Origin: Alphaproteobacteria bacterium
GTDB lineage: Bacteria > Pseudomonadota > Alphaproteobacteria > MPNO01 > UBA830
DNA length: 64,000 nucleotides
NCBI GenBank assembly: GCA_965243135.1
Contig: OZ251539.1
Location: 4,160,001 to 4,224,000, forward strand
Direction of reading: 5' to 3'
The position numbers were made by a program, and so were the translations under genes. The notes beneath the pieces were generated by a model. It saw nothing but the letters and a program-made list of their open reading frames with translations. It ran no database searches and was not told where the DNA came from. This document shows positions 1 through 64,000 of the stretch, in pieces; within the stretch, counting starts at the first letter, position 1; each line of letters opens with the position of its first letter.

Positions 1-256
1 CCCAGACCACGTCTTCGCCGAGCAGGCGGCGGTCCGGAAACTCGTGCATCGTCTCGAGGGTGCTCGCCACTACGGCTTCGGCGCCGCGCATGTCGCCGGC
101 CGGCGTGCGGACGACGCAGTCCGGCGCGTAGTATCGACGGATCAGGTCGGGCCGGCGTCCCTCCCAGATCCGCGCCGTTATTTTGAGGATGTAGTCGGGA
201 AGGTCTTCGAAATCGGGATCGAATCCGCGCATGCCGTTGCCGTTCCTTCCTTCCAT
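1..256 (-). CDS. SnoaL-like/ester cyclase family protein (N-terminal part; runs off window)
   Basis: Manual translation MEGRNGNGMRGFDPDFEDLPDYILKITARIWEGRRPDLIRRYYAPDCVVRTP...TMHEFPDRRLLGEDVVW; not in ORF track because truncated. Confidence 0.75.
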   Translation of the reverse strand, partial: MEGRNGNGMRGFDPDFEDLPDYILKITARIWEGRRPDLIRRYYAPDCVVRTPAGDMRGAEAVVASTLETMHEFPDRRLLGEDVVW

Positions 257-330
257 GACGCTTGCGCGCCGATCTTCCGCCCGCCGCAGGCGCGAATCGG
301 TTCCGTCAGTATACCCCTTCGGAAAGCCCG

Positions 331-352
331 GCGCCTCGGAGTTGATAAAGGG
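331..352 (+). repeat. Half copy of dispersed palindromic site (GCGCCTCGGAGTTGATAAAGGG)
   Basis: 19/22 match to repeat terminus GCGCTTCGGAGTTGATAGCGGG at 31333-31354; intergenic at left edge of the methylase operon. Confidence 0.7.
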
Positions 353-402
353 CCTTAAATAAAGGCGGCCGGAACAAAAATCAGGAATACGCAAATCGCG
401 CT

Positions 403-2064
403 TCAAGTGCGGAACGGCTCGAATTCGTCAAATCCAGATCTGGACATATGTTGTTCGATCGCGCTGGCGGTACGAAGCGCCCGCCGTTGTTTCAGATCCG
501 CGACCCATATGAATTTTCGACCCTTTACGCTTTTGAAATGCAGTCTGCCGCGTTTCCCGTTTTTGACAGCCAAAACGGTTTTGGTTTCCGGATCCGGTTC
601 AAACTCGAATGACGCGACTTTCGTATAACCCTTGTCTGGAACTCTAAGGCCGATGAAACTTGTTTCGGTCTTGCTGATTCCACATGGCACCACATGTTCC
701 GGCTGTTTCTCTTCCTCCTTGAGCGGCACAAAAAGAAACGCCTGCGCTGTCTCCAAGCGCACCGAATCGCAGCTCGCCTGAAGGCAAAGCCAATGGTTGC
801 GTTTGGGATCCAGAACGATTGTACCGAGACCAAGTTCCGGAGAGAATTTTAGCTGCTTTATCGCATAATCATCCGGATGCGAACGCGTACCCGTCAGCGC
901 TGCAAATTTCTTCATCAACATATTGGCTTCAGCGGAATTTTTGGCAAATAGAGAGGTAAACGACTTCTTGAATCTTTCATTACCTGGCCTTCGAGCGACA
1001 TTGATTAAATTAGGAACATTCCGATATCCATTTAGTATCATCTCAATGACATCATTGACTTGTATGTCCGTTTCATTGTCGTTTTCGTCAATAAATTTGA
1101 GGCTATTACGCTCACCCGCTATCGATTGCACTCGACGTTCCAAAGCGGATTGACCAGCCAGATCCCGCCCGACTTTCCGAAGTCTTGTTGCGCTTGCCAG
1201 TTCCGAAAGAACGAGGTTGACCGCATATTCCTCCGCCTCGTCAGGAACCGGGATGCTCGCCCTATGATGAAAGTACGGTCCGTCCATGTCTCCGCTGAAG
1301 CTGCCCACGACTTGGTGCGTCACGTCTCTGATTTTTGCGACGGTCCCGAGCGCCACGTTCGACAACAGTCCCTCGGACAGCTTGGAAAACTCCTGCAACA
1401 GACGGTCCGGCAGTTCGGACTCGCTTATCTGATCGTTCGCCGAACCCGCTTGAAGCCTGGTACCATGTTTTTTGAACAGGCATACGATTTTCAACCCCAC
1501 TACGCTCCGTATTTCTCTTTTGTCGGAGACGCTCAATTTCATTCGCGATCGCTCGGCTGGCGTCCAAGATGTTTTGATGTCATTCAGTATCTTTCTCCGT
1601 CCGCGTTCCCCGGTATATATCGCGATCAGGCGAAGCCGACCGTTTCGTTCCTGATCGTGTCGGACAATCTCCCTGATCAGCGAACAGGTTGTCGCCCCGC
1701 TGTCGCCGTGGATTTCCCAGTCCAGACACACGATGTCCACTCGCGCCGCGGCTTTCAACACTCTCTGCGTGAGTTGATTCTGATTCTCTCCATGACGGTG
1801 ATGAAGCACGGAGCAGACCAACCCGATATCCATTGCGCCGTCCACGAGGGATTTTGCGTCGAGCACGTGAGTGACGTCTTGCTTTCCGGCAACGACATCG
1901 TCATTCTCTGCCGCCCGACGATGGCCGCGTCCCGGTCGAACGACAACGTTCGGCACTGGATCTTCGACGGTCTCCAAGGTGGCTTCGTCATCCACCACGA
2001 TCATGGTCTGAGCGAAACTTTCGGCAGCCTTCCGTCGATCCTCGCAAAAATCATCCCTCGTCAC
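403..2064 (-). CDS. Response-regulator receiver-domain protein with large uncharacterised C-terminal region
   Basis: IVVDDE acidic pocket and IVCLDW putative phosphoacceptor; GTG start at 2064 preceded by GGAGA; overlaps upstream kinase gene. Confidence 0.75.
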   Translation of the reverse strand: MTRDDFCEDRRKAAESFAQTMIVVDDEATLETVEDPVPNVVVRPGRGHRRAAENDDVVAGKQDVTHVLDAKSLVDGAMDIGLVCSVLHHRHGENQNQLTQRVLKAAARVDIVCLDWEIHGDSGATTCSLIREIVRHDQERNGRLRLIAIYTGERGRRKILNDIKTSWTPAERSRMKLSVSDKREIRSVVGLKIVCLFKKHGTRLQAGSANDQISESELPDRLLQEFSKLSEGLLSNVALGTVAKIRDVTHQVVGSFSGDMDGPYFHHRASIPVPDEAEEYAVNLVLSELASATRLRKVGRDLAGQSALERRVQSIAGERNSLKFIDENDNETDIQVNDVIEMILNGYRNVPNLINVARRPGNERFKKSFTSLFAKNSAEANMLMKKFAALTGTRSHPDDYAIKQLKFSPELGLGTIVLDPKRNHWLCLQASCDSVRLETAQAFLFVPLKEEEKQPEHVVPCGISKTETSFIGLRVPDKGYTKVASFEFEPDPETKTVLAVKNGKRGRLHFKSVKGRKFIWVADLKQRRALRTASAIEQHMSRSGFDEFEPFRT

Positions 2065-5026
2065 TGTTTCTCTCCATTCGCGAAATTCTGAACGCCGCTC
2101 CCGTGGAAGGCTTCCCGGCTTCAAGCGTCAGGTTCCAACCCTCCTTGTTCAACGCCGCCCTCGATATATGGAGCCCCATTCCCCTGCCTCCCGGTTTTCT
2201 CGAAAACCGCAACAGGAAAATGTTGGTGCGATCTCCCGCCCTTACGCCGGGGCCGTTGTCCCGAACCACCAAGGCCCCGTCTTCGGCGTCCAATTCGATC
2301 TCGCGCGGGCGATCCTTTATGTCCTTCAACCAGAATATCGAGTTGTCGACTAGGTTGGCGAAGGCCGAATAGAAGGTCGAAGGGTAACTGACGACCGTCG
2401 CTTCCCGGAAAGCGTCCGTAGTCGTCAAGGCAACGGAGTGGCGTTCCAGCCGCTGTTCGAACAGATCCCTGATGAACTTGTATATCTCCGTACCGCGAAC
2501 CTCCACCCGGTTGCCGTAAAGTCGACGGTCGAATGGCGTGAACATGGTCAGATAACCGTCGAGATGATCGAATGCGCCCCTCATGTCTCTGTAGAGATTG
2601 TCCATATCAGGATTGGCTCGGGCCCAAGCCCGCAATCTTCTGAAGCCGTCTCTGAGCGCGCCAACCGTCTTCTCGAACTCGTGGCTGACGATGCTCACGG
2701 CCATTCCAATCTGGGCCATTTCCAGATCGGTGTCGCGCTGTTCGCGAAGATCCTCCAGTTCTTCTTCCATCGCTACGACCACGTCAATCGAATCGAACTC
2801 CCCTTCCGACCACGATTGACCTAATTCGTCGAATTGCTCCTTCAGGCGCTGGAGACGTATGCGCTCGCGTTCGAACGCGCTGTCGATCTTCTGCTCCAGT
2901 TCCCTGCGTTTCCCGGCGAGGGCATCGACTCCGACCTGCGCGCGCTTTAGTCTCTCCAGTTCGGAAAGGACTTCGTCTACGGTGGAGTTCACGGTTCTGA
3001 AGCTGTTTCTCGTCGTGGACTGCGCGATGGCAGCCACCTTCGAAACCGCTTCGTCCGACTCTTTTCTCAGGCGACGAACCGCTCCTACGGCTGTCTGGCT
3101 TCGCGACCGCACCGCCGAGTCGATTCGCACGAATTGATGGAATGGCAGCTTGAAGTTCGCCGCCGAAGTGCCGACATATTCCTCGATCTGCAATTCGGCC
3201 GGGCCGAGAACGTCGCTTTCCAGCCGTTCGAACTCGCGCGTATAGTCGAGCCACTGGTTGGACAGCCTTCGGGGCAATCCAACTCTCGGCCTGACGACGA
3301 TCGATCGTGCGCGGATCTCCTGCAGCTCTCCGCGCCCGTCCCTCTCTATCCTCATGAGCGCCAGCGCTTTCCCTCTAGGATCGCGTTTTGACCGAAGCAC
3401 CCGATCAGTTCCCCGTTTGACCTTCTCCAGCGTTTCTTCCGTTTCCTTCTCTATAGCGTGCCCGGCAAGTCCGTCAAAAAACAGTTCGAGAGACCGTTCG
3501 AAATTCTGCCGTTTGGAACTAGCCTGCCGCGCTCGGCGCTTTCGGCTTTCGTCCGCTTTCTGGAGTTCTTGCCTTTTCCGTTCCCAGTCTTCCGAGCGGT
3601 TTCCGTCTTCGCGGAAAAAATCGCCAGCGGACTGAAGAAAAAAATTGATGAGAATCGAGCGGAACTGACGATACGCTAGATTCTCGCTGAAGCCCTCCCT
3701 CCCGGCCTTTTCGTTCAAGGCTCCGTTGGCGGCGGCAGTGAGTTCTATCGCGCCGAACATTCGCCGAAACGAATAGAAGTAGTAGCCCGCGCCAAGCGTG
3801 CGGCGCCTTTCGATGTCCAGCCAGTCGTAATCCGCTCCTCCGTATGGCTGAACCCGGATACCGTCTCTGTATATGTATATTCCGCCCAGTCTGCCGGTTT
3901 TCCGGCTCATGCGCGCAAAATCCTCCGGCGGCACCAGGGATGCGGAGCGTTCGCCCTGCAGGATGGCGACCGACAGATCGAAGGGCCCGCATATCGTCTT
4001 GCGGCCGTCTCCCTCGTTCCAGCTCAGCACGTATCTATCCGGTTTCGTCTGATAGACGTGGACATTTCCCTGAAACTGACCGTATTCGTCGAAGCGGCCT
4101 TCGATGCGATGATCGACCATCAGGAATTCGTCTGGAGTGAAAAACGCGCTTTCGCCGATAAACTCCCGCGGCGCGCCTTCGTCCGGATAGTCTCGAAAGC
4201 GCGCCACGATTGGCGGAGGCTTGCTTCCCGGCGTCATGGTGTTCGTGAAGCCGAGAAGGTGCTTCTCGAAGTTCGTCGCCTTGTCCTGCTCCCTTGTATC
4301 CATGTCGTCCTGGACAAGGCGTTCCATCGGTCTGACGAAGAAGTGGGTGCCGGCGCCTTCGCCGGAAAGGGAGGGCGCGCCGAGCTCCGCGTTCAACTTG
4401 CGCGGATCGAGGTCGAATTCGTCCAGATCCCGCCTGATCGCCGCGAGGCGGTCGCGGTCGATCCGATCGGCAAGCCTGTCCACGACATTCGAATACTCGG
4501 CCGTCATCTCCCTGACCGCCGCTCCGTCCGGCAGTGCGGCCGCCGGAAATTCCCGGACGGGGATTTCAATCTCGTCGAGATCGAGTCCTGGAAGCTCGAA
4601 GAGTTTCCAATTCACGAAGGCCGCGACCAGCCCGTCGCCGGGAACGCCGTTCCTTCTGGCGCGGGTAAGGATGAATAGCTGGGGGCCGAGAATCGCGGCC
4701 GCGAGACGTCCGATTCCTTTTTCTCCAAGTGTCGGCCGCTTCGGCTGATCCGGATCCCTTGGGGGCGGCGGCAATCCTTGTTTCGTCCCCAGCTTGCTTT
4801 CCGTCCCCAAGGTGAGCCAGCGTTTCTCGAAATCGTCGCGCGTCATGCCGAGGCCGTCGTCCCGAAGCACCAGCAAGTCGTCTTCGCGGAAATAGTCGAC
4901 CTCCACGTTCCGGGCGTAGGCGTCATGGGCGTTCTTGAACAGCTCGCTGATCGCGGTCGGAATGCCGGCGATCTGCTGCCGGCCCAGCATGTCGACGGTA
5001 CGCGCGCGTACGTGAAACCTGGCCAT
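2051..5026 (-). CDS. MORC/GHKL ATPase - coiled coil - histidine kinase fusion protein
   Basis: N-terminal ELFKNAHDA, DDGLGM, GEKGIGRL GHKL motifs; long coiled coil; C-terminal SHEF H-box, NLVDNS, DNGPG, GRGMGL. Confidence 0.85.
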   Translation of the reverse strand: MARFHVRARTVDMLGRQQIAGIPTAISELFKNAHDAYARNVEVDYFREDDLLVLRDDGLGMTRDDFEKRWLTLGTESKLGTKQGLPPPPRDPDQPKRPTLGEKGIGRLAAAILGPQLFILTRARRNGVPGDGLVAAFVNWKLFELPGLDLDEIEIPVREFPAAALPDGAAVREMTAEYSNVVDRLADRIDRDRLAAIRRDLDEFDLDPRKLNAELGAPSLSGEGAGTHFFVRPMERLVQDDMDTREQDKATNFEKHLLGFTNTMTPGSKPPPIVARFRDYPDEGAPREFIGESAFFTPDEFLMVDHRIEGRFDEYGQFQGNVHVYQTKPDRYVLSWNEGDGRKTICGPFDLSVAILQGERSASLVPPEDFARMSRKTGRLGGIYIYRDGIRVQPYGGADYDWLDIERRRTLGAGYYFYSFRRMFGAIELTAAANGALNEKAGREGFSENLAYRQFRSILINFFLQSAGDFFREDGNRSEDWERKRQELQKADESRKRRARQASSKRQNFERSLELFFDGLAGHAIEKETEETLEKVKRGTDRVLRSKRDPRGKALALMRIERDGRGELQEIRARSIVVRPRVGLPRRLSNQWLDYTREFERLESDVLGPAELQIEEYVGTSAANFKLPFHQFVRIDSAVRSRSQTAVGAVRRLRKESDEAVSKVAAIAQSTTRNSFRTVNSTVDEVLSELERLKRAQVGVDALAGKRRELEQKIDSAFERERIRLQRLKEQFDELGQSWSEGEFDSIDVVVAMEEELEDLREQRDTDLEMAQIGMAVSIVSHEFEKTVGALRDGFRRLRAWARANPDMDNLYRDMRGAFDHLDGYLTMFTPFDRRLYGNRVEVRGTEIYKFIRDLFEQRLERHSVALTTTDAFREATVVSYPSTFYSAFANLVDNSIFWLKDIKDRPREIELDAEDGALVVRDNGPGVRAGDRTNIFLLRFSRKPGGRGMGLHISRAALNKEGWNLTLEAGKPSTGAAFRISRMERNSDEG

Positions 5027-6112
5027 CTATCCCGCGCAGGTCCGGCAGACTTCCTCATGCCGAAGGACATGCCTGCCGACGGCGCTCGCCAGCCTGACCG
5101 GAACCGCGTTCCCGATCTGACGCGCCATTGACCCTATACCTCCGAAAAATTCGAACGAATCGGCGAAAGTCTGAAGTCTCGCCGCTTCCCGTACGCTCAG
5201 CGCCCTGTTCTGCTCAGGATGTCCGTAGCGCCCGTTCGAAAGGCTGATGCACCGGGTCGTCAGGGCAGCTGCGGGCCGGTCCTTGCGAAGTCTTCCGTAA
5301 ACGTCCGTATGGCCCTTGTAATTGTTGTGGCAATCAAGTCTGAGGCGCTCAGGCCAGCTTTCCCGTCCGCAGCCGGGAGGGGTCGCCCGGATTCGCTCCA
5401 GATTTATCCGCGACAGGTTCGCCGCGCAATGATTGGCGATTTTCTCGCAGGATTGGCCGGCCTCCAGCGAGGGAAGGTCCTCGATCCATTTCCACACGGA
5501 CTCCGGTTCAGGATGGTCGGTGCCGGGTCCGTGCGTCGCGTCCGGCACCTCGATCGGGCCGAGCAGGCTGGCCAGCAATACGAAGCGCCGACGGTATTGA
5601 GGGACGCCGAAGTCCTGCGCCTTCAGAATCCCCGTGTCGTGTTTGTATCCCAGCCTATCGAGCAGTTCGGTAAACCTGTCCAGCGGCCCCCCCTTTTTGT
5701 TGTCGACGTCCTGAAGTCCGGCGACATTCTCGACGAAGACGTAATCAGGTCGAAAGGTTCCGATGAACCGGTGGATTTCGTCGAGCAGGCTGGCGCGGGT
5801 GTCCTTGCGGTCCCGGGTCGTCCGTTGCCTGGTGAACGGCTGGCAGGGAGCGCAGGCCGAAAACAGCAACGGGCGCTTCCGGTTTTCCCGGTTCTCCGGA
5901 ATCACCGATGTCAGATCGCTATGCCGGAGATGCCGGATGTCTTTCAGGAAAAATTTCGCATCCGGAAAATTCCCGGCGAACGTGCGCCCGGCATCGGCAT
6001 CATTGTCGATCCCCGCAAGGATCCTCATGCCCACCTCCTGCAGCCCGGCACTCGTGCCTCCGCATCCGCAGAAGAAGTCAACCACTTCGATCACAGACAA
6101 CCCGCCATGCAT
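5027..6112 (-). CDS. dcm: DNA (cytosine-5)-methyltransferase
   Basis: DFFCGCGG motif I, APCQPF catalytic PC, ENV, QYRRRF, REAARLQTF, QIGNAVP. Confidence 0.93.
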   Translation of the reverse strand: MHGGLSVIEVVDFFCGCGGTSAGLQEVGMRILAGIDNDADAGRTFAGNFPDAKFFLKDIRHLRHSDLTSVIPENRENRKRPLLFSACAPCQPFTRQRTTRDRKDTRASLLDEIHRFIGTFRPDYVFVENVAGLQDVDNKKGGPLDRFTELLDRLGYKHDTGILKAQDFGVPQYRRRFVLLASLLGPIEVPDATHGPGTDHPEPESVWKWIEDLPSLEAGQSCEKIANHCAANLSRINLERIRATPPGCGRESWPERLRLDCHNNYKGHTDVYGRLRKDRPAAALTTRCISLSNGRYGHPEQNRALSVREAARLQTFADSFEFFGGIGSMARQIGNAVPVRLASAVGRHVLRHEEVCRTCAG

Positions 6113-6225
6113 TCGACCAATCGCGGACAGCCCGAATCCCCGCCATCCCCTGAGCTCTTCATAGCATCGGCAGAGGAAATTTCCAGAAATTTGAGAACTT
6201 TGGATATGCGTCGCACCGGCGCGCG

Positions 6226-6265
6226 TTGACTTCCATTGCGAAACGCTTTAGAACAAAAGATGAAT
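6226..6265 (+). promoter_or_regulatory. sigma70 promoter overlapped by alphaproteobacterial LexA (SOS) box
   Basis: TTGACT(6226)-17 bp-TAGAAC(6249); GAAC-AAAAGAT-GAAT at 6251-6265 fits GAAC-N7-GAAC; directly upstream of imuA. Confidence 0.8.
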
Positions 6266-6279
6266 CTCCGGATGACGCC

Positions 6280-7005
6280 ATGCTTGAACGATACTCACGA
6301 AGCCGGTCCGCCGGCGACGGTGCGGCGGCCGGCCCCGAGGCCGTCCGGCGGGCCGACGCAAGCGCGCCGGTCGACCCTTCGGACCTCGGGTTTCTGCGCA
6401 GCGCCCTGCACGAGGTGTTCGCCGCGGACGCGGGCGCCGCGACGGCTTTCTGCGCTCTGCTGGCCGGCCGGCTGGCCCGCGCCGGAAACTTCGTCCTTTG
6501 GTGCGAACAGCCCCGGGCGCTCGACGCCGGCGAGCTTTACGCACCGGCGCTGCGGACTTTCGGCGTCGATCCCGAGCGGATGCTTCTGGTGCGGGCGCGA
6601 CGCGACGCGGATGCGCTATGGGCGATGGAAGAGGGTTTGCGCAGCCGCAGCCTCGCCGCGGCGGTCGGCGAAGTCGCCGAACTGAGCCTGACCGCCGCCC
6701 GCCGCCTGCAACTTGCCGCCGAGGCCGGCGGCGCCGCGGCGATCGTCCTGCGGCCGAATCGCGAGACGCCGTCGCCGGGAGCCGCCGCGACGCGCTGGCG
6801 CATCGGCGAACCGCCGGCCCGAACGGTCGACGCGCCGCGGCAGCCGGCTTCCCCGGGCCTCGGCGCAGCGCAATGGCGGGCGAGGCCGTTTCGCTGCCGG
6901 GGCGGCGCCTTCCGAATGATCGAGTGGAACCATGAAACGGGTGATTTCTCTGTGGCTGCCCCGGTTCGCGACGGACCGCGCGCGCTGCCGGAACCGGCCG
7001 GATAG
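6280..7005 (+). CDS. imuA: ImuA (RecA-like inactive ATPase, translesion synthesis)
   Basis: ALHEV, GELYAPAL, DALWAMEEGLR, LTAARRLQLAAE, AATRWRI; ATG 6280 chosen because the track's TTG start lies in the -35 box. Confidence 0.88.
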   Translation: MLERYSRSRSAGDGAAAGPEAVRRADASAPVDPSDLGFLRSALHEVFAADAGAATAFCALLAGRLARAGNFVLWCEQPRALDAGELYAPALRTFGVDPERMLLVRARRDADALWAMEEGLRSRSLAAAVGEVAELSLTAARRLQLAAEAGGAAAIVLRPNRETPSPGAAATRWRIGEPPARTVDAPRQPASPGLGAAQWRARPFRCRGGAFRMIEWNHETGDFSVAAPVRDGPRALPEPAG

Positions 7006-10000
7006 ACCGTTCGGCCTGATCGAATCTCGCGGCGGCCAGTTTCTGCTGCATGCCGTCGACGAGAAGGCGGAACGGGCCGGGATCCGCGTCGGGCAGACAT
7101 TGGCCGACGCCCGCGCGATTCTGCCCGAGATCGACGCCGCCGAAGTCGACCCGGCGGCGGAAGCGCGCGCCCTGGCCCGTCTCGCGGAATGGTGCGGCAG
7201 ATACACTCCGTGGACCGCTCCCGGCGGTTTCGGAAACGTCGGCGACGGCTCGGTCTGGCTCGACGTCACCGGTTGCGCCCGCCTGTTCGGCGGCGAGCCC
7301 GCCTTGCTCCGCGACCTGGCGCGCAAAGTCGGAGATCTCGGTTTCTCGGCCCGCGTCGCGGCCGCCGACACGCCGGGCGCCGCGTGGGCCGTCGCCCGTT
7401 ACGGCCGTTCTCGCGTGGAGCGCGTTCTCCGGGGCCAGTCCCGGGACGCGATCGCGCCGCTGCCGGTCGCGGCGCTCCGGCTGACGCAGCCGACCGTCCT
7501 GGACTTGCATGCGCTGGGGCTGCGTCGAGTCGACGATCTGCTGGCCATGCCGCGGGCGACGCTGGCCGACCGGTTCGGCCGCGAAATCGTCGATCGGCTG
7601 GACCAGGCGCTGGGCGCTCGCCCGGAGCCGATCTCGCCCGTCGCCCCGGCGAGCCGGACGTTCGCGCGAGTCGGATTCTCCGAGCCGGTCGGACGCAGCG
7701 AGGATATCGCCGAAGCGCTGGGCAACCTCGCAAGCGAGATCGCGGCCGCCCTCGAGGCCGAAGCACGCGGCGCACGGCGACTGGTCCTCGCCCTCCATCA
7801 TTCGGACGGCGCGGTCGACCGGCTCGCCGCCGGGACGAGTTGGCCGAGTTGCGACGCCGGGCATCTGGCGCGCCTGTTCGCCGAACGCCGCATCGAGTCG
7901 GCGTTCGGCGTCGACGCCATGACGCTGACCGTTGCCGAAAGCGAGCGGCTGCGGCCGCTGCAGGCTGCCTTCGATCGCGGCGGTCAGGAAGCGGACGTCG
8001 CCGAGCTTGCCGACCGGCTGAGCGCGCGGCTCGGCGCCGACCGCGTGTTGCGGCCTTCGCCGCGGGAAAGCCGCATTCCGGAACGCGCAGTCGAACTGTC
8101 CCCCGTCACGGCCATGCGGCCGCCGCCGAGCGCTTCGTGGCGGGACGGGATCCTTCCTCTACGGCTTTTTTCCCCGCCGGAAGAAATCGAGGCGGCGCCG
8201 CCGGGTTTCGACGATCCGCCGACGACGTTTCGCTGGCGCAGGCGAACGTTCCGCGTCGAGCGCGCGGACGGTCCCGAACGGCTGTCGCCGGAATGGTGGA
8301 GACCGGACGACCGGGCCGCCTCCCGCGACTACTACCGGGTCGAGGACGATAACGGCCGCCGTTTCTGGATCTACCGGGAAGGCCGCTCCGGGTGGCGCCT
8401 CCATGGAATATTCGGAAGAAGCGCCGCGCGGGCGGGACAAAGACCGGGCGCGCCGGAACGCCGGAAGCGCCCGAGCGCTCCGCCTCGCCGGCCCGCCCGC
8501 CCGCCGCCCTACGCCGAGCTCGCCGTCACGACCAACTTCTCCTTTCTCCGGGGCGCGTCCCATCCCGAGGAACTCGTGGCCAAGGCCGCCGCGCTCGGAC
8601 TTTCCGCGGTTGCCGTTGCCGACCGCAACACGCTCGCGGGCGTGGTCCGCGCCCATCAGGCCGCGAAAGAGGCGGGCATCCGGCTGCTCGTCGGCGCGCG
8701 GCTCGATTTCGAGGACGCGCCGCCGCTGCTCTGCTTTCCGTCCGACAGGGCGGCCTACGGCCGGCTCTCCAAACTCATCACCCTCGGCCGCCTGCGCGCT
8801 CCCAAGGGCGCCTGCGCGCTTCGTCTGGAAGATCTTGCCGCGCATGCCGGAGGACAGTCCCTCGTCGCGATGCCGCCGGACGACCCCGAGGATCCGCAAA
8901 TCCTCGGCTACCTTGCCCGGCTGCGCGAGATGCCGGGAGCCGGCGTCTGGGCGGCCGCGCGCTTCCGCTACGGCGGCGGCGATGCGGCGCAGCTGCGGAA
9001 GATCGCCCGCCTCGCGGCGCGGGCCGGGGTTCCCATGGTCGCGATCAACGACGTCTGCATGCACGTTCGGGAACGCAAGCCGCTGCTCGACGCGCTCGCC
9101 TGCATCCGCGAAGGCTGCACGATCCGCGAGGCGGGTTTCAGGTTGGAGCGCAACGCCGAGCGTTGCCTCAAGCCGCCCGAAGAGATGGCGCGGCTGTTCC
9201 GGGACTATCCCGACGCGGTACGGCAGACGATGGAAATAGCCGGACGTTGCGCCTTCTCGCTGGACGAGTTGCGCTACGACTATCCCGACGAGGCGCCGTC
9301 CGGCGCGACCCCGCAGGCCGAGCTCGAACGCCTGGTTTGGGAGGGCGCCGCCGAACGTTATCCAGACGGCGTGCCGGACGACGTGAAAACGCAGGTCGCC
9401 CGCGAGCTCGGGCTGATCGGAGAGCTGGGCTACGCGCCCTATTTCCTTACCGTTCAGGATATCGTCCGCTTCGCCAGATCCAGGAGCATTCTGTGCCAGG
9501 GACGCGGGTCGGCGGCCAATTCCGCGGTTTGTTATTGCCTCGGCATCACCGCCGTCGATCCCGTGCGCATGGATCTCCTGTTCGAGCGCTTCGTGTCGGC
9601 CGCGCGCCGGGAGCCGCCCGACATCGATGTCGATTTCGAGCACGAGCGCCGCGAAGAGGTCATTCAGTACGTCTACGGCAAATACGGCCGCGAACGCGCC
9701 GCGCTGGCGGCGACCGTCATCCACTACCGTGCGCGCATGGCCGTGCGCGAGGTCGGCAAGGCGATGGGACTCAGCGAAGATACCACCGCCGCGATCGCCT
9801 CCACGGTCTGGGGATGGAGCGGGAATGGCATAGCCCCCGAACAGGCTGGCGAGGCCGGTCTCGATCCGAACGACCCGCAGCTTTGCGCAACCCTTCGACT
9901 CGCCGGCGAGCTGACCGGCTTTCCGCGCCACCTGTCGCAGCATCCCGGCGGCTTCGTCGTCACGCAGGGACCGCTCTCCGAACTCGTCCCCGTCGCCAAC

Positions 10001-11632
10001 GCGGCCATGCCCGACCGCACCACCATCGAATGGGACAAGAACGACCTCGACGCACTCGGCATCCTTAAGGTCGACGTGCTCGGGCTCGGCATGCTGACCT
10101 GCATTCGCAAGGGCCTCGACCTGCTGGCGCGGCACTACGGCAGAAAGTTCGACCTTCACCAAATTCCCGCCGACGATCCCGACGTCTACGACATGCTGTG
10201 CGCGGCCGATTCCGTCGGCGTGTTCCAAGTCGAAAGCCGGGCTCAGATGACCATGCTGCCACGCCTCAGGCCGCGCAACTTCTACGACCTTGTCATCGAG
10301 GTCGCGATCGTCCGGCCCGGACCCATCCAGGGCGACATGGTCCATCCCTATCTGCGCCGCCGCAACGGCGAGGAGACGGTCGACTATCCCTCCCCGGAAC
10401 TGCGCGCCGTGCTGGAAAAGACCATGGGCGTGCCGTTGTTCCAGGAGCAGGCGATGAGGATCGCCATCGTCGCCGCCGGATTCACCCCGTTGGAGGCCGA
10501 CAAGCTGCGGCGCGCCATGGCGACCTTCCGCAACGCCGGCACGCTGGACGCCTTCCGGGAAAAGCTGGTCGGCGGCATGGTCGCCAACGGCTACGATCAG
10601 GAATTCGCGGAACGCTGCTTCCGCCAGATCGAGGGGTTCGGCGAGTACGGCTTCCCGGAAAGCCACGCGGCGAGCTTCGCGCTGCTGGTCTACGTGTCCG
10701 CCTGGCTCAAGAAGCATTACCCGGACGCGTTCGCCGCCGCCATCCTCAACAGCCAGCCCATGGGATTCTACAGGCCGGCCCAGCTCGTTCGCGACGCCCG
10801 AGCGCACGGCGTCGAGGTCCGTCCGGTCGACGTCAACCACAGCCTGTGGGACAACGCCCTGGAAAGGAACGGAAATGCCAGCGCCCTGCGTCTGGGGTTG
10901 CGACAGGTCAAGGGATTTTCGAAGGAGCATGCAACGACCCTGGCGCAGGAAGCGTCGGTCCGCCCTTTCTCTTCTCCGGCGGACCTCCGACGCCGCACGG
11001 GCCTGCCGACGGCGGCGCTGGAGCGGCTGGCGCATGCGGACGCTTTCGGCTCGATGGGGATCGGCAGGCGTCAAGGGCTATGGGCGGCGGCGGCCCCCGC
11101 GCCGTTGCCGTTGTTCCAAAGCAATGAAGCGCGCCCGATCCCGAAGTTGCCGTCGATGGCGGCAGGGGAGGCCGTTACCCGCGACTACGCGTTTCTCGGC
11201 CTGTCGCTCAAGACGCATCCTCTGGCCTTGCTGCGCGCGGAATTGGGCGCCGCCGTTCCAGCCGAACGGCTTGCGGAGATGAAAGACGGCGCGGCGGTCT
11301 CGGTCGCCGGGCTTGCGCTTATGCGGCAGCGGCCCGGCACGGCGAGCGGCGTTATCTTCATGACGATCGAAGACGAGACCGGAGTGGCCAATCTGGTGGT
11401 CTGGCCGAAGATCTTCGAAAGGTACCGCCGGGTCGTGATGGGCTCCCGCCTGATTCGGGCGAGCGGGCGGCTTCAACGCGAGGGGATCGTCATCCATGTC
11501 ATCGCCGACCGGATGGAAGATCTGACCGATCGCCTGCGCGCTCTCGCCGCCGGAAATGCTGCAAGTCCCGGACGAAACCCTGGCGGTTCCGGCCGGCTCG
11601 GCAAGCTGTACCCGTCGCGGGACTTTCGTTGA
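6932..11632 (+). CDS. imuB-dnaE2: ImuB (inactive Y-family polymerase) fused in frame to error-prone polymerase DnaE2/ImuC
   Basis: ImuB N-half (LWLPRFATD, RYTPW, GPERLSPEWW, RDYYRVED, WRLHGIFG) then PHP domain YAELAVTTNFSFLRGASHP, PPDIDVDFEH, KVDVLGLGML, C-terminal SRDFR. Confidence 0.9.
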   Translation: MKRVISLWLPRFATDRARCRNRPDRPFGLIESRGGQFLLHAVDEKAERAGIRVGQTLADARAILPEIDAAEVDPAAEARALARLAEWCGRYTPWTAPGGFGNVGDGSVWLDVTGCARLFGGEPALLRDLARKVGDLGFSARVAAADTPGAAWAVARYGRSRVERVLRGQSRDAIAPLPVAALRLTQPTVLDLHALGLRRVDDLLAMPRATLADRFGREIVDRLDQALGARPEPISPVAPASRTFARVGFSEPVGRSEDIAEALGNLASEIAAALEAEARGARRLVLALHHSDGAVDRLAAGTSWPSCDAGHLARLFAERRIESAFGVDAMTLTVAESERLRPLQAAFDRGGQEADVAELADRLSARLGADRVLRPSPRESRIPERAVELSPVTAMRPPPSASWRDGILPLRLFSPPEEIEAAPPGFDDPPTTFRWRRRTFRVERADGPERLSPEWWRPDDRAASRDYYRVEDDNGRRFWIYREGRSGWRLHGIFGRSAARAGQRPGAPERRKRPSAPPRRPARPPPYAELAVTTNFSFLRGASHPEELVAKAAALGLSAVAVADRNTLAGVVRAHQAAKEAGIRLLVGARLDFEDAPPLLCFPSDRAAYGRLSKLITLGRLRAPKGACALRLEDLAAHAGGQSLVAMPPDDPEDPQILGYLARLREMPGAGVWAAARFRYGGGDAAQLRKIARLAARAGVPMVAINDVCMHVRERKPLLDALACIREGCTIREAGFRLERNAERCLKPPEEMARLFRDYPDAVRQTMEIAGRCAFSLDELRYDYPDEAPSGATPQAELERLVWEGAAERYPDGVPDDVKTQVARELGLIGELGYAPYFLTVQDIVRFARSRSILCQGRGSAANSAVCYCLGITAVDPVRMDLLFERFVSAARREPPDIDVDFEHERREEVIQYVYGKYGRERAALAATVIHYRARMAVREVGKAMGLSEDTTAAIASTVWGWSGNGIAPEQAGEAGLDPNDPQLCATLRLAGELTGFPRHLSQHPGGFVVTQGPLSELVPVANAAMPDRTTIEWDKNDLDALGILKVDVLGLGMLTCIRKGLDLLARHYGRKFDLHQIPADDPDVYDMLCAADSVGVFQVESRAQMTMLPRLRPRNFYDLVIEVAIVRPGPIQGDMVHPYLRRRNGEETVDYPSPELRAVLEKTMGVPLFQEQAMRIAIVAAGFTPLEADKLRRAMATFRNAGTLDAFREKLVGGMVANGYDQEFAERCFRQIEGFGEYGFPESHAASFALLVYVSAWLKKHYPDAFAAAILNSQPMGFYRPAQLVRDARAHGVEVRPVDVNHSLWDNALERNGNASALRLGLRQVKGFSKEHATTLAQEASVRPFSSPADLRRRTGLPTAALERLAHADAFGSMGIGRRQGLWAAAAPAPLPLFQSNEARPIPKLPSMAAGEAVTRDYAFLGLSLKTHPLALLRAELGAAVPAERLAEMKDGAAVSVAGLALMRQRPGTASGVIFMTIEDETGVANLVVWPKIFERYRRVVMGSRLIRASGRLQREGIVIHVIADRMEDLTDRLRALAAGNAASPGRNPGGSGRLGKLYPSRDFR

Positions 11633-11696
11633 TCGCAGGTTTGCGCGGGTTTGCGCAGCGCCGGACGGTTTCCCGCCCGGCGGGCCGCGCGGCGGC

Positions 11697-13031
11697 TCAG
11701 CTCCGCAGGTCCTGGAACCGCGGGGCTTTGACGCTGGCCTCGAAGTCGCGCGCGAGCGTTCCGAGCGGGAGAACGCGGACTTCGGGGCGTATTTCGAACG
11801 TTCGCCGAATCGCCTCCGCGGTCCGGTCTGCGACCGCAGTCTCGTCTTTTCCCCGCCCGACCTCGATCAGCAGTCTGAGAACTTCGAGATCCCGCTCCGC
11901 GACCAGCTCGACGCGAAAATCCGTCACCGACGGCAGCCGGAACACGAGATCCTCGAACTCGTCATGGTTCACGTTGATGCCGCGAATCTTGAAGAACCCC
12001 ACCGTGCGCCGGGCGTGGCGCATGACGGGAAAGACGGAAAAGGGGCCTTCGAGCGAGCTTTCATGCCTCATGCTCACGACATCGCCGGAACTCCAGCGCA
12101 GAAACGGCGTCGCATTGTTGATGAAGAGGGGCGTAACGACCATGAGCCCCTCTTCGCCTTCGGGGACTTCCCGGCCCGTATCCGGGTCGATCACCTCGAA
12201 AACAGCCTGATCCGTCCAGACGTGAAACCCCTCCTGCACAACGCTGTCGCTGCCGAGGATGCCGATTTCGGTCATTCCGAAAAGATCGCGGACCTCCTCG
12301 ACGCCCCACATCCGCCGCAGCTTTTCGCGCTTCGCGGCCGACAGCGCCTCGGCGCCGACCAGAAGCTTGCGAACGGATCCAGCCGCCAGATCGACGCCCT
12401 TCGCCCCGGCAAGGTTGGCGAGGTGCAGCCCGTAGCTCGGCATCCCCATCCACAGCGTGGGTTTCAGGCGGGTCAGAAGGTCGAGCTGGACTTCCGACGG
12501 CGTCGTGTTGCCGGCTCCGGCCCAGACGACCCCGATGCCCGAAGGGTTCGCCGTGCGCGACCAGAGCTGGCCTGCGGGGTGGACCCCGAAAGGAAACGAC
12601 ACGTGACAGAGGTCGCCCGGCTCGCCTCCCGCGCAGACCCAGCATCGAACGAGTTGCAGCAGGGCGTAACGCATGTCTTCGAACGTGCGCGGGTAATAGA
12701 GAGGCGTACCGGTCGCGCCGCCGGACCGCCAGTATTCCGCGACTTCGCCGCGGTCGCAGATCACGAGTTGGTCTCCGTCGATGCCGCGCAAGATCTCCTT
12801 GTCGATGATCGGAATCCTCGACCATTCTTCGGGATCGTCGAGACGATCGGGATCGATGCGATCGAGTTTTCCCGCGTAGAACGGCGCCCGCATGGCGCGT
12901 TCGAACGCGATTCGCTTGCGGCGCCTCTGAATGGCCGCGATCTCGTTCCTCGACGCCGGCAGTTGCAAGTCCTCGGGCCGGGGGCCGGGAGGCATGCCGC
13001 GACCGGCCGGGTTCTGTGCTGCCGGGCTCAT
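11697..13031 (-). CDS. Phenylacetate-CoA ligase (PaaK-like) family AMP-binding protein
   Basis: RSGGATGTP loop, DLFGMTE, TPFLRWSSGD, KIRGINV; start reassigned to MSPAAQ. Confidence 0.85.
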   Translation of the reverse strand: MSPAAQNPAGRGMPPGPRPEDLQLPASRNEIAAIQRRRKRIAFERAMRAPFYAGKLDRIDPDRLDDPEEWSRIPIIDKEILRGIDGDQLVICDRGEVAEYWRSGGATGTPLYYPRTFEDMRYALLQLVRCWVCAGGEPGDLCHVSFPFGVHPAGQLWSRTANPSGIGVVWAGAGNTTPSEVQLDLLTRLKPTLWMGMPSYGLHLANLAGAKGVDLAAGSVRKLLVGAEALSAAKREKLRRMWGVEEVRDLFGMTEIGILGSDSVVQEGFHVWTDQAVFEVIDPDTGREVPEGEEGLMVVTPLFINNATPFLRWSSGDVVSMRHESSLEGPFSVFPVMRHARRTVGFFKIRGINVNHDEFEDLVFRLPSVTDFRVELVAERDLEVLRLLIEVGRGKDETAVADRTAEAIRRTFEIRPEVRVLPLGTLARDFEASVKAPRFQDLRS

Positions 13032-13139
13032 GGTTCGACCGTATGGATCGACGCCCACGAGGTCAAGGTCCGGCCGTCGGGAAAAACCGCTTTCCGGCGT
13101 CGCGAGCGATAGACTTCGCCTCGTCGACCGCCGCGGTCG

Positions 13140-13470
13140 GCCCTGACTGAAGACGACCGCTGCATCCAGTCGGCCCTCCCGCGCCAACCTGACGACATCC
13201 AGTCCAAGACGGAGATCGATTCCTTTTTCCTGAGCGATGAGTTTCTTTGCGACCGAGTCGTTCGTTTGGTCGAACGAGCGCAGACGGCATTTCAGCGTTC
13301 CGGATTCCACGACTATTCCTGCGCGACGCGTCACAGGAGGCGATTTGGTCCAATAAGCGCGCCAGTGCGCCGAGCGTCGGGTATGCCCGCATCCAGCCCC
13401 GAGATTTACACGCCCAATGTCCTTGCGTATCGCGTCGAACGGCTTGATCGGATCATGGATGGCGTCCAAA
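13140..13470 (-). pseudogene. NYN-domain ribonuclease fragment
   Basis: QEKGIDLRLGLDVVRLAREGRLDAAVVFSQ is a NYN core motif; degenerate flanks. Confidence 0.6.
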
Positions 13471-13879
13471 CGCTTCCTTCTCGCGGCGATGCAAATTCTG
13501 CCCGTCGAAAAATCCTATTGCGCGTCCGGGGCGTCAATCATGCCGCGTCTTCGAAATTGCAAAGCAAGACTACCGGCCCATTAGGAGAGACCGGGTAGTT
13601 TCTGCGCCTGAGCGAGGCTGCAGGTAACCACCGAACGTAGTGTTTTTGGAAGGGGGATGGGAACGTTTTGAACATCTTATATGAAAACATAACCCCTCGG
13701 GGGCCGTTCGAAAATTTCCGCTCCGAGGCAAGAACTTCCCGACGGCAAGTCCCGAGGGGGGCAAGTGACGGCCCTTGTGCCTGGCATGACGGTCGATGTC
13801 AAGATGCTTTACTGTCGAGCGACGAAAAAAGACAGGCGTGATATTTTTGCAACGCACGAAGCCGCATCCACGAGGCCCT

Positions 13880-14300
13880 GGTCAAAGTCAGGATTCCGCT
13901 TGGAGAGAAGTTCCTCCCCGACGCGTTCGGCATTCAAGTCAGGAGGCGCGCGAACGCCTCGTCGCGTGTCCGGTCAGGCCGGCCAAGGCTTCTTCGTATC
14001 GCCACGCTCCTCCTCGTCGAGGTCGTAGTCGGGAAGGAACTTTCAGGCGGTCGAAACGTCGCGCCATCCGCAGGCCACGGCCCGATCCATCGTCGCGTGC
14101 AGCCAACGAAGCTTCGCGATATCCGGGTTGCGTTCCGCGTGATCGTGGAGGCGATTGCACGTCTTCGTCATGCCTTCGTCGTTCCCGATCACGAGCGCAG
14201 CGTGGAATTCGTAACATTCTTTGCCGACAGCCTCGAGATCGGAACGGGCCTCCCAACCTTCCGAAGGGGGAAAGCTCGAAGCGATCGGATGGGGTGAGGT
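13880..14300 (-). pseudogene. C-terminal remnant of type IIG/IIL (MmeI/Eco57I-like) restriction-modification enzyme
   Basis: Manual translation TPSDRFE..LEAVGKECYEFHAALVIGNDEGMTKTCNRLHD...LHATMDRAV...DYDLDEEERGDTKKPW...RDEAFARLLTLNAER with stop and frameshifts. Confidence 0.7.
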
Positions 14301-14309
14301 GAGAGATCG

Positions 14310-14946
14310 TCACGTAGCCGCAGCGTTCAGCCGTTCCAGTTCGGCAAGAACGTCGCGTACGAAGCCGTCCGGCAGTCCGCGCGCATCGGAATAACGTGCG
14401 CGGCGATGCGCGCCGCTCATATTGACCGAGCACAAGGCGCCGCCATCCGAATCGCACAAAAGCAGGATCGAACGCCCAAGCCCGCCCGGAACGTCAATCG
14501 CGACCTCCCCATCTGGCGTGGGGTAGACCTCGAAGCGCCGTGGAAACAACCTGTACATGGCATGCAACAACCGCCGTGCATTTTTCAAAGCCACGTCGGA
14601 AGGCACGGAGAACTCCTCTTCATGCGCCTCGCCGCGTGCCTCTTCCAGATCGCGCAGAGCATCGTACAGGTCTGGATTTCGGTCGGCAGCCAACATCTTG
14701 AACTCCAAAATCTTCGGAGGGAAGGAACTCGTCCTGAAGGCCTGCAACAGCCGGTACGAATTCGGCAACGCCGAATGCGAGGGCGGCACCCCTCCCCTCT
14801 TCGCACGTCTCGTCCAGATCGTAAAGGGCTTCGCGCGAATTGAAGCGCAGGTCGCCAGCTAACGCGGCGGGGTTTACCACCGGGAAAGTACTCGAAGCGG
14901 CGCTGGTCTGGACATCGTCCGTGCTTCTTGCTGCCAATCCCAGCAA
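14310..14946 (-). CDS. Hypothetical protein, 5' part frameshifted
   Basis: Intact C-terminal domain (DALRDLEEARGEAHEEEFSVPSDVALKNARRLL...EVYPTPDGEVAID); a similar motif REALYDLDETCEE lies in another frame upstream. Confidence 0.5.
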
Positions 14947-14993
14947 GCAGACCGGCCGGTAGACCCGATCAATCGTCTCGTTTCAACATGCCT

Positions 14994-15040
14994 CCCCCTA
15001 TCAACTTCGAAGCGCGCCGCAGGCGGAGTTGATAGGAGGG
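14994..15040. repeat. Complete palindromic site CCTATCAACTTCG-N14-CGGAGTTGATAGG
   Basis: 13-bp inverted arms (12/13 complementary) at 14997-15036; minus strand reads CCGCCTGCGGCGCGCTTCGAAGTTGATAG, homologous to 31322-31350. Confidence 0.8.
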
Positions 15041-15138
15041 AGACGCAAGAACGGCGCGGAAGGCTCCGGAGAACCGTTCCTGGACACGGCGGTTCCGCGA
15101 GCCGCGCCGTTCTCTCGTGCGAACGGGACTGCGCGCCT

Positions 15139-15912
15139 TCAGAATGCGCGGGCCGCCCCGAAACCGGCCCCGGACTCCGCGCGCAGCCCTCCCTCGAAAC
15201 GGTGCGGCGCGTCGGTGATGACGCTTGCAACGCCGCGACCCAGCAATCTTTCGGCGAGGACGGGATCGTTGACGGTATAGGCGCCGACGAACATTCCGGC
15301 TTCGACGATCTCTTCGATCAGCGGCGCGCGCAGGCGGTCGTGGCGGGCGACGATTCCCCGGGCGCCCAACTCCGCCGCCGTCTCGCGCCAGTCGGTTCCG
15401 ACCGCTCGGTACAACAGCGCCACCGGAGCGTTTCCGTCCATGGCGCGGAAATGCCGCAGCGCGTCGCGGTCGAAACTCGAGACGAGAACGCTGTCCGCGC
15501 CGCGCAAATGGCGGGCGACGGCGGCGGCGAGAGCGCTGCTTTCGCCGCCGTGAACCTTGAGCTCGAGGTTGGCGCCGAGACCGAGGCGCGCGAAGGCGTC
15601 CAGCGCCGTCCGCAGGGTCGGCACCGGTTCGCCGGCGAACTCCGCGGAAAACCACGCGCCCGCGTCCAGCGTTCGCGCGTACTCGAGAGTCCGTTCCGAC
15701 AACGGGCCCGCGCCGTTCGTGGTTCTCTCGAACCGCGGATCGTGGAAGATCACCGGAGCGCCGTCGCCGAGCAGCGAAACGTCGCATTCGATCCACGAAA
15801 GCCCGAGTTCGCGGGCGGCTTCGAATCCGGCGATCGTGTTTTCCGGCGCGATGGCCGCCGCGCCGCGGTGGCCGACGATGGGCGGCAGGCGATTCTTCAA
15901 GCGGCCGGACAT
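15139..15912 (-). CDS. ugpQ: Glycerophosphodiester phosphodiesterase
   Basis: VGHRGAAAIAPENT, IECDV, FHD, NLELK, YTVND. Confidence 0.9.
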   Translation of the reverse strand: MSGRLKNRLPPIVGHRGAAAIAPENTIAGFEAARELGLSWIECDVSLLGDGAPVIFHDPRFERTTNGAGPLSERTLEYARTLDAGAWFSAEFAGEPVPTLRTALDAFARLGLGANLELKVHGGESSALAAAVARHLRGADSVLVSSFDRDALRHFRAMDGNAPVALLYRAVGTDWRETAAELGARGIVARHDRLRAPLIEEIVEAGMFVGAYTVNDPVLAERLLGRGVASVITDAPHRFEGGLRAESGAGFGAARAF

Positions 15913-15974
15913 GTTTCGCGTTCGATGATACATTGCGTCTTTCGGAGCCGGACAGGGGACGCCAAGCGGTTGCG

Positions 15975-17489
15975 ATGATCGAAGCAGAAATCAGGTTCTC
16001 TGTCCCGCGGGATCGCAACGCGATCGTCAAGGAGCATTTTCCGGACGCCGCCGAGGTCAATCGCGCGGTTTATTTCGACACGCCGGATCGCCGCCTGTGG
16101 AAGAGCGGCGTCGAATGCCGGATCCGGGAAAACGGGAAGGGGCTCCGGCAGACCGTCAAGAAGCGGATACCCGGAAGTTCGGGGTTCGCTCGCGAAGAGC
16201 ACGAAATCCCGGTCGAGTCGCTGGAGTTGAACGCCTCTCATCTCGAAGCGGTCCTTCCTCCCGACCTTCGCGGCGAGGCGGCGCGCCTCGCCCCCGCGTT
16301 CTCGACGGACGTGAAGCGCAGCAAGCGCGTGATCGAAAGGCGCGACGACGTCGTGGAGGCGGTCCACGATCGCGGTCGGATCACGGCGAACGGCAAGTCC
16401 CTGGAAATCGACGACGTGGAGCACGAACTGCGGCGCGGCGCTCCGCGCTCGCTCGCCGATGCCTGTCTCGCGTTTCTCGAACTCGCGCCGTGCGGACTCG
16501 AGACCCAGGGCAAGGCTGCGCGCGGGTTTCGGCTGCTGACCGGCGAGCCGCCGGGCCCGGTCCTCGCCGAGACCGTGCGCGTTCCTCCGTCCACCGCGAT
16601 ACCCGAGGCCGCCGCCGCCATGATGCGCAGCGCCTTCGCGCAAGTTCTCGCGAACCATGCGGCGCTGGTTCAGACGGCGCACCCGGAGGCCGTCCACCAG
16701 ATGCGGGTCGGCCTGCGCCGCCTGCGGTCGACGCTGTCCGCGTTCGGCCCCGTTCTCGACGTTTCCGGGGCCGCCGGAATGCTCGCCGCCGCGAAATCCC
16801 TGTTCTCGCGCCTCGGAGACGTGCGGGACGCCGACGTCTTCGCGGCCGAAACCGCAGCCTCGTTCCCGAAGGATCTGCTCGACGCGAGGCTCGCAAAGGT
16901 TCTGGCGGAGGAGGTCGCGCGGTTTCGCGAGCGGGCGTTCGCCGACGTGATCGCTCTCCTCGCCGGACCCGAATTCGCGCGGCTGACCGTGCGCTGGCAC
17001 GGATGGATCGAGGACGGCGAATGGCTGCGGGACGAGCGCCCGGTGGACCGCCTGCTGGCCCGGCGGCCGGTGGGCGAGTTCGCCGCGACGCGTCTGGCGA
17101 ACATGCACCGCAGGCTCGTCAAGCGCGGACGGCGCGCCCTGAAGGGGGACATCGACGACTGGCATCGCGCCCGGATCGCCGCGAAGCGGGCGCGCTACGC
17201 CGGCGCCCCTCTGTTGCAGGTGCTGGACGAAGGCGGCAAGGGCGCCCGGCGATACTCGAAACGCCTCGCCAGGCTGCAGGACGATCTCGGAAAATTCAAC
17301 GACATGTGCAACGTCGCCCCCTTTCTCCAGCGGGTGCGCGAGACCGTTCCGGAGCATGCGAAGGCCGATTTCGTCGAGGCCGCGGCGTTCTGCTCGGGAT
17401 GGAGCGGCGCGGAAGTCGCGCGCGCGGTGTCCCGTCTGGGCAAAAGCTGGAAAAAGTTCGAGGCTGCGCAGGGCGGCGGCCTGCCATGA
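15975..17489 (+). CDS. CYTH + CHAD domain protein (inorganic triphosphatase-like)
   Basis: EAEIRF, VYFDTPDRRL, EHEL; CHAD motifs EAVHQMRVGLRRLRS, HRARIAAKRARY, LQDDLGKFND. Confidence 0.88.
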   Translation: MIEAEIRFSVPRDRNAIVKEHFPDAAEVNRAVYFDTPDRRLWKSGVECRIRENGKGLRQTVKKRIPGSSGFAREEHEIPVESLELNASHLEAVLPPDLRGEAARLAPAFSTDVKRSKRVIERRDDVVEAVHDRGRITANGKSLEIDDVEHELRRGAPRSLADACLAFLELAPCGLETQGKAARGFRLLTGEPPGPVLAETVRVPPSTAIPEAAAAMMRSAFAQVLANHAALVQTAHPEAVHQMRVGLRRLRSTLSAFGPVLDVSGAAGMLAAAKSLFSRLGDVRDADVFAAETAASFPKDLLDARLAKVLAEEVARFRERAFADVIALLAGPEFARLTVRWHGWIEDGEWLRDERPVDRLLARRPVGEFAATRLANMHRRLVKRGRRALKGDIDDWHRARIAAKRARYAGAPLLQVLDEGGKGARRYSKRLARLQDDLGKFNDMCNVAPFLQRVRETVPEHAKADFVEAAAFCSGWSGAEVARAVSRLGKSWKKFEAAQGGGLP

Positions 17490-18127
17490 CGCTTCGCGTA
17501 TGCGTAATCAACGGCAAGGGCGGCTGCGGCAAGACGACGGTTTCGACCCATCTCGCGGCGGCGTTCGCCTCCTCCGGACTCGAAACGCTGCTGGTCGACC
17601 GCGACCGGCATCGCGGCGCCAGCCGCTGGCACGGCCTGCGCCCGAAGGCGGCGGCGCGCGTCCGCCTGACGGACTGGAGGAAGGATTTCGGCAAGGCGCC
17701 GCGCGGCGTTCAGCGCGTGGTCATCGATTGTCCGGCCTCGCTCGGCTTCGCCCGGGTTCGGGAGATCGTCGCGGAGGCCGAGATACTCGTGGCGCCGCTT
17801 CTGCCGTCGGTCTTCGATCAGTACGGAACCGAGGCGTTTCTCGACCGGATCGCCGGGATCAAGAAGATCCGCAAGGGACGCAAGTCCGTTCTGATCGTCA
17901 GCAACCGGTTTCGCGAGCGCTCGCTGGCGTCCCGCCAGCTGGAAGAGTTTCTGGCGTCGATCGGTCGCGAGCCGTTCGCCCGCATCGCGGATTCTTCGGC
18001 CTATCCCCGGCTGGCCTCTCAGGGGCTCACGGCGTTCGACGTCGATACGAAACCGATGCGCGACAGGCAGGAAGACTGGATGCCGCTGCTCGAGGAGATC
18101 GAGCTTGCGGGAAGGACGACCGGCTGA
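17486..18127 (+). CDS. ParA/MinD family ATPase
   Basis: Deviant Walker A NGKGGCGKTT, VIDCPA; ATGA overlap with upstream gene. Confidence 0.85.
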   Translation: MTLRVCVINGKGGCGKTTVSTHLAAAFASSGLETLLVDRDRHRGASRWHGLRPKAAARVRLTDWRKDFGKAPRGVQRVVIDCPASLGFARVREIVAEAEILVAPLLPSVFDQYGTEAFLDRIAGIKKIRKGRKSVLIVSNRFRERSLASRQLEEFLASIGREPFARIADSSAYPRLASQGLTAFDVDTKPMRDRQEDWMPLLEEIELAGRTTG

Positions 18128-18151
18128 CCGTCCTTCCCGCCGGGTTCGCCG

Positions 18152-18646
18152 TCAGTTCGCCGCCTGGGCGTGGGCTTCGACCAGCCAGAGGTTCTTGTCG
18201 GTGTCGCGGGACACGCCGGTGAACAGATCTTCGGTATCGGCGTCGCCGATCTCGGCCATCTCGTCGATCGCCCGGCGGACCGCCTTGCCGAAGGCCGCGA
18301 GGGAAACGCTCGCCGCCTCCACGTGATCGACTCCGCTGTGGATGTCGAGAGGATAGGGCGGCAGCGTGGAATTGGCCGCGGTCGCGGCCGCGGTTCCCTC
18401 CGCCGTTCCGCCGAGCGCCGCGATCCGCTCGGCGATGTCGTCGACATGGACCTGGACTTCGCCGTGAATCTTGTCGAAGAGCTCGTGCAGGGCGATGAAC
18501 CCGGGGCCTTTGACGTTCCAGTGCGCCTGTTTCATATGGGTCGCGAGATCCACCGCGTCCGCGAGCCGGGCGTTGAGGACGCTGACGGCCGCTCCGCGAG
18601 CGTTTTCCGCCAGATCGTTTTTCGTTGCATGCAGTTTTCGAGACAT
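18152..18646 (-). CDS. dps: DNA starvation/stationary phase protection protein Dps
   Basis: KQAHWNVKGPGFIALHELFD, DDIAERI, DKNLWLVEAH. Confidence 0.95.
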   Translation of the reverse strand: MSRKLHATKNDLAENARGAAVSVLNARLADAVDLATHMKQAHWNVKGPGFIALHELFDKIHGEVQVHVDDIAERIAALGGTAEGTAAATAANSTLPPYPLDIHSGVDHVEAASVSLAAFGKAVRRAIDEMAEIGDADTEDLFTGVSRDTDKNLWLVEAHAQAAN

Positions 18647-18755
18647 GGCACCCTCCATTAGAACGATTCTAATATCGGATCCGTTTTTCGGCATTCAAGG
18701 GAGCGGCGGCGTTTTTTCGACCGCGCCCGGCGGAACCGTTCGCGCGGAACCGGGT

Positions 18756-19199
18756 TCAGACTCCCAGGCCGGGCGCGTCCACCGGCACGAAGTTCTCTTC
18801 CGTCACGCCCTCCGACGGCGCGTCGAACGCCAGTTCCACCTGCACTCCGTTGGGATCGTGAAAGAAGACCTGAACGAGGCGTCCGCTTCCCGCCAGCCGT
18901 TTGCAGTAGGTCACGTCGTGGGCTTGCAACGTATTCTCGACGCTTTCGAGGCCGCGGGCGGACAATCCGATGTGGTCGAGGCCGCCGCCGCGGCCTTCGG
19001 CGACGGTCCGCCTGTCTCCGCCGGGATCGCTGAGGGAGAGATGGACGATGGCGACATCGCCGCAATACAGCCAGTAGCCGTGGGTGTCGAAGAGGGGCCG
19101 GTAACCGACCTTGAGTCCCAGGACATCGACGAAGAAGTCCTTGGTTTCCTCCATCAACACGGTGCGGATGTTGATGTGATTGAGTTCGCTGATCGCCAT
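18756..19199 (-). CDS. VOC/glyoxalase family protein
   Basis: LNHINIRT, LDHIGL, QVFFHDPNGVQVEL. Confidence 0.85.
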   Translation of the reverse strand: MAISELNHINIRTVLMEETKDFFVDVLGLKVGYRPLFDTHGYWLYCGDVAIVHLSLSDPGGDRRTVAEGRGGGLDHIGLSARGLESVENTLQAHDVTYCKRLAGSGRLVQVFFHDPNGVQVELAFDAPSEGVTEENFVPVDAPGLGV

Positions 19200-19296
19200 T
19201 TCTCGATCCTCCGTTCCGGCGCGCATCTTGCGCGGATGGCGTTTGCAATCTAGCTTTTCGCGGATAGTGACTCTTCGGCGCGAGGGAGGCAAGAAA

Positions 19297-20043
19297 ATGG
19301 GCGAGCGAGCGTGGGACGCGTTCCTGACGGAGCGCGACAAGGAAGTGTTCGAGGCGGCCGGCTACGGGGAGTCCGCGGGTTTCGGCGAACGTCCGGCGAT
19401 CGTCGTCATCGACGTCAACTACAACTTCACCGGCGACAGGTCCGAACCCATTCTCGATTCCATCAGGCGCTGGCCCAATTCGTGCGGCGAGGACGCCTGG
19501 GACGCGCTGCCTCACATCCGAAAGCTCCTGGACGCCGCCCGCGCGAAGGGCCTGCCCGTCATCTACACCACCGGCGACATGCGCGAGGACGGATGGGACA
19601 GGGGGGCCTGGTCCTGGAAGAACAAGCGCACCAGAGAATGGAGGTCCGGCGGAGCGCGGACCAATCTGGACGGCAACGAGATCAATCACGAGATCGCTCC
19701 GGCGCCGCGCGACATCGTCATTAGAAAGTTGAAGCCGAGCGCGTTTCACGGCACCCCGATGAGTTCGTTCCTGACGAATCTCAAGGCGGACTCCGTCATC
19801 ATGGTCGGAACGACGACGTCCGGATGCGTGCGCGCCACCGTGATCGACGCGTTCAGCGAGAACTACCGGGTGGCGCTGGTCGAGGAAGGCTGCTTCGATC
19901 GCTCGCAGGCCAGCCATGCGATCAATCTCTGCGACATGCACGCCAAATACGCGGACGTGGTCGGCGTCGACGCGGTCGTCGAACACATCGAGAGCCTGCC
20001 GGACGAATTGTTCGACCTGCCGCCGGGCAAACCGGTCGAATAG
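19297..20043 (+). CDS. Isochorismatase/cysteine hydrolase family protein
   Basis: GFGERPAIVVIDV, KPSAFHGT, GTTTSGCVRATVIDA. Confidence 0.9.
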   Translation: MGERAWDAFLTERDKEVFEAAGYGESAGFGERPAIVVIDVNYNFTGDRSEPILDSIRRWPNSCGEDAWDALPHIRKLLDAARAKGLPVIYTTGDMREDGWDRGAWSWKNKRTREWRSGGARTNLDGNEINHEIAPAPRDIVIRKLKPSAFHGTPMSSFLTNLKADSVIMVGTTTSGCVRATVIDAFSENYRVALVEEGCFDRSQASHAINLCDMHAKYADVVGVDAVVEHIESLPDELFDLPPGKPVE

Positions 20044-20093
20044 TTTTCCGCCGCCGGCCGGGCTCCGCCGCGGCCGCGGCGAGCGCGGCGGAT

Positions 20094-20822
20094 CTACACG
20101 AACAGCGTCGCCGTGCCGACGGCCAGCAGGAAGCACAGGGAGACGCGGCGGAACGTCTCTTCGGAAGCGCGGCCGAACAGCCTTTCGCCGATCCACATGC
20201 CGGCCATGAGCGGAGGCGCGATCAGCAGGCACAGCCAGAGCACGGTCCGCACCAAAAGACCCTCGATCCAGTACATGGCCAGGGCGGCGATCTGGGTGAA
20301 GACGAAATAAAGGATGATCGCGCCCCGGTTCTGCGCCGCCCGGTGGGGACCCGCCAGCAGGAACATGACGACGGGCGGTCCGCCGATCATCGCCGCGCCC
20401 GAAATGAATCCGCCCAGCGCGCCGACTCCCGCCGTGACGGCGCGGTTGATCCGCCCGGTATATCTCCATCCGCGCAGCATCAGGACGGCGAAGACGATGA
20501 TCAGTATCGATATCGCCTGCCGGATCAGTCCGGGATCCTGGGTCACGAGAAGCCATGCGCCGACGGGAACTCCGGCCATGCCGGCCGCCGAGAGCGGCCA
20601 GACCCGGCCCCAGTCGGCAGCCCGCAAGGCGCCCGGGGCGAGTTGGGCGCTGGTCGCGAGGTGCACGCAAACGACGGCCGGGACCGCGAGCAGCGGACCG
20701 ACGGCCGCGGCCGCGACCGGGACGATGGCGAGCGCCGACCCGAAGCCCGAGAAGCCGCGCATGACGCCGGCGGCGAGCGACATGGCCGCGATGATCGCAG
20801 CTTGCGCCCAGGTAATGTCCAT
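20094..20822 (-). CDS. TauE/SafE family permease
   Basis: AGVMRGFSGFGSAL, GGPPVV, multiple hydrophobic helices. Confidence 0.88.
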   Translation of the reverse strand: MDITWAQAAIIAAMSLAAGVMRGFSGFGSALAIVPVAAAAVGPLLAVPAVVCVHLATSAQLAPGALRAADWGRVWPLSAAGMAGVPVGAWLLVTQDPGLIRQAISILIIVFAVLMLRGWRYTGRINRAVTAGVGALGGFISGAAMIGGPPVVMFLLAGPHRAAQNRGAIILYFVFTQIAALAMYWIEGLLVRTVLWLCLLIAPPLMAGMWIGERLFGRASEETFRRVSLCFLLAVGTATLFV

Positions 20823-20874
20823 GTCCCGTCCCGAGGGAGCGCCGCGAAGACGACCGGGCGCGGCGCGCCGACGT

Positions 20875-21933
20875 TCAGTCCAGTTCGAGTTCCGTGCCGC
20901 GTCCCTGCTCGCGGGCCAGTCGGAAAGCCGTCATGGCGATCGCCATTTCCGAGGCTCCGGTGCCGTTGTTGTTCTTGTGATAGGTGATCTGCCCGGCCGA
21001 CGTCCTGCCGGGATGCCGGCCGGTCGCAAGGTCGCCCAGCTCGAAGACATTCTCGATCCGGAGGAGGCCGGCGCGGATCGGCTCGAAGAGATCCCCCTGT
21101 TCCTCGGAGACCATGGACTCCTTGAGATTGGTCACCACGACGTCGGCTCGCGCCGCGGTCGCGTCGTCGATCTCGCGCCGCGGCTTCGACAGGAAGCCGG
21201 CCTGCACGAGTTGCTTGTTGCTGCCGATGATGCCCGTCACGTGCTGCCCCGCCGCGAGGCGTTCGCCGTCGAACAGCGCCACGTTGGTGTTGGTGGCGCA
21301 GATCACGACGTCGGCGTCGTCGAGCACCGTTTCGGGCGCGTCGACCGGGGCGATGTCGAGGTCGAATTTCGGTCCGTAAAGATCGGCGAAACCACGGCGA
21401 TTTTGCGGGTCGCGGCTGTAGACCCTGACGGCGCGGATTCCCGGACGTTCGGTTTTGAGCGCCCATAGCTGGTTCGCGGCCTGGCCTCCGGAACCGAACA
21501 GGCCGACGGTCGCCGCGTCCTCGGGCACGAGGTAACGGAATCCGATGCCGCTGGTCGCGGCCGTGCGGAACGCCATCAGGCTCGTCGGACCGATGGTCTT
21601 CTCGTCGATTTCGCCGAAAAGGACCGCGATCAGGCGTCCGGTCGCGGAATCGTGCAGCACGTGCACCGGACGCTCGCGATGCGCGTAGCGCTGGTTGGCG
21701 TCCTCCTGCACGACGAGTTCGGCGCGGACCTGGGCGCCGATGACGCCCAGCTTGTGGACTCCGCCCGGGAAATTCGAGACGCGCACGCCGGCCGGCGAAT
21801 GGACCCGCCGCCGCGGCGCGTTGATGGCCGGAAATTCGGTGGATTCGCGATACCCCTGTTCGATGGCGTCGATCGCGTCCTTCATCCCGACCAGGCCCTG
21901 CAGGTCGCGCGGCTTGAGTATCAGTACGCCCAT
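20875..21933 (-). CDS. Ornithine cyclodeaminase/mu-crystallin family protein
   Basis: FRTAATS, GLFGSGGQA, DVVICAT, ELGDL. Confidence 0.85.
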   Translation of the reverse strand: MGVLILKPRDLQGLVGMKDAIDAIEQGYRESTEFPAINAPRRRVHSPAGVRVSNFPGGVHKLGVIGAQVRAELVVQEDANQRYAHRERPVHVLHDSATGRLIAVLFGEIDEKTIGPTSLMAFRTAATSGIGFRYLVPEDAATVGLFGSGGQAANQLWALKTERPGIRAVRVYSRDPQNRRGFADLYGPKFDLDIAPVDAPETVLDDADVVICATNTNVALFDGERLAAGQHVTGIIGSNKQLVQAGFLSKPRREIDDATAARADVVVTNLKESMVSEEQGDLFEPIRAGLLRIENVFELGDLATGRHPGRTSAGQITYHKNNNGTGASEMAIAMTAFRLAREQGRGTELELD

Positions 21934-22104
21934 GTCCCGCATCCTTTTCCGTTCGCCCGAAAATGGCCGCCGCCCGTCAGAGCGTCAATCAGCCGTGCCG
22001 AGATCCGCGGCGGCGCCGGGAAAGGAAGCCTGACGACGTTTCGGGCGTCGGCGTTCGCGGAACGCCCGGCCGCCGGCAGCTCGTTCGGCGTCAGCGCCGG
22101 ATTT

Positions 22105-22893
22105 TCAAAGCGCGACGTCGGCCCAGACGGGCGCATGATCCGAAGGGCCGTCCCACCCGCGCGCCTCGCGCAGAACTCCGGCATCCGTCACTTTGTCGGC
22201 CAGATCGGGACTTACCCAGATGTGATCGAGACGCCGCCCGCGGTCGCTGCCCGGCCACGCGCGGTTGCGGTAGCTCCACCACGAGTAGAGCTTGCGGTCT
22301 TCCGGAACGATCGCCCGCACGGCGTCGACCCAGCCATGCGCCTCGCGCCAGCGCCGCAGGCTCTCGACCTCGACCGGGGTGTGGCTGACGACCTTCAGCA
22401 ACTGCCGGTGGGACCAGACGTCGGACTCAAGCGGCGCTATGTTCAGATCTCCGACCAGAATGCGGCGGCCGCGCTTCGGCAGTCCCGCCGACCATTCGGT
22501 CACCTCCGCGACGAAGTCGAGCTTGTGGGCGAATTTCTCGTTGACGTCGGGGTCGGGGATATCGCCGCCCGCCGGCACGTAGAAATTGTGCAGCTCTGTC
22601 TTCTCCGCCAACAGGGCCGCCACGTGGCGGGCGTCCTCGCGTGCGCACCAGTCCCGGCTCGCGTTTTCCGTCAGGGGGGACCGCGACAGTATGGCGACGC
22701 CGTTGTAGCCTTTCATGCCGCGAACGAGCTGGTGGGGGAAACCGGCGGCGGCGACATCCTCCGAGGGAAAATGCTCGGTCCGAACCTTGATTTCCTGGAT
22801 GCACAGGCAATCGGGTTCCAGCGCGCCAACGACGCGCTTCAGCGTCTCCAGCCGCAGGCGGATCGAATTGACGTTCCAGGTCGCCACCCGCAT
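22105..22893 (-). CDS. xth: Exodeoxyribonuclease III
   Basis: MRVATWNVNSIR, QEIK, GDLNIAP, RRLDHIW, SDHAPV. Confidence 0.93.
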   Translation of the reverse strand: MRVATWNVNSIRLRLETLKRVVGALEPDCLCIQEIKVRTEHFPSEDVAAAGFPHQLVRGMKGYNGVAILSRSPLTENASRDWCAREDARHVAALLAEKTELHNFYVPAGGDIPDPDVNEKFAHKLDFVAEVTEWSAGLPKRGRRILVGDLNIAPLESDVWSHRQLLKVVSHTPVEVESLRRWREAHGWVDAVRAIVPEDRKLYSWWSYRNRAWPGSDRGRRLDHIWVSPDLADKVTDAGVLREARGWDGPSDHAPVWADVAL

Positions 22894-22916
22894 TGCCGAG
22901 GTCTTTCGGGACGTCG

Positions 22917-23702
22917 TTATTCGGCGGCGAGCAATCGTCCGAACCGGCGGGCGGCCCGGTCGCGGCAAGCTTCGCCGAAAGCGCGCCAGAGCTCGCGGGT
23001 AAGGGCGTGGGTTTCGAACCGCCATTCGGCGTGCCATTGGACGCCCACGCAGAACGTGCTCGTCTTGACGTACCGGATCCCCTCGATGACGCCGTCCGGA
23101 GAAACGCATTCCACTTCGCAGCCCGGAGCGACCTGGTCGACGGACTGTCCGTGGAGCGAGTTGACCATGATTTCGCGGCAATTCGAGAGGCGGTGAAAGA
23201 ACCCGCCTTCGGCCATCACGACCTTGTGGCGCAAGCTGAACTTGTGCTCCATGTCGCCGTCGCGGGGCATTCGATGGTCCTGGAAGCCCGGAACCAAATG
23301 CGTGCGATAGTGAAGCGTGCCGCCGAGCGCGACATTGATCTCCTGAATGCCGCGGCAGGAGCCGAATACGGGTATGCCGCGCGCGACGCATTCGCGGATC
23401 AATGGCAGCGTGGTGGAATCGCGCGGCGGGTCGCGGATTTCGTCGTCGGGGAAGGGCTGGCCTCCGTAGTGATGCGGCTCGACGTTGGCCCGCCCGCCCG
23501 TAAGGAACAGTCCGTCGAGTCGTTCCGCGAGATCGGCGTAGTCGCAGTCGCTGCCGAGAGCGGGCACGATCATCGGAAGCGCGCGGGCTCCCGTCGCCAC
23601 GGCGCAGACGTTGCGTTCGACCGTGCCGTGCTGGGCCAGCGTGTGCGAGGGCATGAAAAAGCGGCTCGCCGATATCCCGACGAGGGGCAGAGAGTACGAC
23701 AT
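22917..23702 (-). CDS. Gamma-glutamyl-GABA hydrolase (peptidase C26) family
   Basis: LFLTGG, GSCRGIQE, VNSLHGQ, GVQWHAE. Confidence 0.9.
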   Translation of the reverse strand: MSYSLPLVGISASRFFMPSHTLAQHGTVERNVCAVATGARALPMIVPALGSDCDYADLAERLDGLFLTGGRANVEPHHYGGQPFPDDEIRDPPRDSTTLPLIRECVARGIPVFGSCRGIQEINVALGGTLHYRTHLVPGFQDHRMPRDGDMEHKFSLRHKVVMAEGGFFHRLSNCREIMVNSLHGQSVDQVAPGCEVECVSPDGVIEGIRYVKTSTFCVGVQWHAEWRFETHALTRELWRAFGEACRDRAARRFGRLLAAE

Positions 23703-24201
23703 GCGGAACAGGTATCATGTCGGCCGCGCATCGGCAACCGGCTCCGGGACGCCGGTCGCGCCTCGCGAAAATGCGTTGCGACGGAGAAAAACAGCTTTTT
23801 CCCTCCCTCGCTTCAAGGAAGCTGACGAGCGAACGGCCTGCCGCCGGTTGCGCCCGATCAAGCGTCGCTGCGGCCAGGTCGCTTCGGAAGCCGGCGAGAG
23901 AAGACAGTCCTTGCGCGGAGCGCCGTTCGCAAAACGCCGCGGGTCGCTCGAAGCGGCCGAAATCCCGGGGCGAGACGCGCTGCGCTTGCCGGAAATCGTC
24001 GGCCTTCCCGATCATCGCCGCCAAGCCTTCGGTCATGCTTCCCGGTTCGCGCTTCGGCACAGCCTTGCGATGGCGCGCTCCGCGATCCTGCGGAAACGTG
24101 CGCTTTGCGGAAGGAGGCAATCCTCGGGCGTTCCGGTCTTCGACACAGAACCGATCTCCAGCCACGCTGTGCACCCATATTTCGCGTCTGGAGCCCGTCT
24201 C

Positions 24202-24230
24202 TTGACATGATTCGTTTATTCATTTATATT
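24202..24230 (+). promoter_or_regulatory. Near-consensus sigma70 promoter
   Basis: TTGACA-17 bp-TATATT in an AT-rich tract about 70 bp upstream of the dCTP deaminase. Confidence 0.8.
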
Positions 24231-24301
24231 TTATTCTGTCTATCCGCGACATCATAGCTCAGGAGCTAAGTGGGTTTCTTGTCTAAAGGGATTGTGGACA
24301 A

Positions 24302-24976
24302 ATGATCTTGAGTGATCGGCAAATCGAAAATGCGGTTGAAAACCGTCGTATTGTCATTGAACCATTCGAAAGGAAACAGGTTCAGCCGGCGAGTTACGAT
24401 TTAAGAGTGGGCGACCAAGGAGCGACGACTGGTTCCAAACGCATGGTAGATATCAAGACCACCGGTTTCGTGAGCCTAGAGCCGGGGGATTTTGGCGTAA
24501 TCACCGTTCACGAAAAGATCGAGCTCGATGCACAGCATGCAGCGCGTTTCGGCCTGCGTTCCAAGTATGCGCGGAAAGGTTTGATAGCGACCACAGGTCC
24601 GCAGATCGACCCCGGATTTCGCGGGCGCTTGATCATCGGGCTCACCAACCTGACTCCGCGGCCGGTGCCGCTCCCGTATCTAGACGATGTCGTTTCGGTG
24701 GAATTCCATCGTCTGGAGGAGCCGGCGGAAACGCCTTATTCCGGTCCCTACCAAGACAGAATGGAACTTGGCGCAGAAGAAATAGAGTTCATTGCCGAAA
24801 GCGAGGGCATGGCTCTTTCCGAAATGATCAATACGTTACGGTCGTTGAGCGAAAATGTCGGAATTCTGACCAAGGATGTGTCCCTTCTGACCGGCGAGGT
24901 CCGGAGCATCAAGTGGTCCATACCCGTCATTCTCGCAATCGGGCTGGCCGTTATCGGTTACGTTGCGGCCAAGTGA
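24302..24976 (+). CDS. dcd: dCTP deaminase (trimeric dUTPase fold) with C-terminal coiled coil and transmembrane helix
   Basis: MILSDRQI, QPASYDLRVG, RSKYARKGL, IDPGFRG, PYSGPYQ; tail KWSIPVILAIGLAVIGYVAAK. Confidence 0.85.
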   Translation: MILSDRQIENAVENRRIVIEPFERKQVQPASYDLRVGDQGATTGSKRMVDIKTTGFVSLEPGDFGVITVHEKIELDAQHAARFGLRSKYARKGLIATTGPQIDPGFRGRLIIGLTNLTPRPVPLPYLDDVVSVEFHRLEEPAETPYSGPYQDRMELGAEEIEFIAESEGMALSEMINTLRSLSENVGILTKDVSLLTGEVRSIKWSIPVILAIGLAVIGYVAAK

Positions 24977-25249
24977 GCCTTTCTGCGAAACGCGGATCGA
25001 GGCGACGAACTGCGTTGCCGCTTCCCTCGATGGAAAGAGCGCCAGGATCGCTTGAATTTTCCCGGGCAGGCGATTTCCTACTGTTCGTCCGGCCCAAAGT
25101 TCGAGCGTGCGATTTTGCGAATCGGCCATGTCCAACGTGAGTACGGCCGTAGACCGCGAGAAAGGACCTGGACGGGCTCGTCAAAGAGAACATGTTTCAC
25201 CTTTGGTTGCGCATGGGTTAAGCGTTCGGTCGTGGGGTGGCGGTCTATT

Positions 25250-26030
25250 TGTTGAGAACCCGCCTCCAGCCCCGGCACAGGGGTTTCAGCGTCCTTGACC
25301 GGGAGAGCGCGTTCTTTCCGGGTGCTGCCGCGGCCCTGCGTTTTGCCGACCTTGCTGGCGGCCCGGTAGCAGCTTCCTTCGAAGCGCGGCGCCTCGCAGA
25401 AGGTCTCGAGCAGGACCGGAGCGTAGCGGTGCTCCCAGTCGTCCGGCAGCCGTCGTTCGACCAGAGCGAGGGGACGCGAGATTTTTGATCCGAACCCAAG
25501 GCAAGGCCCGGGCATTGTTAACCGCCAGCGGTGCGGCGGCGGGTCTCGGGGTTCCACGAGTTCGTCCCTGGGCGCGATCTTCCAGGCTGCGGCGCCGAAG
25601 CCGAGGACGGCGAGGGGTTCGCCGCCAGCGGCCCGGACCAAGTATCGCATTTGCGCGCCGGGCAGCGTGGAGTAGCCAAGATAGTGGTAGCGAGCGACGA
25701 ACTCGTTCCAGAGGCGGCCTTCGCCTGCGTTCCGGACAGGCTCCGCGGCGACAGGTTGGACATCGGCGAGACGTTCGGGGACCGGGAACAAGGGCCTGTC
25801 GGTCGCGGGGCCGGGCACGGGCGTACGGTCGGCGTTTGCCTTGGCGGCGGCAGGACGATCACGCCGTGCATGCGCAACATGGCCACCCGCGCGATCCTTT
25901 AGGCCGCCGTTGCGCCAGTCGAGGCGCCGGCAGACCTCCCGCGACAGCGCCCTGCGGCTGAGGCTGCCCCTCAGGGAGCGGCTCGTCCTCGGAGAAGTCG
26001 CGCCCGCAGTAGCGGCAAGGGCCGCCGCTC
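25250..26030 (-). pseudogene. DUF4338 (DruA-like) domain protein, frameshifted
   Basis: LWNEFVARYHYLGY..LPGAQMRYLV, LGFGAAAWKIAPRD, PVLLETF, GKTQGRG. Confidence 0.75.
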
Positions 26031-26092
26031 ACGGTCCTTGGGGGAGAGGCCAGGAGCGGAGGCGCTCCTCGTCGGCGCCCCACGGCAGCCAG

Positions 26093-27679
26093 TCAGCAGG
26101 GCCTTCGGGCGGTGGACGACGGGCGCAAGCATAGCAGCCAGCTGTACGGCGAGATGCCGGCCAGCGTGCCGAAGATGGACATGCCCGCCAACCGCGCTCC
26201 GTCCACGCTTTGCGACCCGAACGAAAGCTTCCGGCTGAGACCGCGCAAGCCGCGTTCGGCGGGGTTGTTGTCCATGGGAACGGCCGCGTTGTCCACGAAG
26301 GTTGTCAGACCGTCGCGGTGGCGCAGCAGGGAGTCCAGAGGGCCGCGTTGCGCCGCGCTCTCCGGGAGCGCGTCCCGCGCCTTTTTCGCCGCCGAGAAGA
26401 ACGCTTCGGCGAACCTCGCGAGCCGCCGCTGGGCGGCGGCGTTGCCCGGGCGCGCCAGACGCCTGGCGTTGAGACGGTATAATGCGTGACGAAGCCACTT
26501 TTGGGCGAACTGCGCGAGGTTCGGGTAGCCGGTCTCGAGGTTGACGAAGTCGCGTCTGGCATGGACCCAGGAAAGGACGATGCACCCTTCCATGACGCGC
26601 GCCAACTTCCGATAGGCGGAGTAGCGGTCGCAGACCAGGTGAGCCGCCTGTCCGGGCGAGCCGAGCCCCCTGAACAACTCAAGGGCGGCTTCCGCGCTGC
26701 GTGACGGCGAGGATGCGGACCGCGTCCGCCGCCCGGGCGGCCCAGGCGCGAGCGTTGCCTCCGTCCTCCTCGCCCAACTCCCGTCCACCCCGTTTCGTCG
26801 CCGTGAACGACCGGCGCTTCCGACAGGCGCCGGGAGATCTCATCGTCGAGCGGTCAGGCGCAGGAACCGTCGCTGGGCGTCCGCCAACGTGCCTGGCGCA
26901 ATGGCGAGCCCGTGCTGGCCCAGCGCACGGCAGACCGAACGCAGCGGACGATGCAGGCCATACCTCTCCGCCAGGACGTTCGCCCAGACGGAGACTCCAT
27001 ATCGGGGAAACAGCCTCGCCGGGGCCGGGCCGACGACCTCCTTTTCCGGTCGGCAGGTACAGGCCGGGCGCAGCCGCTTCCGTCGAATCCTCCGGACATA
27101 GGTGACGGTCCTGGTCTCGACGGTCTCCGTGTCCTTCCAACCGTTCGAGCCCCATGCCTTGCCGCAGTCCGGGCACATGCGCTCGTCCGGAATCGACTCT
27201 TCCTCGCGAACGGGCAGTTCGGGGCGCTGCGTGCGGCCATGCGACGGCGTTCCCTGTCGACGCCCCCGGCGTCGACCGGTTGCCGCAGGCCGCCGCTCGC
27301 TGCGGCGCCCGAACAACTCCCGGGCAAACCTGCGGCTGCGGGACTCCAGACTCTCGTTCTCCGGCGTCTCCGCAGTTCGACACGGGGGCGGCACCTCATG
27401 TCTCTTTATCTCGGCGTCGCAGCAACACTTCTCCGCTTTCTGGACCGCGGTCTCCAGCTCCCGGCCGAGATCCGCACTCTCCCGGCGCGACGCGGCCAGC
27501 TCCCGGCCGAGATCCGCACTCTCCCGGCGCGCCGCGGCCAGCTCCCGGCCGAGATCCGCACTCTCCCGGCGCGACGCGGCCAGCGCCAGACTGAGATCCG
27601 CACTCTCCCGGCGCGACGCGGCCAGCTCCTGGTCGCTGCCCGACAACTCGGTCCCCGGAAGTGAATGTTCGCTCGACAT
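26093..27679 (-). pseudogene. IS66 transposase TnpC, frameshifted
   Basis: LFGRRSE, CPDCG zinc ribbon, LVCDRYSAY, WVHARRDF, VPMDNNPAERGLR. Confidence 0.85.
27454..27629 (-). repeat. 42-bp tandem repeat, ~4 copies, encoding ELAASRRESADLGR
   Basis: Units start 27454, 27496, 27538, 27580. Confidence 0.95.
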
Positions 27680-27895
27680 GGCGACCGTGGAGCCAAAAAC
27701 GCGTGTCCAGCCCCCGCCCGAATCATTCGCCAAGCTCAATCGAACGTTTACTCCGCGAGGAGCGCCGGGCCGCCAACCATGGGTGGACAGCCTCAGGCAC
27801 CCGGAACGAACGCGCTCTCCCGGTCAACGATGTCTGGTTGAACCCTTGCCTGGAGGCGGACTCTCAACACCGTCACCCCACGACCGAACGCTTAC

Positions 27896-28250
27896 GCGCA
27901 TGGCCGAGGACGATACGCGATGCAAAGACGCATGGGAGTTCAAGTATTCGACGAACATGGTCTGGGTGAAGGCTCCCGGCGGCATGGGCTTCCGGGTGCG
28001 CGGGGAACATGAAACGCTCTTGGTCGGCTTGCGCGGCGCGTTCCCGTTGCCTGATCCGAGGGATATGCCGTCGAGCGTCTACCGGAGCGAGCGGAAGGCG
28101 CCTCGCCATAGCGCGAAGCCGGAATACTACTACGAGTTGTTCGAGAGGCTGTATCCTGACATCGCCAAGATCGAGCTGTTTTCACGCACGGCGCGGGCCA
28201 GCTGGACAGCGTGGGGAAACGCGATTTTCACGCCGAACGAGGGGCTGTGA
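27896..28250 (+). pseudogene. MT-A70 family adenine methyltransferase, 3' part
   Basis: AWEFKYSTNMVWVK..GMGFRVRGEHETLLVGLRG..HSAKPE..KIELFSR..WTAWGN; in-frame upstream part (DLDGLVKENMFHLW, ~25165-25216) lies across the IS66. Confidence 0.8.
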
Positions 28251-28379
28251 GGGGTGCCGCATATGCCGCATCTCTCCAACGAGTCCGTATATGGGGGGTA
28301 ATCGTAGATTCAGGTGATATTACCCCCCATATACGGACTCATAGAAAACATGGGGTAGATGCGGCACATGCGGCACCCC
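28251..28379. repeat. Long two-tier palindrome
   Basis: Perfect 22-bp arms 28281-28302/28319-28340 around a 16-nt loop; outer imperfect ~28-bp arms 28251-28278/28351-28379. Confidence 0.93.
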
Positions 28380-28429
28380 CCCATGCAACGCAACATCCTA
28401 AAGACCGACCGTGAAACAGGAGAACGACA

Positions 28430-28681
28430 ATGACCCGATTCATCACTTGCAGGCTGCATGATATGCCGGATCAATCGAACAGCAGAACCGTCACGCTCAA
28501 CGTCGACGACATCAAACGCTTCTGGCCGGTGGCCGGACCCGTCAAGGGCACGCTCATCGTCACCGGCGACGGCGATCAGCTATTCGTCGACGCCTATGCG
28601 GACGACGTTCGAGCGGCTCTTCTCGACGACTCCTTGGTGGTTCGCGATATTGAAGGCTTGCTGCCGAGTCTCGATCTGTAG
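28430..28681 (+). CDS. Small hypothetical protein (phage-like)
   Basis: 83-aa ORF with AGGAGA RBS. Confidence 0.55.
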   Translation: MTRFITCRLHDMPDQSNSRTVTLNVDDIKRFWPVAGPVKGTLIVTGDGDQLFVDAYADDVRAALLDDSLVVRDIEGLLPSLDL

Positions 28682-29061
28682 GGCCGCGCATAACCGAACG
28701 GGACCGCTCGACGAAGTGGACGACGTTCAGGCGCCGATACCTGAAACGCAATCCGCTGTGCGCTCAATGCAAGCGCGAAGGCCGAACCGTTCCGGCTGAC
28801 GAAATAGATCACATAGTCCCGCTCCATCGCGGCGGCTCAATGTGGGACGAAAGCAATCTCCAGGGATTGTGCAGGAAGCCTTGTCACGCTGCCAAGACGC
28901 GGCGCGAACGAATTGAAGATGGCATTGAGACGATCAAGGGCCATGACGACGATGGCATCCCGTGGGCGCGGTACAAGGAGCTTGGCATGACGATCCCGAA
29001 GCAGGTGATCGAAGCGTGGGTCAATCGACCGAAACGACCGAAGCCGAAACCGCGCTGGTAA
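28654..29061 (+). pseudogene. Phage packaging-type HNH endonuclease lacking a start codon
   Basis: Open frame KWTTFRRRYLKRNPLCAQC...DEIDHIVPLHRGGSMWDESNLQGLCRKPCHAAKT; no ATG/GTG/TTG between stop at 28653 and the HNH motif. Confidence 0.75.
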
Positions 29062-29142
29062 CCCTACCCGAAAACCTCAATCGAGGCCGGGCGGGGGAAC
29101 CGTTCGCAGTCATTGGATTTTTATCGAGCGGCAGGAAATAAT

Positions 29143-29436
29143 ATGGGCCGCGACGCATCGCGCCGCCGTTCGGCGCATTGCATGGGAGTGACGCGCATGG
29201 AAGCGAAACAGGGCGACCGGGTACGGCCGATAGGGGCGATACCGAGGGCGTTGACGAACCGGGCGGAACGAGCGGCATGGCGCGAGGCCGCGAAGGCATG
29301 GCCGCATCTTCGATACGAGCATCGGGCGCTGTTGACCGACTATTGCCGGGAGGAGTTGGCCGCCGACGATCTGCGGAAGCTCAGCGAAGCGGGCGATCTG
29401 GAAGATGTCTCCCTGCTGGAGCCGCCGGACGGTTGA
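29143..29436 (+). CDS. Probable phage terminase small subunit (P27-like), likely truncated
   Basis: PRALTNRAERAAWREAAKAW...RALLTDYC pattern, directly after the HNH gene. Confidence 0.5.
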   Translation: MGRDASRRRSAHCMGVTRMEAKQGDRVRPIGAIPRALTNRAERAAWREAAKAWPHLRYEHRALLTDYCREELAADDLRKLSEAGDLEDVSLLEPPDG

Positions 29437-30241
29437 CTCGCCCCGAACCGGGAGATCTGGAACTGCCCCCGAGACGCCTCCGATGGCAAGATGAAGAAAA
29501 TGCGGGAGAGAACTCGTGGGCAAACTGATCAGGGATACCTCGACGCCTGAGAGGCGCGAGTGGTGGAAATCCGTGCTGGCAGCGGCGGACCGCGCCCGCA
29601 AGATCGACGGACCGGCGGAAGACACGCGCAAGTCTGAGCAGCCCCCCAAGCCCCAGAACTCCGAACCGACCTGAAGGCCTCCCCGCCGGCGACCTCCCCC
29701 GGCCCAGTCTTTCACGAACGGTCTTGCGACCAAACCGTTGGCCGGCGACGGCTACCTCGATCCAGTCGATCGACTCCCGCAGACTCGGCACCGCGGAAAT
29801 TCGTAACCCCTCGTCCTTTTCGCTGACCGACACGGCATTCGGTTTCTCGCGAAGACGCGGCACCGATTTCGTCGCTGCCGGAAGACGCACGGGGACGCCG
29901 GGATTGCGCCTCCTGTTTTCGCCGCTTGCCGTGCGGGCGCAATGACGCGGGCATGACAGGGGCGCGGATACGCTCCCTTTTCGATCACGTTGACGGGCGC
30001 GGATACCTGCGCGCCGTGGAACGCGCTTCCGGGTGCGACCCCGCCAACCGGAAGCGCCGCTTGCCTGCGTCGCGAAAGCGAAGGGTATCCTCGACAGCAT
30101 TCCTTCGACGGAAACGGGAGAGCGGGTCGGTCGCCGGGGAAACCGTCGACGCTGACCACCGATCTGCGAGAACCGCCAGGTGCGCCCGGCTCGCCCCGCT
30201 TATCTCGTCGACGCGCGGCTTCGCCACGCCCGATTTCTTCG

Positions 30242-30994
30242 CTACTTGTTCGCGCCGCCCGACGCTTTGCGTGATGCCTTGCGACGAATGTGGACTGCGT
30301 TGTCAGGCCCCTTCCGGAGTTCGAAGCCGCCGGATTTCGTGACGAGCGTGCTCAGATTGGGACAACCATAGGTTCGCGGGTCGAAATCCGGGGCAGCGCC
30401 CACAATCCGGCTGCCGACGGTTCCCAGATGGGCCCAGCCGTCGGCGTCGCTATCCGCCATCGCCTTGGCGATGATCTTCGCGGCCTTTTTCGGAGCTTCC
30501 TTCTTCGTCGACAGCGCCGCGGCGGCAGCGCCTTCCTTCTCCGGCCCCGCTTCGACAAGATTCTCGACGTAGATGAAGCGATGGCACGCGTTGCGGAACG
30601 CCTCGGGCGTCTTCCGTTCGCCGAAGCCGTACACCGCGAGCCCATCCTCGCGCAGGCGTTGCGCGAGGCGGGTGAAGTCGCTGTCGGAACTGACGAGGCA
30701 AAACCCGTCGAGCTTGCCCTTGTGCATAAGGTCCATGGCATCGATTACAAGCGCAATGTCGGCTGCATTCTTGCCCGTCGTATTGCTGCGTTGCTGATGT
30801 TGGATAATCGCGAGCGATTGGATCTCGCCGTCCCAACCAGCGAGACGGTTGCCCGAGAAGTCGCCGTAGATGCGCCGAACGTTGGCCTCACCGAGTTTGA
30901 CGATTTCCTCGAAAATCGCCTGCGCATAGCGGGCGCTCGTGTTGTCCGCATCGATCAGCACCGCAAGGCTCGACGTTTGCCCCGTCGTAGTCAT
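30242..30994 (-). CDS. NYN domain + OST-HTH/LOTUS protein (LabA/DUF88 family)
   Basis: LAVLIDADN, RRIYGDF, GKNAADIALVIDAMD, VSSDSDFTRLA, PDFDPRTYG. Confidence 0.92.
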   Translation of the reverse strand: MTTTGQTSSLAVLIDADNTSARYAQAIFEEIVKLGEANVRRIYGDFSGNRLAGWDGEIQSLAIIQHQQRSNTTGKNAADIALVIDAMDLMHKGKLDGFCLVSSDSDFTRLAQRLREDGLAVYGFGERKTPEAFRNACHRFIYVENLVEAGPEKEGAAAAALSTKKEAPKKAAKIIAKAMADSDADGWAHLGTVGSRIVGAAPDFDPRTYGCPNLSTLVTKSGGFELRKGPDNAVHIRRKASRKASGGANK

Positions 30995-31254
30995 AAGCAT
31001 GCTCCAGAGTGGATTTGGAACCTTCGGTCGAGGCCGCGTGGGCACCGCACCGCACCTGAGTCCACCGAAAATATTATCCGAGGTCGCGGCGCTTATAATC
31101 CGGCAAAAGCCCTTCCGCGTCCAGGCATCGCCCCGCAGCGCGTCGGCAAGGCCGCCGAGCGCACGCGAGACCCGGCGGCGTCCATTTTCCCGGGCGGGCG
31201 ACCGGCACTTCCGGCGGCCTGCGACCCGCATGGAGCCCGCCGGGCGTTGTCCGC

Positions 31255-31354
31255 GCCGCCCCGGCACCTTGACTCACCGGCCAACTCATCCCCATACTGC
31301 CTTGGCGACAGCGATTGCCGACCGCCTGCATTGCGCTTCGGAGTTGATAGCGGG
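31255..31354 (+). repeat. ~100-bp promoter-carrying repeat, copy 1
   Basis: GCCGCCCCGGCACCTTGACTCACCGGCCAACTCATCCCCATACTG...GCGCTTCGGAGTTGATAGCGGG; TTGACT-18 bp-CATACT. Confidence 0.93.
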
Positions 31355-31457
31355 CCCACAGTCCGAAACACGATCATGCGGTTGGCAGCGCGACCTATGA
31401 ACCGTTCCGCTACATGGTCGGCGGGTTCGCTCTTCGACGTCAATAGGGAGAATGACC

Positions 31458-31874
31458 ATGAAGAAAATCAGCATCATCCTGCTGGCCGCTGCGATCCTCG
31501 CGTCCTGCGACGATGCCGACGTGGCGAAAGGCAACGTCTCGAAGGCGGCCAAGAATTTCGAGATCGCTCGACGGATCGTGTTCATCAACGGCATTACGGA
31601 CAACTACCTGCTCGAAATCCGCGGCCGTTGCGCGATCAATGCCGACGTTCATGACGATCAGCTTGAAGTGACCTGCAAGGTTCCGGACGGATACAAGGTT
31701 CACTTCCTGGGGCTTTCGGACAACGTCACCTATCTGGTCGAACAGATCGACGCGAAAGCCGTCTCGATCAATCATTATCGCGTCACGTTCAAGCCGCAGA
31801 CGATCGTGCCGTCGATAGATCTGCGCGGCGGCGGCGATTACGTCGGACCGACGATCAACAGGGGCAAACAATGA
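31458..31874 (+). CDS. Phage-associated lipoprotein
   Basis: Signal peptide with lipobox MKKISIILLAAAILASC; NFEIARRIVFINGITD..KVHFLGLSDNVTYLVEQ..HYRVTFKPQTIVP resembles a family common in phages. Confidence 0.75.
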   Translation: MKKISIILLAAAILASCDDADVAKGNVSKAAKNFEIARRIVFINGITDNYLLEIRGRCAINADVHDDQLEVTCKVPDGYKVHFLGLSDNVTYLVEQIDAKAVSINHYRVTFKPQTIVPSIDLRGGGDYVGPTINRGKQ

Positions 31875-32032
31875 CCGAGTGGGTTCGCTTCAACCTGCGA
31901 ATCGGCAAGCCGCTTATGGACCGGGCCGCCGCCGCATGCGTCAAGGTTCCGGAGTTCGCAAGGCACGCGCTCAAGGAAGCCTGCGAACGCGCCGAAACGC
32001 ACGCAGCGGAAAAGGAGAACGCCAATGGCTGA
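31871..32032 (+). CDS. Small ribbon-helix-helix-like protein
   Basis: Manual translation MTEWVRFNLRIGKPLMDRAAAACVKVPEFARHALKEACERAE (53 aa); ATGA overlap with lipoprotein gene. Confidence 0.45.
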   Translation: MTEWVRFNLRIGKPLMDRAAAACVKVPEFARHALKEACERAETHAAEKENANG

Positions 32033-32185
32033 CGAATCGCGCTGGATTTGAGCGTGGTCAGGAACCTCGCCGAAAACGGATCGAAGGTGGCGGCCGTGAG
32101 CAACCGGCTGTTTGCGGACAGCAGGGCTTGGTAAGCGGGCGACCTTCCGTACGGGAAATTCATCATTGACGAGGCGAACGCCCCC

Positions 32186-32297
32186 GCCGCCCCGGCGCCT
32201 TGACTCACCGGCCAACCCATCCCCATACTGTCCTTGCACAGCCACACACAGCCACACACACCGACCGCCGGTATTGCGCTTCGGAGTCGATAGCGGG
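32186..32297 (+). repeat. ~100-bp promoter-carrying repeat, copy 2
   Basis: Same sequence as copy 1 with an internal (GCCACACACA)x2 substitution; ends GCGCTTCGGAGTCGATAGCGGG. Confidence 0.93.
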
Positions 32298-32331
32298 AGT
32301 CCTGAGCCTAAACATCGCAGGGAAGACGACC

Positions 32332-32727
32332 ATGCATATTCACCAGGAAGGCATCTACCAATATGTTCGCCAGCAGGGCATCATTCTTCAGGGCCTCGCC
32401 GACGCCTGCCATTCCGACGAGGATCGGCTGCGCGAGGTCGAGGAGCGTCCGAAGGACGTTCTGCGGGAACATGGAATCCATGTGTCGATGGATGTGGACG
32501 TGAACATCGTCCTCAACACCCACGACACCTTCCATTTGGCCATGCCTCCCGACCCGAACCGGACGCTCCGGGACGAGGCGCTGATGGCGGTCGTCGGCGG
32601 CTCGGCCCCAAACACGGCGAGCTCGGCGGCAACCATTGGGAGCTTTCCTTCCACCGCGAGTTCGCTCAGCTCCGTGAGCTCCGCGCGGGTTACTTCGTCT
32701 CCGACCATGGAACCCTATAACCCTTGA
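32332..32727 (+). CDS. NHLP (nitrile hydratase-like leader)/proteusin-type RiPP precursor, Ser/Thr-rich core
   Basis: Leader PKDVLREHGI..VNIVLNTHDTFHLAMPPDPNRTLRDEALMAVVGG; core SAPNTASSAATIGSFPSTASSLSSVSSARVTSSPTMEPYNP. Confidence 0.85.
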   Translation: MHIHQEGIYQYVRQQGIILQGLADACHSDEDRLREVEERPKDVLREHGIHVSMDVDVNIVLNTHDTFHLAMPPDPNRTLRDEALMAVVGGSAPNTASSAATIGSFPSTASSLSSVSSARVTSSPTMEPYNP

Positions 32728-32790
32728 CCGCGAATCCTGCGATGATTGGTCGGCGCGCCGTCGTGCGAATCAGCTTCGGCGGGGGCAATC

Positions 32791-32807
32791 TCGGAGTTGA
32801 TAGCGGG
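32791..32807 (+). repeat. Half copy of palindromic site (TCGGAGTTGATAGCGGG)
   Basis: 17/17 identical to the terminus of repeat copies 1 and 3. Confidence 0.85.
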
Positions 32808-33090
32808 TAGGGTTTGAGTTTGCAGACGGACTTCTTGCCGAAATAGCGCGCGCACCGTTTGTCCGTCGTCGCGCTGAACATCAATGCCCTTCCGCTCGTA
32901 ACCCGGCCCTTCGACCTGGTCCAAAGCGCCTCGCTAGTCTTCTGGAATCCTGAACAGGACGCCGAAAGAGCGTTTGCCGGGAACCTCCCTCAAGGTCGCC
33001 TTTCCCGAACCGTCCTTGCTCGGTTTGCTGAAGTCCAGGGCATAGCCGTCCGCGGAGCGTCGGCCGGGCGTCGAACCGACAAAAAATGGT
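32808..33090 (-). pseudogene. Gamma-glutamylcyclotransferase (GGCT/AIG2-like) remnant
   Basis: GYALDFSKPSKDGSGKATL..GVLFRIPED*RGALDQVEGPGYERKGIDV..KLKPY with stop and frameshift; ends at the repeat half-site. Confidence 0.65.
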
Positions 33091-33337
33091 ACAGCGCAAG
33101 CGGTTCGGTTTTTTGCTCGGTGCGGCCGTTTGGCCGTTTGCCGCAGGGCGGCGGCGGCGTACGGCCGGCCGTGGGGTGGAATCCGCGAAAATCGCGACCT
33201 TGGCGCGGAGAATTCGCAGTTTTCCGCACCCGAGGAAAAAAATTCCGCACCCCGGAAAGCTGCCCGCATTTCAAGACGTTACGAACAGCGCACGCGGCTC
33301 CAATTCGGACTTCCCCGGAACGCTGCGAAAAGGCTGT

Positions 33338-33427
33338 TGGCGGAGAGTGAGGGATTCGAACCCTCGGTACGCGTGCGCGTACAACGGTTTTCGAGACCGC
33401 CCCGTTCGACCGCTCCGGCAACTCTCC
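33338..33427 (-). tRNA. tRNA-Ser(CGA)
   Basis: GGAGAGTTGCCGGAGCGGTCGAACGGGGCGGTCTCGAAAACCG...GGTTCGAATCCCTCACTCTCCGCCA, 90 nt, long variable arm, encoded CCA. Confidence 0.97.
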
Positions 33428-33498
33428 GCCCGAGAGAGTACCTCAGCGCGCCGAACCGCACAACTGGGCCTCGTCGCCCGGAAGAGCGGCACCGGGCG

Positions 33499-33526
33499 TT
33501 GACAATGCCGCCGCGCCTCTTATATT
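33499..33526 (+). promoter_or_regulatory. Putative sigma70 promoter of rplU-rpmA
   Basis: TTGACA-16 bp-TATATT. Confidence 0.6.
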
Positions 33527-33586
33527 CCGCCACCGCATCCGGATGAACGGCCTGCCGGAATGCGGAGATGAGGAGCCGGAACGGAC

Positions 33587-34180
33587 ATGTACGCAGTGGT
33601 CAGGACAGGCGGCAAGCAGTACCGCGTCGCCAAAGACGACGTGATCGTCGTGGAAAAGCTCGATGCCGCTCCCGGCGAGGTGATTGAGCTGGGCAGCGTT
33701 CTCGCGATGAACGACGGAGTTCGGCTGACCCTCGGCGAACCTCTGGTCGACGGCGCAAGCGTGACCGCGACGGTCCTGGAACAGAAAAGAGACGACAAGA
33801 TCGTCGTTTTCAAGAAAAAGCGCCGCAAGAACTATCGCCGGACGCGCGGTCACCGCCAGTCCGTTACCGTTCTTCGCATCGGGGAAATCCGTGCGGAATC
33901 CGGAATCCCGGCTCCTGAAATCGCGGCCCCGGCGGAAGAGGATCCCGTCGCGGAGCCGGAACGTCCGGAGGCCGCGGCCGAGGTAGAAGAAAATCCCGTC
34001 GCGGAGCCGGAACGTCCGGAGGCCGCGGCCGAGGTAGAAGAAAATCCCGTCGCGGAGCCGGAACGTCCGGAGGCCGCGGCCGAGGTAGAAGAAAATCCCG
34101 CAGCGGAACCGGAACGTCCGGAGGCCGCGAACGAAACGGATGACGGCGGAGAGGCTTCCGCCGTCCGCCAGGGAGACTGA
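33587..34180 (+). CDS. rplU: 50S ribosomal protein L21 with acidic repetitive C-terminal extension
   Basis: MYAVVRTGGKQYRV, VFKKKRRKNYRRTRGHRQ. Confidence 0.96.
   Translation: MYAVVRTGGKQYRVAKDDVIVVEKLDAAPGEVIELGSVLAMNDGVRLTLGEPLVDGASVTATVLEQKRDDKIVVFKKKRRKNYRRTRGHRQSVTVLRIGEIRAESGIPAPEIAAPAEEDPVAEPERPEAAAEVEENPVAEPERPEAAAEVEENPVAEPERPEAAAEVEENPAAEPERPEAANETDDGGEASAVRQGD
33942..34129 (+). repeat. 51-bp tandem repeat x~3.7 (NPVAEPERPEAAAEVEE)
   Basis: Units start 33942, 33993, 34044, 34095. Confidence 0.95.
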
Positions 34181-34183
34181 AGC

Positions 34184-34441
34184 ATGGCTCACAAGAAGGC
34201 GGGCGGCAGTTCCCGCAACGGCAGGGATTCCGCCGGACGGCGCCTCGGCGTCAAGAAATTCGGCGGCGAAGCCGTTCTCCCCGGCAACATCATCGTCCGG
34301 CAGCGCGGCACCAAATGGCATCCCGGCGACAACGTCGGCATCGGCAGGGACCATACGATCTTCGCCAGAACCGAAGGCCGGGTGGCGTTCCGCCGCCGGA
34401 CCGGAGGCCGGGTGTACGTTTCGGTCGAACCGGCCGGCTGA
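34184..34441 (+). CDS. rpmA: 50S ribosomal protein L27
   Basis: [16 protein letters not shown]. Confidence 0.98.
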
Positions 34442-36641
<2,200 letters not shown>

Positions 36642-36645
<4 letters not shown>

Positions 36646-37901
36646 GCGGAGACGACCTGGCTGCCGCCATGGAGCGGCTCGGACGCGCGGCCCGCGGGGC
36701 GGCCGGAGAACTCGGCCGGGCGCCCTCCGACCGGAAGAACGCCGCCTTGCGCGGCGCGGCGGCGGCTTTGCGAACGCGCAAGGACGATCTGCTCGCCGCC
36801 AACGAAAAGGATCTGGCGGCGGCGGAGGGCGTCTCGCCGGCGCTGCGCGACCGGCTCCGCCTCGACGAAGGGCGGATCGAAGCCATGGCCAAAGGCCTGG
36901 AGGAAATCTCGCGGCTCGACGATCCCGTGGGCGACGTCATGGCGTCCTGGAATCGGCCCAACGGCCTCGCGATCTCCCGGGTCCGGGTTCCGCTCGGCGT
37001 CATCGGACTCATCTACGAATCGCGCCCGAACGTCACCGCCGACGCGGGCGGGTTGTGCCTCAAGTCGGGAAACGCGGCGATATTGCGCGGCGGCTCCGAA
37101 AGCGGCCATTCGTCGCGGGCCATCTTCGAATGCCTGCAGGCGGGGCTGGCGGAAGCGGAACTTCCCGCGGGCGCGATCCAGATCGTGCCGACCGCGGACC
37201 GCGCGGCGGTCGGCCATCTGCTCGCCATGACCGACTACGTGGACATAATCGTGCCGCGCGGCGGAAAATCGCTCATCGAGCGCGTGCAGCGGGAGAGCCG
37301 CATTCCGGTGATCGCCCATCTGGAGGGCCTTTGCCATGTCTACGTCGACGGCGCGGCCGATCCGGAAATGGCGCGCAGGATCGTCTTCAACGCGAAGATG
37401 CGCCGCACGGGGATCTGCGGCGCGACGGAAACCCTTCTGGTGGATCGCGCGATCGCAAGCGAGGCGTTGCCGTCCATCATCGAAGATCTCGCCGATGCCG
37501 GATGCGAACTGCGCGGCGACGAAGCCACGCGGACGCTCGACCGGCGCGTGGGAAAGGCCGCCCCGGAGGACTGGCGGACCGAGTACCTCGACGCCATCCT
37601 GTCGATTCGGCAGGTCGAGGGGCTCGACGCCGCGATCGATCACATCAACGCCTACGGCTCTCATCACACGGACGCGATCGTGACCGCCGACGCCTCCCGG
37701 GCTCAGGCGTTTTTCGAGCGGGTCGATTCCGCGATCGTCCTGCACAACGCGTCCACCCAGTTCGCGGACGGCGGCGAGTTCGGCATGGGGGCGGAAATCG
37801 GCATCTCCACCGGCCGGCTGCATGCGCGAGGTCCGGTCGGCGTCGAGCAGTTGACCACCTTCAAATACGTCGTTCGCGGCGCGGGACAGGTTCGGCCCTG
37901 A
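36642..37901 (+). CDS. proA: Glutamate-5-semialdehyde dehydrogenase
   Basis: [39 protein letters not shown]. Confidence 0.97.
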
Positions 37902-38530
37902 CCGTCCTCGCGAAGAGCCGCCGAGGCCACGCGGCGACCGGGCTTCGCATCGGCATTTTGGGCGGTTCGTTCAACCCCGCCCACGATGGCCATATGCATA
38001 TCAGCCTGCTGGCGCTGAAGCTGCTTCGCCTCGACGAGGTGTGGTGGATGGTCTCGCCCCAGAACCCGCTGAAGCCGTCGCTGGGAATGGCGTCGTTCGA
38101 CGAACGGATGGCGGGCGCGACCGCGCTGGCCCGTCATCCCTGCATCCGGGTGACGGACATCGAACGCCGCTTCGGAACGACCTACACCGCCGACACCCTG
38201 GTCATTCTCAAACGGTGCTTCCCCAAGACCAGCTTCGTCTGGATCATGGGCGCCGACAATCTCGCGCAGATCTCGAAATGGCAAAACTGGACGCGCGTAT
38301 TCAATCTTCTGCCCATTGCGGTTTTCGACAGGGCTCCCTATTCTTTCGGAGCGCTCGCGGGGAAGGCGGCGAAGGCGTTCTTCCGGTTCAAGAAGAAGCG
38401 GAACGACGCCTGCAGCATCGCCGACATGAAGCCGCCGGCCTGGATGTTCTTCCACACGAGGCTGCATCCCGGGTCGGCGACGGAAATCCGCTCACGCAGA
38501 CGGGCGCGAAACGGGAAGCACGCGAACTGA
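37898..38530 (+). CDS. nadD: Nicotinate-nucleotide adenylyltransferase
   Basis: [35 protein letters not shown]; start uncertain (CTG). Confidence 0.92.
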
Positions 38531-38904
38531 ACAAGCTAGCGAACGACGGCGGAACGGCGGAAGCCCTGCTCGCCGGGATCAGCGAAACCCTTGAAGCGCA
38601 CAAGGCTCAGGACGTGGTGGTCATCGACCTCTCCGGAAAATCGGACATCGCCGACTACATGGTCGTCGCCAGCGGCGGATCCCGCCGCCAGGTCACGACG
38701 ATGGCGGAAAAGCTCGCCGAAACCGTGAAGGCGCACGGCGTCTCGGGCATGCGGCCCGAAGGGCTCGCGCAGGCCGACTGGGTGCTGCTCGACGCCGGCG
38801 ACGTCATCGTCCATCTGTTCCGTCCGGAGGTCCGCGCCTTCTACAACCTGGAAAAGATGTGGAGTGCCGAATTGCCGGGCGACCGGGATTCGGCGACCGC
38901 CTGA
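38527..38904 (+). CDS. rsfS: Ribosome silencing factor
   Basis: KAQDVVVIDL, ADYMVVASG, WVLLDAGDVIVHLF, FYNLEKMW; start uncertain (CTG). Confidence 0.93.
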   Translation: MNKLANDGGTAEALLAGISETLEAHKAQDVVVIDLSGKSDIADYMVVASGGSRRQVTTMAEKLAETVKAHGVSGMRPEGLAQADWVLLDAGDVIVHLFRPEVRAFYNLEKMWSAELPGDRDSATA

Positions 38905-38906
38905 CC

Positions 38907-39392
38907 GTGGACATCGCCATCTGCGCGGTGGGCCGCCTCGGACCGGGGCCCGAGCGGGAGCTGATCGAACGGTTCTCGAAACGGCTTCGCTGGAATTTCG
39001 AAATCCGCGAGGTGGCCGAGCGCCGGAAACTGCCGCCCCCGGCGCTTCGGGAACGGGAATGCGAACTTCTCCGGGCGGCTTGTCCGCCGGGATCCCTGCG
39101 CGTCGCGCTCGATCGAACGGGAAGCGATCTCGACAGCGAGGGACTGGCGGCGCGGCTGGAAGCGTGGCGCGACGCCGGGCGCGGAGTCGCCTTCGTCATC
39201 GGCGGCGCGGAAGGGCTGACGGCGAGCCTCCGGGAGAGCGCGGACTTCGTGCTCGGCTTCGGGACGGCCACCTGGCCGCACATGCTGGTCCGGGTCATGC
39301 TGACGGAGCAGCTCTACCGGGCTCAGGAAATCCTCGCCGGCAACCCCTATCACCGGGGTTCGCGGCGCAACGAACGAAAGGCGGCGGCATGA
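38907..39392 (+). CDS. rlmH: 23S rRNA pseudouridine-1915 N3-methyltransferase
   Basis: ICAVGR, FVIGGAEG, TWPHMLVRVMLTEQLYRA, PYHR. Confidence 0.94.
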   Translation: MDIAICAVGRLGPGPERELIERFSKRLRWNFEIREVAERRKLPPPALRERECELLRAACPPGSLRVALDRTGSDLDSEGLAARLEAWRDAGRGVAFVIGGAEGLTASLRESADFVLGFGTATWPHMLVRVMLTEQLYRAQEILAGNPYHRGSRRNERKAAA

Positions 39393-40951
39393 CCGGCGAA
39401 CGACCGCGACATCCGGTCGTGCTCTGCGTGCTGGACGGATGGGGGCACCGGGAAGACCGGACGGACAACGCGATCGTCCAAGCCAACGCACCGGATTTCT
39501 GGGAGTTGCGTGAAACCTGCCCGCAGGCGCTGATCGAGGCGTCCGGCGTTGACGTCGGGCTTCCGGCGGGCCAGATGGGCAACTCGGAAGTGGGACACCT
39601 CAACCTCGGCGCGGGCCGCGTCGTGGACCAGGACATTCGCCGGATAGACGAGGCGATCGAGACCGGCGCCCTGGCCGCGAAGCTCGACGAATTCGCGGCG
39701 TCCCTCTCGGCGTCGAAGGGCGTTTGCCACCTGGCCGGGCTGCTGTCTCCCGGCGGCGTGCATTCCCATCAGGACCACATGGCGGAGATCGCCCGGATAC
39801 TCGACGAGCGGGGCGTGCAGGTTGCGGTGCACGGCTTTCTCGACGGCCGCGATTCTCCGCCCTTGAGCGCCGTCGAATTCGTTCGGACGTTCGAAAGGCG
39901 CATCGCGGGCGGGCGGGCGCGGATCGCCACGCTGTGCGGCCGGTTCTACGCGATGGACCGGGACCGGCGCTGGGACCGGGTCGCGCGCGCATACGACTTG
40001 CTGGTTTCCGGGGCGGGAGACCGGGCTTCCGGCGCGGTCGCCGCAATTCGCGAAAGCTATGCCCGCGACGTTACCGACGAGTTCATGCTCCCGGCCGTCG
40101 TTGGCGACTACGCGGGAATGCGCGACGGCGACGGGCTGTTGATGGCGAACTTCAGGGCCGACCGGGCGCGCGAGATCCTCGGGGCGCTGCTCGACCCCGG
40201 GTTCGACGGATTCGAGCGCAAGCGGACCGCGAAGTTCGCCGCGGCGCTGGGACTGACCGGATATTCCGCCGCGCTCGACGCGCTGATGGGATCGATGTTT
40301 CCGCCGCTGCCGCTGGACAACATTCTCGGAGGCGTCATCTCGAAAGCGGGCCTGCGGCAGCTGCGCATCGCCGAAACCGAGAAGTACGCCCACGTCACCT
40401 TCTTCTTCAACGGCGGCGAAGAGGCGCCGTTCGCGGGAGAGGACCGGGCGCTGATCCCGTCGCCCCGCGTCGCCACGTACGACCAGCGTCCGGAAATGTC
40501 GGCCTTCGAAGTGACCGACCGGCTGGTCGCGGAGATCGCGTCCGACCGCTACGGCTTCGTGCTCGTGAACTACGCCAATCCTGACATGGTGGGGCACACG
40601 GGAATGCTGGAGCCGGCCGCCGCCGCGATACGCGCCGTCGACGCCTGCCTCGGGCGCGTCGCCGAGGCGGTGCGCCGGGCGGGCGGCGTTTTGTTGATCA
40701 CTGCGGACCACGGGAACGCGGAATCGATGCGGGACGCCGAGACCGGCGCGCCGCATACGTCCCATACGCTCAACAAGGTCCCGGCGGTTCTCGTTAACGC
40801 GCCGGAAGGCTTGGCGCTGCGGGACGGCCGGCTCGCCGACGTCGCGCCGACGGTGCTCGATTTGATGGGAATCGAGGCGCCCGCCGAAATGACCGGCGTC
40901 TCGCTTCTGGCGCCGGACGCGGCTGCTTCGGCGGCGCGAAACACGGCCTGA
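39389..40951 (+). CDS. gpmI: 2,3-BPG-independent phosphoglycerate mutase
   Basis: LDGWG, GQMGNSEVGH, GRFYAMDRD, ETEKYAHVTFF, NPDMVGHTG, TADHGN. Confidence 0.97.
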   Translation: MTGERPRHPVVLCVLDGWGHREDRTDNAIVQANAPDFWELRETCPQALIEASGVDVGLPAGQMGNSEVGHLNLGAGRVVDQDIRRIDEAIETGALAAKLDEFAASLSASKGVCHLAGLLSPGGVHSHQDHMAEIARILDERGVQVAVHGFLDGRDSPPLSAVEFVRTFERRIAGGRARIATLCGRFYAMDRDRRWDRVARAYDLLVSGAGDRASGAVAAIRESYARDVTDEFMLPAVVGDYAGMRDGDGLLMANFRADRAREILGALLDPGFDGFERKRTAKFAAALGLTGYSAALDALMGSMFPPLPLDNILGGVISKAGLRQLRIAETEKYAHVTFFFNGGEEAPFAGEDRALIPSPRVATYDQRPEMSAFEVTDRLVAEIASDRYGFVLVNYANPDMVGHTGMLEPAAAAIRAVDACLGRVAEAVRRAGGVLLITADHGNAESMRDAETGAPHTSHTLNKVPAVLVNAPEGLALRDGRLADVAPTVLDLMGIEAPAEMTGVSLLAPDAAASAARNTA

Positions 40952-41266
40952 AGATCGCACGTTGCAGGGCGCCGCCGCGAAGCGAGCCGGGCGACGCCCG
41001 GCCGACGGCGCAGGGAAGGAGCCCGGCGAAGGATCCTCCGCCCGAAGCCTTCGGAAGAAAGCGCCGGCTCCGTCGACCGTCTCTTCCCGGCTCGCGCTGT
41101 CCGTCCCTGCCGCTTCCGATTTTCCGCGGAACGGGATAGACTTCGCCGTGCGGCCGGCCGCGCCGGGTTTTCGCAGCGGCGCGGCCCTCGACGGACGCGC
41201 AGGATTGGCGCGCGGGACCGGGAGAGATCCCGCGCCGCCCGACATGGCATGCGAGGTAAGCAAGCA

Positions 41267-42511
41267 ATGATCAATCGGTTGATGGCCATCGGCATCGTGG
41301 CGCTTCTGTTGTCGCATCCGGCGTCAGGTCAGCAGAACGGTTCCGAAACCTACCGGCAGCTCGAGCTGCTCGGGGACGTCTTCGAGCGCATCCGCGCGGA
41401 GCATGTCCAGGAAGTGTCGGACGAAGACCTCGTGGAAGCTGCCGTCAACGGCATGCTGGCCTCGCTCGATCCGCATTCGAGCTATCTGAGCCCGAAGGAC
41501 TTCCGCGACATGCAGGTCCACACGCGCGGCGAGTTTGGCGGCCTCGGCATCGAAGTCACGATGGAGAACGGCGTCGTCAAGGTGGTTTCCCCGATCGACG
41601 ACACTCCGGCGTTCCGCGCGGGATTGAAGCCGGGCGACCTGATCACGCATCTCGACGGCGAGCCGATACAGGGGCTCAGCCTCGCGGAAGCCGTCGAGAA
41701 GATGCGCGGTCCGGTCGACACCGATCTCGAACTGACGGTCCGGAGAGCGAACCGCGAACCGTTCAAGGTCAAGATCACGCGGGCGGTCATCAAGATCCGG
41801 TCGGTCCGCTCGCGCATGGAAGGCGAGGATATCGGCTACGTCAGGATTACCTCATTCAACGAACAGGCCGGCCCCGATCTCGAGAAGGCGGTCGCGAAAT
41901 TGAAGGAAGAAACCAAGCTTCGCGGACTGGTCTTGGACCTGCGCAACAATCCCGGCGGCTTGCTCGAGCAATCCGTCGCGGTCGCGGACGCCTTTCTGGA
42001 AAGCGGAGAAGTCGTTTCGACCCGCGCGCGCCGCCCCGACGACAGCCAGCGGTTCAACGCGAAGGAAGGAGACATCGCGAAGGGGATTCCGATCGTCGTT
42101 CTCGTGAACCGCGGGTCGGCGTCGGCCTCCGAGATCGTCGCGGGCGCGCTGCAGGATCACCAGCGGGCGCTCATCATGGGAACGAGAACCTTCGGCAAGG
42201 GATCGGTGCAGACCGTGATCCCGCTCGGTCCGCACGGCGCGATCCGGCTGACGACGGCGCACTACTATACGCCCGCGGGCAGATCGATCCAGGCGAAGGG
42301 CATCGATCCCGACATCCCCGTGGAACAGGCCAGACTGCAGACCGTGGAATCTTCCTCGCCGCGGGAGGAAGACCTTCGCGGACGGCTGGACAACCCCGGC
42401 GCCGAGGGAGGCACGGACGCGCCCGCCGCTCCCGAACGGCAGGACTACCAGCTGTCGCGAGCGCTCGATCTGCTGCGGGGGATTTCGCTGTTTTCCGGAG
42501 CGAACAACTGA
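41267..42511 (+). CDS. ctpA: Carboxy-terminal processing protease, S41 family
   Basis: LDPHSSY, PDZ GEFGGLGI, DLRNNPGG, SASASEIVAGALQD, TFGKGSVQ. Confidence 0.95.
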   Translation: MINRLMAIGIVALLLSHPASGQQNGSETYRQLELLGDVFERIRAEHVQEVSDEDLVEAAVNGMLASLDPHSSYLSPKDFRDMQVHTRGEFGGLGIEVTMENGVVKVVSPIDDTPAFRAGLKPGDLITHLDGEPIQGLSLAEAVEKMRGPVDTDLELTVRRANREPFKVKITRAVIKIRSVRSRMEGEDIGYVRITSFNEQAGPDLEKAVAKLKEETKLRGLVLDLRNNPGGLLEQSVAVADAFLESGEVVSTRARRPDDSQRFNAKEGDIAKGIPIVVLVNRGSASASEIVAGALQDHQRALIMGTRTFGKGSVQTVIPLGPHGAIRLTTAHYYTPAGRSIQAKGIDPDIPVEQARLQTVESSSPREEDLRGRLDNPGAEGGTDAPAAPERQDYQLSRALDLLRGISLFSGANN

Positions 42512-43029
42512 CCGGGGAGCGCGGCGCGCCGCCCGCCGGCTACCGTCCCTGCGTCGGCGTCATGCTGGTCGACCGGCTCGGGCGCGCGTTCACGGGCGAA
42601 CGGATCGACACGCCGGGAGCGTGGCAGATGCCACAGGGCGGCCTCGACGAAGGCGAGACCCCCGAGCGGGCGGCGGCGCGGGAGCTGCGGGAAGAGACGG
42701 GGATCGTTTCGGTCGAGTTGCTTGCGGTTTCCGGCGAATGGCGCGCCTACGACCTGCCTCCGCGGATCGCGTCCGGCATCTGGGGCGGCCGCTGGCGCGG
42801 CCAGGCCCAGATCTGGACGCTGTTTTCGTTCGTCGGCGACGAGGCGGAAATCGACCTCAGGACGAAGCATCCGGAGTTCCGGCGCTGGAAATGGACGCCG
42901 CCGGACAGGCTCCTCGACGAAATCGTAGACTTCAAGCGCGGCGTCTACGAAGCGGTGCTGGAGGAATTCGGATCCGTCGCGCAACGGCACCTCGACGCTC
43001 GAAGGCGCCGCGTGCCGCCGCAGGCTTAA
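42508..43029 (+). CDS. rppH: RNA pyrophosphohydrolase
   Basis: YRPCVGVML upstream of the track's ATG; Nudix box WQMPQGGLDEGE..RELREETG; HPEF, FKRGVY. Confidence 0.92.
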   Translation: MTGERGAPPAGYRPCVGVMLVDRLGRAFTGERIDTPGAWQMPQGGLDEGETPERAAARELREETGIVSVELLAVSGEWRAYDLPPRIASGIWGGRWRGQAQIWTLFSFVGDEAEIDLRTKHPEFRRWKWTPPDRLLDEIVDFKRGVYEAVLEEFGSVAQRHLDARRRRVPPQA

Positions 43030-43043
43030 CCGTATTTATGTAA

Positions 43044-43094
43044 CCCCTTATCGATTTCGAAGTGCGACACGTGCGGTCAGCAATCTCGGTCACG
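43044..43094 (-). repeat. Diverged copy of the 3' half of the 100-bp repeat
   Basis: Minus strand GTGACCGAGATTGCTGACCGCACGTGTCGCACTTCGAAATCGATAAGGGG aligns without gaps to the end of copy 3; 15 bp after rppH stop. Confidence 0.8.
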
Positions 43095-43099
43095 GCGCA

Positions 43100-43283
43100 A
43101 GACCCTGTCGTCGCGGCCCCCGTTCGCCGCGAAATGCAACCGGATGGTCGGGTGCGCTTCTGGGGAACGGTTACGCGACCCGGCGAAAACGCTCCGCGCA
43201 TCCTCCGCGTGGTCACGCTGGCCGACGGAAAAACGGTCCATAACGCTTTCTTCGATCGGGGATTCAGGGAGGACGAACCATGA
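43100..43283 (+). pseudogene. 5'-truncated toxin-like gene paired with DUF2283
   Basis: PVRREMQPDGRVRFWG..LRVVTLADGKTVHNAFFDRGF; ATGA overlap with DUF2283 gene; 5' end occupied by the repeat. Confidence 0.6.
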
Positions 43284-43495
43284 AGCTCCATTACTATCCC
43301 GAAACTGACAGCCTCTACATCGAGCTCGGACCCGCGCCAAGTGTGGAGACGCGCGAGGTTTCCGACGGGTTGAACGTCGATCTCGACGCCGCTGGCGGCG
43401 TGGTTGGCTTCGATATCGACCATGCGTCGCGGCGGCTCGATCTCTCCACGCTTGAGGCCGAGGCGCTGCCGCTCCGCTCGATCAGAGCGGGATGA
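43280..43495 (+). CDS. DUF2283 family putative antitoxin
   Basis: MKLHYYPETDSLYIEL..DLDAAGGVVGFDIDHAS. Confidence 0.85.
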   Translation: MKLHYYPETDSLYIELGPAPSVETREVSDGLNVDLDAAGGVVGFDIDHASRRLDLSTLEAEALPLRSIRAG

Positions 43496-43531
43496 GCGCA
43501 ATGGCGGGCGAGACGACGGCCGCGGCTAGGC

Positions 43532-45898
43532 CTGCCTGTGCCCCATAAAGATTTTTCTGGACTCTGGCCAGCCGATTCGCTACGGTGCCCGGCATGGAGT
43601 TCCAGAATCAGGTTCGGCAAAGCCTCCGGAACGATTTTGCGCGCTTGCAAGGGGTGCTGGCGAACGGGGTTTTCACTCGCCGCAGCGAGGTCGCGGATCG
43701 CGTGTGCGAAGCATTCGGGTTTCGTGATGGGCTTGGCCGCCTGCAGCGAGCGGGCTGTCTGAAGGCGTTGGCGGAGTTTGAGGCGGCGGGACGGATTTCG
43801 CTGCCGTCGCCGACGCATTCCGGCGGTGGCGCGTGGCGCCCGCGACGTCTTGCGGAGCCGGTTCCTCCGCCGAAGAGCGTACCGGAGGAAGTCGGTGCGG
43901 TCGAGGGCCTGGAGTTGGTGCCGGTGACGGATGACGATCATCGCCTGGTATGGAACACGATGCTGGAGGAGGAGCATCCACGCGGCGCCGGTCCACTGGT
44001 GGGCTGTCAGTTACGGTATCTGGTGGGGTCGGCGCATGGCTGGCTGGGGGCTGTCGGGTTCGCGGCGTCGGCGCACAGGCTCGAATGCCGCGACCGTTGG
44101 ATAGGCTGGAGCGACGCAGGAAGGCGCGCTTGTTTGCACCGGGTCGTGTGCCTGTCGCGTTTTCTGGTCCGGCCCGGCGTCGAGTGCCGTAATCTTGCCT
44201 CGCATGTCTTGGGCGGCGTGGTCCGCAGGGTGGGAGACGATTTCGAGGCGCGCTACGGCTACCGCCCGTATTTGCTGGAGACCTTCGTAGACCGGCATGC
44301 GGGAACGAGCTTTCAGGCGTCCAACTGGCACCGAATTGGCGAGACAGCCGGCCGGGGGCGACAGGATCGGGAACATGCGGCAACGGAGACGCCGAAGGCT
44401 GTATATGTGTACGAATTGGATGCGGACTGGCAGGTGCGCATCCTGGAGCCGCGTGCGCCGCTTGCACCGTTGGAGGTCGGATCCGGTCTGGATCGGGAGA
44501 GTTGGGCGGAACAGGAGTTCGGCGGTGCGCCGCTGGGGGATGTGCGTCTGAGCGCGCGCCTGGTGACTTGTGCCCGATATCAGGCGGAAGCGCCGACGCA
44601 GGCGTTCACGTGCGCTGCGAGAGGGGGCCTTGATAAAGGCTTACTATCGCTTGATCGACAAGCCGGACAGTGATGCGGTGACGGTGGAGAACATCCTGCA
44701 GCCGCATCGGCGGCAGACGCTGCGGCGGATGCAGGGGGAGAAGACGGTGCTGTGCGTGCAGGACGGCAGCACGCTGAACTTCGCGAAGCGGGGGAAGACC
44801 GAGGGTTTGGGAATCATCGGTCGGAACCAGACCGGCGCCGGCACCCGAGGCCTGAACCTGCACGCCACGGTCAACACGGAGGGGCTGCCGCTGGGGGTTC
44901 TGCGGGCGGCGTTCGATGCGCCGCAGCCGAGCGCGGAGAGGGACAAGCCCCGCGAGAAGAAGAAGTCGTACCGTTGGATTCAGGGCCTTCAGGACAGCGC
45001 CGAGGCTGCTTCTGCACTCGATGGCGTGCAGGTGGTCGGCGTCATGGACCGGGAGGCGGACTTCGTCGACCTGTTCGTTGAGCGGCGCGAGCGGGCGCCG
45101 GGAGTGGAACTTCTGGTGCGGGCGAAGACGAACCGGGTTCTCGGCAAGGACGACACCGACAAGCTGTTCGACAAGGTGCGGAAAAGCCCGGTGCAGGGCA
45201 AGCGCGTCATCGAGGTCAAACGTCTGAGCGCACGCATAAAGGCAAGCAAGCAGGCCGCGAGGGCCGTGCGGCCGGAGCGCCAGGCCACGGTCGAACTGCG
45301 CTACCTCAAGGTCGAGTTGCCGGCGAAGGGCAAGAATCCCGTCGAGGCGACGATTGTGCATGTCCGCGAGAAAGCTCCCCCGCCGGACGCCGGACGGCTG
45401 GAATGGTTCCTGCTGACGACGCTGCCGGTCGAGAGCGCCGAGGACGCCGAACGCATCCTGACTTGGTATGGCCTGCGCTGGCGTATCGAAGATTATTTCA
45501 GGGTCCTGAAGTCCGGCTGCCGAGGACCTTGAGAATCGGACGGCCGAACGTCTTCAGCGTGCCGCCGCCATCAACATCGTCATCGCCTGGCGCATCCACC
45601 TGATGACCCGTCTCGGACGGGAACTGCCCGATCTGCCGCCTGAGATCCTGTTCTCGGACGTCGAACTCCGGGTGCTGGCGCTCCTCGCCAAATCTTGGCG
45701 CATGGCACCGCCGAAAAGCCTCGGAGACGCTGTCTTCCTGGTCGCCCGCCTCGGAGGGTACTTCAAGCGCAAGCGTGATCCGCCAGGCGCGGAAGTGATG
45801 TGGAACGGCTACGCCCAACTCGCCGCCAAGGCGCATTTCCGGGAACTTGAGGATGAACACGGATGTTAGTTCAGCAAAACTTTATGGGGCACAGGCAG
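43532..45898 (+). mobile_element. IS4 family (IS50/Tn5-like) element
   Basis: Perfect terminal inverted repeats CTGCCTGTGCCCCATAAAG; direct repeat GGCTAGGC at 43524-43531 and 45899-45906. Confidence 0.92.
43594..45869 (+). pseudogene. DUF4338 + Tn5-like transposase fusion, two frameshifts (~44630, ~45525)
   Basis: GPLVGCQLRYLV, NLASHVL, LLETFVD; WAEQEFGGAPLGDVRL, VQDGSTLNF, VMDREAD, YGLRWRIEDYFRVLKSGC, VARLGGY. Confidence 0.85.
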
Positions 45899-46098
45899 GG
45901 CTAGGCGGCGGCGCTTGCCGTTCGGAGGTCTCGGGATTGCGGCGCTGAGGGCTGCCCCGTAACGCCCTGTCTTCACACCGCGACGCCCGAACGTGGAACG
46001 GTTATGTCGGTGCATGATAGCGGTGCGAGGCCGGGTGAACCATGACCAAAGTTACATGCTACGGGGTGAGCAGGCGCCGATCATGAGCGTTTGTTTCG

Positions 46099-49000
46099 TT
46101 GGCCCTTGACGCGCGCAACGCCGCCGCGCACTTCGCCGGCGAAATGGAGGCGCACGCCGCGCTGCGCCATCTGGACGCCATGCGCGAACTCCTGGCCGCC
46201 ATCGGCGCTGCTGGCCAGGAGACTGCGCTCGCAGCCCTTTATGACGAGCAATTTGCGGCAGACAGCGGGCCGGGGGCGGGCGCTAGCGACCTTAGGCTTG
46301 AGGAACCGCCGCCGGAACGCCCGCGCCCCTGGCGCGAGGTTTGCGAACCGCATCCCGATGTTCTGGCGGCGCGCTTCTCCGACGCCGAGTTCGCGGCCAA
46401 TCTGGCGTTGGTTGATCGGGGCCAGGGCGAGGAAGAATACGTCGACCCGGCGGTGTTCTTCCGCATCACCCATATGACCGAAGGGCTGCGACTGGTACTG
46501 CGGGCAGTCATCAAGCGGCTCGGCGGACGCGGCGGCGAGCCGGTGATCAGGCTTCAGACCAATTTCGGCGGCGGCAAGACCCACACCATGCTGGCGCTCC
46601 AGCGCGGTCGAGGCCGGCTACCGACCGAAGACTCTCGAAGGCTTGACTCCGATCTTCGCCGAGGCAGGCGTCGAAACCCTTCCCCGAATCCGGCGCGCGG
46701 TGTTCGTCGGCACCGACAAGGGTGCAGCAGAGGCAATGCACGTGGAGGATGGCCGGGAGGTCCGAACTCTGTGGGGGTACATCGCATGGCGGCTCGGTGG
46801 CTGGAAGGCAGTCGACAGCATCGCCGCGTCGGAAGACGCGGGGACAAATCCGGGATTGAAAAAGCTGATCCCTATTCTTCGCGAGGCTGTGCCGTGCCTG
46901 ATCCTGATGGACGAGGTAGTGGCGTTCGCACGCCAGTTGCGAGGCGTGCCTTACGACGCCTTCCACGCCTTCGTCCAGTCGCTGACCCGAGACCGCGGCC
47001 GCAGTCGAAGGTGCCGTGGTGGTCGGTTCGCTGCCGGAATCGGGCACCGAGGTCGGTGACGAGCAGGGTGAGACGGCGTTGCGGCGGCTGGAAAAGATTT
47101 TCGGGCGCCTGCAGTCGGCTTGGACGCCAGCGACCGATGTCGAGACCTTCGAGATCGTCCGGCGCCGCCTGTTCCAGCCGCTCGACGAAGCGGGCGGGCA
47201 AGCGCGCGACGAGACCGTTTGGGCGTTCCGCAAACTCTATCGCGACAACCGTGCGGACTTTCCGCCGAAAGCGCATGAAGAGGTCTACGAAGACCGGATG
47301 CGCCGCGCCTATCCACTGCATCCAGAAGTGCTACGGCGGTTTTCCGGCGATTGGTCAGTGCTGGAGAAGTTCCAGCGCACGTGCGGCGCTCTCAAGATCA
47401 TGGCGGGTGCCGTCTATGCGCTGTGGCAGGGCGAAAGCACCGCGCCCCTGATCACGCCGGCGCTGCTGCCGCTTCGCGATGCGCGCGTGCGGACCGCCCT
47501 CTTGGAACCGCTGGATCGCGCCTATGGGCCGATCCTGCAATCGGAAGTGGATGGCGATCAAGCGCTCACGGCGCGGATCGAGGCCCGGCGGCCTCGGATC
47601 GGCCGCGCAAAAGCGGCGACGGGCGCGGCGCGGGCGGTGTTTTTCGCCACTGCACCCCACGCAGGCGCCGCAAGCAACGCGCGCGGCGGCTTGACCGGCG
47701 CGGATCTGTGGCTCGCCTGCGCTCGTCCCGGCGACCAAATCGCGGTCTTCGGGGAGGCGCTGCAGGAAATCGCGTCAAGCGCGGCCTATCTCTACCGCGA
47801 TGGCGACCGCTTCTGGTTCTCGCCCCGCCCGACCCTGAACAAACTCGCCGCCGACCGCGCCCGCGACATGGACGCCGAGCGCGTCGACCGGCGCATCGTG
47901 GAAGTATTGCGCGAGGAAGCGCGCGACCGCGGCGGGTTCCACCGCGTCCACGCGGCTCCGGACGATCCATCCGACATTGAGGATCGGCGCGACGCTGCAG
48001 CGCTTGTGATCCTGCCTCCCTCGGCGGCGCACGACAACGACGGACCACCGCCATCCGCGGCGGAAACGCTTGCGCGAGACATCGTGGAGCGGCGCCGGAC
48101 CGGACAACGGAGCTATCGCAACGCGCTGGCGTTCGTGGCCGCCGACGCAGCGAACTTGGATGCGGCCCGCGAGAACGTGCGGCGGAAACTCGCTTGGCGG
48201 TCGATCTTGGACGATTCCGACCTTGAGAAGAACCTAACTCTCGCGCAGGCGAACGACGCCAAAGGACAGTTCGAGCGCGCGGGCGAGGCGCGCCGCCGCA
48301 GCGTCCGTGGTGCTTGGGTGCACCCCCTCTGTCCGGCGCCGGTCGAGGGCGCGAACGGCAAGCCATCTTCTGGTTTCGCCTTGCAGGCCGCACGGCTGGT
48401 GAACCGGGATGGTGCCAAAAGCGTGGCGCATGCAGCATGGGACAAGGCGACCGGGGACGGCACAGCGCTCGGCGAGATCGGCCCCGAAAACCTGACCCGC
48501 TGTCTCGAACCGCTGTGGCCGGAGAGCCAGCCGCATGCTCTGGTCGAGGACCTCCGCGAGTGGTTCGCTTCCTATGTTTACCTGCTGCGCTTGCGCGACG
48601 AGGCGGTTCTCGACGGCGCGCTGCGCCGCCTCGCCGAAGACTTCGCTCGGCCCTTCGCGCTCGCGGCCGGATTCGACGAGGCGACTGGTGTCTATGTCGA
48701 TGTCGTCGACGGAAAGGCGCTCCCGTTGGGAAACCTAGGCTCCCGTCTTCTGGTGCGTCGGGAGGCCATACCGGCGCCCCCTGAAGACCCTCGTCCGCCG
48801 CCGCCCGGCGGCAAGGCGTCGGACGATGCCAAGAGCGGCGGCGACCCCGACAAGCCGCAACCACCGCCCGACACGCCGCGGCCGAAACGGTTTTTCGCAT
48901 CGCTGAAGCTCGATCCCGAGCGTGCGGGCCGCGATGTAGCGCGGATCATGGACGGCCTGCTGGTCGAATTGACCCGCACGCCGGGGGCCAAAATCGAACT

Positions 49001-49124
49001 GACGCTGGAGATCGCAGGAACGGCGAGCGAAGTCGGCTACCCGCCGGATGTTGTGGACACCGTCACCGCCAACGCACGCGACCTCAAGTTGGATCAAGGC
49101 GACCTGGGGTTCGAGAAGAATTGA
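46099..49124 (+). pseudogene. DUF499 AAA+ ATPase, 5'-truncated and frameshifted
   Basis: PWREVCEPHPDV, EFAANL, Walker A LQTNFGGGKTHTML, Walker B LILMDE in another frame, FEIVRRRLF, AYPLHPE. Confidence 0.85.
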
Positions 49125-49354
49125 CGGCGAAGGTTCCGGTGCGTCGCCGCCGCGCCGACAGTGCGGTCGCAAAGGACGGGGTGGGCGCTTTGTCGAGCGC
49201 AGCCGGCAAGGCTGTCGCCGGGCTGCAGTGGCCTGCGCTCTGCGCGTCGGCCCGGCCACGCAGGTTCGCGGCCCAGGACAGGACAAACGGCGGTCGTCGG
49301 CGCGGCCACGGGGCAGAGGGGGATTTTTTCGCTGCGGCGGGGGCGTTCGCCTCC

Positions 49355-49454
49355 GCCGCCCCGGCTCCTTGACTCACCGGCCAACCCATCCCCATACTGC
49401 CTTGGTGACAGGGATTGCCGACCGTCGGTATTGCACTTCGGAGTTGATAGCGGG
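49355..49454 (+). repeat. ~100-bp promoter-carrying repeat, copy 3
   Basis: GCCGCCCCGGCTCCTTGACTCACCGGCCAACCCATCCCCATACTG...GCACTTCGGAGTTGATAGCGGG. Confidence 0.93.
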
Positions 49455-49934
49455 AAGGGATTAGAGAATTAGGGGGATTTGCTGCCCTAATTTCCTAGCG
49501 ATTTCGCTCATCACTCCGCGGGAGCTTCGAGCACGAATCCCGCGATCAAGAACCGGACGGCCCCCGAGTCGTCGGGGCCGAAGCGCACGTAACTTGCAGG
49601 TTCCCCGCCAACTCTCACATTGGGGGCTGGCACGCCCAGGCGGTAAAGAAGTCGGTCGCTGCTCTACCCCAACTCCCGCGCCGTCCGCCGAAGCGCTGCG
49701 CGAGGGGGCCGCCATTCCCTCTCGCGCGCTCAGTTCGGCGTTGAAGAGCGACCGGACCAAACGGTTAACGACGCCGTCGCCGCTGGCTCCTCTCGTCCAG
49801 GAATACGCGTTGTCGAACGACCCCGCGTCAGCGGGCGATTTCGCTCCTCGGGTAATTCGGATTCGATCCCGAAGCCCCCGAACCGGCCGGCCCGGCACCG
49901 TCAGGGGCGGGCCGGCCGCGACGGGAGGCGTCGA

Positions 49935-50330
49935 TCAGATGGAGCCGCTTCCCCCTCGTGAGGTCCATACGTCGAGGCAGCTTGCGCCGCATCCGCAAGA
50001 AGGTGTCCCACATGCGGCGCTCCCCCCGACGCACTTGCCGCCGCCGGCGACCGCATTGAGCACCTCGTCCCCCACGCTGGCGTTGAAATCGGGGGGAAGG
50101 ATGAAATGGAAAACCTCGTCAGTGTCCTCGACGATGCGCACTTCCGTATCGGGCACCACCTGGATGCTGTTCTCGGAGAGGGCGGCGACCGGGTCCGAGT
50201 TGAGGTTCGAGCGAAAATCCGGATCCTTGCGGTACTCATCCGCGATGGAAGCGAGCTGGCGCACGCTCTCTTGAAGTCCCTCGGGCGACACCGGAATGTG
50301 AAGCACCGTCGTCAAGTTGATAGGGGGCAT
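49935..50330 (-). CDS. NHLP/proteusin-type RiPP precursor, Cys/Gly-rich core
   Basis: Leader DPDFRSNLNSDPVAAL..EVRIVEDTDEVFHFILPPDFNASVGDEVLNAVAGG; core GKCVGGSAACGTPSCGCGASCLDVWTSRGGSGSI. Confidence 0.88.
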   Translation of the reverse strand: MPPINLTTVLHIPVSPEGLQESVRQLASIADEYRKDPDFRSNLNSDPVAALSENSIQVVPDTEVRIVEDTDEVFHFILPPDFNASVGDEVLNAVAGGGKCVGGSAACGTPSCGCGASCLDVWTSRGGSGSI

Positions 50331-50957
50331 GTTTCCATCCTCAATTCGCTGTTTCGATCACGCAAGGCGACACGCAAATGCTTGCATGCATCCAATACCC
50401 TAACCGGGAAGGTTGGGAAAACCCTAATTTCAGTAATTTTCGCCAAGGCGGCCGCATTTCCCGAAGGTACGCCGAAAAGGCGAAGTCGCCAAAAATTTTT
50501 CTCGAACGCCATATTTTTCACGGGATTAGAGCCGTAGGGGAAATTGCCGACATATCGCCGAGAACACCTTGGAACCGCTTCTCGAGACTCCGTTGGAATC
50601 CGAGGCCGCTTGAGTCCATGTCCGATAGCCTCGAAGAAGCGCTCGCCGAGTTCGCTTCGACGCGCGACTTCAGGGACAAGGAGTTCTCGGCGATTTCGCG
50701 ACGGACGCGAAACTTTCCGCCACGGCGCCGAGGCGCCTGGAGGCTGTCTCGGCCGCAGGGGCGGCGAATCGCCCGGCTGCACCGGGTCCCGCGACCGAAT
50801 GTCGCGGCGCAGGCCCGAGAACTGCGGAACCGGGCGGCCCGCCGCCGCGGAGCGCGGACAAGACTTGCGACTCGAGGGAAAGCCGCAGGACCGAGGCCGC
50901 GCCCCTTTCGACGGCTGCCGTTCCGCCGGAAAGTCGGCGAAGGCGGGTCGGGCCGCG

Positions 50958-52571
50958 TCAGGAGTTCTCTTCGGGATAAAGGCTGGCCGCCCGCAGGCCC
51001 CCGAAGCACTCCCAGGCGATGAGTTCGTGCGGATGGTCGATATGGACCTCGAACGCGACCTCGCCCGTGCGCTTCATCTCGCGGATTCTGCACCAGAACG
51101 GAAAATCGTTCGGATGCCATTCGTCGCGCCGCGCTTCGCTCCACGTCAGATCCTCGACCGCGACCCGGCGATTGAGGCGCTCGCGCCTCGGCAGGCAAAG
51201 GGAATCGATCACCAGCATGTTGTCGTTGGCAAGGCGGTGCGCATCCCCCATCGCCCATGAAATCACCCGCTCCGGATCATCGTCGTCCGACGAGGTCCAG
51301 ATCTCGGAAACCTCCATGGCGTCCGGATCGACGCGGTACTCGATCGCTCGCGCGAAGCACTCCCGCGGCTTCGCCGGCGGATCGAAGGGCATCGCGCGGA
51401 CGATGCCGTTGTCGTACATGACGAAGCAATTCTCGCCGGTCACGCGCGGGTTGTGGCCGTGGTAGTGCCAGCGGAGATCGTGCGTCGGCCGCAGCAGTTT
51501 CCGCCTGAAGCCGTCTCGCCAGCCCTTGTGGTCGCCGAGGATCCACTTGATCTCTCCGGAAGCGCGGTCGATCTTGACGATGGCGTCCTGATGGCGCAGC
51601 GAGACGAGAACGCTGTCGTCGTGACGGTCGTAGGCGACGCCGTTTCCGTGCGTCCAGTCGAGATGTTCGGGAAAGCCGCGCGTATGCCAGTAGACTTCGG
51701 TCAGATGATAGCCGATGCGCCAGATGTCCAGGTGTTCGAACGCGTCCCACCGCCACACGATTTCGCCTTCGGGAGTGAACTCCACGATCCTGTCGCCGAC
51801 CACCTTGCGGGTCGCTCGGGGCGCGTGCGGATCCGTTTCCGAGGTGTAGTAGTTCTCGATTTCCCGGGCGTTGGCGGTCAACGCCAGGTAGTTGCCGTTC
51901 GGCATCTCGTGCGGCTGATGATGCAAGCTCTGCGCGTCTATGGGAATCGCCGCCGGATCGTCGACCGGACCGAAGGGCCGCTTGTCTGCGTAGAAGGAAC
52001 GCACGACGTTGCCGCACATATCGATCTCGACCGAGCGGAAATCCACGTGGTGGTAAAACAGGTTGCCGTTCCGCAGCCGGTGCACGCCGGCGATTCGGGA
52101 ATCGGCGCGGTAGTACCAGACCACTTGGCCCTCTTCGTCGAGGGCGACCAGGAGCGACCAATCGCGCATGAAGGCGAACTGGCCCGGCGTCATCCAGATC
52201 GCCCGGGTCGCGGGGCTGCGCCGGACGCTGAGGATGGTGCAGCCCGGCTCCATTTCGTCCGGGCGGGACGCGACGCAGGCGAAGCGCGGCATCTCCGTCG
52301 CGTCTGCCGGCAGGGGCGGCGTTCGCCATGTCAACGTCGCCGGACCGGCCGTTCCCGCGGTCACGGTGATCCGGTGCTCGGTGTCCGCCCGCATGCCGAG
52401 GACGGGCAAGCCGCGCTCCGGGTCGCGGTCCGCGCCGAACGTCACGCGCCGCCGCTTGCGGCCGTCGTCGATCTCGAGCGCGGCGGCGACCGGACGGTCC
52501 GTCGCGAAGCGAACGATCGCGACCAGCGGCGCCCGTTCGTTCGGGTTGGCCTCGACGGTCGGCGCGAACAT
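50958..52571 (-). CDS. Aryl-sulfate sulfotransferase (ASST) family protein
   Basis: N-terminal Ig-like NPNERAPL..PVLGMRAD; LHH, DWTHGN, VSLRHQDAI, WHYHGHNP, MYDNG. Confidence 0.85.
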   Translation of the reverse strand: MFAPTVEANPNERAPLVAIVRFATDRPVAAALEIDDGRKRRRVTFGADRDPERGLPVLGMRADTEHRITVTAGTAGPATLTWRTPPLPADATEMPRFACVASRPDEMEPGCTILSVRRSPATRAIWMTPGQFAFMRDWSLLVALDEEGQVVWYYRADSRIAGVHRLRNGNLFYHHVDFRSVEIDMCGNVVRSFYADKRPFGPVDDPAAIPIDAQSLHHQPHEMPNGNYLALTANAREIENYYTSETDPHAPRATRKVVGDRIVEFTPEGEIVWRWDAFEHLDIWRIGYHLTEVYWHTRGFPEHLDWTHGNGVAYDRHDDSVLVSLRHQDAIVKIDRASGEIKWILGDHKGWRDGFRRKLLRPTHDLRWHYHGHNPRVTGENCFVMYDNGIVRAMPFDPPAKPRECFARAIEYRVDPDAMEVSEIWTSSDDDDPERVISWAMGDAHRLANDNMLVIDSLCLPRRERLNRRVAVEDLTWSEARRDEWHPNDFPFWCRIREMKRTGEVAFEVHIDHPHELIAWECFGGLRAASLYPEENS

Positions 52572-52584
52572 CCGCCGGTCGGCG

Positions 52585-53445
52585 CTACGCGCGTTGTCCG
52601 GCGGGGTCCCGGCCCGTCCGGGCGAACCTCGCGGCGGCGATGCGGGGCATCAGGCGGCTGCGGAACCAAACGAACGCCCTCACGGCGCGAACCGTCAGCC
52701 GGCCCGGCGCGCGGTCGGGATCGAAGCCGACGGCGTCGAAGATCATTTCCACGCTCCGCGCGATGTGCCGCGGCCGGTAGAACTTGAGCGCGCTGCGCGC
52801 GTAGGCCGCGGCATTGGCGCGGCGATCGTAGGGTTCCCCGTCGGCATTGGCCGCCCAGTAGGCGCTCGCGAGCTCGTCGTCGTCGGTTTCGGCGATGCGT
52901 CCGAGCGCGACCCGCAGCCTCTGGAGGCGATTGAGGCCCTCGCGGTCGAGATACCGGCACATGTTCCTGAAGAACAGGTGGTAATGCGCGAACTCGTCCT
53001 CGGCGATGCGTCGACAGATCGTTTCGAGGACGGGCTCGTCGGCGGCGTCGGCGAGCGCCGTATAGAAGGAGTTGGTTCCGGTTTCCACCATGCAGCGCGC
53101 GACCAGTTCGCCGGTTCGCGAACCGCGAACCGAACGGTCGGCGTCCAGAGGCAGGCGGAAGTTGCGCTTGAACCGTTCGAACCGGCGCTCGAAATCGAAC
53201 TCGGGATCGGCCAGCGCCGCCCAGCGTCCGAGCGCCCGCCCGTGCTGGACTTCTTCCTCGGCCCAACGGTCGACGGCGGAGCGCATCCTCGGATCGTCCT
53301 CGAACACGCCGTTCAGGTAACGGCGGTAATCCTCCGCGTTGTACTCGACCATGCTGGCGGCCTTGACGATCGGAACGAGTTCGGGGTCGATCCTCGACGG
53401 ATCGAATTCGTTCCAGGGAATGTCGTCCAGAGTCCAGCTTCCCAT
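52585..53445 (-). CDS. Ferritin-like diiron domain protein
   Basis: WTLDDIPW, KAASMVEYN, EEVQHG, RCMVETGT, DEFAHY. Confidence 0.85.
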   Translation of the reverse strand: MGSWTLDDIPWNEFDPSRIDPELVPIVKAASMVEYNAEDYRRYLNGVFEDDPRMRSAVDRWAEEEVQHGRALGRWAALADPEFDFERRFERFKRNFRLPLDADRSVRGSRTGELVARCMVETGTNSFYTALADAADEPVLETICRRIAEDEFAHYHLFFRNMCRYLDREGLNRLQRLRVALGRIAETDDDELASAYWAANADGEPYDRRANAAAYARSALKFYRPRHIARSVEMIFDAVGFDPDRAPGRLTVRAVRAFVWFRSRLMPRIAAARFARTGRDPAGQRA

Positions 53446-53813
53446 CACCGGCGCCGTTTCGTCGTGCTCGTCCGCGATGCGGACATCCTGCCGGAATTGT
53501 AGCTCAAGGCGAATTGTATTCAATCGGCCGGTCGAGTCGAATTGCGGACTCCGGTTTCGCGGCGTCGGAGGCGTCCCTCGCGGCGGCGAGCCGCCGTCCC
53601 GCGGGCAACCGGCGCCGACGCGCTCCGCGCCGTGGATTCGGGCGAACGCGCCGCTGGCGGCCGGTCGCGTTCCTCGACGGGAGTCGCGGCAAGCCGCGGT
53701 CGCCTGCTCGGCCGGTCCGGCCGGCGCGGAACGCGCCTCCGCCTTTCCTCCGAGACGCGCCGGAACGGAGGCAGCGACCGTCGACCGCGCAGGAGGCTGC
53801 CGCGCCCGGAACG

Positions 53814-55100
53814 TCAGCCGTGATGCACTCGTTCGCCGTGGGCCGTGATGTCGAGACCCTCGAGTTCCTCTTCCTCGCCGACGCGCAGGCCGACCGTCTT
53901 GTCGAGAAGCTTCGCAAGGATCCAGCTGATCGCGACTGACCAGACGAGCGTCGCGGCGAGGCCGAGCAGCTGCGCGCCGAATTGGGCGCCCATGCTCCGG
54001 TCGAGACCGAGGCCGCCCAGCGCCGTCGCTCCGAAGAACGAGATCAGCAGAATCCCGAGTGCGCCTCCGACTCCGTGGACCGCGAACACGTCGAGCGAAT
54101 CGTCTACGCCGATCCTGTTCTTGACGAAGCCCACGGCCACGTAGCAGACGACGCCGGCCGCAAGGCCGAACGCGACGCCGCCGAGCGGACCGATGAAGCC
54201 CGATCCCGGCGTTACGGTCGCGAGTCCGGCGACCATGCCGGTCACGATGCCGACCAGGCTCGGCTTGCCGTGCTTGATCCATTCGATGCCCGCCCACGCG
54301 AGAGAAGCCGTCGCCGCCGAAAGATGCGTGACGAGCATCGCCATGCCGGCGGCGCCGTCGGCGGCGAGCGCCGAGCCGGCGTTGAACCCGAACCATCCGA
54401 CCCACAGCATCGACGCGCCGATCATCGTCAGGCCGGGATGATGAGGCGGCGTGATCTCGCGAGGAAAACCGCGCCGCGAACCAAGCGCAGCGGCGATCAC
54501 GAGCGCCGACGCCCCTGCCGTGACGTGCACGACGAGACCGCCCGCGAAGTCCTTCACGCCCATCTCGGCGAGCCAGCCCCCGCCCCAAATCCAGTGACAG
54601 ACGGGCGCGTAGACCAGGATCAGCCACAATCCGCTGAACGACAACACCGCGCCGAACCTGATGCGCTCCACGTACGCTCCGACGATCAGGGCCGGGGTGA
54701 TGACGGCGAACGTCATCTGGAACATGACGAAGACGGTTTCCGGGATGGTTCCGGCCAGCGTCGCGGTCCCGATCCCGGACAGGAACGCCTTGTCGAAGCT
54801 TCCGATCCAGGCGTTCGCGCCGCCGCCGTCGCCGAAGGCGAGACCGTAGACGCAGACGAACCAGAGAACCGACATGAGGCAGGCGACCGCGAAGCATTGC
54901 ATCAGGACCGACAGAAGATTGCGGGCGCGCACGAGCCCGCCGTAGAACAACGCGAGTCCCGGCAGCGTCATGAACAGGACCAGCGCGGTCGAGGTCAGGA
55001 TCCACGCGGCGTCGGCGCCGTTCAGAGCGTCTTCCGCGAACGCGCGTTCCGGCAGACAGGCCAGAACGGCGGCCGCGCAGGCGATCCTTGACGATCTCAT
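53814..55100 (-). CDS. amtB: Ammonium transporter
   Basis: FQMTFA, DFAGGLVVH, LWVGWFGFNAGS, DDSLDVFAVHG. Confidence 0.96.
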   Translation of the reverse strand: MRSSRIACAAAVLACLPERAFAEDALNGADAAWILTSTALVLFMTLPGLALFYGGLVRARNLLSVLMQCFAVACLMSVLWFVCVYGLAFGDGGGANAWIGSFDKAFLSGIGTATLAGTIPETVFVMFQMTFAVITPALIVGAYVERIRFGAVLSFSGLWLILVYAPVCHWIWGGGWLAEMGVKDFAGGLVVHVTAGASALVIAAALGSRRGFPREITPPHHPGLTMIGASMLWVGWFGFNAGSALAADGAAGMAMLVTHLSAATASLAWAGIEWIKHGKPSLVGIVTGMVAGLATVTPGSGFIGPLGGVAFGLAAGVVCYVAVGFVKNRIGVDDSLDVFAVHGVGGALGILLISFFGATALGGLGLDRSMGAQFGAQLLGLAATLVWSVAISWILAKLLDKTVGLRVGEEEELEGLDITAHGERVHHG

Positions 55101-55117
55101 CGTTCTCTCTCCCTCGG

Positions 55118-55486
55118 CTATCGGCCGGCGGTCGCCGCGAACATCGCTTCGGCGGCCGCCAGTTCCGCCGCGTCATCGGACTCGCGCGCCGCGGCCAGCC
55201 TTCGCCCGGCGGTCTCGCGATCGATTTCCTCTACGGGCAGCGCTTCCTCGGCCAGCACGGTGCAGCGATCGCCGACGACTTCGGCGAAACCGCCCGCGAC
55301 GAAGATGCGCCGGTCGGGGGCTTCGTTTTCCCAGGTCTCGATCACGCCGGGCCGCAGCGCCGAGATCAGGGGCGCGTGTCCCTGCAACACCCCGAAATCC
55401 CCCTCCGCGCCGGGCACGACCACCATCGACACCTCGTCGGAAAGCAGAATCTTCTCCGGCGAAATCAGCTCGAAAGAAACGGGCAT
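55118..55486 (-). CDS. atpC: ATP synthase epsilon subunit
   Basis: FELISPE, PGAEGDFGVLQGHAP, GGFAEV. Confidence 0.95.
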   Translation of the reverse strand: MPVSFELISPEKILLSDEVSMVVVPGAEGDFGVLQGHAPLISALRPGVIETWENEAPDRRIFVAGGFAEVVGDRCTVLAEEALPVEEIDRETAGRRLAAARESDDAAELAAAEAMFAATAGR

Positions 55487-55496
55487 CGCGATTCCC

Positions 55497-59333
<3,837 letters not shown>

Positions 59334-59334
<1 letters not shown>

Positions 59335-59888
59335 CACGCTGCCCCTTTCAATGAGAGTTCGAGTCTTTGCAGCTTGGTGCGGAGCGACGAGTCCACCATG
59401 CGCGATCCGATCTTCACGACCATGCCGCCCAGCAGCGAGGCGTCCACGCGCTCGTCGATCGCGACCCCGGTTCCGGTCATGCCGCGCAGCTGCCGCGCGA
59501 GCGCGTCGCGCTGGGCGTCCGTCAACGGCCGCGCGGTCGTGACTTCCGCCGTTCGCTCGCCGCGGCGGGCGGCGAGAAGTTCGCCGAAGGCGGCGCAAAT
59601 CTCGTCGAGCGCCGCGAGCCGGCGGTTGCGGGCGACGACTCCGGCGAAACTTGCGGTCAGCGCCGAGACGCCCGCCCGCTCCATCACCGCCGCGACGGCC
59701 TTGCTCTGGTCCTCGCGGCTGACGACGGGACTCGCCGCGAGGCGGCGAAGGTCGGCGGAAATCCGGAGCAACCGCCGGATGCCGTCCAGATCCTCGGCTA
59801 CCGCGTCGAGTTCTCCCCGTTCTTCGGACAGTTCGAAAAGCGCGGCCGCATAACGGCCCGCCAAGCCGGAAACGCCTGCTGTCGACAC
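59334..59888 (-). CDS. atpH: ATP synthase delta subunit
   Basis: [28 protein letters not shown]; GTG start. Confidence 0.95.
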
Positions 59889-59991
59889 TCGATTGACCTC
59901 GAAAATTCCTGTCGGCGGAGAAGCCGCGGGACGGCGATCCCGTCCCCGAATGCGGGGCTTGATAACACGGACGACCGGGCGGCGCAACCCG

Positions 59992-60807
59992 CTATCGCGG
60001 GCGTCCGGCGGCCTTCGAACGGCCGGGCGGCGGCGCGGAGACGCGCACGGCGACTTCCAGCGACTCGCGGCCGCCCCCCGTCCGCACGCCGCGCACCGGA
60101 GACGCGGAATCGTAGTCCAGCCCGACGGCGAGCGAGACATGGCGTTCCGTCGCGCAGGTGCAGTTCGAGACGTCGAAGCCGACCCAGCCGAGATCGTCGA
60201 CCCATGCGGCCGCCCACGCATGGCCGGCCGCGTGGGTCGCGTCTCCGTCGTAAAGATATCCCGACACGTAGCGCGCGGGCACGCCGAGGCGCCGGGCGCA
60301 GCCGATGAAGACATGAGCGTGATCCTGACAGACGCCGCGACCCGCGGCGAAGGTTTCGGACGCGGTCGAACGCACGTTCGTGACGCCCGTTCGGTAGGCG
60401 ACGCGGTCGCGGATCGCGGCCATCATATCGTGAAGGACGTCGAGCCGCTTTCCCCGGAACCCGGACGCGAATTCCGCGAGTTCCCGGTCCGGCCGGGTTC
60501 GGGACGTCTGCTGCAGAAACAGTTCCGGAGGGCAGTCGTCCGGCGGCAGGACGCCGTTCGCGCGGGTCGTCGAAACGCGCCCGCGCGCGACGATGTCGAT
60601 CCGGCGCGGCGGATTTTCCAGCGCCAGCGTGTGGCACTGGTTGCCGAAGCCGTCGCGCCAAGGTTCGGGATCGGCGGCGGCGTCTATGCGCCAGTCCAGG
60701 ACGTCCTGGCTCGCGTCGGAGCGCGGCGTGAGGCGCAGCAGCTGGGTCGAGCTCGTCGGCGACGCGTCGTAGCGGTAAGTGGTGCGATGGGAGATCTCAA
60801 GAAGCAT
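59992..60807 (-). CDS. Transglutaminase-like family protein
   Basis: HRTTYRY, LRLTPR, GVCQDHAH, ARYVSGYL, HAW, GFD. Confidence 0.9.
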   Translation of the reverse strand: MLLEISHRTTYRYDASPTSSTQLLRLTPRSDASQDVLDWRIDAAADPEPWRDGFGNQCHTLALENPPRRIDIVARGRVSTTRANGVLPPDDCPPELFLQQTSRTRPDRELAEFASGFRGKRLDVLHDMMAAIRDRVAYRTGVTNVRSTASETFAAGRGVCQDHAHVFIGCARRLGVPARYVSGYLYDGDATHAAGHAWAAAWVDDLGWVGFDVSNCTCATERHVSLAVGLDYDSASPVRGVRTGGGRESLEVAVRVSAPPPGRSKAAGRPR

Positions 60808-61202
60808 TTCGGGTCGGGGGGCGAAGCGCGGCGGCGATGCAGCGAGCGGAGAACGGGGGGCCGGCGGTCGCGTCGTCAGGCCGAACCGCGTTTCCCGGAA
60901 GGCCCGCGCCGCGGAAGCGCCCCGCCGCGGCGCGGGGGCCGCCTTCCGGCACCGTCGTTCGCAGGCGTTCGGTCGGCATGTCCCGGCGGTTCCGAGGCGA
61001 AGCGGTCGAAAGAGTATAGCACGACGCCCCCGTCATTGCGGGCAGGCCGCCCGCGCCGAGAGGAGGCCGGCGGCGCGGGACGGGCTCCCTCGCGGGCGGC
61101 GCGTCCCGCCGTCACGGGGTCCGAACCGGAGGCGGTCCGGGCGTATCCCGCAAGCGGGCGACCGCGACAGCTTCGCCGAAGAGCGGTCGCATGGCCCGAT
61201 GG

Positions 61203-61784
61203 TCAGGACTGCCGCGAACTCCCCGTTTCGTAAACGAACGGGCTCTCGATTTCCTTCAATCTCGGCAGGTTGCGGTCCTTCTCCGAGAGGACGGCCATGT
61301 CGAGGCCGAGCGGCCAATCGATGCCCAGATCCGGATCGTTCCACAGAAGCCCCTCGTCGTGGTCCGGAGCGTAGTAGTGGCTGACCTTGTAGATCACCTC
61401 GGTGTCGGGTTCGAGAGTCATGAAACCGTGAGCGAAGCCGACCGGCACGAGCAGTTGGTTCCACGCTTCGGCGGACAGGACGGCGCTCGCATGCCGTCCG
61501 TAGGAGGGCGATCCCCGGCGCAGGTCGACCGCGACGTCGAATACCGCTCCCCGCGTCACGCGCACCAGCTTGTCCTGCGCGAAGGGCGGAGTCTGGAAAT
61601 GCAGGCCGCGAACCGTTCCCTTCTCGGCCGACAGGGAATGATTGTCCTGCACGAACTCGATGTGGATTCCGGCCTCGCCGAGCGCGTGCTTGTTGTACAC
61701 CTCGGAAAAGAAGCCGCGATGGTCGCCGTGCTTCTTCGGCGTCAACTCCCTGACCGCCGCGATGCCCAGTTTCTTGATCGACAT
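61203..61784 (-). CDS. rfbC: dTDP-4-dehydrorhamnose 3,5-epimerase
   Basis: DHRGFFSE, VQDNHS, RGLHFQ, DVAVDLR, GFAHGF. Confidence 0.95.
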   Translation of the reverse strand: MSIKKLGIAAVRELTPKKHGDHRGFFSEVYNKHALGEAGIHIEFVQDNHSLSAEKGTVRGLHFQTPPFAQDKLVRVTRGAVFDVAVDLRRGSPSYGRHASAVLSAEAWNQLLVPVGFAHGFMTLEPDTEVIYKVSHYYAPDHDEGLLWNDPDLGIDWPLGLDMAVLSEKDRNLPRLKEIESPFVYETGSSRQS

Positions 61785-61940
61785 GATTTCCTTCCTCGTC
61801 CTGCCGACGGGCGCCCGCCGGGGTCCTACGCATTCCGGAAAGCGGAGTCCATCGTTCGCCGGCGGCGGGACTCCTTCGCGCCGGAGAGACGCGCCGGCTC
61901 GGCGGAAAGCGTCCCTCGACCCCCGCCCAGGCGCGGCCCT

Positions 61941-64000
61941 CTACATGAAGCTGTACGGATCGATGTCCACCGCGACGCGCACGCCCCTGCCCGGCCTGAT
62001 TCCGGCGACCCAGCGCCGCACCGTGTCCTGCAACTTGACGTCCCTGGGGGCCGTCATCAGCAGGCGGCGGCGGTGACGTCCGCGGAGGATCGCCATCGGC
62101 GCGGGGGCGGGGCCGAGCACGGAGACGCAGGCCGACCGCGGCGCCGCGCGACCGAGCATGGACGCCGTGGCGTCGACTTCCTCCTCGACCGCTCCCGAGA
62201 CGATCACCGCGGCGAGACGCCCGTACGGAGGCATGCCGTGCCGCCGCCGCGAGGCCGCTTCCGCTTCCATGAACCGGCGGCCGTCGCCCGACTCCAGCGC
62301 CCGCATCACCGCGTGCTCGGGCTGCCAAGTCTGCAGCAGCACCTGTCCCGCAGTCTCGCCGCGTCCCGCGCGGCCGGCAACCTGGTTGAGGAGTTGATGG
62401 GTTCGTTCCGCGGCGCGCAGGTCGCCGCCCGACAGGCCGAGGTCGGCGTCGACGACGCCGACGAGCGTGAGCGCCGGAAAGTGAAAACCTTTGGCCATGA
62501 TCTGGGTGCCGATCAGCAGGTCGATTTCGCGGGCATGCATGCGCCTCACCAGCGCGGCCGCCTCGCCCGGCCGGCGAACGGTGTCGCTCGACATGATCTC
62601 GAGCCGCGCCTCGGGAAAGCGGCGGCGCGCTTCCTCCGCCAGCCGCTCGACTCCCGGTCCGCAGGCGGCGAAGCGGTCTTCCGCCTCGCAGGACGGGCAA
62701 ATCCGGGGAAGCGCCGCCGAGTAGCCGCAATGGTGGCATTGGAGGCGCTCGAGAAGACGGTGCTCCACCAGCCATGCCGTGCAATGCGGGCATTCGAGCC
62801 GGTGTCCGCAGGCCCGGCACAGGGTCAACGGCGCGTAGCCGCGACGATTGAGGAACAGCATCGCCTGACATCCCCCGGCCAGCGCGTTCCGGGCGGCCTC
62901 GACCAGCGCGGGCGACAGCCAGGTCCGCCTGTCCATGGCCTGGTCCCGCATGTCGACGGAGGAGATTTCCGGGAGCTGGGCGCCTGCGAAGCGTTCCGGG
63001 AGGGAAATGCGCTCGTAGCGCCGCCTCCAGACGTTGTCCACGGTCTCAAGCGACGGCGTCGCCGAGGCGAGCACCACGGGGAAGCCGCCGATGCGACCGC
63101 GCACGACCGCCATGTCGCGCGCATTGTAGATGACGCCCTCGTCCTGCTTGAAGCCCGGATCGTGCTCCTCGTCCACCACGATCAGGCCAAGATCCGGGAA
63201 GGGCAGCATGAGGGCGGACCGCGCTCCCACCGCCAGCCTAGCGGCGCCGGTCAGCACGTCCCGCCAGGCGCGCCGCCGCTGCGCCGGAGCCAGATCCGAG
63301 TGCCAGACCGCCGGCGGCGCGCCGAAACGGGTTTCGAAGCGGGCGAGCCAGTCGGCGGTGAGGGCGATTTCCGGCAGCAGCACGGCGACCTGCCGGCCGG
63401 CGGCAAGGGCGGCCGCGACCGCTTCGAAATACACTTCGGTCTTGCCGGAGCCCGTCACGCCGTCCAGGACCGTCACCGAGAAACCGCCGTCGGCCACCCG
63501 CCGGACCAGATCGTCCGCCGCTGTTCGCTGGGCGGGCGACAGATCGGGACCGGGGCGATGAGGATCCGGCTTCGCGAGGCTGTCGCCGACTTCGGCGCGG
63601 CGCAGCGCGCCGGCCTGGGCGAGTCCGCGAATCACGGACGGAGACACGCCGGCCGTCCGCGCCAGCGCGGCGGCCGTCATCGGCGCGCGCTCCGCGAGGG
63701 CGCGAATCACTTGCCTGCGCGCCGCGGTCGGACGCAGCCCGCACGGAAGGCGATCGTCCTCGGCGGCGACGCCCGGGGCGAGTTCGAAAGCGGCTGCGGG
63801 CTTCGGCGGCTTCAGCGCGCCCGGCGCGCGCATGACCATGCGCAAGACGCTGCCGCGCTTCGAAAGCGTGTAGGCCGCGACCCAATCGACGAATTCCAGC
63901 GACGCCTTCGGGAGCGGCGGGATGTCGTGCAGAGATATGATTTCGCGAAGTTTTCCGGATTCCACGTCGCCCTGCGCAGGTCCCCAGACCACTCCGGCGG
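61941..64000 (-). CDS. priA: Primosomal protein N' (5' end outside window)
   Basis: GVTGSGKTEVY, DEEH, SATPS, two CxxC pairs, QVAGRAGR, DIDP. Confidence 0.96.
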   Translation of the reverse strand, partial: AGVVWGPAQGDVESGKLREIISLHDIPPLPKASLEFVDWVAAYTLSKRGSVLRMVMRAPGALKPPKPAAAFELAPGVAAEDDRLPCGLRPTAARRQVIRALAERAPMTAAALARTAGVSPSVIRGLAQAGALRRAEVGDSLAKPDPHRPGPDLSPAQRTAADDLVRRVADGGFSVTVLDGVTGSGKTEVYFEAVAAALAAGRQVAVLLPEIALTADWLARFETRFGAPPAVWHSDLAPAQRRRAWRDVLTGAARLAVGARSALMLPFPDLGLIVVDEEHDPGFKQDEGVIYNARDMAVVRGRIGGFPVVLASATPSLETVDNVWRRRYERISLPERFAGAQLPEISSVDMRDQAMDRRTWLSPALVEAARNALAGGCQAMLFLNRRGYAPLTLCRACGHRLECPHCTAWLVEHRLLERLQCHHCGYSAALPRICPSCEAEDRFAACGPGVERLAEEARRRFPEARLEIMSSDTVRRPGEAAALVRRMHAREIDLLIGTQIMAKGFHFPALTLVGVVDADLGLSGGDLRAAERTHQLLNQVAGRAGRGETAGQVLLQTWQPEHAVMRALESGDGRRFMEAEAASRRRHGMPPYGRLAAVIVSGAVEEEVDATASMLGRAAPRSACVSVLGPAPAPMAILRGRHRRRLLMTAPRDVKLQDTVRRWVAGIRPGRGVRVAVDIDPYSFM

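Follow-up and report, generated by a model that had tools for sequence, protein, structure and literature searches.

The analysed stretch of 64,000 nt, referred to below as the window, contains seven exact copies of the motif TATCAACT/AGTTGATA (positions 340, 14999, 15027, 31342, 32795, 49442 and 50315) against 0.21 expected, and none of 100 shuffled sequences reached this number. Variants deviating by one or two bases are located at 32279–32297 and 43044–43062 and were recovered with the 19-nt pattern CCCNYTATCRAYTYCGARG, which, when up to three mismatches are allowed, has eight matches in place of the 1.09 expected, a count likewise reached by 0 of 100 shuffles. Six of these matches are perfect, one carries a single mismatch (32789–32807) and one carries three (31432–31450, minus strand). 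The last one overlaps the ribosome-binding site of a VG64-family gene and is probably a chance match, as about one of this kind is expected at the applied tolerance. An earlier note on this DNA had placed the motif in four accessory patches; all coordinates given there hold, and the copies occur only in low-GC/accessory stretches. Motif copies are located at edges of accessory DNA as well as beside a tRNA-Ser gene.

Probable end fragments and neighbouring genes

Three copies are embedded in longer modules on the minus strand, termed u31 (31252–31354, tip at 31354), u32 (32183–32297) and u49 (49352–49454, tip at 49454). u31 and u49 agree at 93 of 103 positions, whereas u32 is a u31-type module which, in the alignment of the units, carries a 12-nt CA-rich insertion. 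With 91–93 identical columns of 103–115 in the three units, the “module copies” of the earlier note are real. The dispersed units are alike at both boundaries and stop at one common inner boundary. These right-end modules of 103–125 nt are composed of a terminal inverted repeat (IR), an outward-directed promoter-like site (TTGACT-18-CATACT) and a GC hairpin; the promoter-like site is the sole sigma-70-like match of the respective 1.6–2 kb region and points outward through the IR. In u31 it lies at 31269–31298 (plus strand) and faces a gene for a VG64-family lipoprotein (31452–31874), in u32 it lies at 32200–32229 (plus strand), the tip of this unit being 35 nt in front of the ATG of NHLP precursor A (32332–32727), and in u49 it is found at 49369–49398 (plus strand). 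No convincing gene is faced by u49.

A fourth copy (43044–43100, plus strand) corresponds to the outer ca. 57 nt of the same end as the units (37 of 50 nt identical to u49). Its tip at 43044 is located 15 nt past the stop of a NUDIX (rppH-like) gene at 43029, and it is followed by the 3′ portion (43107–43283, plus strand) of a gene belonging to an 83-aa family, the upstream partner of a DUF2283 gene at 43280–43495, from which about 25 N-terminal codons are missing. The family is uniform in length (83 aa in 23 of 24 aligned homologues), and the ORF after 43044 fits it only from around residue 26 (“AAPVRRE” onward), the first ca. 22 codons being motif-bearing DNA; the best homologue shows 90% identity across 73% of the query. 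The previously claimed loss of the 5′ end of a toxin gene at this copy is thus borne out by the alignment of 24 homologues. Since u49 is inverted relative to the 43044 end, the tips at 43044 and 49454 bracket 6.4 kb. Outward-facing tips exist only in this pair, in which both ends are of the right-end type, and in a palindrome at 15 kb. As to a target-site duplication, which comprises 2–3 bp in the IS30 family, the flanks of the 43044/49454 pair allow a 2-bp AA repeat; the chance of such a repeat is about 1 in 16, and the position of the tip is uncertain by 1–2 nt.

The 46-nt mini-palindrome at 15 kb (14994–15039, assigned to neither strand) consists of an IR-like arm of ca. 27 nt (tip 14994), the outer 13–16 nt of which are repeated behind it in inverted orientation (tip 15039). 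Reading the strands of all copies confirmed that both arms are present at this site alone. Its spacer had been taken as 14 nt, a value which requires three extra pairs, two of them G-U, while the strict count is 13 nt + 20 nt + 13 nt. The site forms a long hairpin (z = −5.4), and 0 of 200 shuffles were equally stable.

The remaining copies are short. At 331–352 (minus strand, tip at 352), a perfect match to CCCNYTATCRAYTYCGARG resembles the full units over ca. 19–22 nt (16 of 19 to u49) and is devoid of the inner half; this tip remnant is situated between the 3′ end of a Response_reg_2 gene (403–2124, minus strand) and a SnoaL-like ORF. Another tip remnant of 16–19 nt (32789–32807, minus strand), which besides its single mismatch to CCCNYTATCRAYTYCGARG agrees with u49 in 16 of 16 positions, lies 62 nt past the stop of NHLP precursor A. 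A GGCT pseudogene had been proposed to end at 32807, but Pfam, PDB sequences and a homologue search (39–126 aa only) remained blank, and a possible GGACT-like fragment outside 32807 obtained an Atlas lead score of 0.88, which is below the reliability line. The gene beside this remnant (32332–32727) is an NHLP-leader RiPP precursor, and the GGCT identity was rejected for it. Finally, the copy reported at 50314–50327 is a true 14-nt match, but it belongs to native coding sequence of a RiPP precursor (M-P-P-I-N-L) and not to the end of an insertion sequence (IS): it falls within codons 2–6 at the start (50311–50330, minus strand) of NHLP precursor B (49935–50330), whose N-terminus I-N-L-T-T is conserved, 12 of 14 homologues starting with M-I/L-N. 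This gene start and the 15-kb site, on the outer side of the latter, have 20 aligned nucleotides in common.

Relationship to IS30-family ends

A scan of 185,579 species genomes with a 22-nt pattern gave 12 loci, the window's own genome not being among the matches. In six loci, from three MAGs of Thermodesulfobacteriota, the pattern coincides exactly with one terminus of an element present in several copies. This element is 1298 nt long, copies L001, L004 and L008 being 96–97% identical, with flanking sequences that diverge as far as the initial C of the motif, and it comprises terminal IRs of ca. 23 nt and a 313-aa ORF. The ORF matches the model NF033563 “IS30 family transposase” (E 9.5e-84, 281 bits, cutoff 80) and also Pfam HTH_38 and rve. 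The right IR of the element (loci L001, L004, L007 and L008) is the nearest one found, agreeing with u31, u32 and u49 in 19–21 of 23 positions (19 for u31, 21 for u49) and having the same CCC tip; an outward TTGCTA-16-TATACT, read by eye, occurs at a similar place. The element is likewise present as a solo end with inverted tip, namely as a 44-nt right end plus inverted tip at L011 and L012, which parallels in its build the solo ends and the 15-kb palindrome of the window. In contrast, its host phylum differs from that of the window, and beyond the first 22 nt, which are forced by the search pattern, the similarity to the window units is not significant (88–764 of 1000 shuffles reach the score). 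We therefore consider the IS behind the window copies as a relative of the Thermodesulfobacteriota IS and not as the same element. The six other loci (L002, L003, L005, L006, L009 and L010) have no homology to the window except for a tRNA in L010, where the pattern falls inside an ORF according to our own translation; they were treated as chance matches, and their number is, by a rough estimate, about what the information content of the pattern predicts.

Transposases of the IS30 type are DDE enzymes which bind and cut the terminal IRs of their elements. The Thermodesulfobacteriota transposase led, at 48–50% identity, to ISAs2 of Aeromonas salmonicida and to members of the IS30 family in Marinomonas, Pseudoalteromonas and Acinetobacter towneri, and ten IR ends of five elements (ISAs2, three related plasmid ISs and the type element, E. 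coli IS30) were collected via the transposase and not via the motif. The IRs of the related elements and the annotated ends of E. coli IS30A display an ATTCAA-like block at nt 5–11 and, ca. 6 nt deeper, a GTGCAAC-like block; counted from the tip, both blocks stand in the register seen in the motif. TCAA occupies nt 8–11 whether counted from the annotated IS30A end, from the empirically defined end of the Thermodesulfobacteriota IS or from the divergence point of the window copies. When all 127,956 23-mers of the window were compared with the ten IR ends, the top three scores (18, 17 and 17 of 23) were those of the 43.0-, 15.0- and 49.4-kb copies: the 43044 copy is the best 23-mer of the window (18 of 23 to the ISAs2 right IR), the left arm at 14994 ranks second to third (17 of 23 to the same IR), and u49 also reaches 17 of 23 to the ISAs2 right IR. 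u31 belongs to five positions in the window scoring 16 of 23. An exact run of 15 nt is common to the ISAs2 right IR and 43055–43069, and the 21-mer of this IR matches the window only at the 43-kb copy and in 0 of 100 shuffles.

The short copies score lower. Against the independent IRs, 331–352 scores 13, 32789–32807 scores 15 and 50311–50330 scores 11 of 23. Four copies with only 11–19 nt of tip attain 10–15 of 23 positions and might be targets, or relics that arose by chance, rather than IS ends. The window copies also deviate from the named IS30-family elements in their outermost 4–5 nt (CCCGC) and in that their right end carries a complete outward promoter-like site and not a −35 box alone.

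Missing elements and competing explanations

Although the motif resembles IS30-family ends, the window itself contains neither a transposase, nor a second full IR, nor a complete element. Neither HTH_38 nor rve was detected in a set of 85 ORFs and in 207 stop-to-stop ORFs of the four accessory patches, and tblastn with pieces of the Thermodesulfobacteriota transposase against the window gave a best E of 0.008 over 25 aa. Lacking an IS30 transposase in the window, the copies have to be classified as remnants and not as members of the IS30 family. The cognate full-length IS and any two inverted IRs bounding an element of ca. 1–1.7 kb are absent from the window. BLAST of the units provided one 25-nt and one 19-nt chance match in plasmids and none in phages; with a database of that size, BLAST cannot pick up an IR of such short length and strong divergence. 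MITEs and solo IRs, which are short IS derivatives without a transposase that recur in intergenic DNA, are comparable with the window copies, but the units have one clear IR instead of two; an IRL-like 23-mer at 32157–32179 matches in only 14 of 23 positions. They furthermore resemble putative mobile promoters in placing a promoter-like site upstream of unrelated genes, a reuse documented in PMC3575422.

Based on the independent IRs and their register, we assign the motif, with a probability of about 0.8, to the outer part of the terminal IR of an ISAs2-like insertion sequence of the IS30 family, of which end fragments without a transposase have remained. An IS200/IS605 element (TTGAT target) and the 5′ end of a group II intron (GTGCG) had been considered and were dropped once the element proved to be of the IS30 family. 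The earlier note had instead seen a recombination or insertion substrate which shapes the accessory genome. Part of this proposal persists, as the motif is a substrate of a DNA-rearranging enzyme tied to accessory DNA and as a truncated gene directly adjoins one copy, while a NUDIX gene ends 15 nt in front of another, but the mechanism of a site-specific recombinase does not, given the match to IS30-family IRs. A tyrosine or serine recombinase acting on a core site that is intact in the 15-kb palindrome and hybrid in an attL/attR-like manner in the module copies would agree with the location of copies at accessory-DNA edges and beside a tRNA-Ser gene, and with the apparent swapping of arms, the 15-kb site matching NHLP precursor B on its outer side (20 nt) and the units on its inner side. 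This outer similarity is, however, partly explained by the native coding sequence of NHLP precursor B. What had been taken for a different left arm (GATTGCCGACCG) belongs to the interior of the IS, adjoining the IR and continuing for ca. 80 nt as a conserved promoter-bearing module quite unlike an att arm, while the supposed spacer and right arm constitute the IR itself, matching IS30-family IRs in register from the tip of the element. Moreover, no integrase, resolvase or invertase domain was encountered in the 207 patch ORFs or the set of 85 ORFs. Integron attC sites and Xer/dif modules are site-specific cassette systems of the proposed kind and likewise short imperfect palindromes bordering accessory gene modules; they differ from the present case, which has no recombinase gene near and a motif matching transposon ends. 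We regard a recombinase core site as very unlikely.

The promoter-like site 55 nt upstream of the motif in the three units, directed towards genes, the existence of a palindromic version and the promoter reuse upstream of unrelated genes described in PMC3575422 would also be compatible with a transcription-factor operator, the units being copies of a regulated promoter and the palindrome the full operator. However, a promoter accompanies only three of nine copies, the copy at 43 kb is directed towards the inside of the NUDIX gene at its 3′ end, u49 has no convincing gene to face, and a match to IS30-family IRs including the register of the tip is unexpected for a host operator, which renders this interpretation quite unlikely. 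It is still less plausible, and in fact highly improbable, that the repeats are 5′ gene fragments, i.e. N-termini of toxins or NHLP precursors spread by duplication. The motif does follow an ATG in frame at the 15-kb, 43-kb and 50.3-kb copies, the latter being real coding sequence, but the N-terminal ca. 22 residues encoded at 43 kb do not match the consensus of the 83-aa family, and the units have no start codon, run into a stop after ca. 23 codons and are, apart from I-N, unlike the NHLP N-terminus. A coding-sequence origin is thus accepted for the 50.3-kb copy and ruled out for the units and the 43-kb copy. Equally improbable is a structured RNA or a REP-like family of extragenic palindromes. 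The 15-kb site is indeed a very stable hairpin, yet its second arm is missing in the other eight copies, and seven other folded stretches (six copies, two on both strands) are no stabler than shuffles. u31, u32 and u49 lack a stable RNA fold (z between +0.1 and +1.2), which argues for a DNA/protein site and against RNA. The Rfam searches are in line with the lack of a relevant family, giving solely a tRNA in the window at gathering thresholds, a chance miRNA match (E 0.53) in the 31–33 kb region at E ≤ 1 and nothing in eight related loci at E ≤ 0.1.

Proposed origin and biological meaning

Returning to the motif as an IS30-family terminal IR, we propose the following scenario. An IS of this type, possibly still residing elsewhere in the 6.1-Mb genome, would have inserted repeatedly into horizontally acquired DNA, and later deletions and rearrangements would have left bare IS ends. 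According to PMC9333248, IS30 inserts into near-palindromic hot spots and also beside its own IRs. This habit fits the clustering and the palindrome of the window; old ends would thereby attract new events, which may explain the concentration of copies in accessory patches. On this reading, the window holds three right-end modules, one 57-nt end on a truncated gene, two or three tip-only stubs and one 46-nt palindrome. Retained modules could serve as portable outward promoters for the genes of the VG64-family lipoprotein and NHLP precursor A.

The common inner boundary of the three units stands against decay, since it is unexpected if full copies had decayed independently. Alternatively, the right-end modules might be mobilised in trans via IR-targeting by a transposase of the IS30 family and thus constitute a one-ended mobile promoter cassette that is non-autonomous. 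By the same pathway, IR tips would recombine with look-alikes at gene starts (NHLP ATCAAC). Hybrid sites, among them the 15-kb palindrome, and new N-termini (MPP-INL) would result, and small cargo genes would be shuffled between patches. We consider this alternative as a whole quite unlikely.

As an ordinary transposon scar, the motif does not constitute a new recombination site. ISAs2-like IS30-family IRs are already known, and the particular IS deduced here is an unnamed relative. For annotation, eight short sites resembling an unknown recombination signal become IS30-family end scars, which record earlier insertion and deletion events in the four patches of accessory DNA; through one such event, a toxin-like gene next to its DUF2283 partner lost its 5′ end. 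Otherwise the locus is ordinary, with modest puzzles for IS30 biology in the common inner boundary of the units and in the recurrence of palindromes built from an IR arm plus inverted tip in two phyla. The three modules, which place a common promoter-like site ahead of unrelated genes, offer a small, testable case of IS-borne promoter reuse.

Motif copies as nested truncations of one sequence

The octamer TATCAACT/AGTTGATA occurs seven times in 64 kb versus 0.21 expected occurrences, and none of 100 shuffles reached seven. A 19-nt degenerate version of the motif, with up to three mismatches, gave eight matches in the window versus 1.09 expected, the variant copies at 32279–32297 and 43044–43062 among them. 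CCCnCTATCAACT... lies on the minus strand in seven of nine arms and on the plus strand at 14994 and 43044. The motif reported in the earlier note is real and all its coordinates proved correct on recheck; both arms are indeed present at the 15-kb site (14994–15040) alone, a second inverted arm being seen at no other copy. The hairpin of this site is far more stable than those of shuffled sequences (z −5.4).

When compared inwards from the CCC end, the mutual similarity of all copies ends, outwards, at the first C or close to it, and on the inner side the copies form, by alignment and direct reading, nested truncations of a single sequence. The longest are three units (31252–31354, 32183–32297 and 49352–49454, approximately), a repeat of 103–125 nt with 91–93 identical columns of 103–115 and a 32-nt block whose three occurrences in the window all lie in the units. 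About 57 nt are kept in the 43.0-kb copy (37 of the first 50 positions identical to the 49.4-kb unit), ca. 27 nt in the 15-kb left arm, 19–22 nt at 0.3 kb, 16–19 nt at 32.8 kb, 14–16 nt in the 15-kb right arm and 11–14 nt at 50.3 kb. Each unit carries a sigma-70-like TTGACT-18-CATACT site on the plus strand, directed outward through the motif and the sole such site in its region. RNA folding of the units yielded no fold beating shuffles, and a search of the units against Rfam gave no match.

Relationship to IS30-family ends

A 22-nt pattern applied to 185,579 species genomes matched 12 loci, six of which, on three Thermodesulfobacteriota MAG chromosomes, have the pattern exactly at the terminus of a repeated element. 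Three of them (L001, L004, L008) have 1298 nt in common from the motif's first C (96–97% identity), L007 shares the first 531 nt, and L011 and L012 have no more than the initial 44 nt, after which the tip recurs in inverted copy. These two loci (positions 2001–2050, from two of the MAGs) represent a solo right end plus inverted tip, built as the 15-kb site of the window. The element has terminal inverted repeats (IRs) and a 313-aa ORF matching NCBIfam NF033563 "IS30 family transposase" (E 9.5e-84, 281 bits, cutoff 80) as well as Pfam HTH_38 and rve. No relation to the window was seen for the remaining six loci, which were treated as chance matches.

The first 22 nt of likeness between the units and this element are imposed by the search pattern, and the similarity beyond is not significant; therefore, IS30-family ends were sought without using the motif. 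A tblastn search of plasmids with the MAG transposase returned 2051 records, the best of which were from Pseudoalteromonas, Acinetobacter towneri, Marinomonas and the named element ISAs2 (48–50% identity). Ten ends were read from four of these plasmid elements and from IS30A of E. coli K-12 with its annotated boundaries. All ten contain an ATTCAA-type block and, six bases on, a GTGCAAC-type block; at the corresponding positions of the window copies, the first block reads CTATCAA and the second G(C/T)GCAAT or GTGCGAC. TCAA occupies bases 8–11 in IS30A (counted from its annotated tip), in the MAG element (from its empirical tip) and in the window copies (from the position at which they lose similarity to one another). 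The right IR of ISAs2 shares 15 consecutive bases with 43055–43069, and its 21-mer has one match in the window, in this region, and none in 100 shuffles. Among all 127,956 window 23-mers scored against the ten ends, the 43.0-kb copy ranks first (18), followed by those at 15.0 and 49.4 kb (17 each). A score of 16 was reached at five positions, one of them the 31.3-kb unit, and 15 by both the 32.3-kb unit and the stub at 32.8 kb; the 0.3-kb stub (13), the 15-kb right arm (10) and the 50.3-kb copy (11) are at background level.

No IS30-type transposase, integrase or resolvase was found in the window by scanning 85 candidate ORFs and, for the four accessory patches, all stop-to-stop ORFs with a minimum length of 80 aa (226 in total: 207 scanned separately, 19 already included in the 85-ORF scan), and tblastn with the MAG transposase found nothing there. 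The transposase domains present belong to IS66-like fragments near 26 kb and to an IS4/Tn5-like element (43523–45907). The latter has 32-nt IRs (91% complementary) that bear no relation to the motif, sits 28 nt past a DUF2283 gene and contains a transposase broken across three frames (DruA-like N-terminal domain, Tnp_DNA_bind, DDE_Tnp_1, Dimer_Tnp_Tn5). At 25292–27830, 34-nt inverted repeats (94% complementary) surround a DruA-like ORF, an IS66-family DDE fragment and a 42-nt tandem repeat in five copies (27412–27663).

Genomic setting of the copies

The 0.3-kb copy lies ca. 50 nt past the last gene of a three-gene operon (403–6112, minus strand) for a C5 cytosine methylase, a 991-aa HATPase and HEF_HK protein and a Response_reg_2 protein, in a region of 54–62% GC versus 65–72% over most of the remaining window. 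The operon looks like an acquired methylase-linked module. At 6932–11632 (plus strand) a single 1566-aa frame encodes an ImuB-like IMS domain followed by PHP, DNA_pol3_alpha and OB domains, either as an in-frame imuB-dnaE2 fusion or as two genes without an intervening stop. The 15-kb copy is flanked by a GDPD (ugpQ-like) gene and a stretch without recognisable genes. Near it, at ca. 14000–16000, the GC skew turns from negative to positive with a cumulative minimum, which may reflect gene orientation only.

Three copies lie at 31–33 kb in an island adjoining tRNA-Ser. One unit is oriented towards a VG64-family lipoprotein gene; another is placed 35 nt upstream of a gene for an NHLP-leader (nitrile-hydratase-like) RiPP precursor (32332–32727, plus strand), with a stub 62 nt past the same gene. 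The short ORF past the VG64-family gene (31873–32031, plus strand), ribbon-helix-helix-like by eye, would agree with a reading of the island as a decayed integrative or mobilisable element. The island also contains a 49-nt inverted repeat (28254–28367; 84% complementary, arms 16 nt apart) near an HNH-endonuclease ORF (28654–29058), and beside tRNA-Ser a 51-nt tandem repeat in four copies (33913–34167) lies within an ORF (33443–34354, minus strand).

The 43.0-kb copy, 15 nt past a NUDIX (rppH-like) gene, is directly joined to a gene from a family in which almost every homologue has 83 aa. Its truncation, as claimed earlier, was borne out: the family match starts only at "AAPVRRE", so that ca. 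25 codons are gone. The 49.4-kb copy is downstream of a fragmented gene (46547–49124, plus strand) for the anti-phage-associated DUF499, which partially covers the 1024-position Pfam profile and is probably a pseudogene.

The 50.3-kb copy corresponds to codons 2–6 of a second NHLP precursor gene (49935–50330, minus strand). Since 12 of 14 homologues share the N-terminus M-I/L-N-L/M-T, ATCAACTTG is native coding sequence here. The two 131-aa precursor paralogues are 35% identical, and both adjoin IS-end fragments; a third, P0123, elsewhere on the same 6.1-Mb contig, is 84% identical to the second. An MPP extension occurs, among the homologues compared, in this genome's two paralogues only. No maturase or transporter gene for the precursors was recognised in the window.

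Proposed history of the ends

The copies are best read as ends left by an ISAs2-like IS30-family element, the cognate IS being known here from remnants alone. We infer the steps from IR sequence to a history of insertion and decay: such an element would have entered acquired DNA by several insertions, of which only the ends were left. IS30 is described as transposing by copy-out-paste-in via a joined IR-IR junction, preferably into either of two targets, its own IRs or near-palindromic hot spots, IR-targeting leading to more rearrangements (PMC9333248); the two-step circle pathway is described as common to the family (PMC3299598). Such target preference would focus events at ends already present and thereby generate the pattern first noticed. 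The unit promoter may drive the transposase following circle formation and, once inserted, the neighbouring genes; the latter is described as often the case for copy-out-paste-in elements (PMC7780238).

Several features sit less comfortably with this history. The inner boundary is identical in the three units, the 31- and 32-kb units show weak similarity ca. 20 nt beyond the tip, and palindromes of an IR arm plus inverted tip recur in the window and the MAGs alike. Moreover, AACATGCC[TCC]CCCTATCAACTT is common to the 15-kb site and the 5' end of the second precursor gene, and 8 of its 20 aligned bases lie outside the IR. Because of these features we still give a low probability to the ends playing a more active part. 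As to kind (a substrate for rearrangement, tied to accessory DNA) the earlier proposal was partly right; as to mechanism it was wrong, the copies not being attL/attR-type hybrids. The element itself, a so far unnamed IS30-family insertion sequence, would be present in the window as remnants only.

Follow-up and report, generated by a model that had tools for sequence, protein, structure and literature searches.

The window, i.e. the whole 64-kb stretch of DNA that was analysed, harbors a module of about 100 nt in three full plus-strand copies together with a minus-strand fragment and a half-site, and all five pieces of the original prediction were recovered in place. The nhmmer E-values of the window copies range from 1e-38 to 1e-31, which is far beyond chance similarity. 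Copy 1 (e083; 31255..31354, plus strand) has the top score in the family (90.2 bits) and is composed of a -35/-10 pair at 31269-31298, a leader and an end site. It precedes a phage-type lipoprotein gene (31452..31874, plus strand; Pfam Phage_VG64, E 6.8e-51), which starts 99 nt past the module and is followed by a small ORF without family match (31871-32032); the segment 31355-32185 containing this cargo has no second copy anywhere in the genome. Copy 2 (e084; 32186..32300, plus strand; 59.5 bits) has its promoter-like site at 32200-32229 and reaches a length of 112 nt or more because of an 18-nt CA-rich replacement within the leader. Its cargo is a gene for an NHLP-like RiPP precursor (32332..32727, plus strand), which matches the NCBIfam model TIGR03793 (leader_NHLP) with E 3.1e-10 and 39.8 bits, i.e. 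below the curated cut-off of 50.9. An orphan end site, the half-site (32791..32808, plus strand), lies 3' of the NHLP cargo and forms the right end of a duplicated unit. Copy 3 (e086; 49355..49454, plus strand; 86.5 bits) carries the -35 hexamer at 49369-49374, the -10 hexamer at 49393-49398 and the end site at 49434-49454. The fragment is a 5'-truncated, promoterless copy on the minus strand (e085; ~43044..43094; model positions 48-96, 29.8 bits) and faces a convergent NUDIX gene from its 3' side (opposite-strand ORF; Pfam NUDIX, E 6.2e-19).

The module proved to be a genome-wide repeat, because an iterated nhmmer search at E < 1e-3 (85, then 114, then 113 copies) identified 113 copies in the 6.1-Mb genome. 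The local array that had been proposed for 31.2-32.8 kb holds insofar as two units stand in a row there, but the window copies are 3 of 113 genome-wide and do not represent a local array; regular cassette arrays were not found, two units in a row being the maximum. Of 438 copy pairs, 251 lose their homology between -5 and +4 nt of the 3' end of the model, which confirms genome-wide the sharp stop of similarity predicted from the window, and in 179 pairs the homology starts between -5 and +4 nt of the 5' end of the model. Among the 22 pairs extending more than 25 nt downstream, 16 represent duplicated genes, 6 have a common IS110 insertion and 2 extend by 31-34 nt only. The module is a discrete unit with sharp boundaries. 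The youngest copies have 130-260 nt of additional upstream sequence in common, and the 5' boundary is ragged there. At copy 3, this upstream extension (49206..49333, plus strand), which is common to the youngest copies only, consists of a T-run and a flanking repeat; a BLAST search with 49206-49361, including the first 7 nt of the module, gave 13 further matches, about 7 of them directly 5' of other module copies. The GC-rich 5' hairpin of the original prediction is clear over the 5' edge of copy 3 (49334..49359, plus strand), where the inverted-repeat scan found 12-nt arms of 92% complementarity separated by 2 nt, but it is not general, since among the 70 copies whose 5' end is intact just 10% have a 5' flank that is more stable than the random 5th percentile.

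The consensus scan detected sigma70-type matches (TTGACT-18 nt-CATACT) at 31269-31298 and 32200-32229 as the sole promoter-like sites in the 2 kb scanned, where 0.5 were expected, and the same hexamer pair can be read directly in copy 3 at 49369-49398. The motif is present as predicted in all three window copies, but genome-wide just 34 of the 113 copies, including these three, combine an exact -35 core with a -10-like hexamer at a distance of 16-19 nt (18 nt in 30 of the 34); the same rule is passed by 3.7% of 3917 random -35-core sites. Across 53 aligned full copies, conservation of the -35 block reaches 90% or more. Within the module, conservation is lowest in the -10 region, which is odd for a promoter under selection. 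Moreover, recurrent 6-nt deletions lead to a 12-nt spacer, which sigma70 should not use.

When paired with the 3' tail of the genome's own 16S rRNA, the end-site window has a median of -8.0 kcal/mol compared with -4.7 for random 23-mers (p = 2e-21), and the pairing is below the random 5th percentile in 32% of 81 copies; the pairing of a mid-leader window was not different from random. In copy 3, the bases 49440-49448 pair with the 16S tail with one mismatch and -10.1 kcal/mol. The module end therefore reads as an extended Shine-Dalgarno sequence. In many copies, the start codons of Pfam-supported genes, among them genes for an ankyrin protein, a MTase, Mrr, AAA_21 and a DEAD helicase, are located 5-20 nt past the module end. 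The claim that the end site is palindromic was not borne out, because the inverted-repeat scan found no inverted repeat within it.

Conservation is higher in two blocks of the module, namely in the -35 region and in the leader, than in the intervening -10 linker, and this would be expected if the module were the shared cis-regulatory leader of a regulon, in which one protein or RNA regulator binds the blocks and co-controls defence and accessory genes. The occurrence of the module upstream of unrelated defence genes points in the same direction: genes for Cas9, pAgo, MkoA, PsyrT, PDC-M65A, two MTases, Mrr and an RNA ligase all carry it, and none of these genes has a paralogue at 50% coverage or more. 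So does an unrelated alphaproteobacterial MAG, which has one match confined to the leader part (30.3 bits, E 1.2e-6). However, no consensus structure was found in the leader by RNAalifold with 75 copies, and five of six individual leaders folded no better than shuffled sequences (z -0.79 to +2.15). Rfam, which had been suggested as a check, gave no family match for the module; the whole window matched only tRNA at the gathering threshold, and the E-value search of 31150-32400 returned a single chance miRNA match (E 0.33). Furthermore, housekeeping-type genes carry the module too, and no match to it was obtained in 4 same-genus genomes, 40 relatives and 150 genomes of the same class, so that a wider distribution, another check of the original prediction, was not found. 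Taken together, control by a common regulator is a possible, somewhat unlikely explanation. In such a regulon, conservation would reflect selection and not just recent copying; it is compatible with the explanation preferred below as an added layer. Two other candidates were discarded. The stable fold of the sixth leader, from the Cas9 copy, owed its score to an unrelated downstream hairpin. For a leader peptide, an in-frame start followed by a double stop can be read directly in several copies; by inspection, the column conservation has no three-base periodicity, and non-triplet indels are common.

In a pattern scan of contigs from other genomes, the matches listed were mostly single chance ones and the model was significant at 1 of 113 loci, and an exact 23-mer of the module had 0 matches in metagenome contigs, a set that may by design omit close relatives. 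Two module-bearing genes have orthologues in all four same-genus genomes with 65-82% amino-acid identity, and the upstream synteny is not kept.

The DNA on the two sides of the module differs. The median GC content downstream is 62.8% compared with 65.8% in random windows (p = 7e-12), and 18.6% of the downstream windows are below the 5th GC percentile of the genome versus 2.7% of the upstream windows. Hence, the DNA faced by the module looks foreign and the upstream side does not. The original prediction had placed the module before orphan cargo genes. PADLOC defence matches, including Cas9, pAgo, PtuA, MkoA and PsyrT, were found for 15 of 112 downstream ORFs and 5 of 120 controls (odds ratio 3.6, p = 0.018), with controls that were clustered at six points per region and are thus not independent. 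This enrichment of defence genes is a modest one. Pfam matches are more frequent among the downstream ORFs on the same strand (39 of 113) than among ORFs on the opposite strand (20 of 110; p = 0.006). These orientation counts rest on Pfam-supported ORFs on both strands; the co- and anti-oriented counts of our own codon-usage gene caller were dropped, because low-GC cargo such as the lipoprotein and NHLP genes was miscalled.

These polarities bear on the view that the module is an inert repeat, i.e. junk DNA accumulating in IS-rich intergenic regions, with incidental promoter- and Shine-Dalgarno-like matches. It would readily accommodate the 79 of 113 copies that fail the strict -35/-10 rule, the many copies that are truncated, internally deleted or interrupted, and the convergent gene faced by roughly one in three of those copies whose neighbour could be identified (20/110). 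Nevertheless, the orientation bias, the GC difference between the two sides, the specificity of the 16S-tail pairing for the end site and the tight start-codon spacing in many copies all argue against it, and we regard an inert repeat as very unlikely.

The explanation to which we give somewhat better than even confidence is that this lineage-specific dispersed repeat of about 113 copies represents a portable expression unit, which would have been pasted before unrelated genes and then decayed. As predicted, the unit would consist of a sigma70-type promoter, then a leader of some 55 nt without stable fold, and thirdly a 3' end serving as extended Shine-Dalgarno region. Copies would be pasted with sharp boundaries 5' of unrelated genes, many of them compositionally foreign and with defence genes over-represented, and would afterwards decay to differing degrees. 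From these signals we infer that the promoter fires and that the module drives the downstream gene. The portable module with promoter-like and ribosome-binding-site-like signals before unrelated genes is a supported part of the original prediction: 233 copy pairs (65 copies) are 80% or more identical over a length of 50 nt or more without any downstream homology.

A precedent exists in the putative mobile promoters (PMPs), which were defined as closely similar upstream sequences at non-paralogous genes of one genome and for which the mechanism of spreading is unknown (Nijveen, Matus-Garcia and van Passel 2012, PMC3575422). The working criterion was an identity of 80% or higher along 50 nt or more in a window of -150 to -50 from the start codon, and the families were mostly pairs (PMC3575422). 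The 233 pairs reach the same identity and length, counted irrespective of the -150..-50 window of that paper. Unlike PMPs, the module family has 113 copies, adds a ribosome-binding-site region abutting the start codon, and combines foreign-DNA polarity with defence-gene enrichment. The module family can be regarded as a putative lineage-specific mobile promoter family. If active, one repeat family would equip dozens of unrelated accessory genes of a sponge-associated bacterium with signals for both transcription and translation, with many distinct anti-phage systems among the genes served. It might account for the control of a whole defence arsenal in common and would make a testable case of promoter propagation as a route to the expression of horizontally acquired genes.

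How such a unit might spread was addressed by searching for mobility machinery and element ends. Correia elements, ERIC and REPIN, which are promoter-bearing small repeats, are named in PMC3575422. The module resembles them in being short, dispersed, intergenic and of high copy number, and such repeats can give promoters to their neighbours. The defining features of those families are inverted repeats at the termini or a palindromic structure, to which Correia elements add a TA target duplication. In contrast, the one window copy scanned had no terminal inverted repeat, only 5' hairpins and no arm joining both ends. For 53 full copies, the longest string that the left flank has in common with the right flank was the same as in shuffled pairings, which gives no sign of target duplications of at least 5 nt in a test that is blind to duplications of 2-4 nt. 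Moreover, no Y1 (HUH) transposase or RAYT gene was found, as PF01797 had 0 matches at E <= 0.001 in the genome, which is 98.8% complete. These results weigh on the idea, given as the simpler alternative in the original prediction, of a MITE-like non-autonomous transposon with an outward promoter and a transposase encoded elsewhere, comparable to Correia elements. The discrete ends of this alternative were found, and a uniform length of about 100 nt, the high copy number, the confinement to this lineage and the abundance of IS elements and other small repeats in the genome would suit it as well; the lack of a terminal repeat in the scanned copy, of target duplications of at least 5 nt and of a Y1 transposase and the ragged 5' boundary of the youngest copies speak against it. 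We consider a MITE-like element unlikely. Insertion sequences may also carry outward promoters that activate adjacent genes, and remnants of the IS30, IS630 and IS110 families adjoin several module copies, which would fit a promoter borne by mobile DNA. However, the module is not a constant part of any IS, and different copies are flanked by different IS types.

Four NHLP paralogues elsewhere in the genome lack the module and have a different upstream region in common, and the homology of the window gene to these paralogues begins exactly at the module end. At this gene, the module has taken the place of the native upstream region, i.e. a promoter swap. Copy 2 and its NHLP cargo are duplicated at genome positions 3085621-3085012 with 99% identity. 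Both ends of this unit of module, NHLP gene and half-site are within module homology, as inter-copy recombination would give; the right-hand homology arm of about 17 nt is short for RecA-type recombination. We infer that the module most likely spread by recombination or gene conversion between copies, plus rearrangements at the end site, and that a dedicated transposase or integrase is a less likely agent.

The end site also occurs on its own. Orphan end sites number 34 genome-wide versus about 9 expected by chance, and the exact 11-mer at 49440-49450 has 25 occurrences versus 1.3 expected, 14 of them outside modules. The breakpoints of the orphan sites fall inside a zone of 5 nt, a hint of site-specific events and not of random ones. 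Such features could be expected from an integron-like capture platform, in which the end site is an attachment site and a recombinase encoded elsewhere inserts promoterless cargo behind promoter and ribosome-binding site. Integrons combine attI/Pc with attC cassettes and have one promoter per array. The likeness in logic is evident, as a promoter-bearing site is directly followed by genes that have no promoter of their own, are often foreign and in part serve defence; the cargo begins right after the sharply defined end site, the foreign-looking DNA is located downstream and not upstream, the NHLP cargo and the cargo after e012 each have a full module on one side and an orphan end site on the other, and an RNA-guided IS110-family element does insert exactly at the end site. 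However, these two are the only non-IS cases of this order. At four modules, the downstream half-sites are module ends split off by the decayed IS110-family element, both frame-shifted pieces of which match NCBIfam NF033542 (E 4.3e-13 and 3.2e-17, below the full-length cut-off); Pfam gave no match on this element, and the PF01548 matches are located elsewhere in the genome. The genome has 22 PF00589 tyrosine recombinase matches, of which 0 are within 2 kb of a module and 3 within 5 kb compared with 3.4 expected. As predicted, no such match lies in the window, the nearest being about 2 kb past its right end, and neither an IntI-like or other integrase linked to any copy nor the alternative HUH gene could be found. 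Truncation breakpoints are scattered from model position 30 to 84, and the sole duplicated unit contains the module itself and ends in module homology. Finally, the module differs from integrons in having one module per gene, no arrays of more than two units and no attC-like imperfect palindromes at the cargo ends. The integron-like capture system of the original prediction is not supported by these data, and we judge it distinctly unlikely.

A related reading is that the module acts as landing pad and expression socket, with the end site as recombination hot spot and promoterless foreign DNA placed or retained behind a host-adapted promoter and ribosome-binding site. We hold this to be improbable, about to the same degree as a MITE-like element. 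The incoming DNA would then include whole defence systems, for example Cas9, pAgo, Septu, Mokosh and PsyrTA, and the end site is demonstrably used by the RNA-guided IS110-family recombinase. If true, this would amount to a gene capture and co-expression system for defence genes without an integron integrase. With the end site as target of the IS110-family element, there is a natural case of a multi-copy regulatory repeat to which an RNA-guided recombinase is directed. End sites also occur without promoter parts in the window, where two of them on opposite strands stand back to back at 14990..15045, the minus-strand site being followed by a purine-rich stretch and an ATG.

Direct reading and alignment place three nearly identical copies of the module, a repeat of about 100 nt, on the plus strand of the window (copy 1, 31255-31354; copy 2, 32186-32300, with an 18-nt CA-rich replacement; copy 3, 49355-49454). 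They also place a 5'-truncated copy on the minus strand (~43044-43094) and a terminal half-site, i.e. an end site lacking the rest of the module, at 32791-32808, all as described in the original prediction. The window corresponds to positions 4160001-4224000 of its host contig, a single one of 6.10 Mb. A family profile seeded with the three window copies and iterated with nhmmer on the genome (E < 1e-3) returned 85, 114 and finally 113 copies, 60 on the plus and 53 on the minus strand, with scores ranging smoothly from 90 down to 22 bits. The family comprises a young near-identical subfamily and many older copies that are deleted or truncated.

The boundaries of the module were analyzed by pairwise alignment of all copies, including 1 kb of sequence on either side. 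Among the 438 pairs obtained, homology ends at the 3' end of the model (-5 to +4 nt) in 251 and starts at its 5' end (-5 to +4 nt) in 179. Homology extending more than 25 nt downstream was found in 22 pairs in total: 16 represent duplicated genes (an array of AAA-ATPase-like genes, the NHLP duplicate and three other pairs that arose by duplication), 6 have a common inserted IS110-family element, and 2 reach only 31-34 nt. An identity of at least 80% over at least 50 nt, the working criterion for mobile promoters (PMC3575422), together with no downstream homology was observed for 233 pairs, in which 65 copies take part. Some seven of the youngest copies have an extra 130-260 nt upstream in common, made up of a T-run plus a palindrome rich in GC that is either short or long.

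The pair TTGACT-N18-CATACT, proposed for each full copy in the window, was confirmed by a consensus scan at 31269-31298 and 32200-32229, the only two promoter-like sites in the 2 kb scanned compared to 0.5 expected, and by direct reading at 49369-49398 in copy 3. In 53 aligned full copies the -35 block is the most conserved part of the module (at least 90%) and the indel-prone -10 linker the least conserved one. Under a strict rule, the exact -35 core is kept in 66 of the 113 copies, and 34 of the 113 combine it with a -10-like hexamer at a spacing of 16-19 nt (18 nt in 30 of them); among 3917 -35-core sites of the random control only 3.7% have such a hexamer at this distance. Regarding the leader, RNAalifold gave no consensus fold on 75 copies, and five of six single leaders were no more stable than their shuffles. 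The comparison with Rfam families suggested in the original prediction recovered only the tRNA-Ser at 33338-33427, and the sole match of an E-value search of 31150-32400 was a chance one (E 0.33).

The 16S gene of the genome has the canonical tail at its 3' end, with which the end-site window pairs at a median of -8.0 kcal/mol compared to -4.7 for random 23-mers (p = 2e-21); in 32% of 81 copies the pairing lies below the random 5th percentile, while a window in the middle of the leader paired no better than random. In young copies the pairing with the 16S tail involves nine bases (window 49440-49448) with one mismatch, and a G-run comes next; in many older copies, a Pfam-supported gene begins with its start codon 5-20 nt past the module end. 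Judged by sequence, these promoter-like, leader, 16S-pairing and start-codon data indicate that the module carries a putative promoter, a leader and a ribosome-binding site.

The end site also occurs by itself. The exact 11-mer at window 49440-49450 is found 25 times in the genome compared to 1.3 expected, 14 times outside modules, and a fuzzy 18-mer 40 times in modules and 34 times as orphans compared to about 9 expected by chance. The orphans sort into four classes: (a) copies e034, e050, e071 and e077, which the IS110-family element described below interrupts just a few bases ahead of the 11-mer; (b) three copies (genome 519378, 1152673 and 6043971), in which an internal deletion fuses the spacer following the -35 box to the end site; (c) 5'-truncated copies with breakpoints at model positions ~30 to 84; and (d) back-to-back end sites, such as those at window 14990-15045. 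Minimal orphans have their breakpoints clustered in a zone of about 5 nt, hence the end site fits a site-specific hot spot. One user of it is proven, a decayed IS110-family element of 1.1-1.3 kb, about five copies of which share one fixed insertion point inside the end site. Decayed copies lie in the extracted loci L017 (1578-2862) and L019 (393-1501) and at genome 2767293-2768480, with the transposase frame opposite to the module, and the right end of the element followed by the end site also stands alone at further places. In the longest copy, two frame-shifted ORF pieces match NCBIfam NF033542, "IS110 family RNA-guided transposase" (E 4.3e-13 and 3.2e-17), both scoring below the full-length cut-off; a Pfam search of the element ORFs gave no match. 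The deletion junction of the three class b copies looks like the right end of this element.

In the array at 31.2-32.8 kb, the gene behind copy 1 encodes a lipoprotein homologous to Phage_VG64 (E 6.8e-51). The reading of the gene behind copy 2 as NHLP is supported at E 3.1e-10, though below the curated cut-off. Four NHLP paralogues elsewhere in the genome (3806110, 3792035, 4921489 and 962094) lack the module. Upstream they share a conserved region of about 150 nt with a C-run, which differs from that of the window copy and possibly represents the native regulatory region of these paralogues. Directly after copy 3 (window ~49465-49492), a short motif similar to this region occurs as an inverted repeat. 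Homology between the window NHLP and its paralogues starts at the end of the module, ~36 nt before the ATG, and the native upstream region was not found further upstream of the window copy. The comparison thus shows a promoter swap and not just a module inserted into the native region. The unit at 32195-32801, which spans the -35 region through the half-site, occurs a second time at 3085 kb with 99% identity, where it lies within a resident module, with that module's first bases on the left and its last 17 nt and a gene start on the right. Such a duplicate would be expected from recombination or gene conversion between copies of the module, although the right arm is short. At 0.5 kb past the array, the minus strand carries the tRNA-Ser(cga); tRNA genes are common landmarks of island integration.

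The downstream gene of each copy was defined as the longest ORF on the same strand with a start within 450 nt. Of these, 39 of 113 have Pfam matches (E <= 1e-4) compared to 20 of 110 opposite-strand ORFs selected under a matching rule (p = 0.006), hence the module tends to face a co-oriented gene, if not always. There is also a clear polarity in GC composition: the 600 nt downstream have a median of 62.8% compared to 65.8% in random windows (p = 7e-12), with 18.6% below the genome's 5th percentile, and the 600 nt upstream a median of 65.0%, with only 2.7% below it. Of 112 downstream ORFs, 15 are matched by PADLOC models, among them PtuA, pAgo, MkoA, Cas9, PsyrT, NsnB, NsnC, HEC-01A, PDC-M65A and two methyltransferases, compared to 5 of 120 ORFs obtained by the same rule from random points in 20 random 20-kb regions (odds ratio 3.6; p = 0.018, a rough value because the control points are clustered). 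Modules lie upstream of Cas9, pAgo, MkoA, PsyrT, PDC-M65A, both methyltransferases, Mrr and an RNA ligase, for none of which tblastn detected a paralogue at 50% coverage or more, and upstream of both PtuA paralogues. Since such genes abound throughout the genome (152 matches to PF09820 and 64 to PF13304), part of the association with defence may reflect where accessory DNA accumulates. The AAA-ATPase_like (PF09820) and PDDEXK_9 genes are hugely expanded, many of the 152 six-frame matches standing in tandem with a spacing of ~2.2 kb, for example in locus L057 (G000 1277442-1289478), and seven module-downstream ORFs with Pfam matches belong to this family. The genome's only Cas9 gene is situated 43 nt behind a module copy (L102, G000 5260236-5263230), with a very stable hairpin in between; the 106-nt region as a whole has a folding energy of -49 kcal/mol (z = -4.1).

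Flanks of the 53 full copies are no more alike than shuffled pairings, therefore no target duplication of at least 5 nt was found; no terminal inverted repeat was found in the window copy scanned, and no Y1 transposase in the genome. An integrase linked to the copies, sought as originally suggested, did not appear, the 22 tyrosine recombinase matches of the genome showing no enrichment near them. The IS types adjoining copies differ: three copies have IS30 remnants upstream, one is directly followed by an IS630-type DDE_3 gene, and two have a multi-copy IS 5 nt upstream. None of these IS consistently contains the module. In its stated form, the integron-like gene-capture system initially proposed is not supported; a weaker one may hold, in which the end site would be a hot spot of recombination at which foreign genes are placed or retained. 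The simplest account fitting all data is a lineage-specific putative mobile promoter family, in which a promoter-leader-RBS unit would have been copied in front of accessory genes, followed by decay of the copies. The propagation of promoters as a concept is already in print (PMC3575422). A limited literature search revealed no paper on a family like this module, and no claim of unpublished status is made here.

BLAST of the module gave no match in 40 relatives, 4 of which share the genus, 20 the family and 16 the order, nor did a sequence-only covariance model in the four same-genus genomes (150 candidates scored per genome) or, with stricter filters, in 150 genomes of the same class (26 candidates per genome). 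A single match to leader and end site occurs in an unrelated alphaproteobacterial MAG, G041 (30.3 bits, E 1.2e-6; L236 1501-1548, minus strand), without the promoter part and without a second copy in that genome. Sponge metagenomes are among the sequencing runs containing the DNA of the window. Further repeats lie at window 45905-46095 and 33150-33300 (~190 and ~150 nt, dozens of copies each genome-wide), 45000-45907 (an IS-like 0.9-kb segment, at least 10 copies) and 50431-50550 (two adjoining ~60-nt units, many copies). The same-genus genomes G001-G004 each have 33-42 matches to the large subunit of molybdopterin-binding oxidoreductases (MoCoBD), a very large paralogue family.
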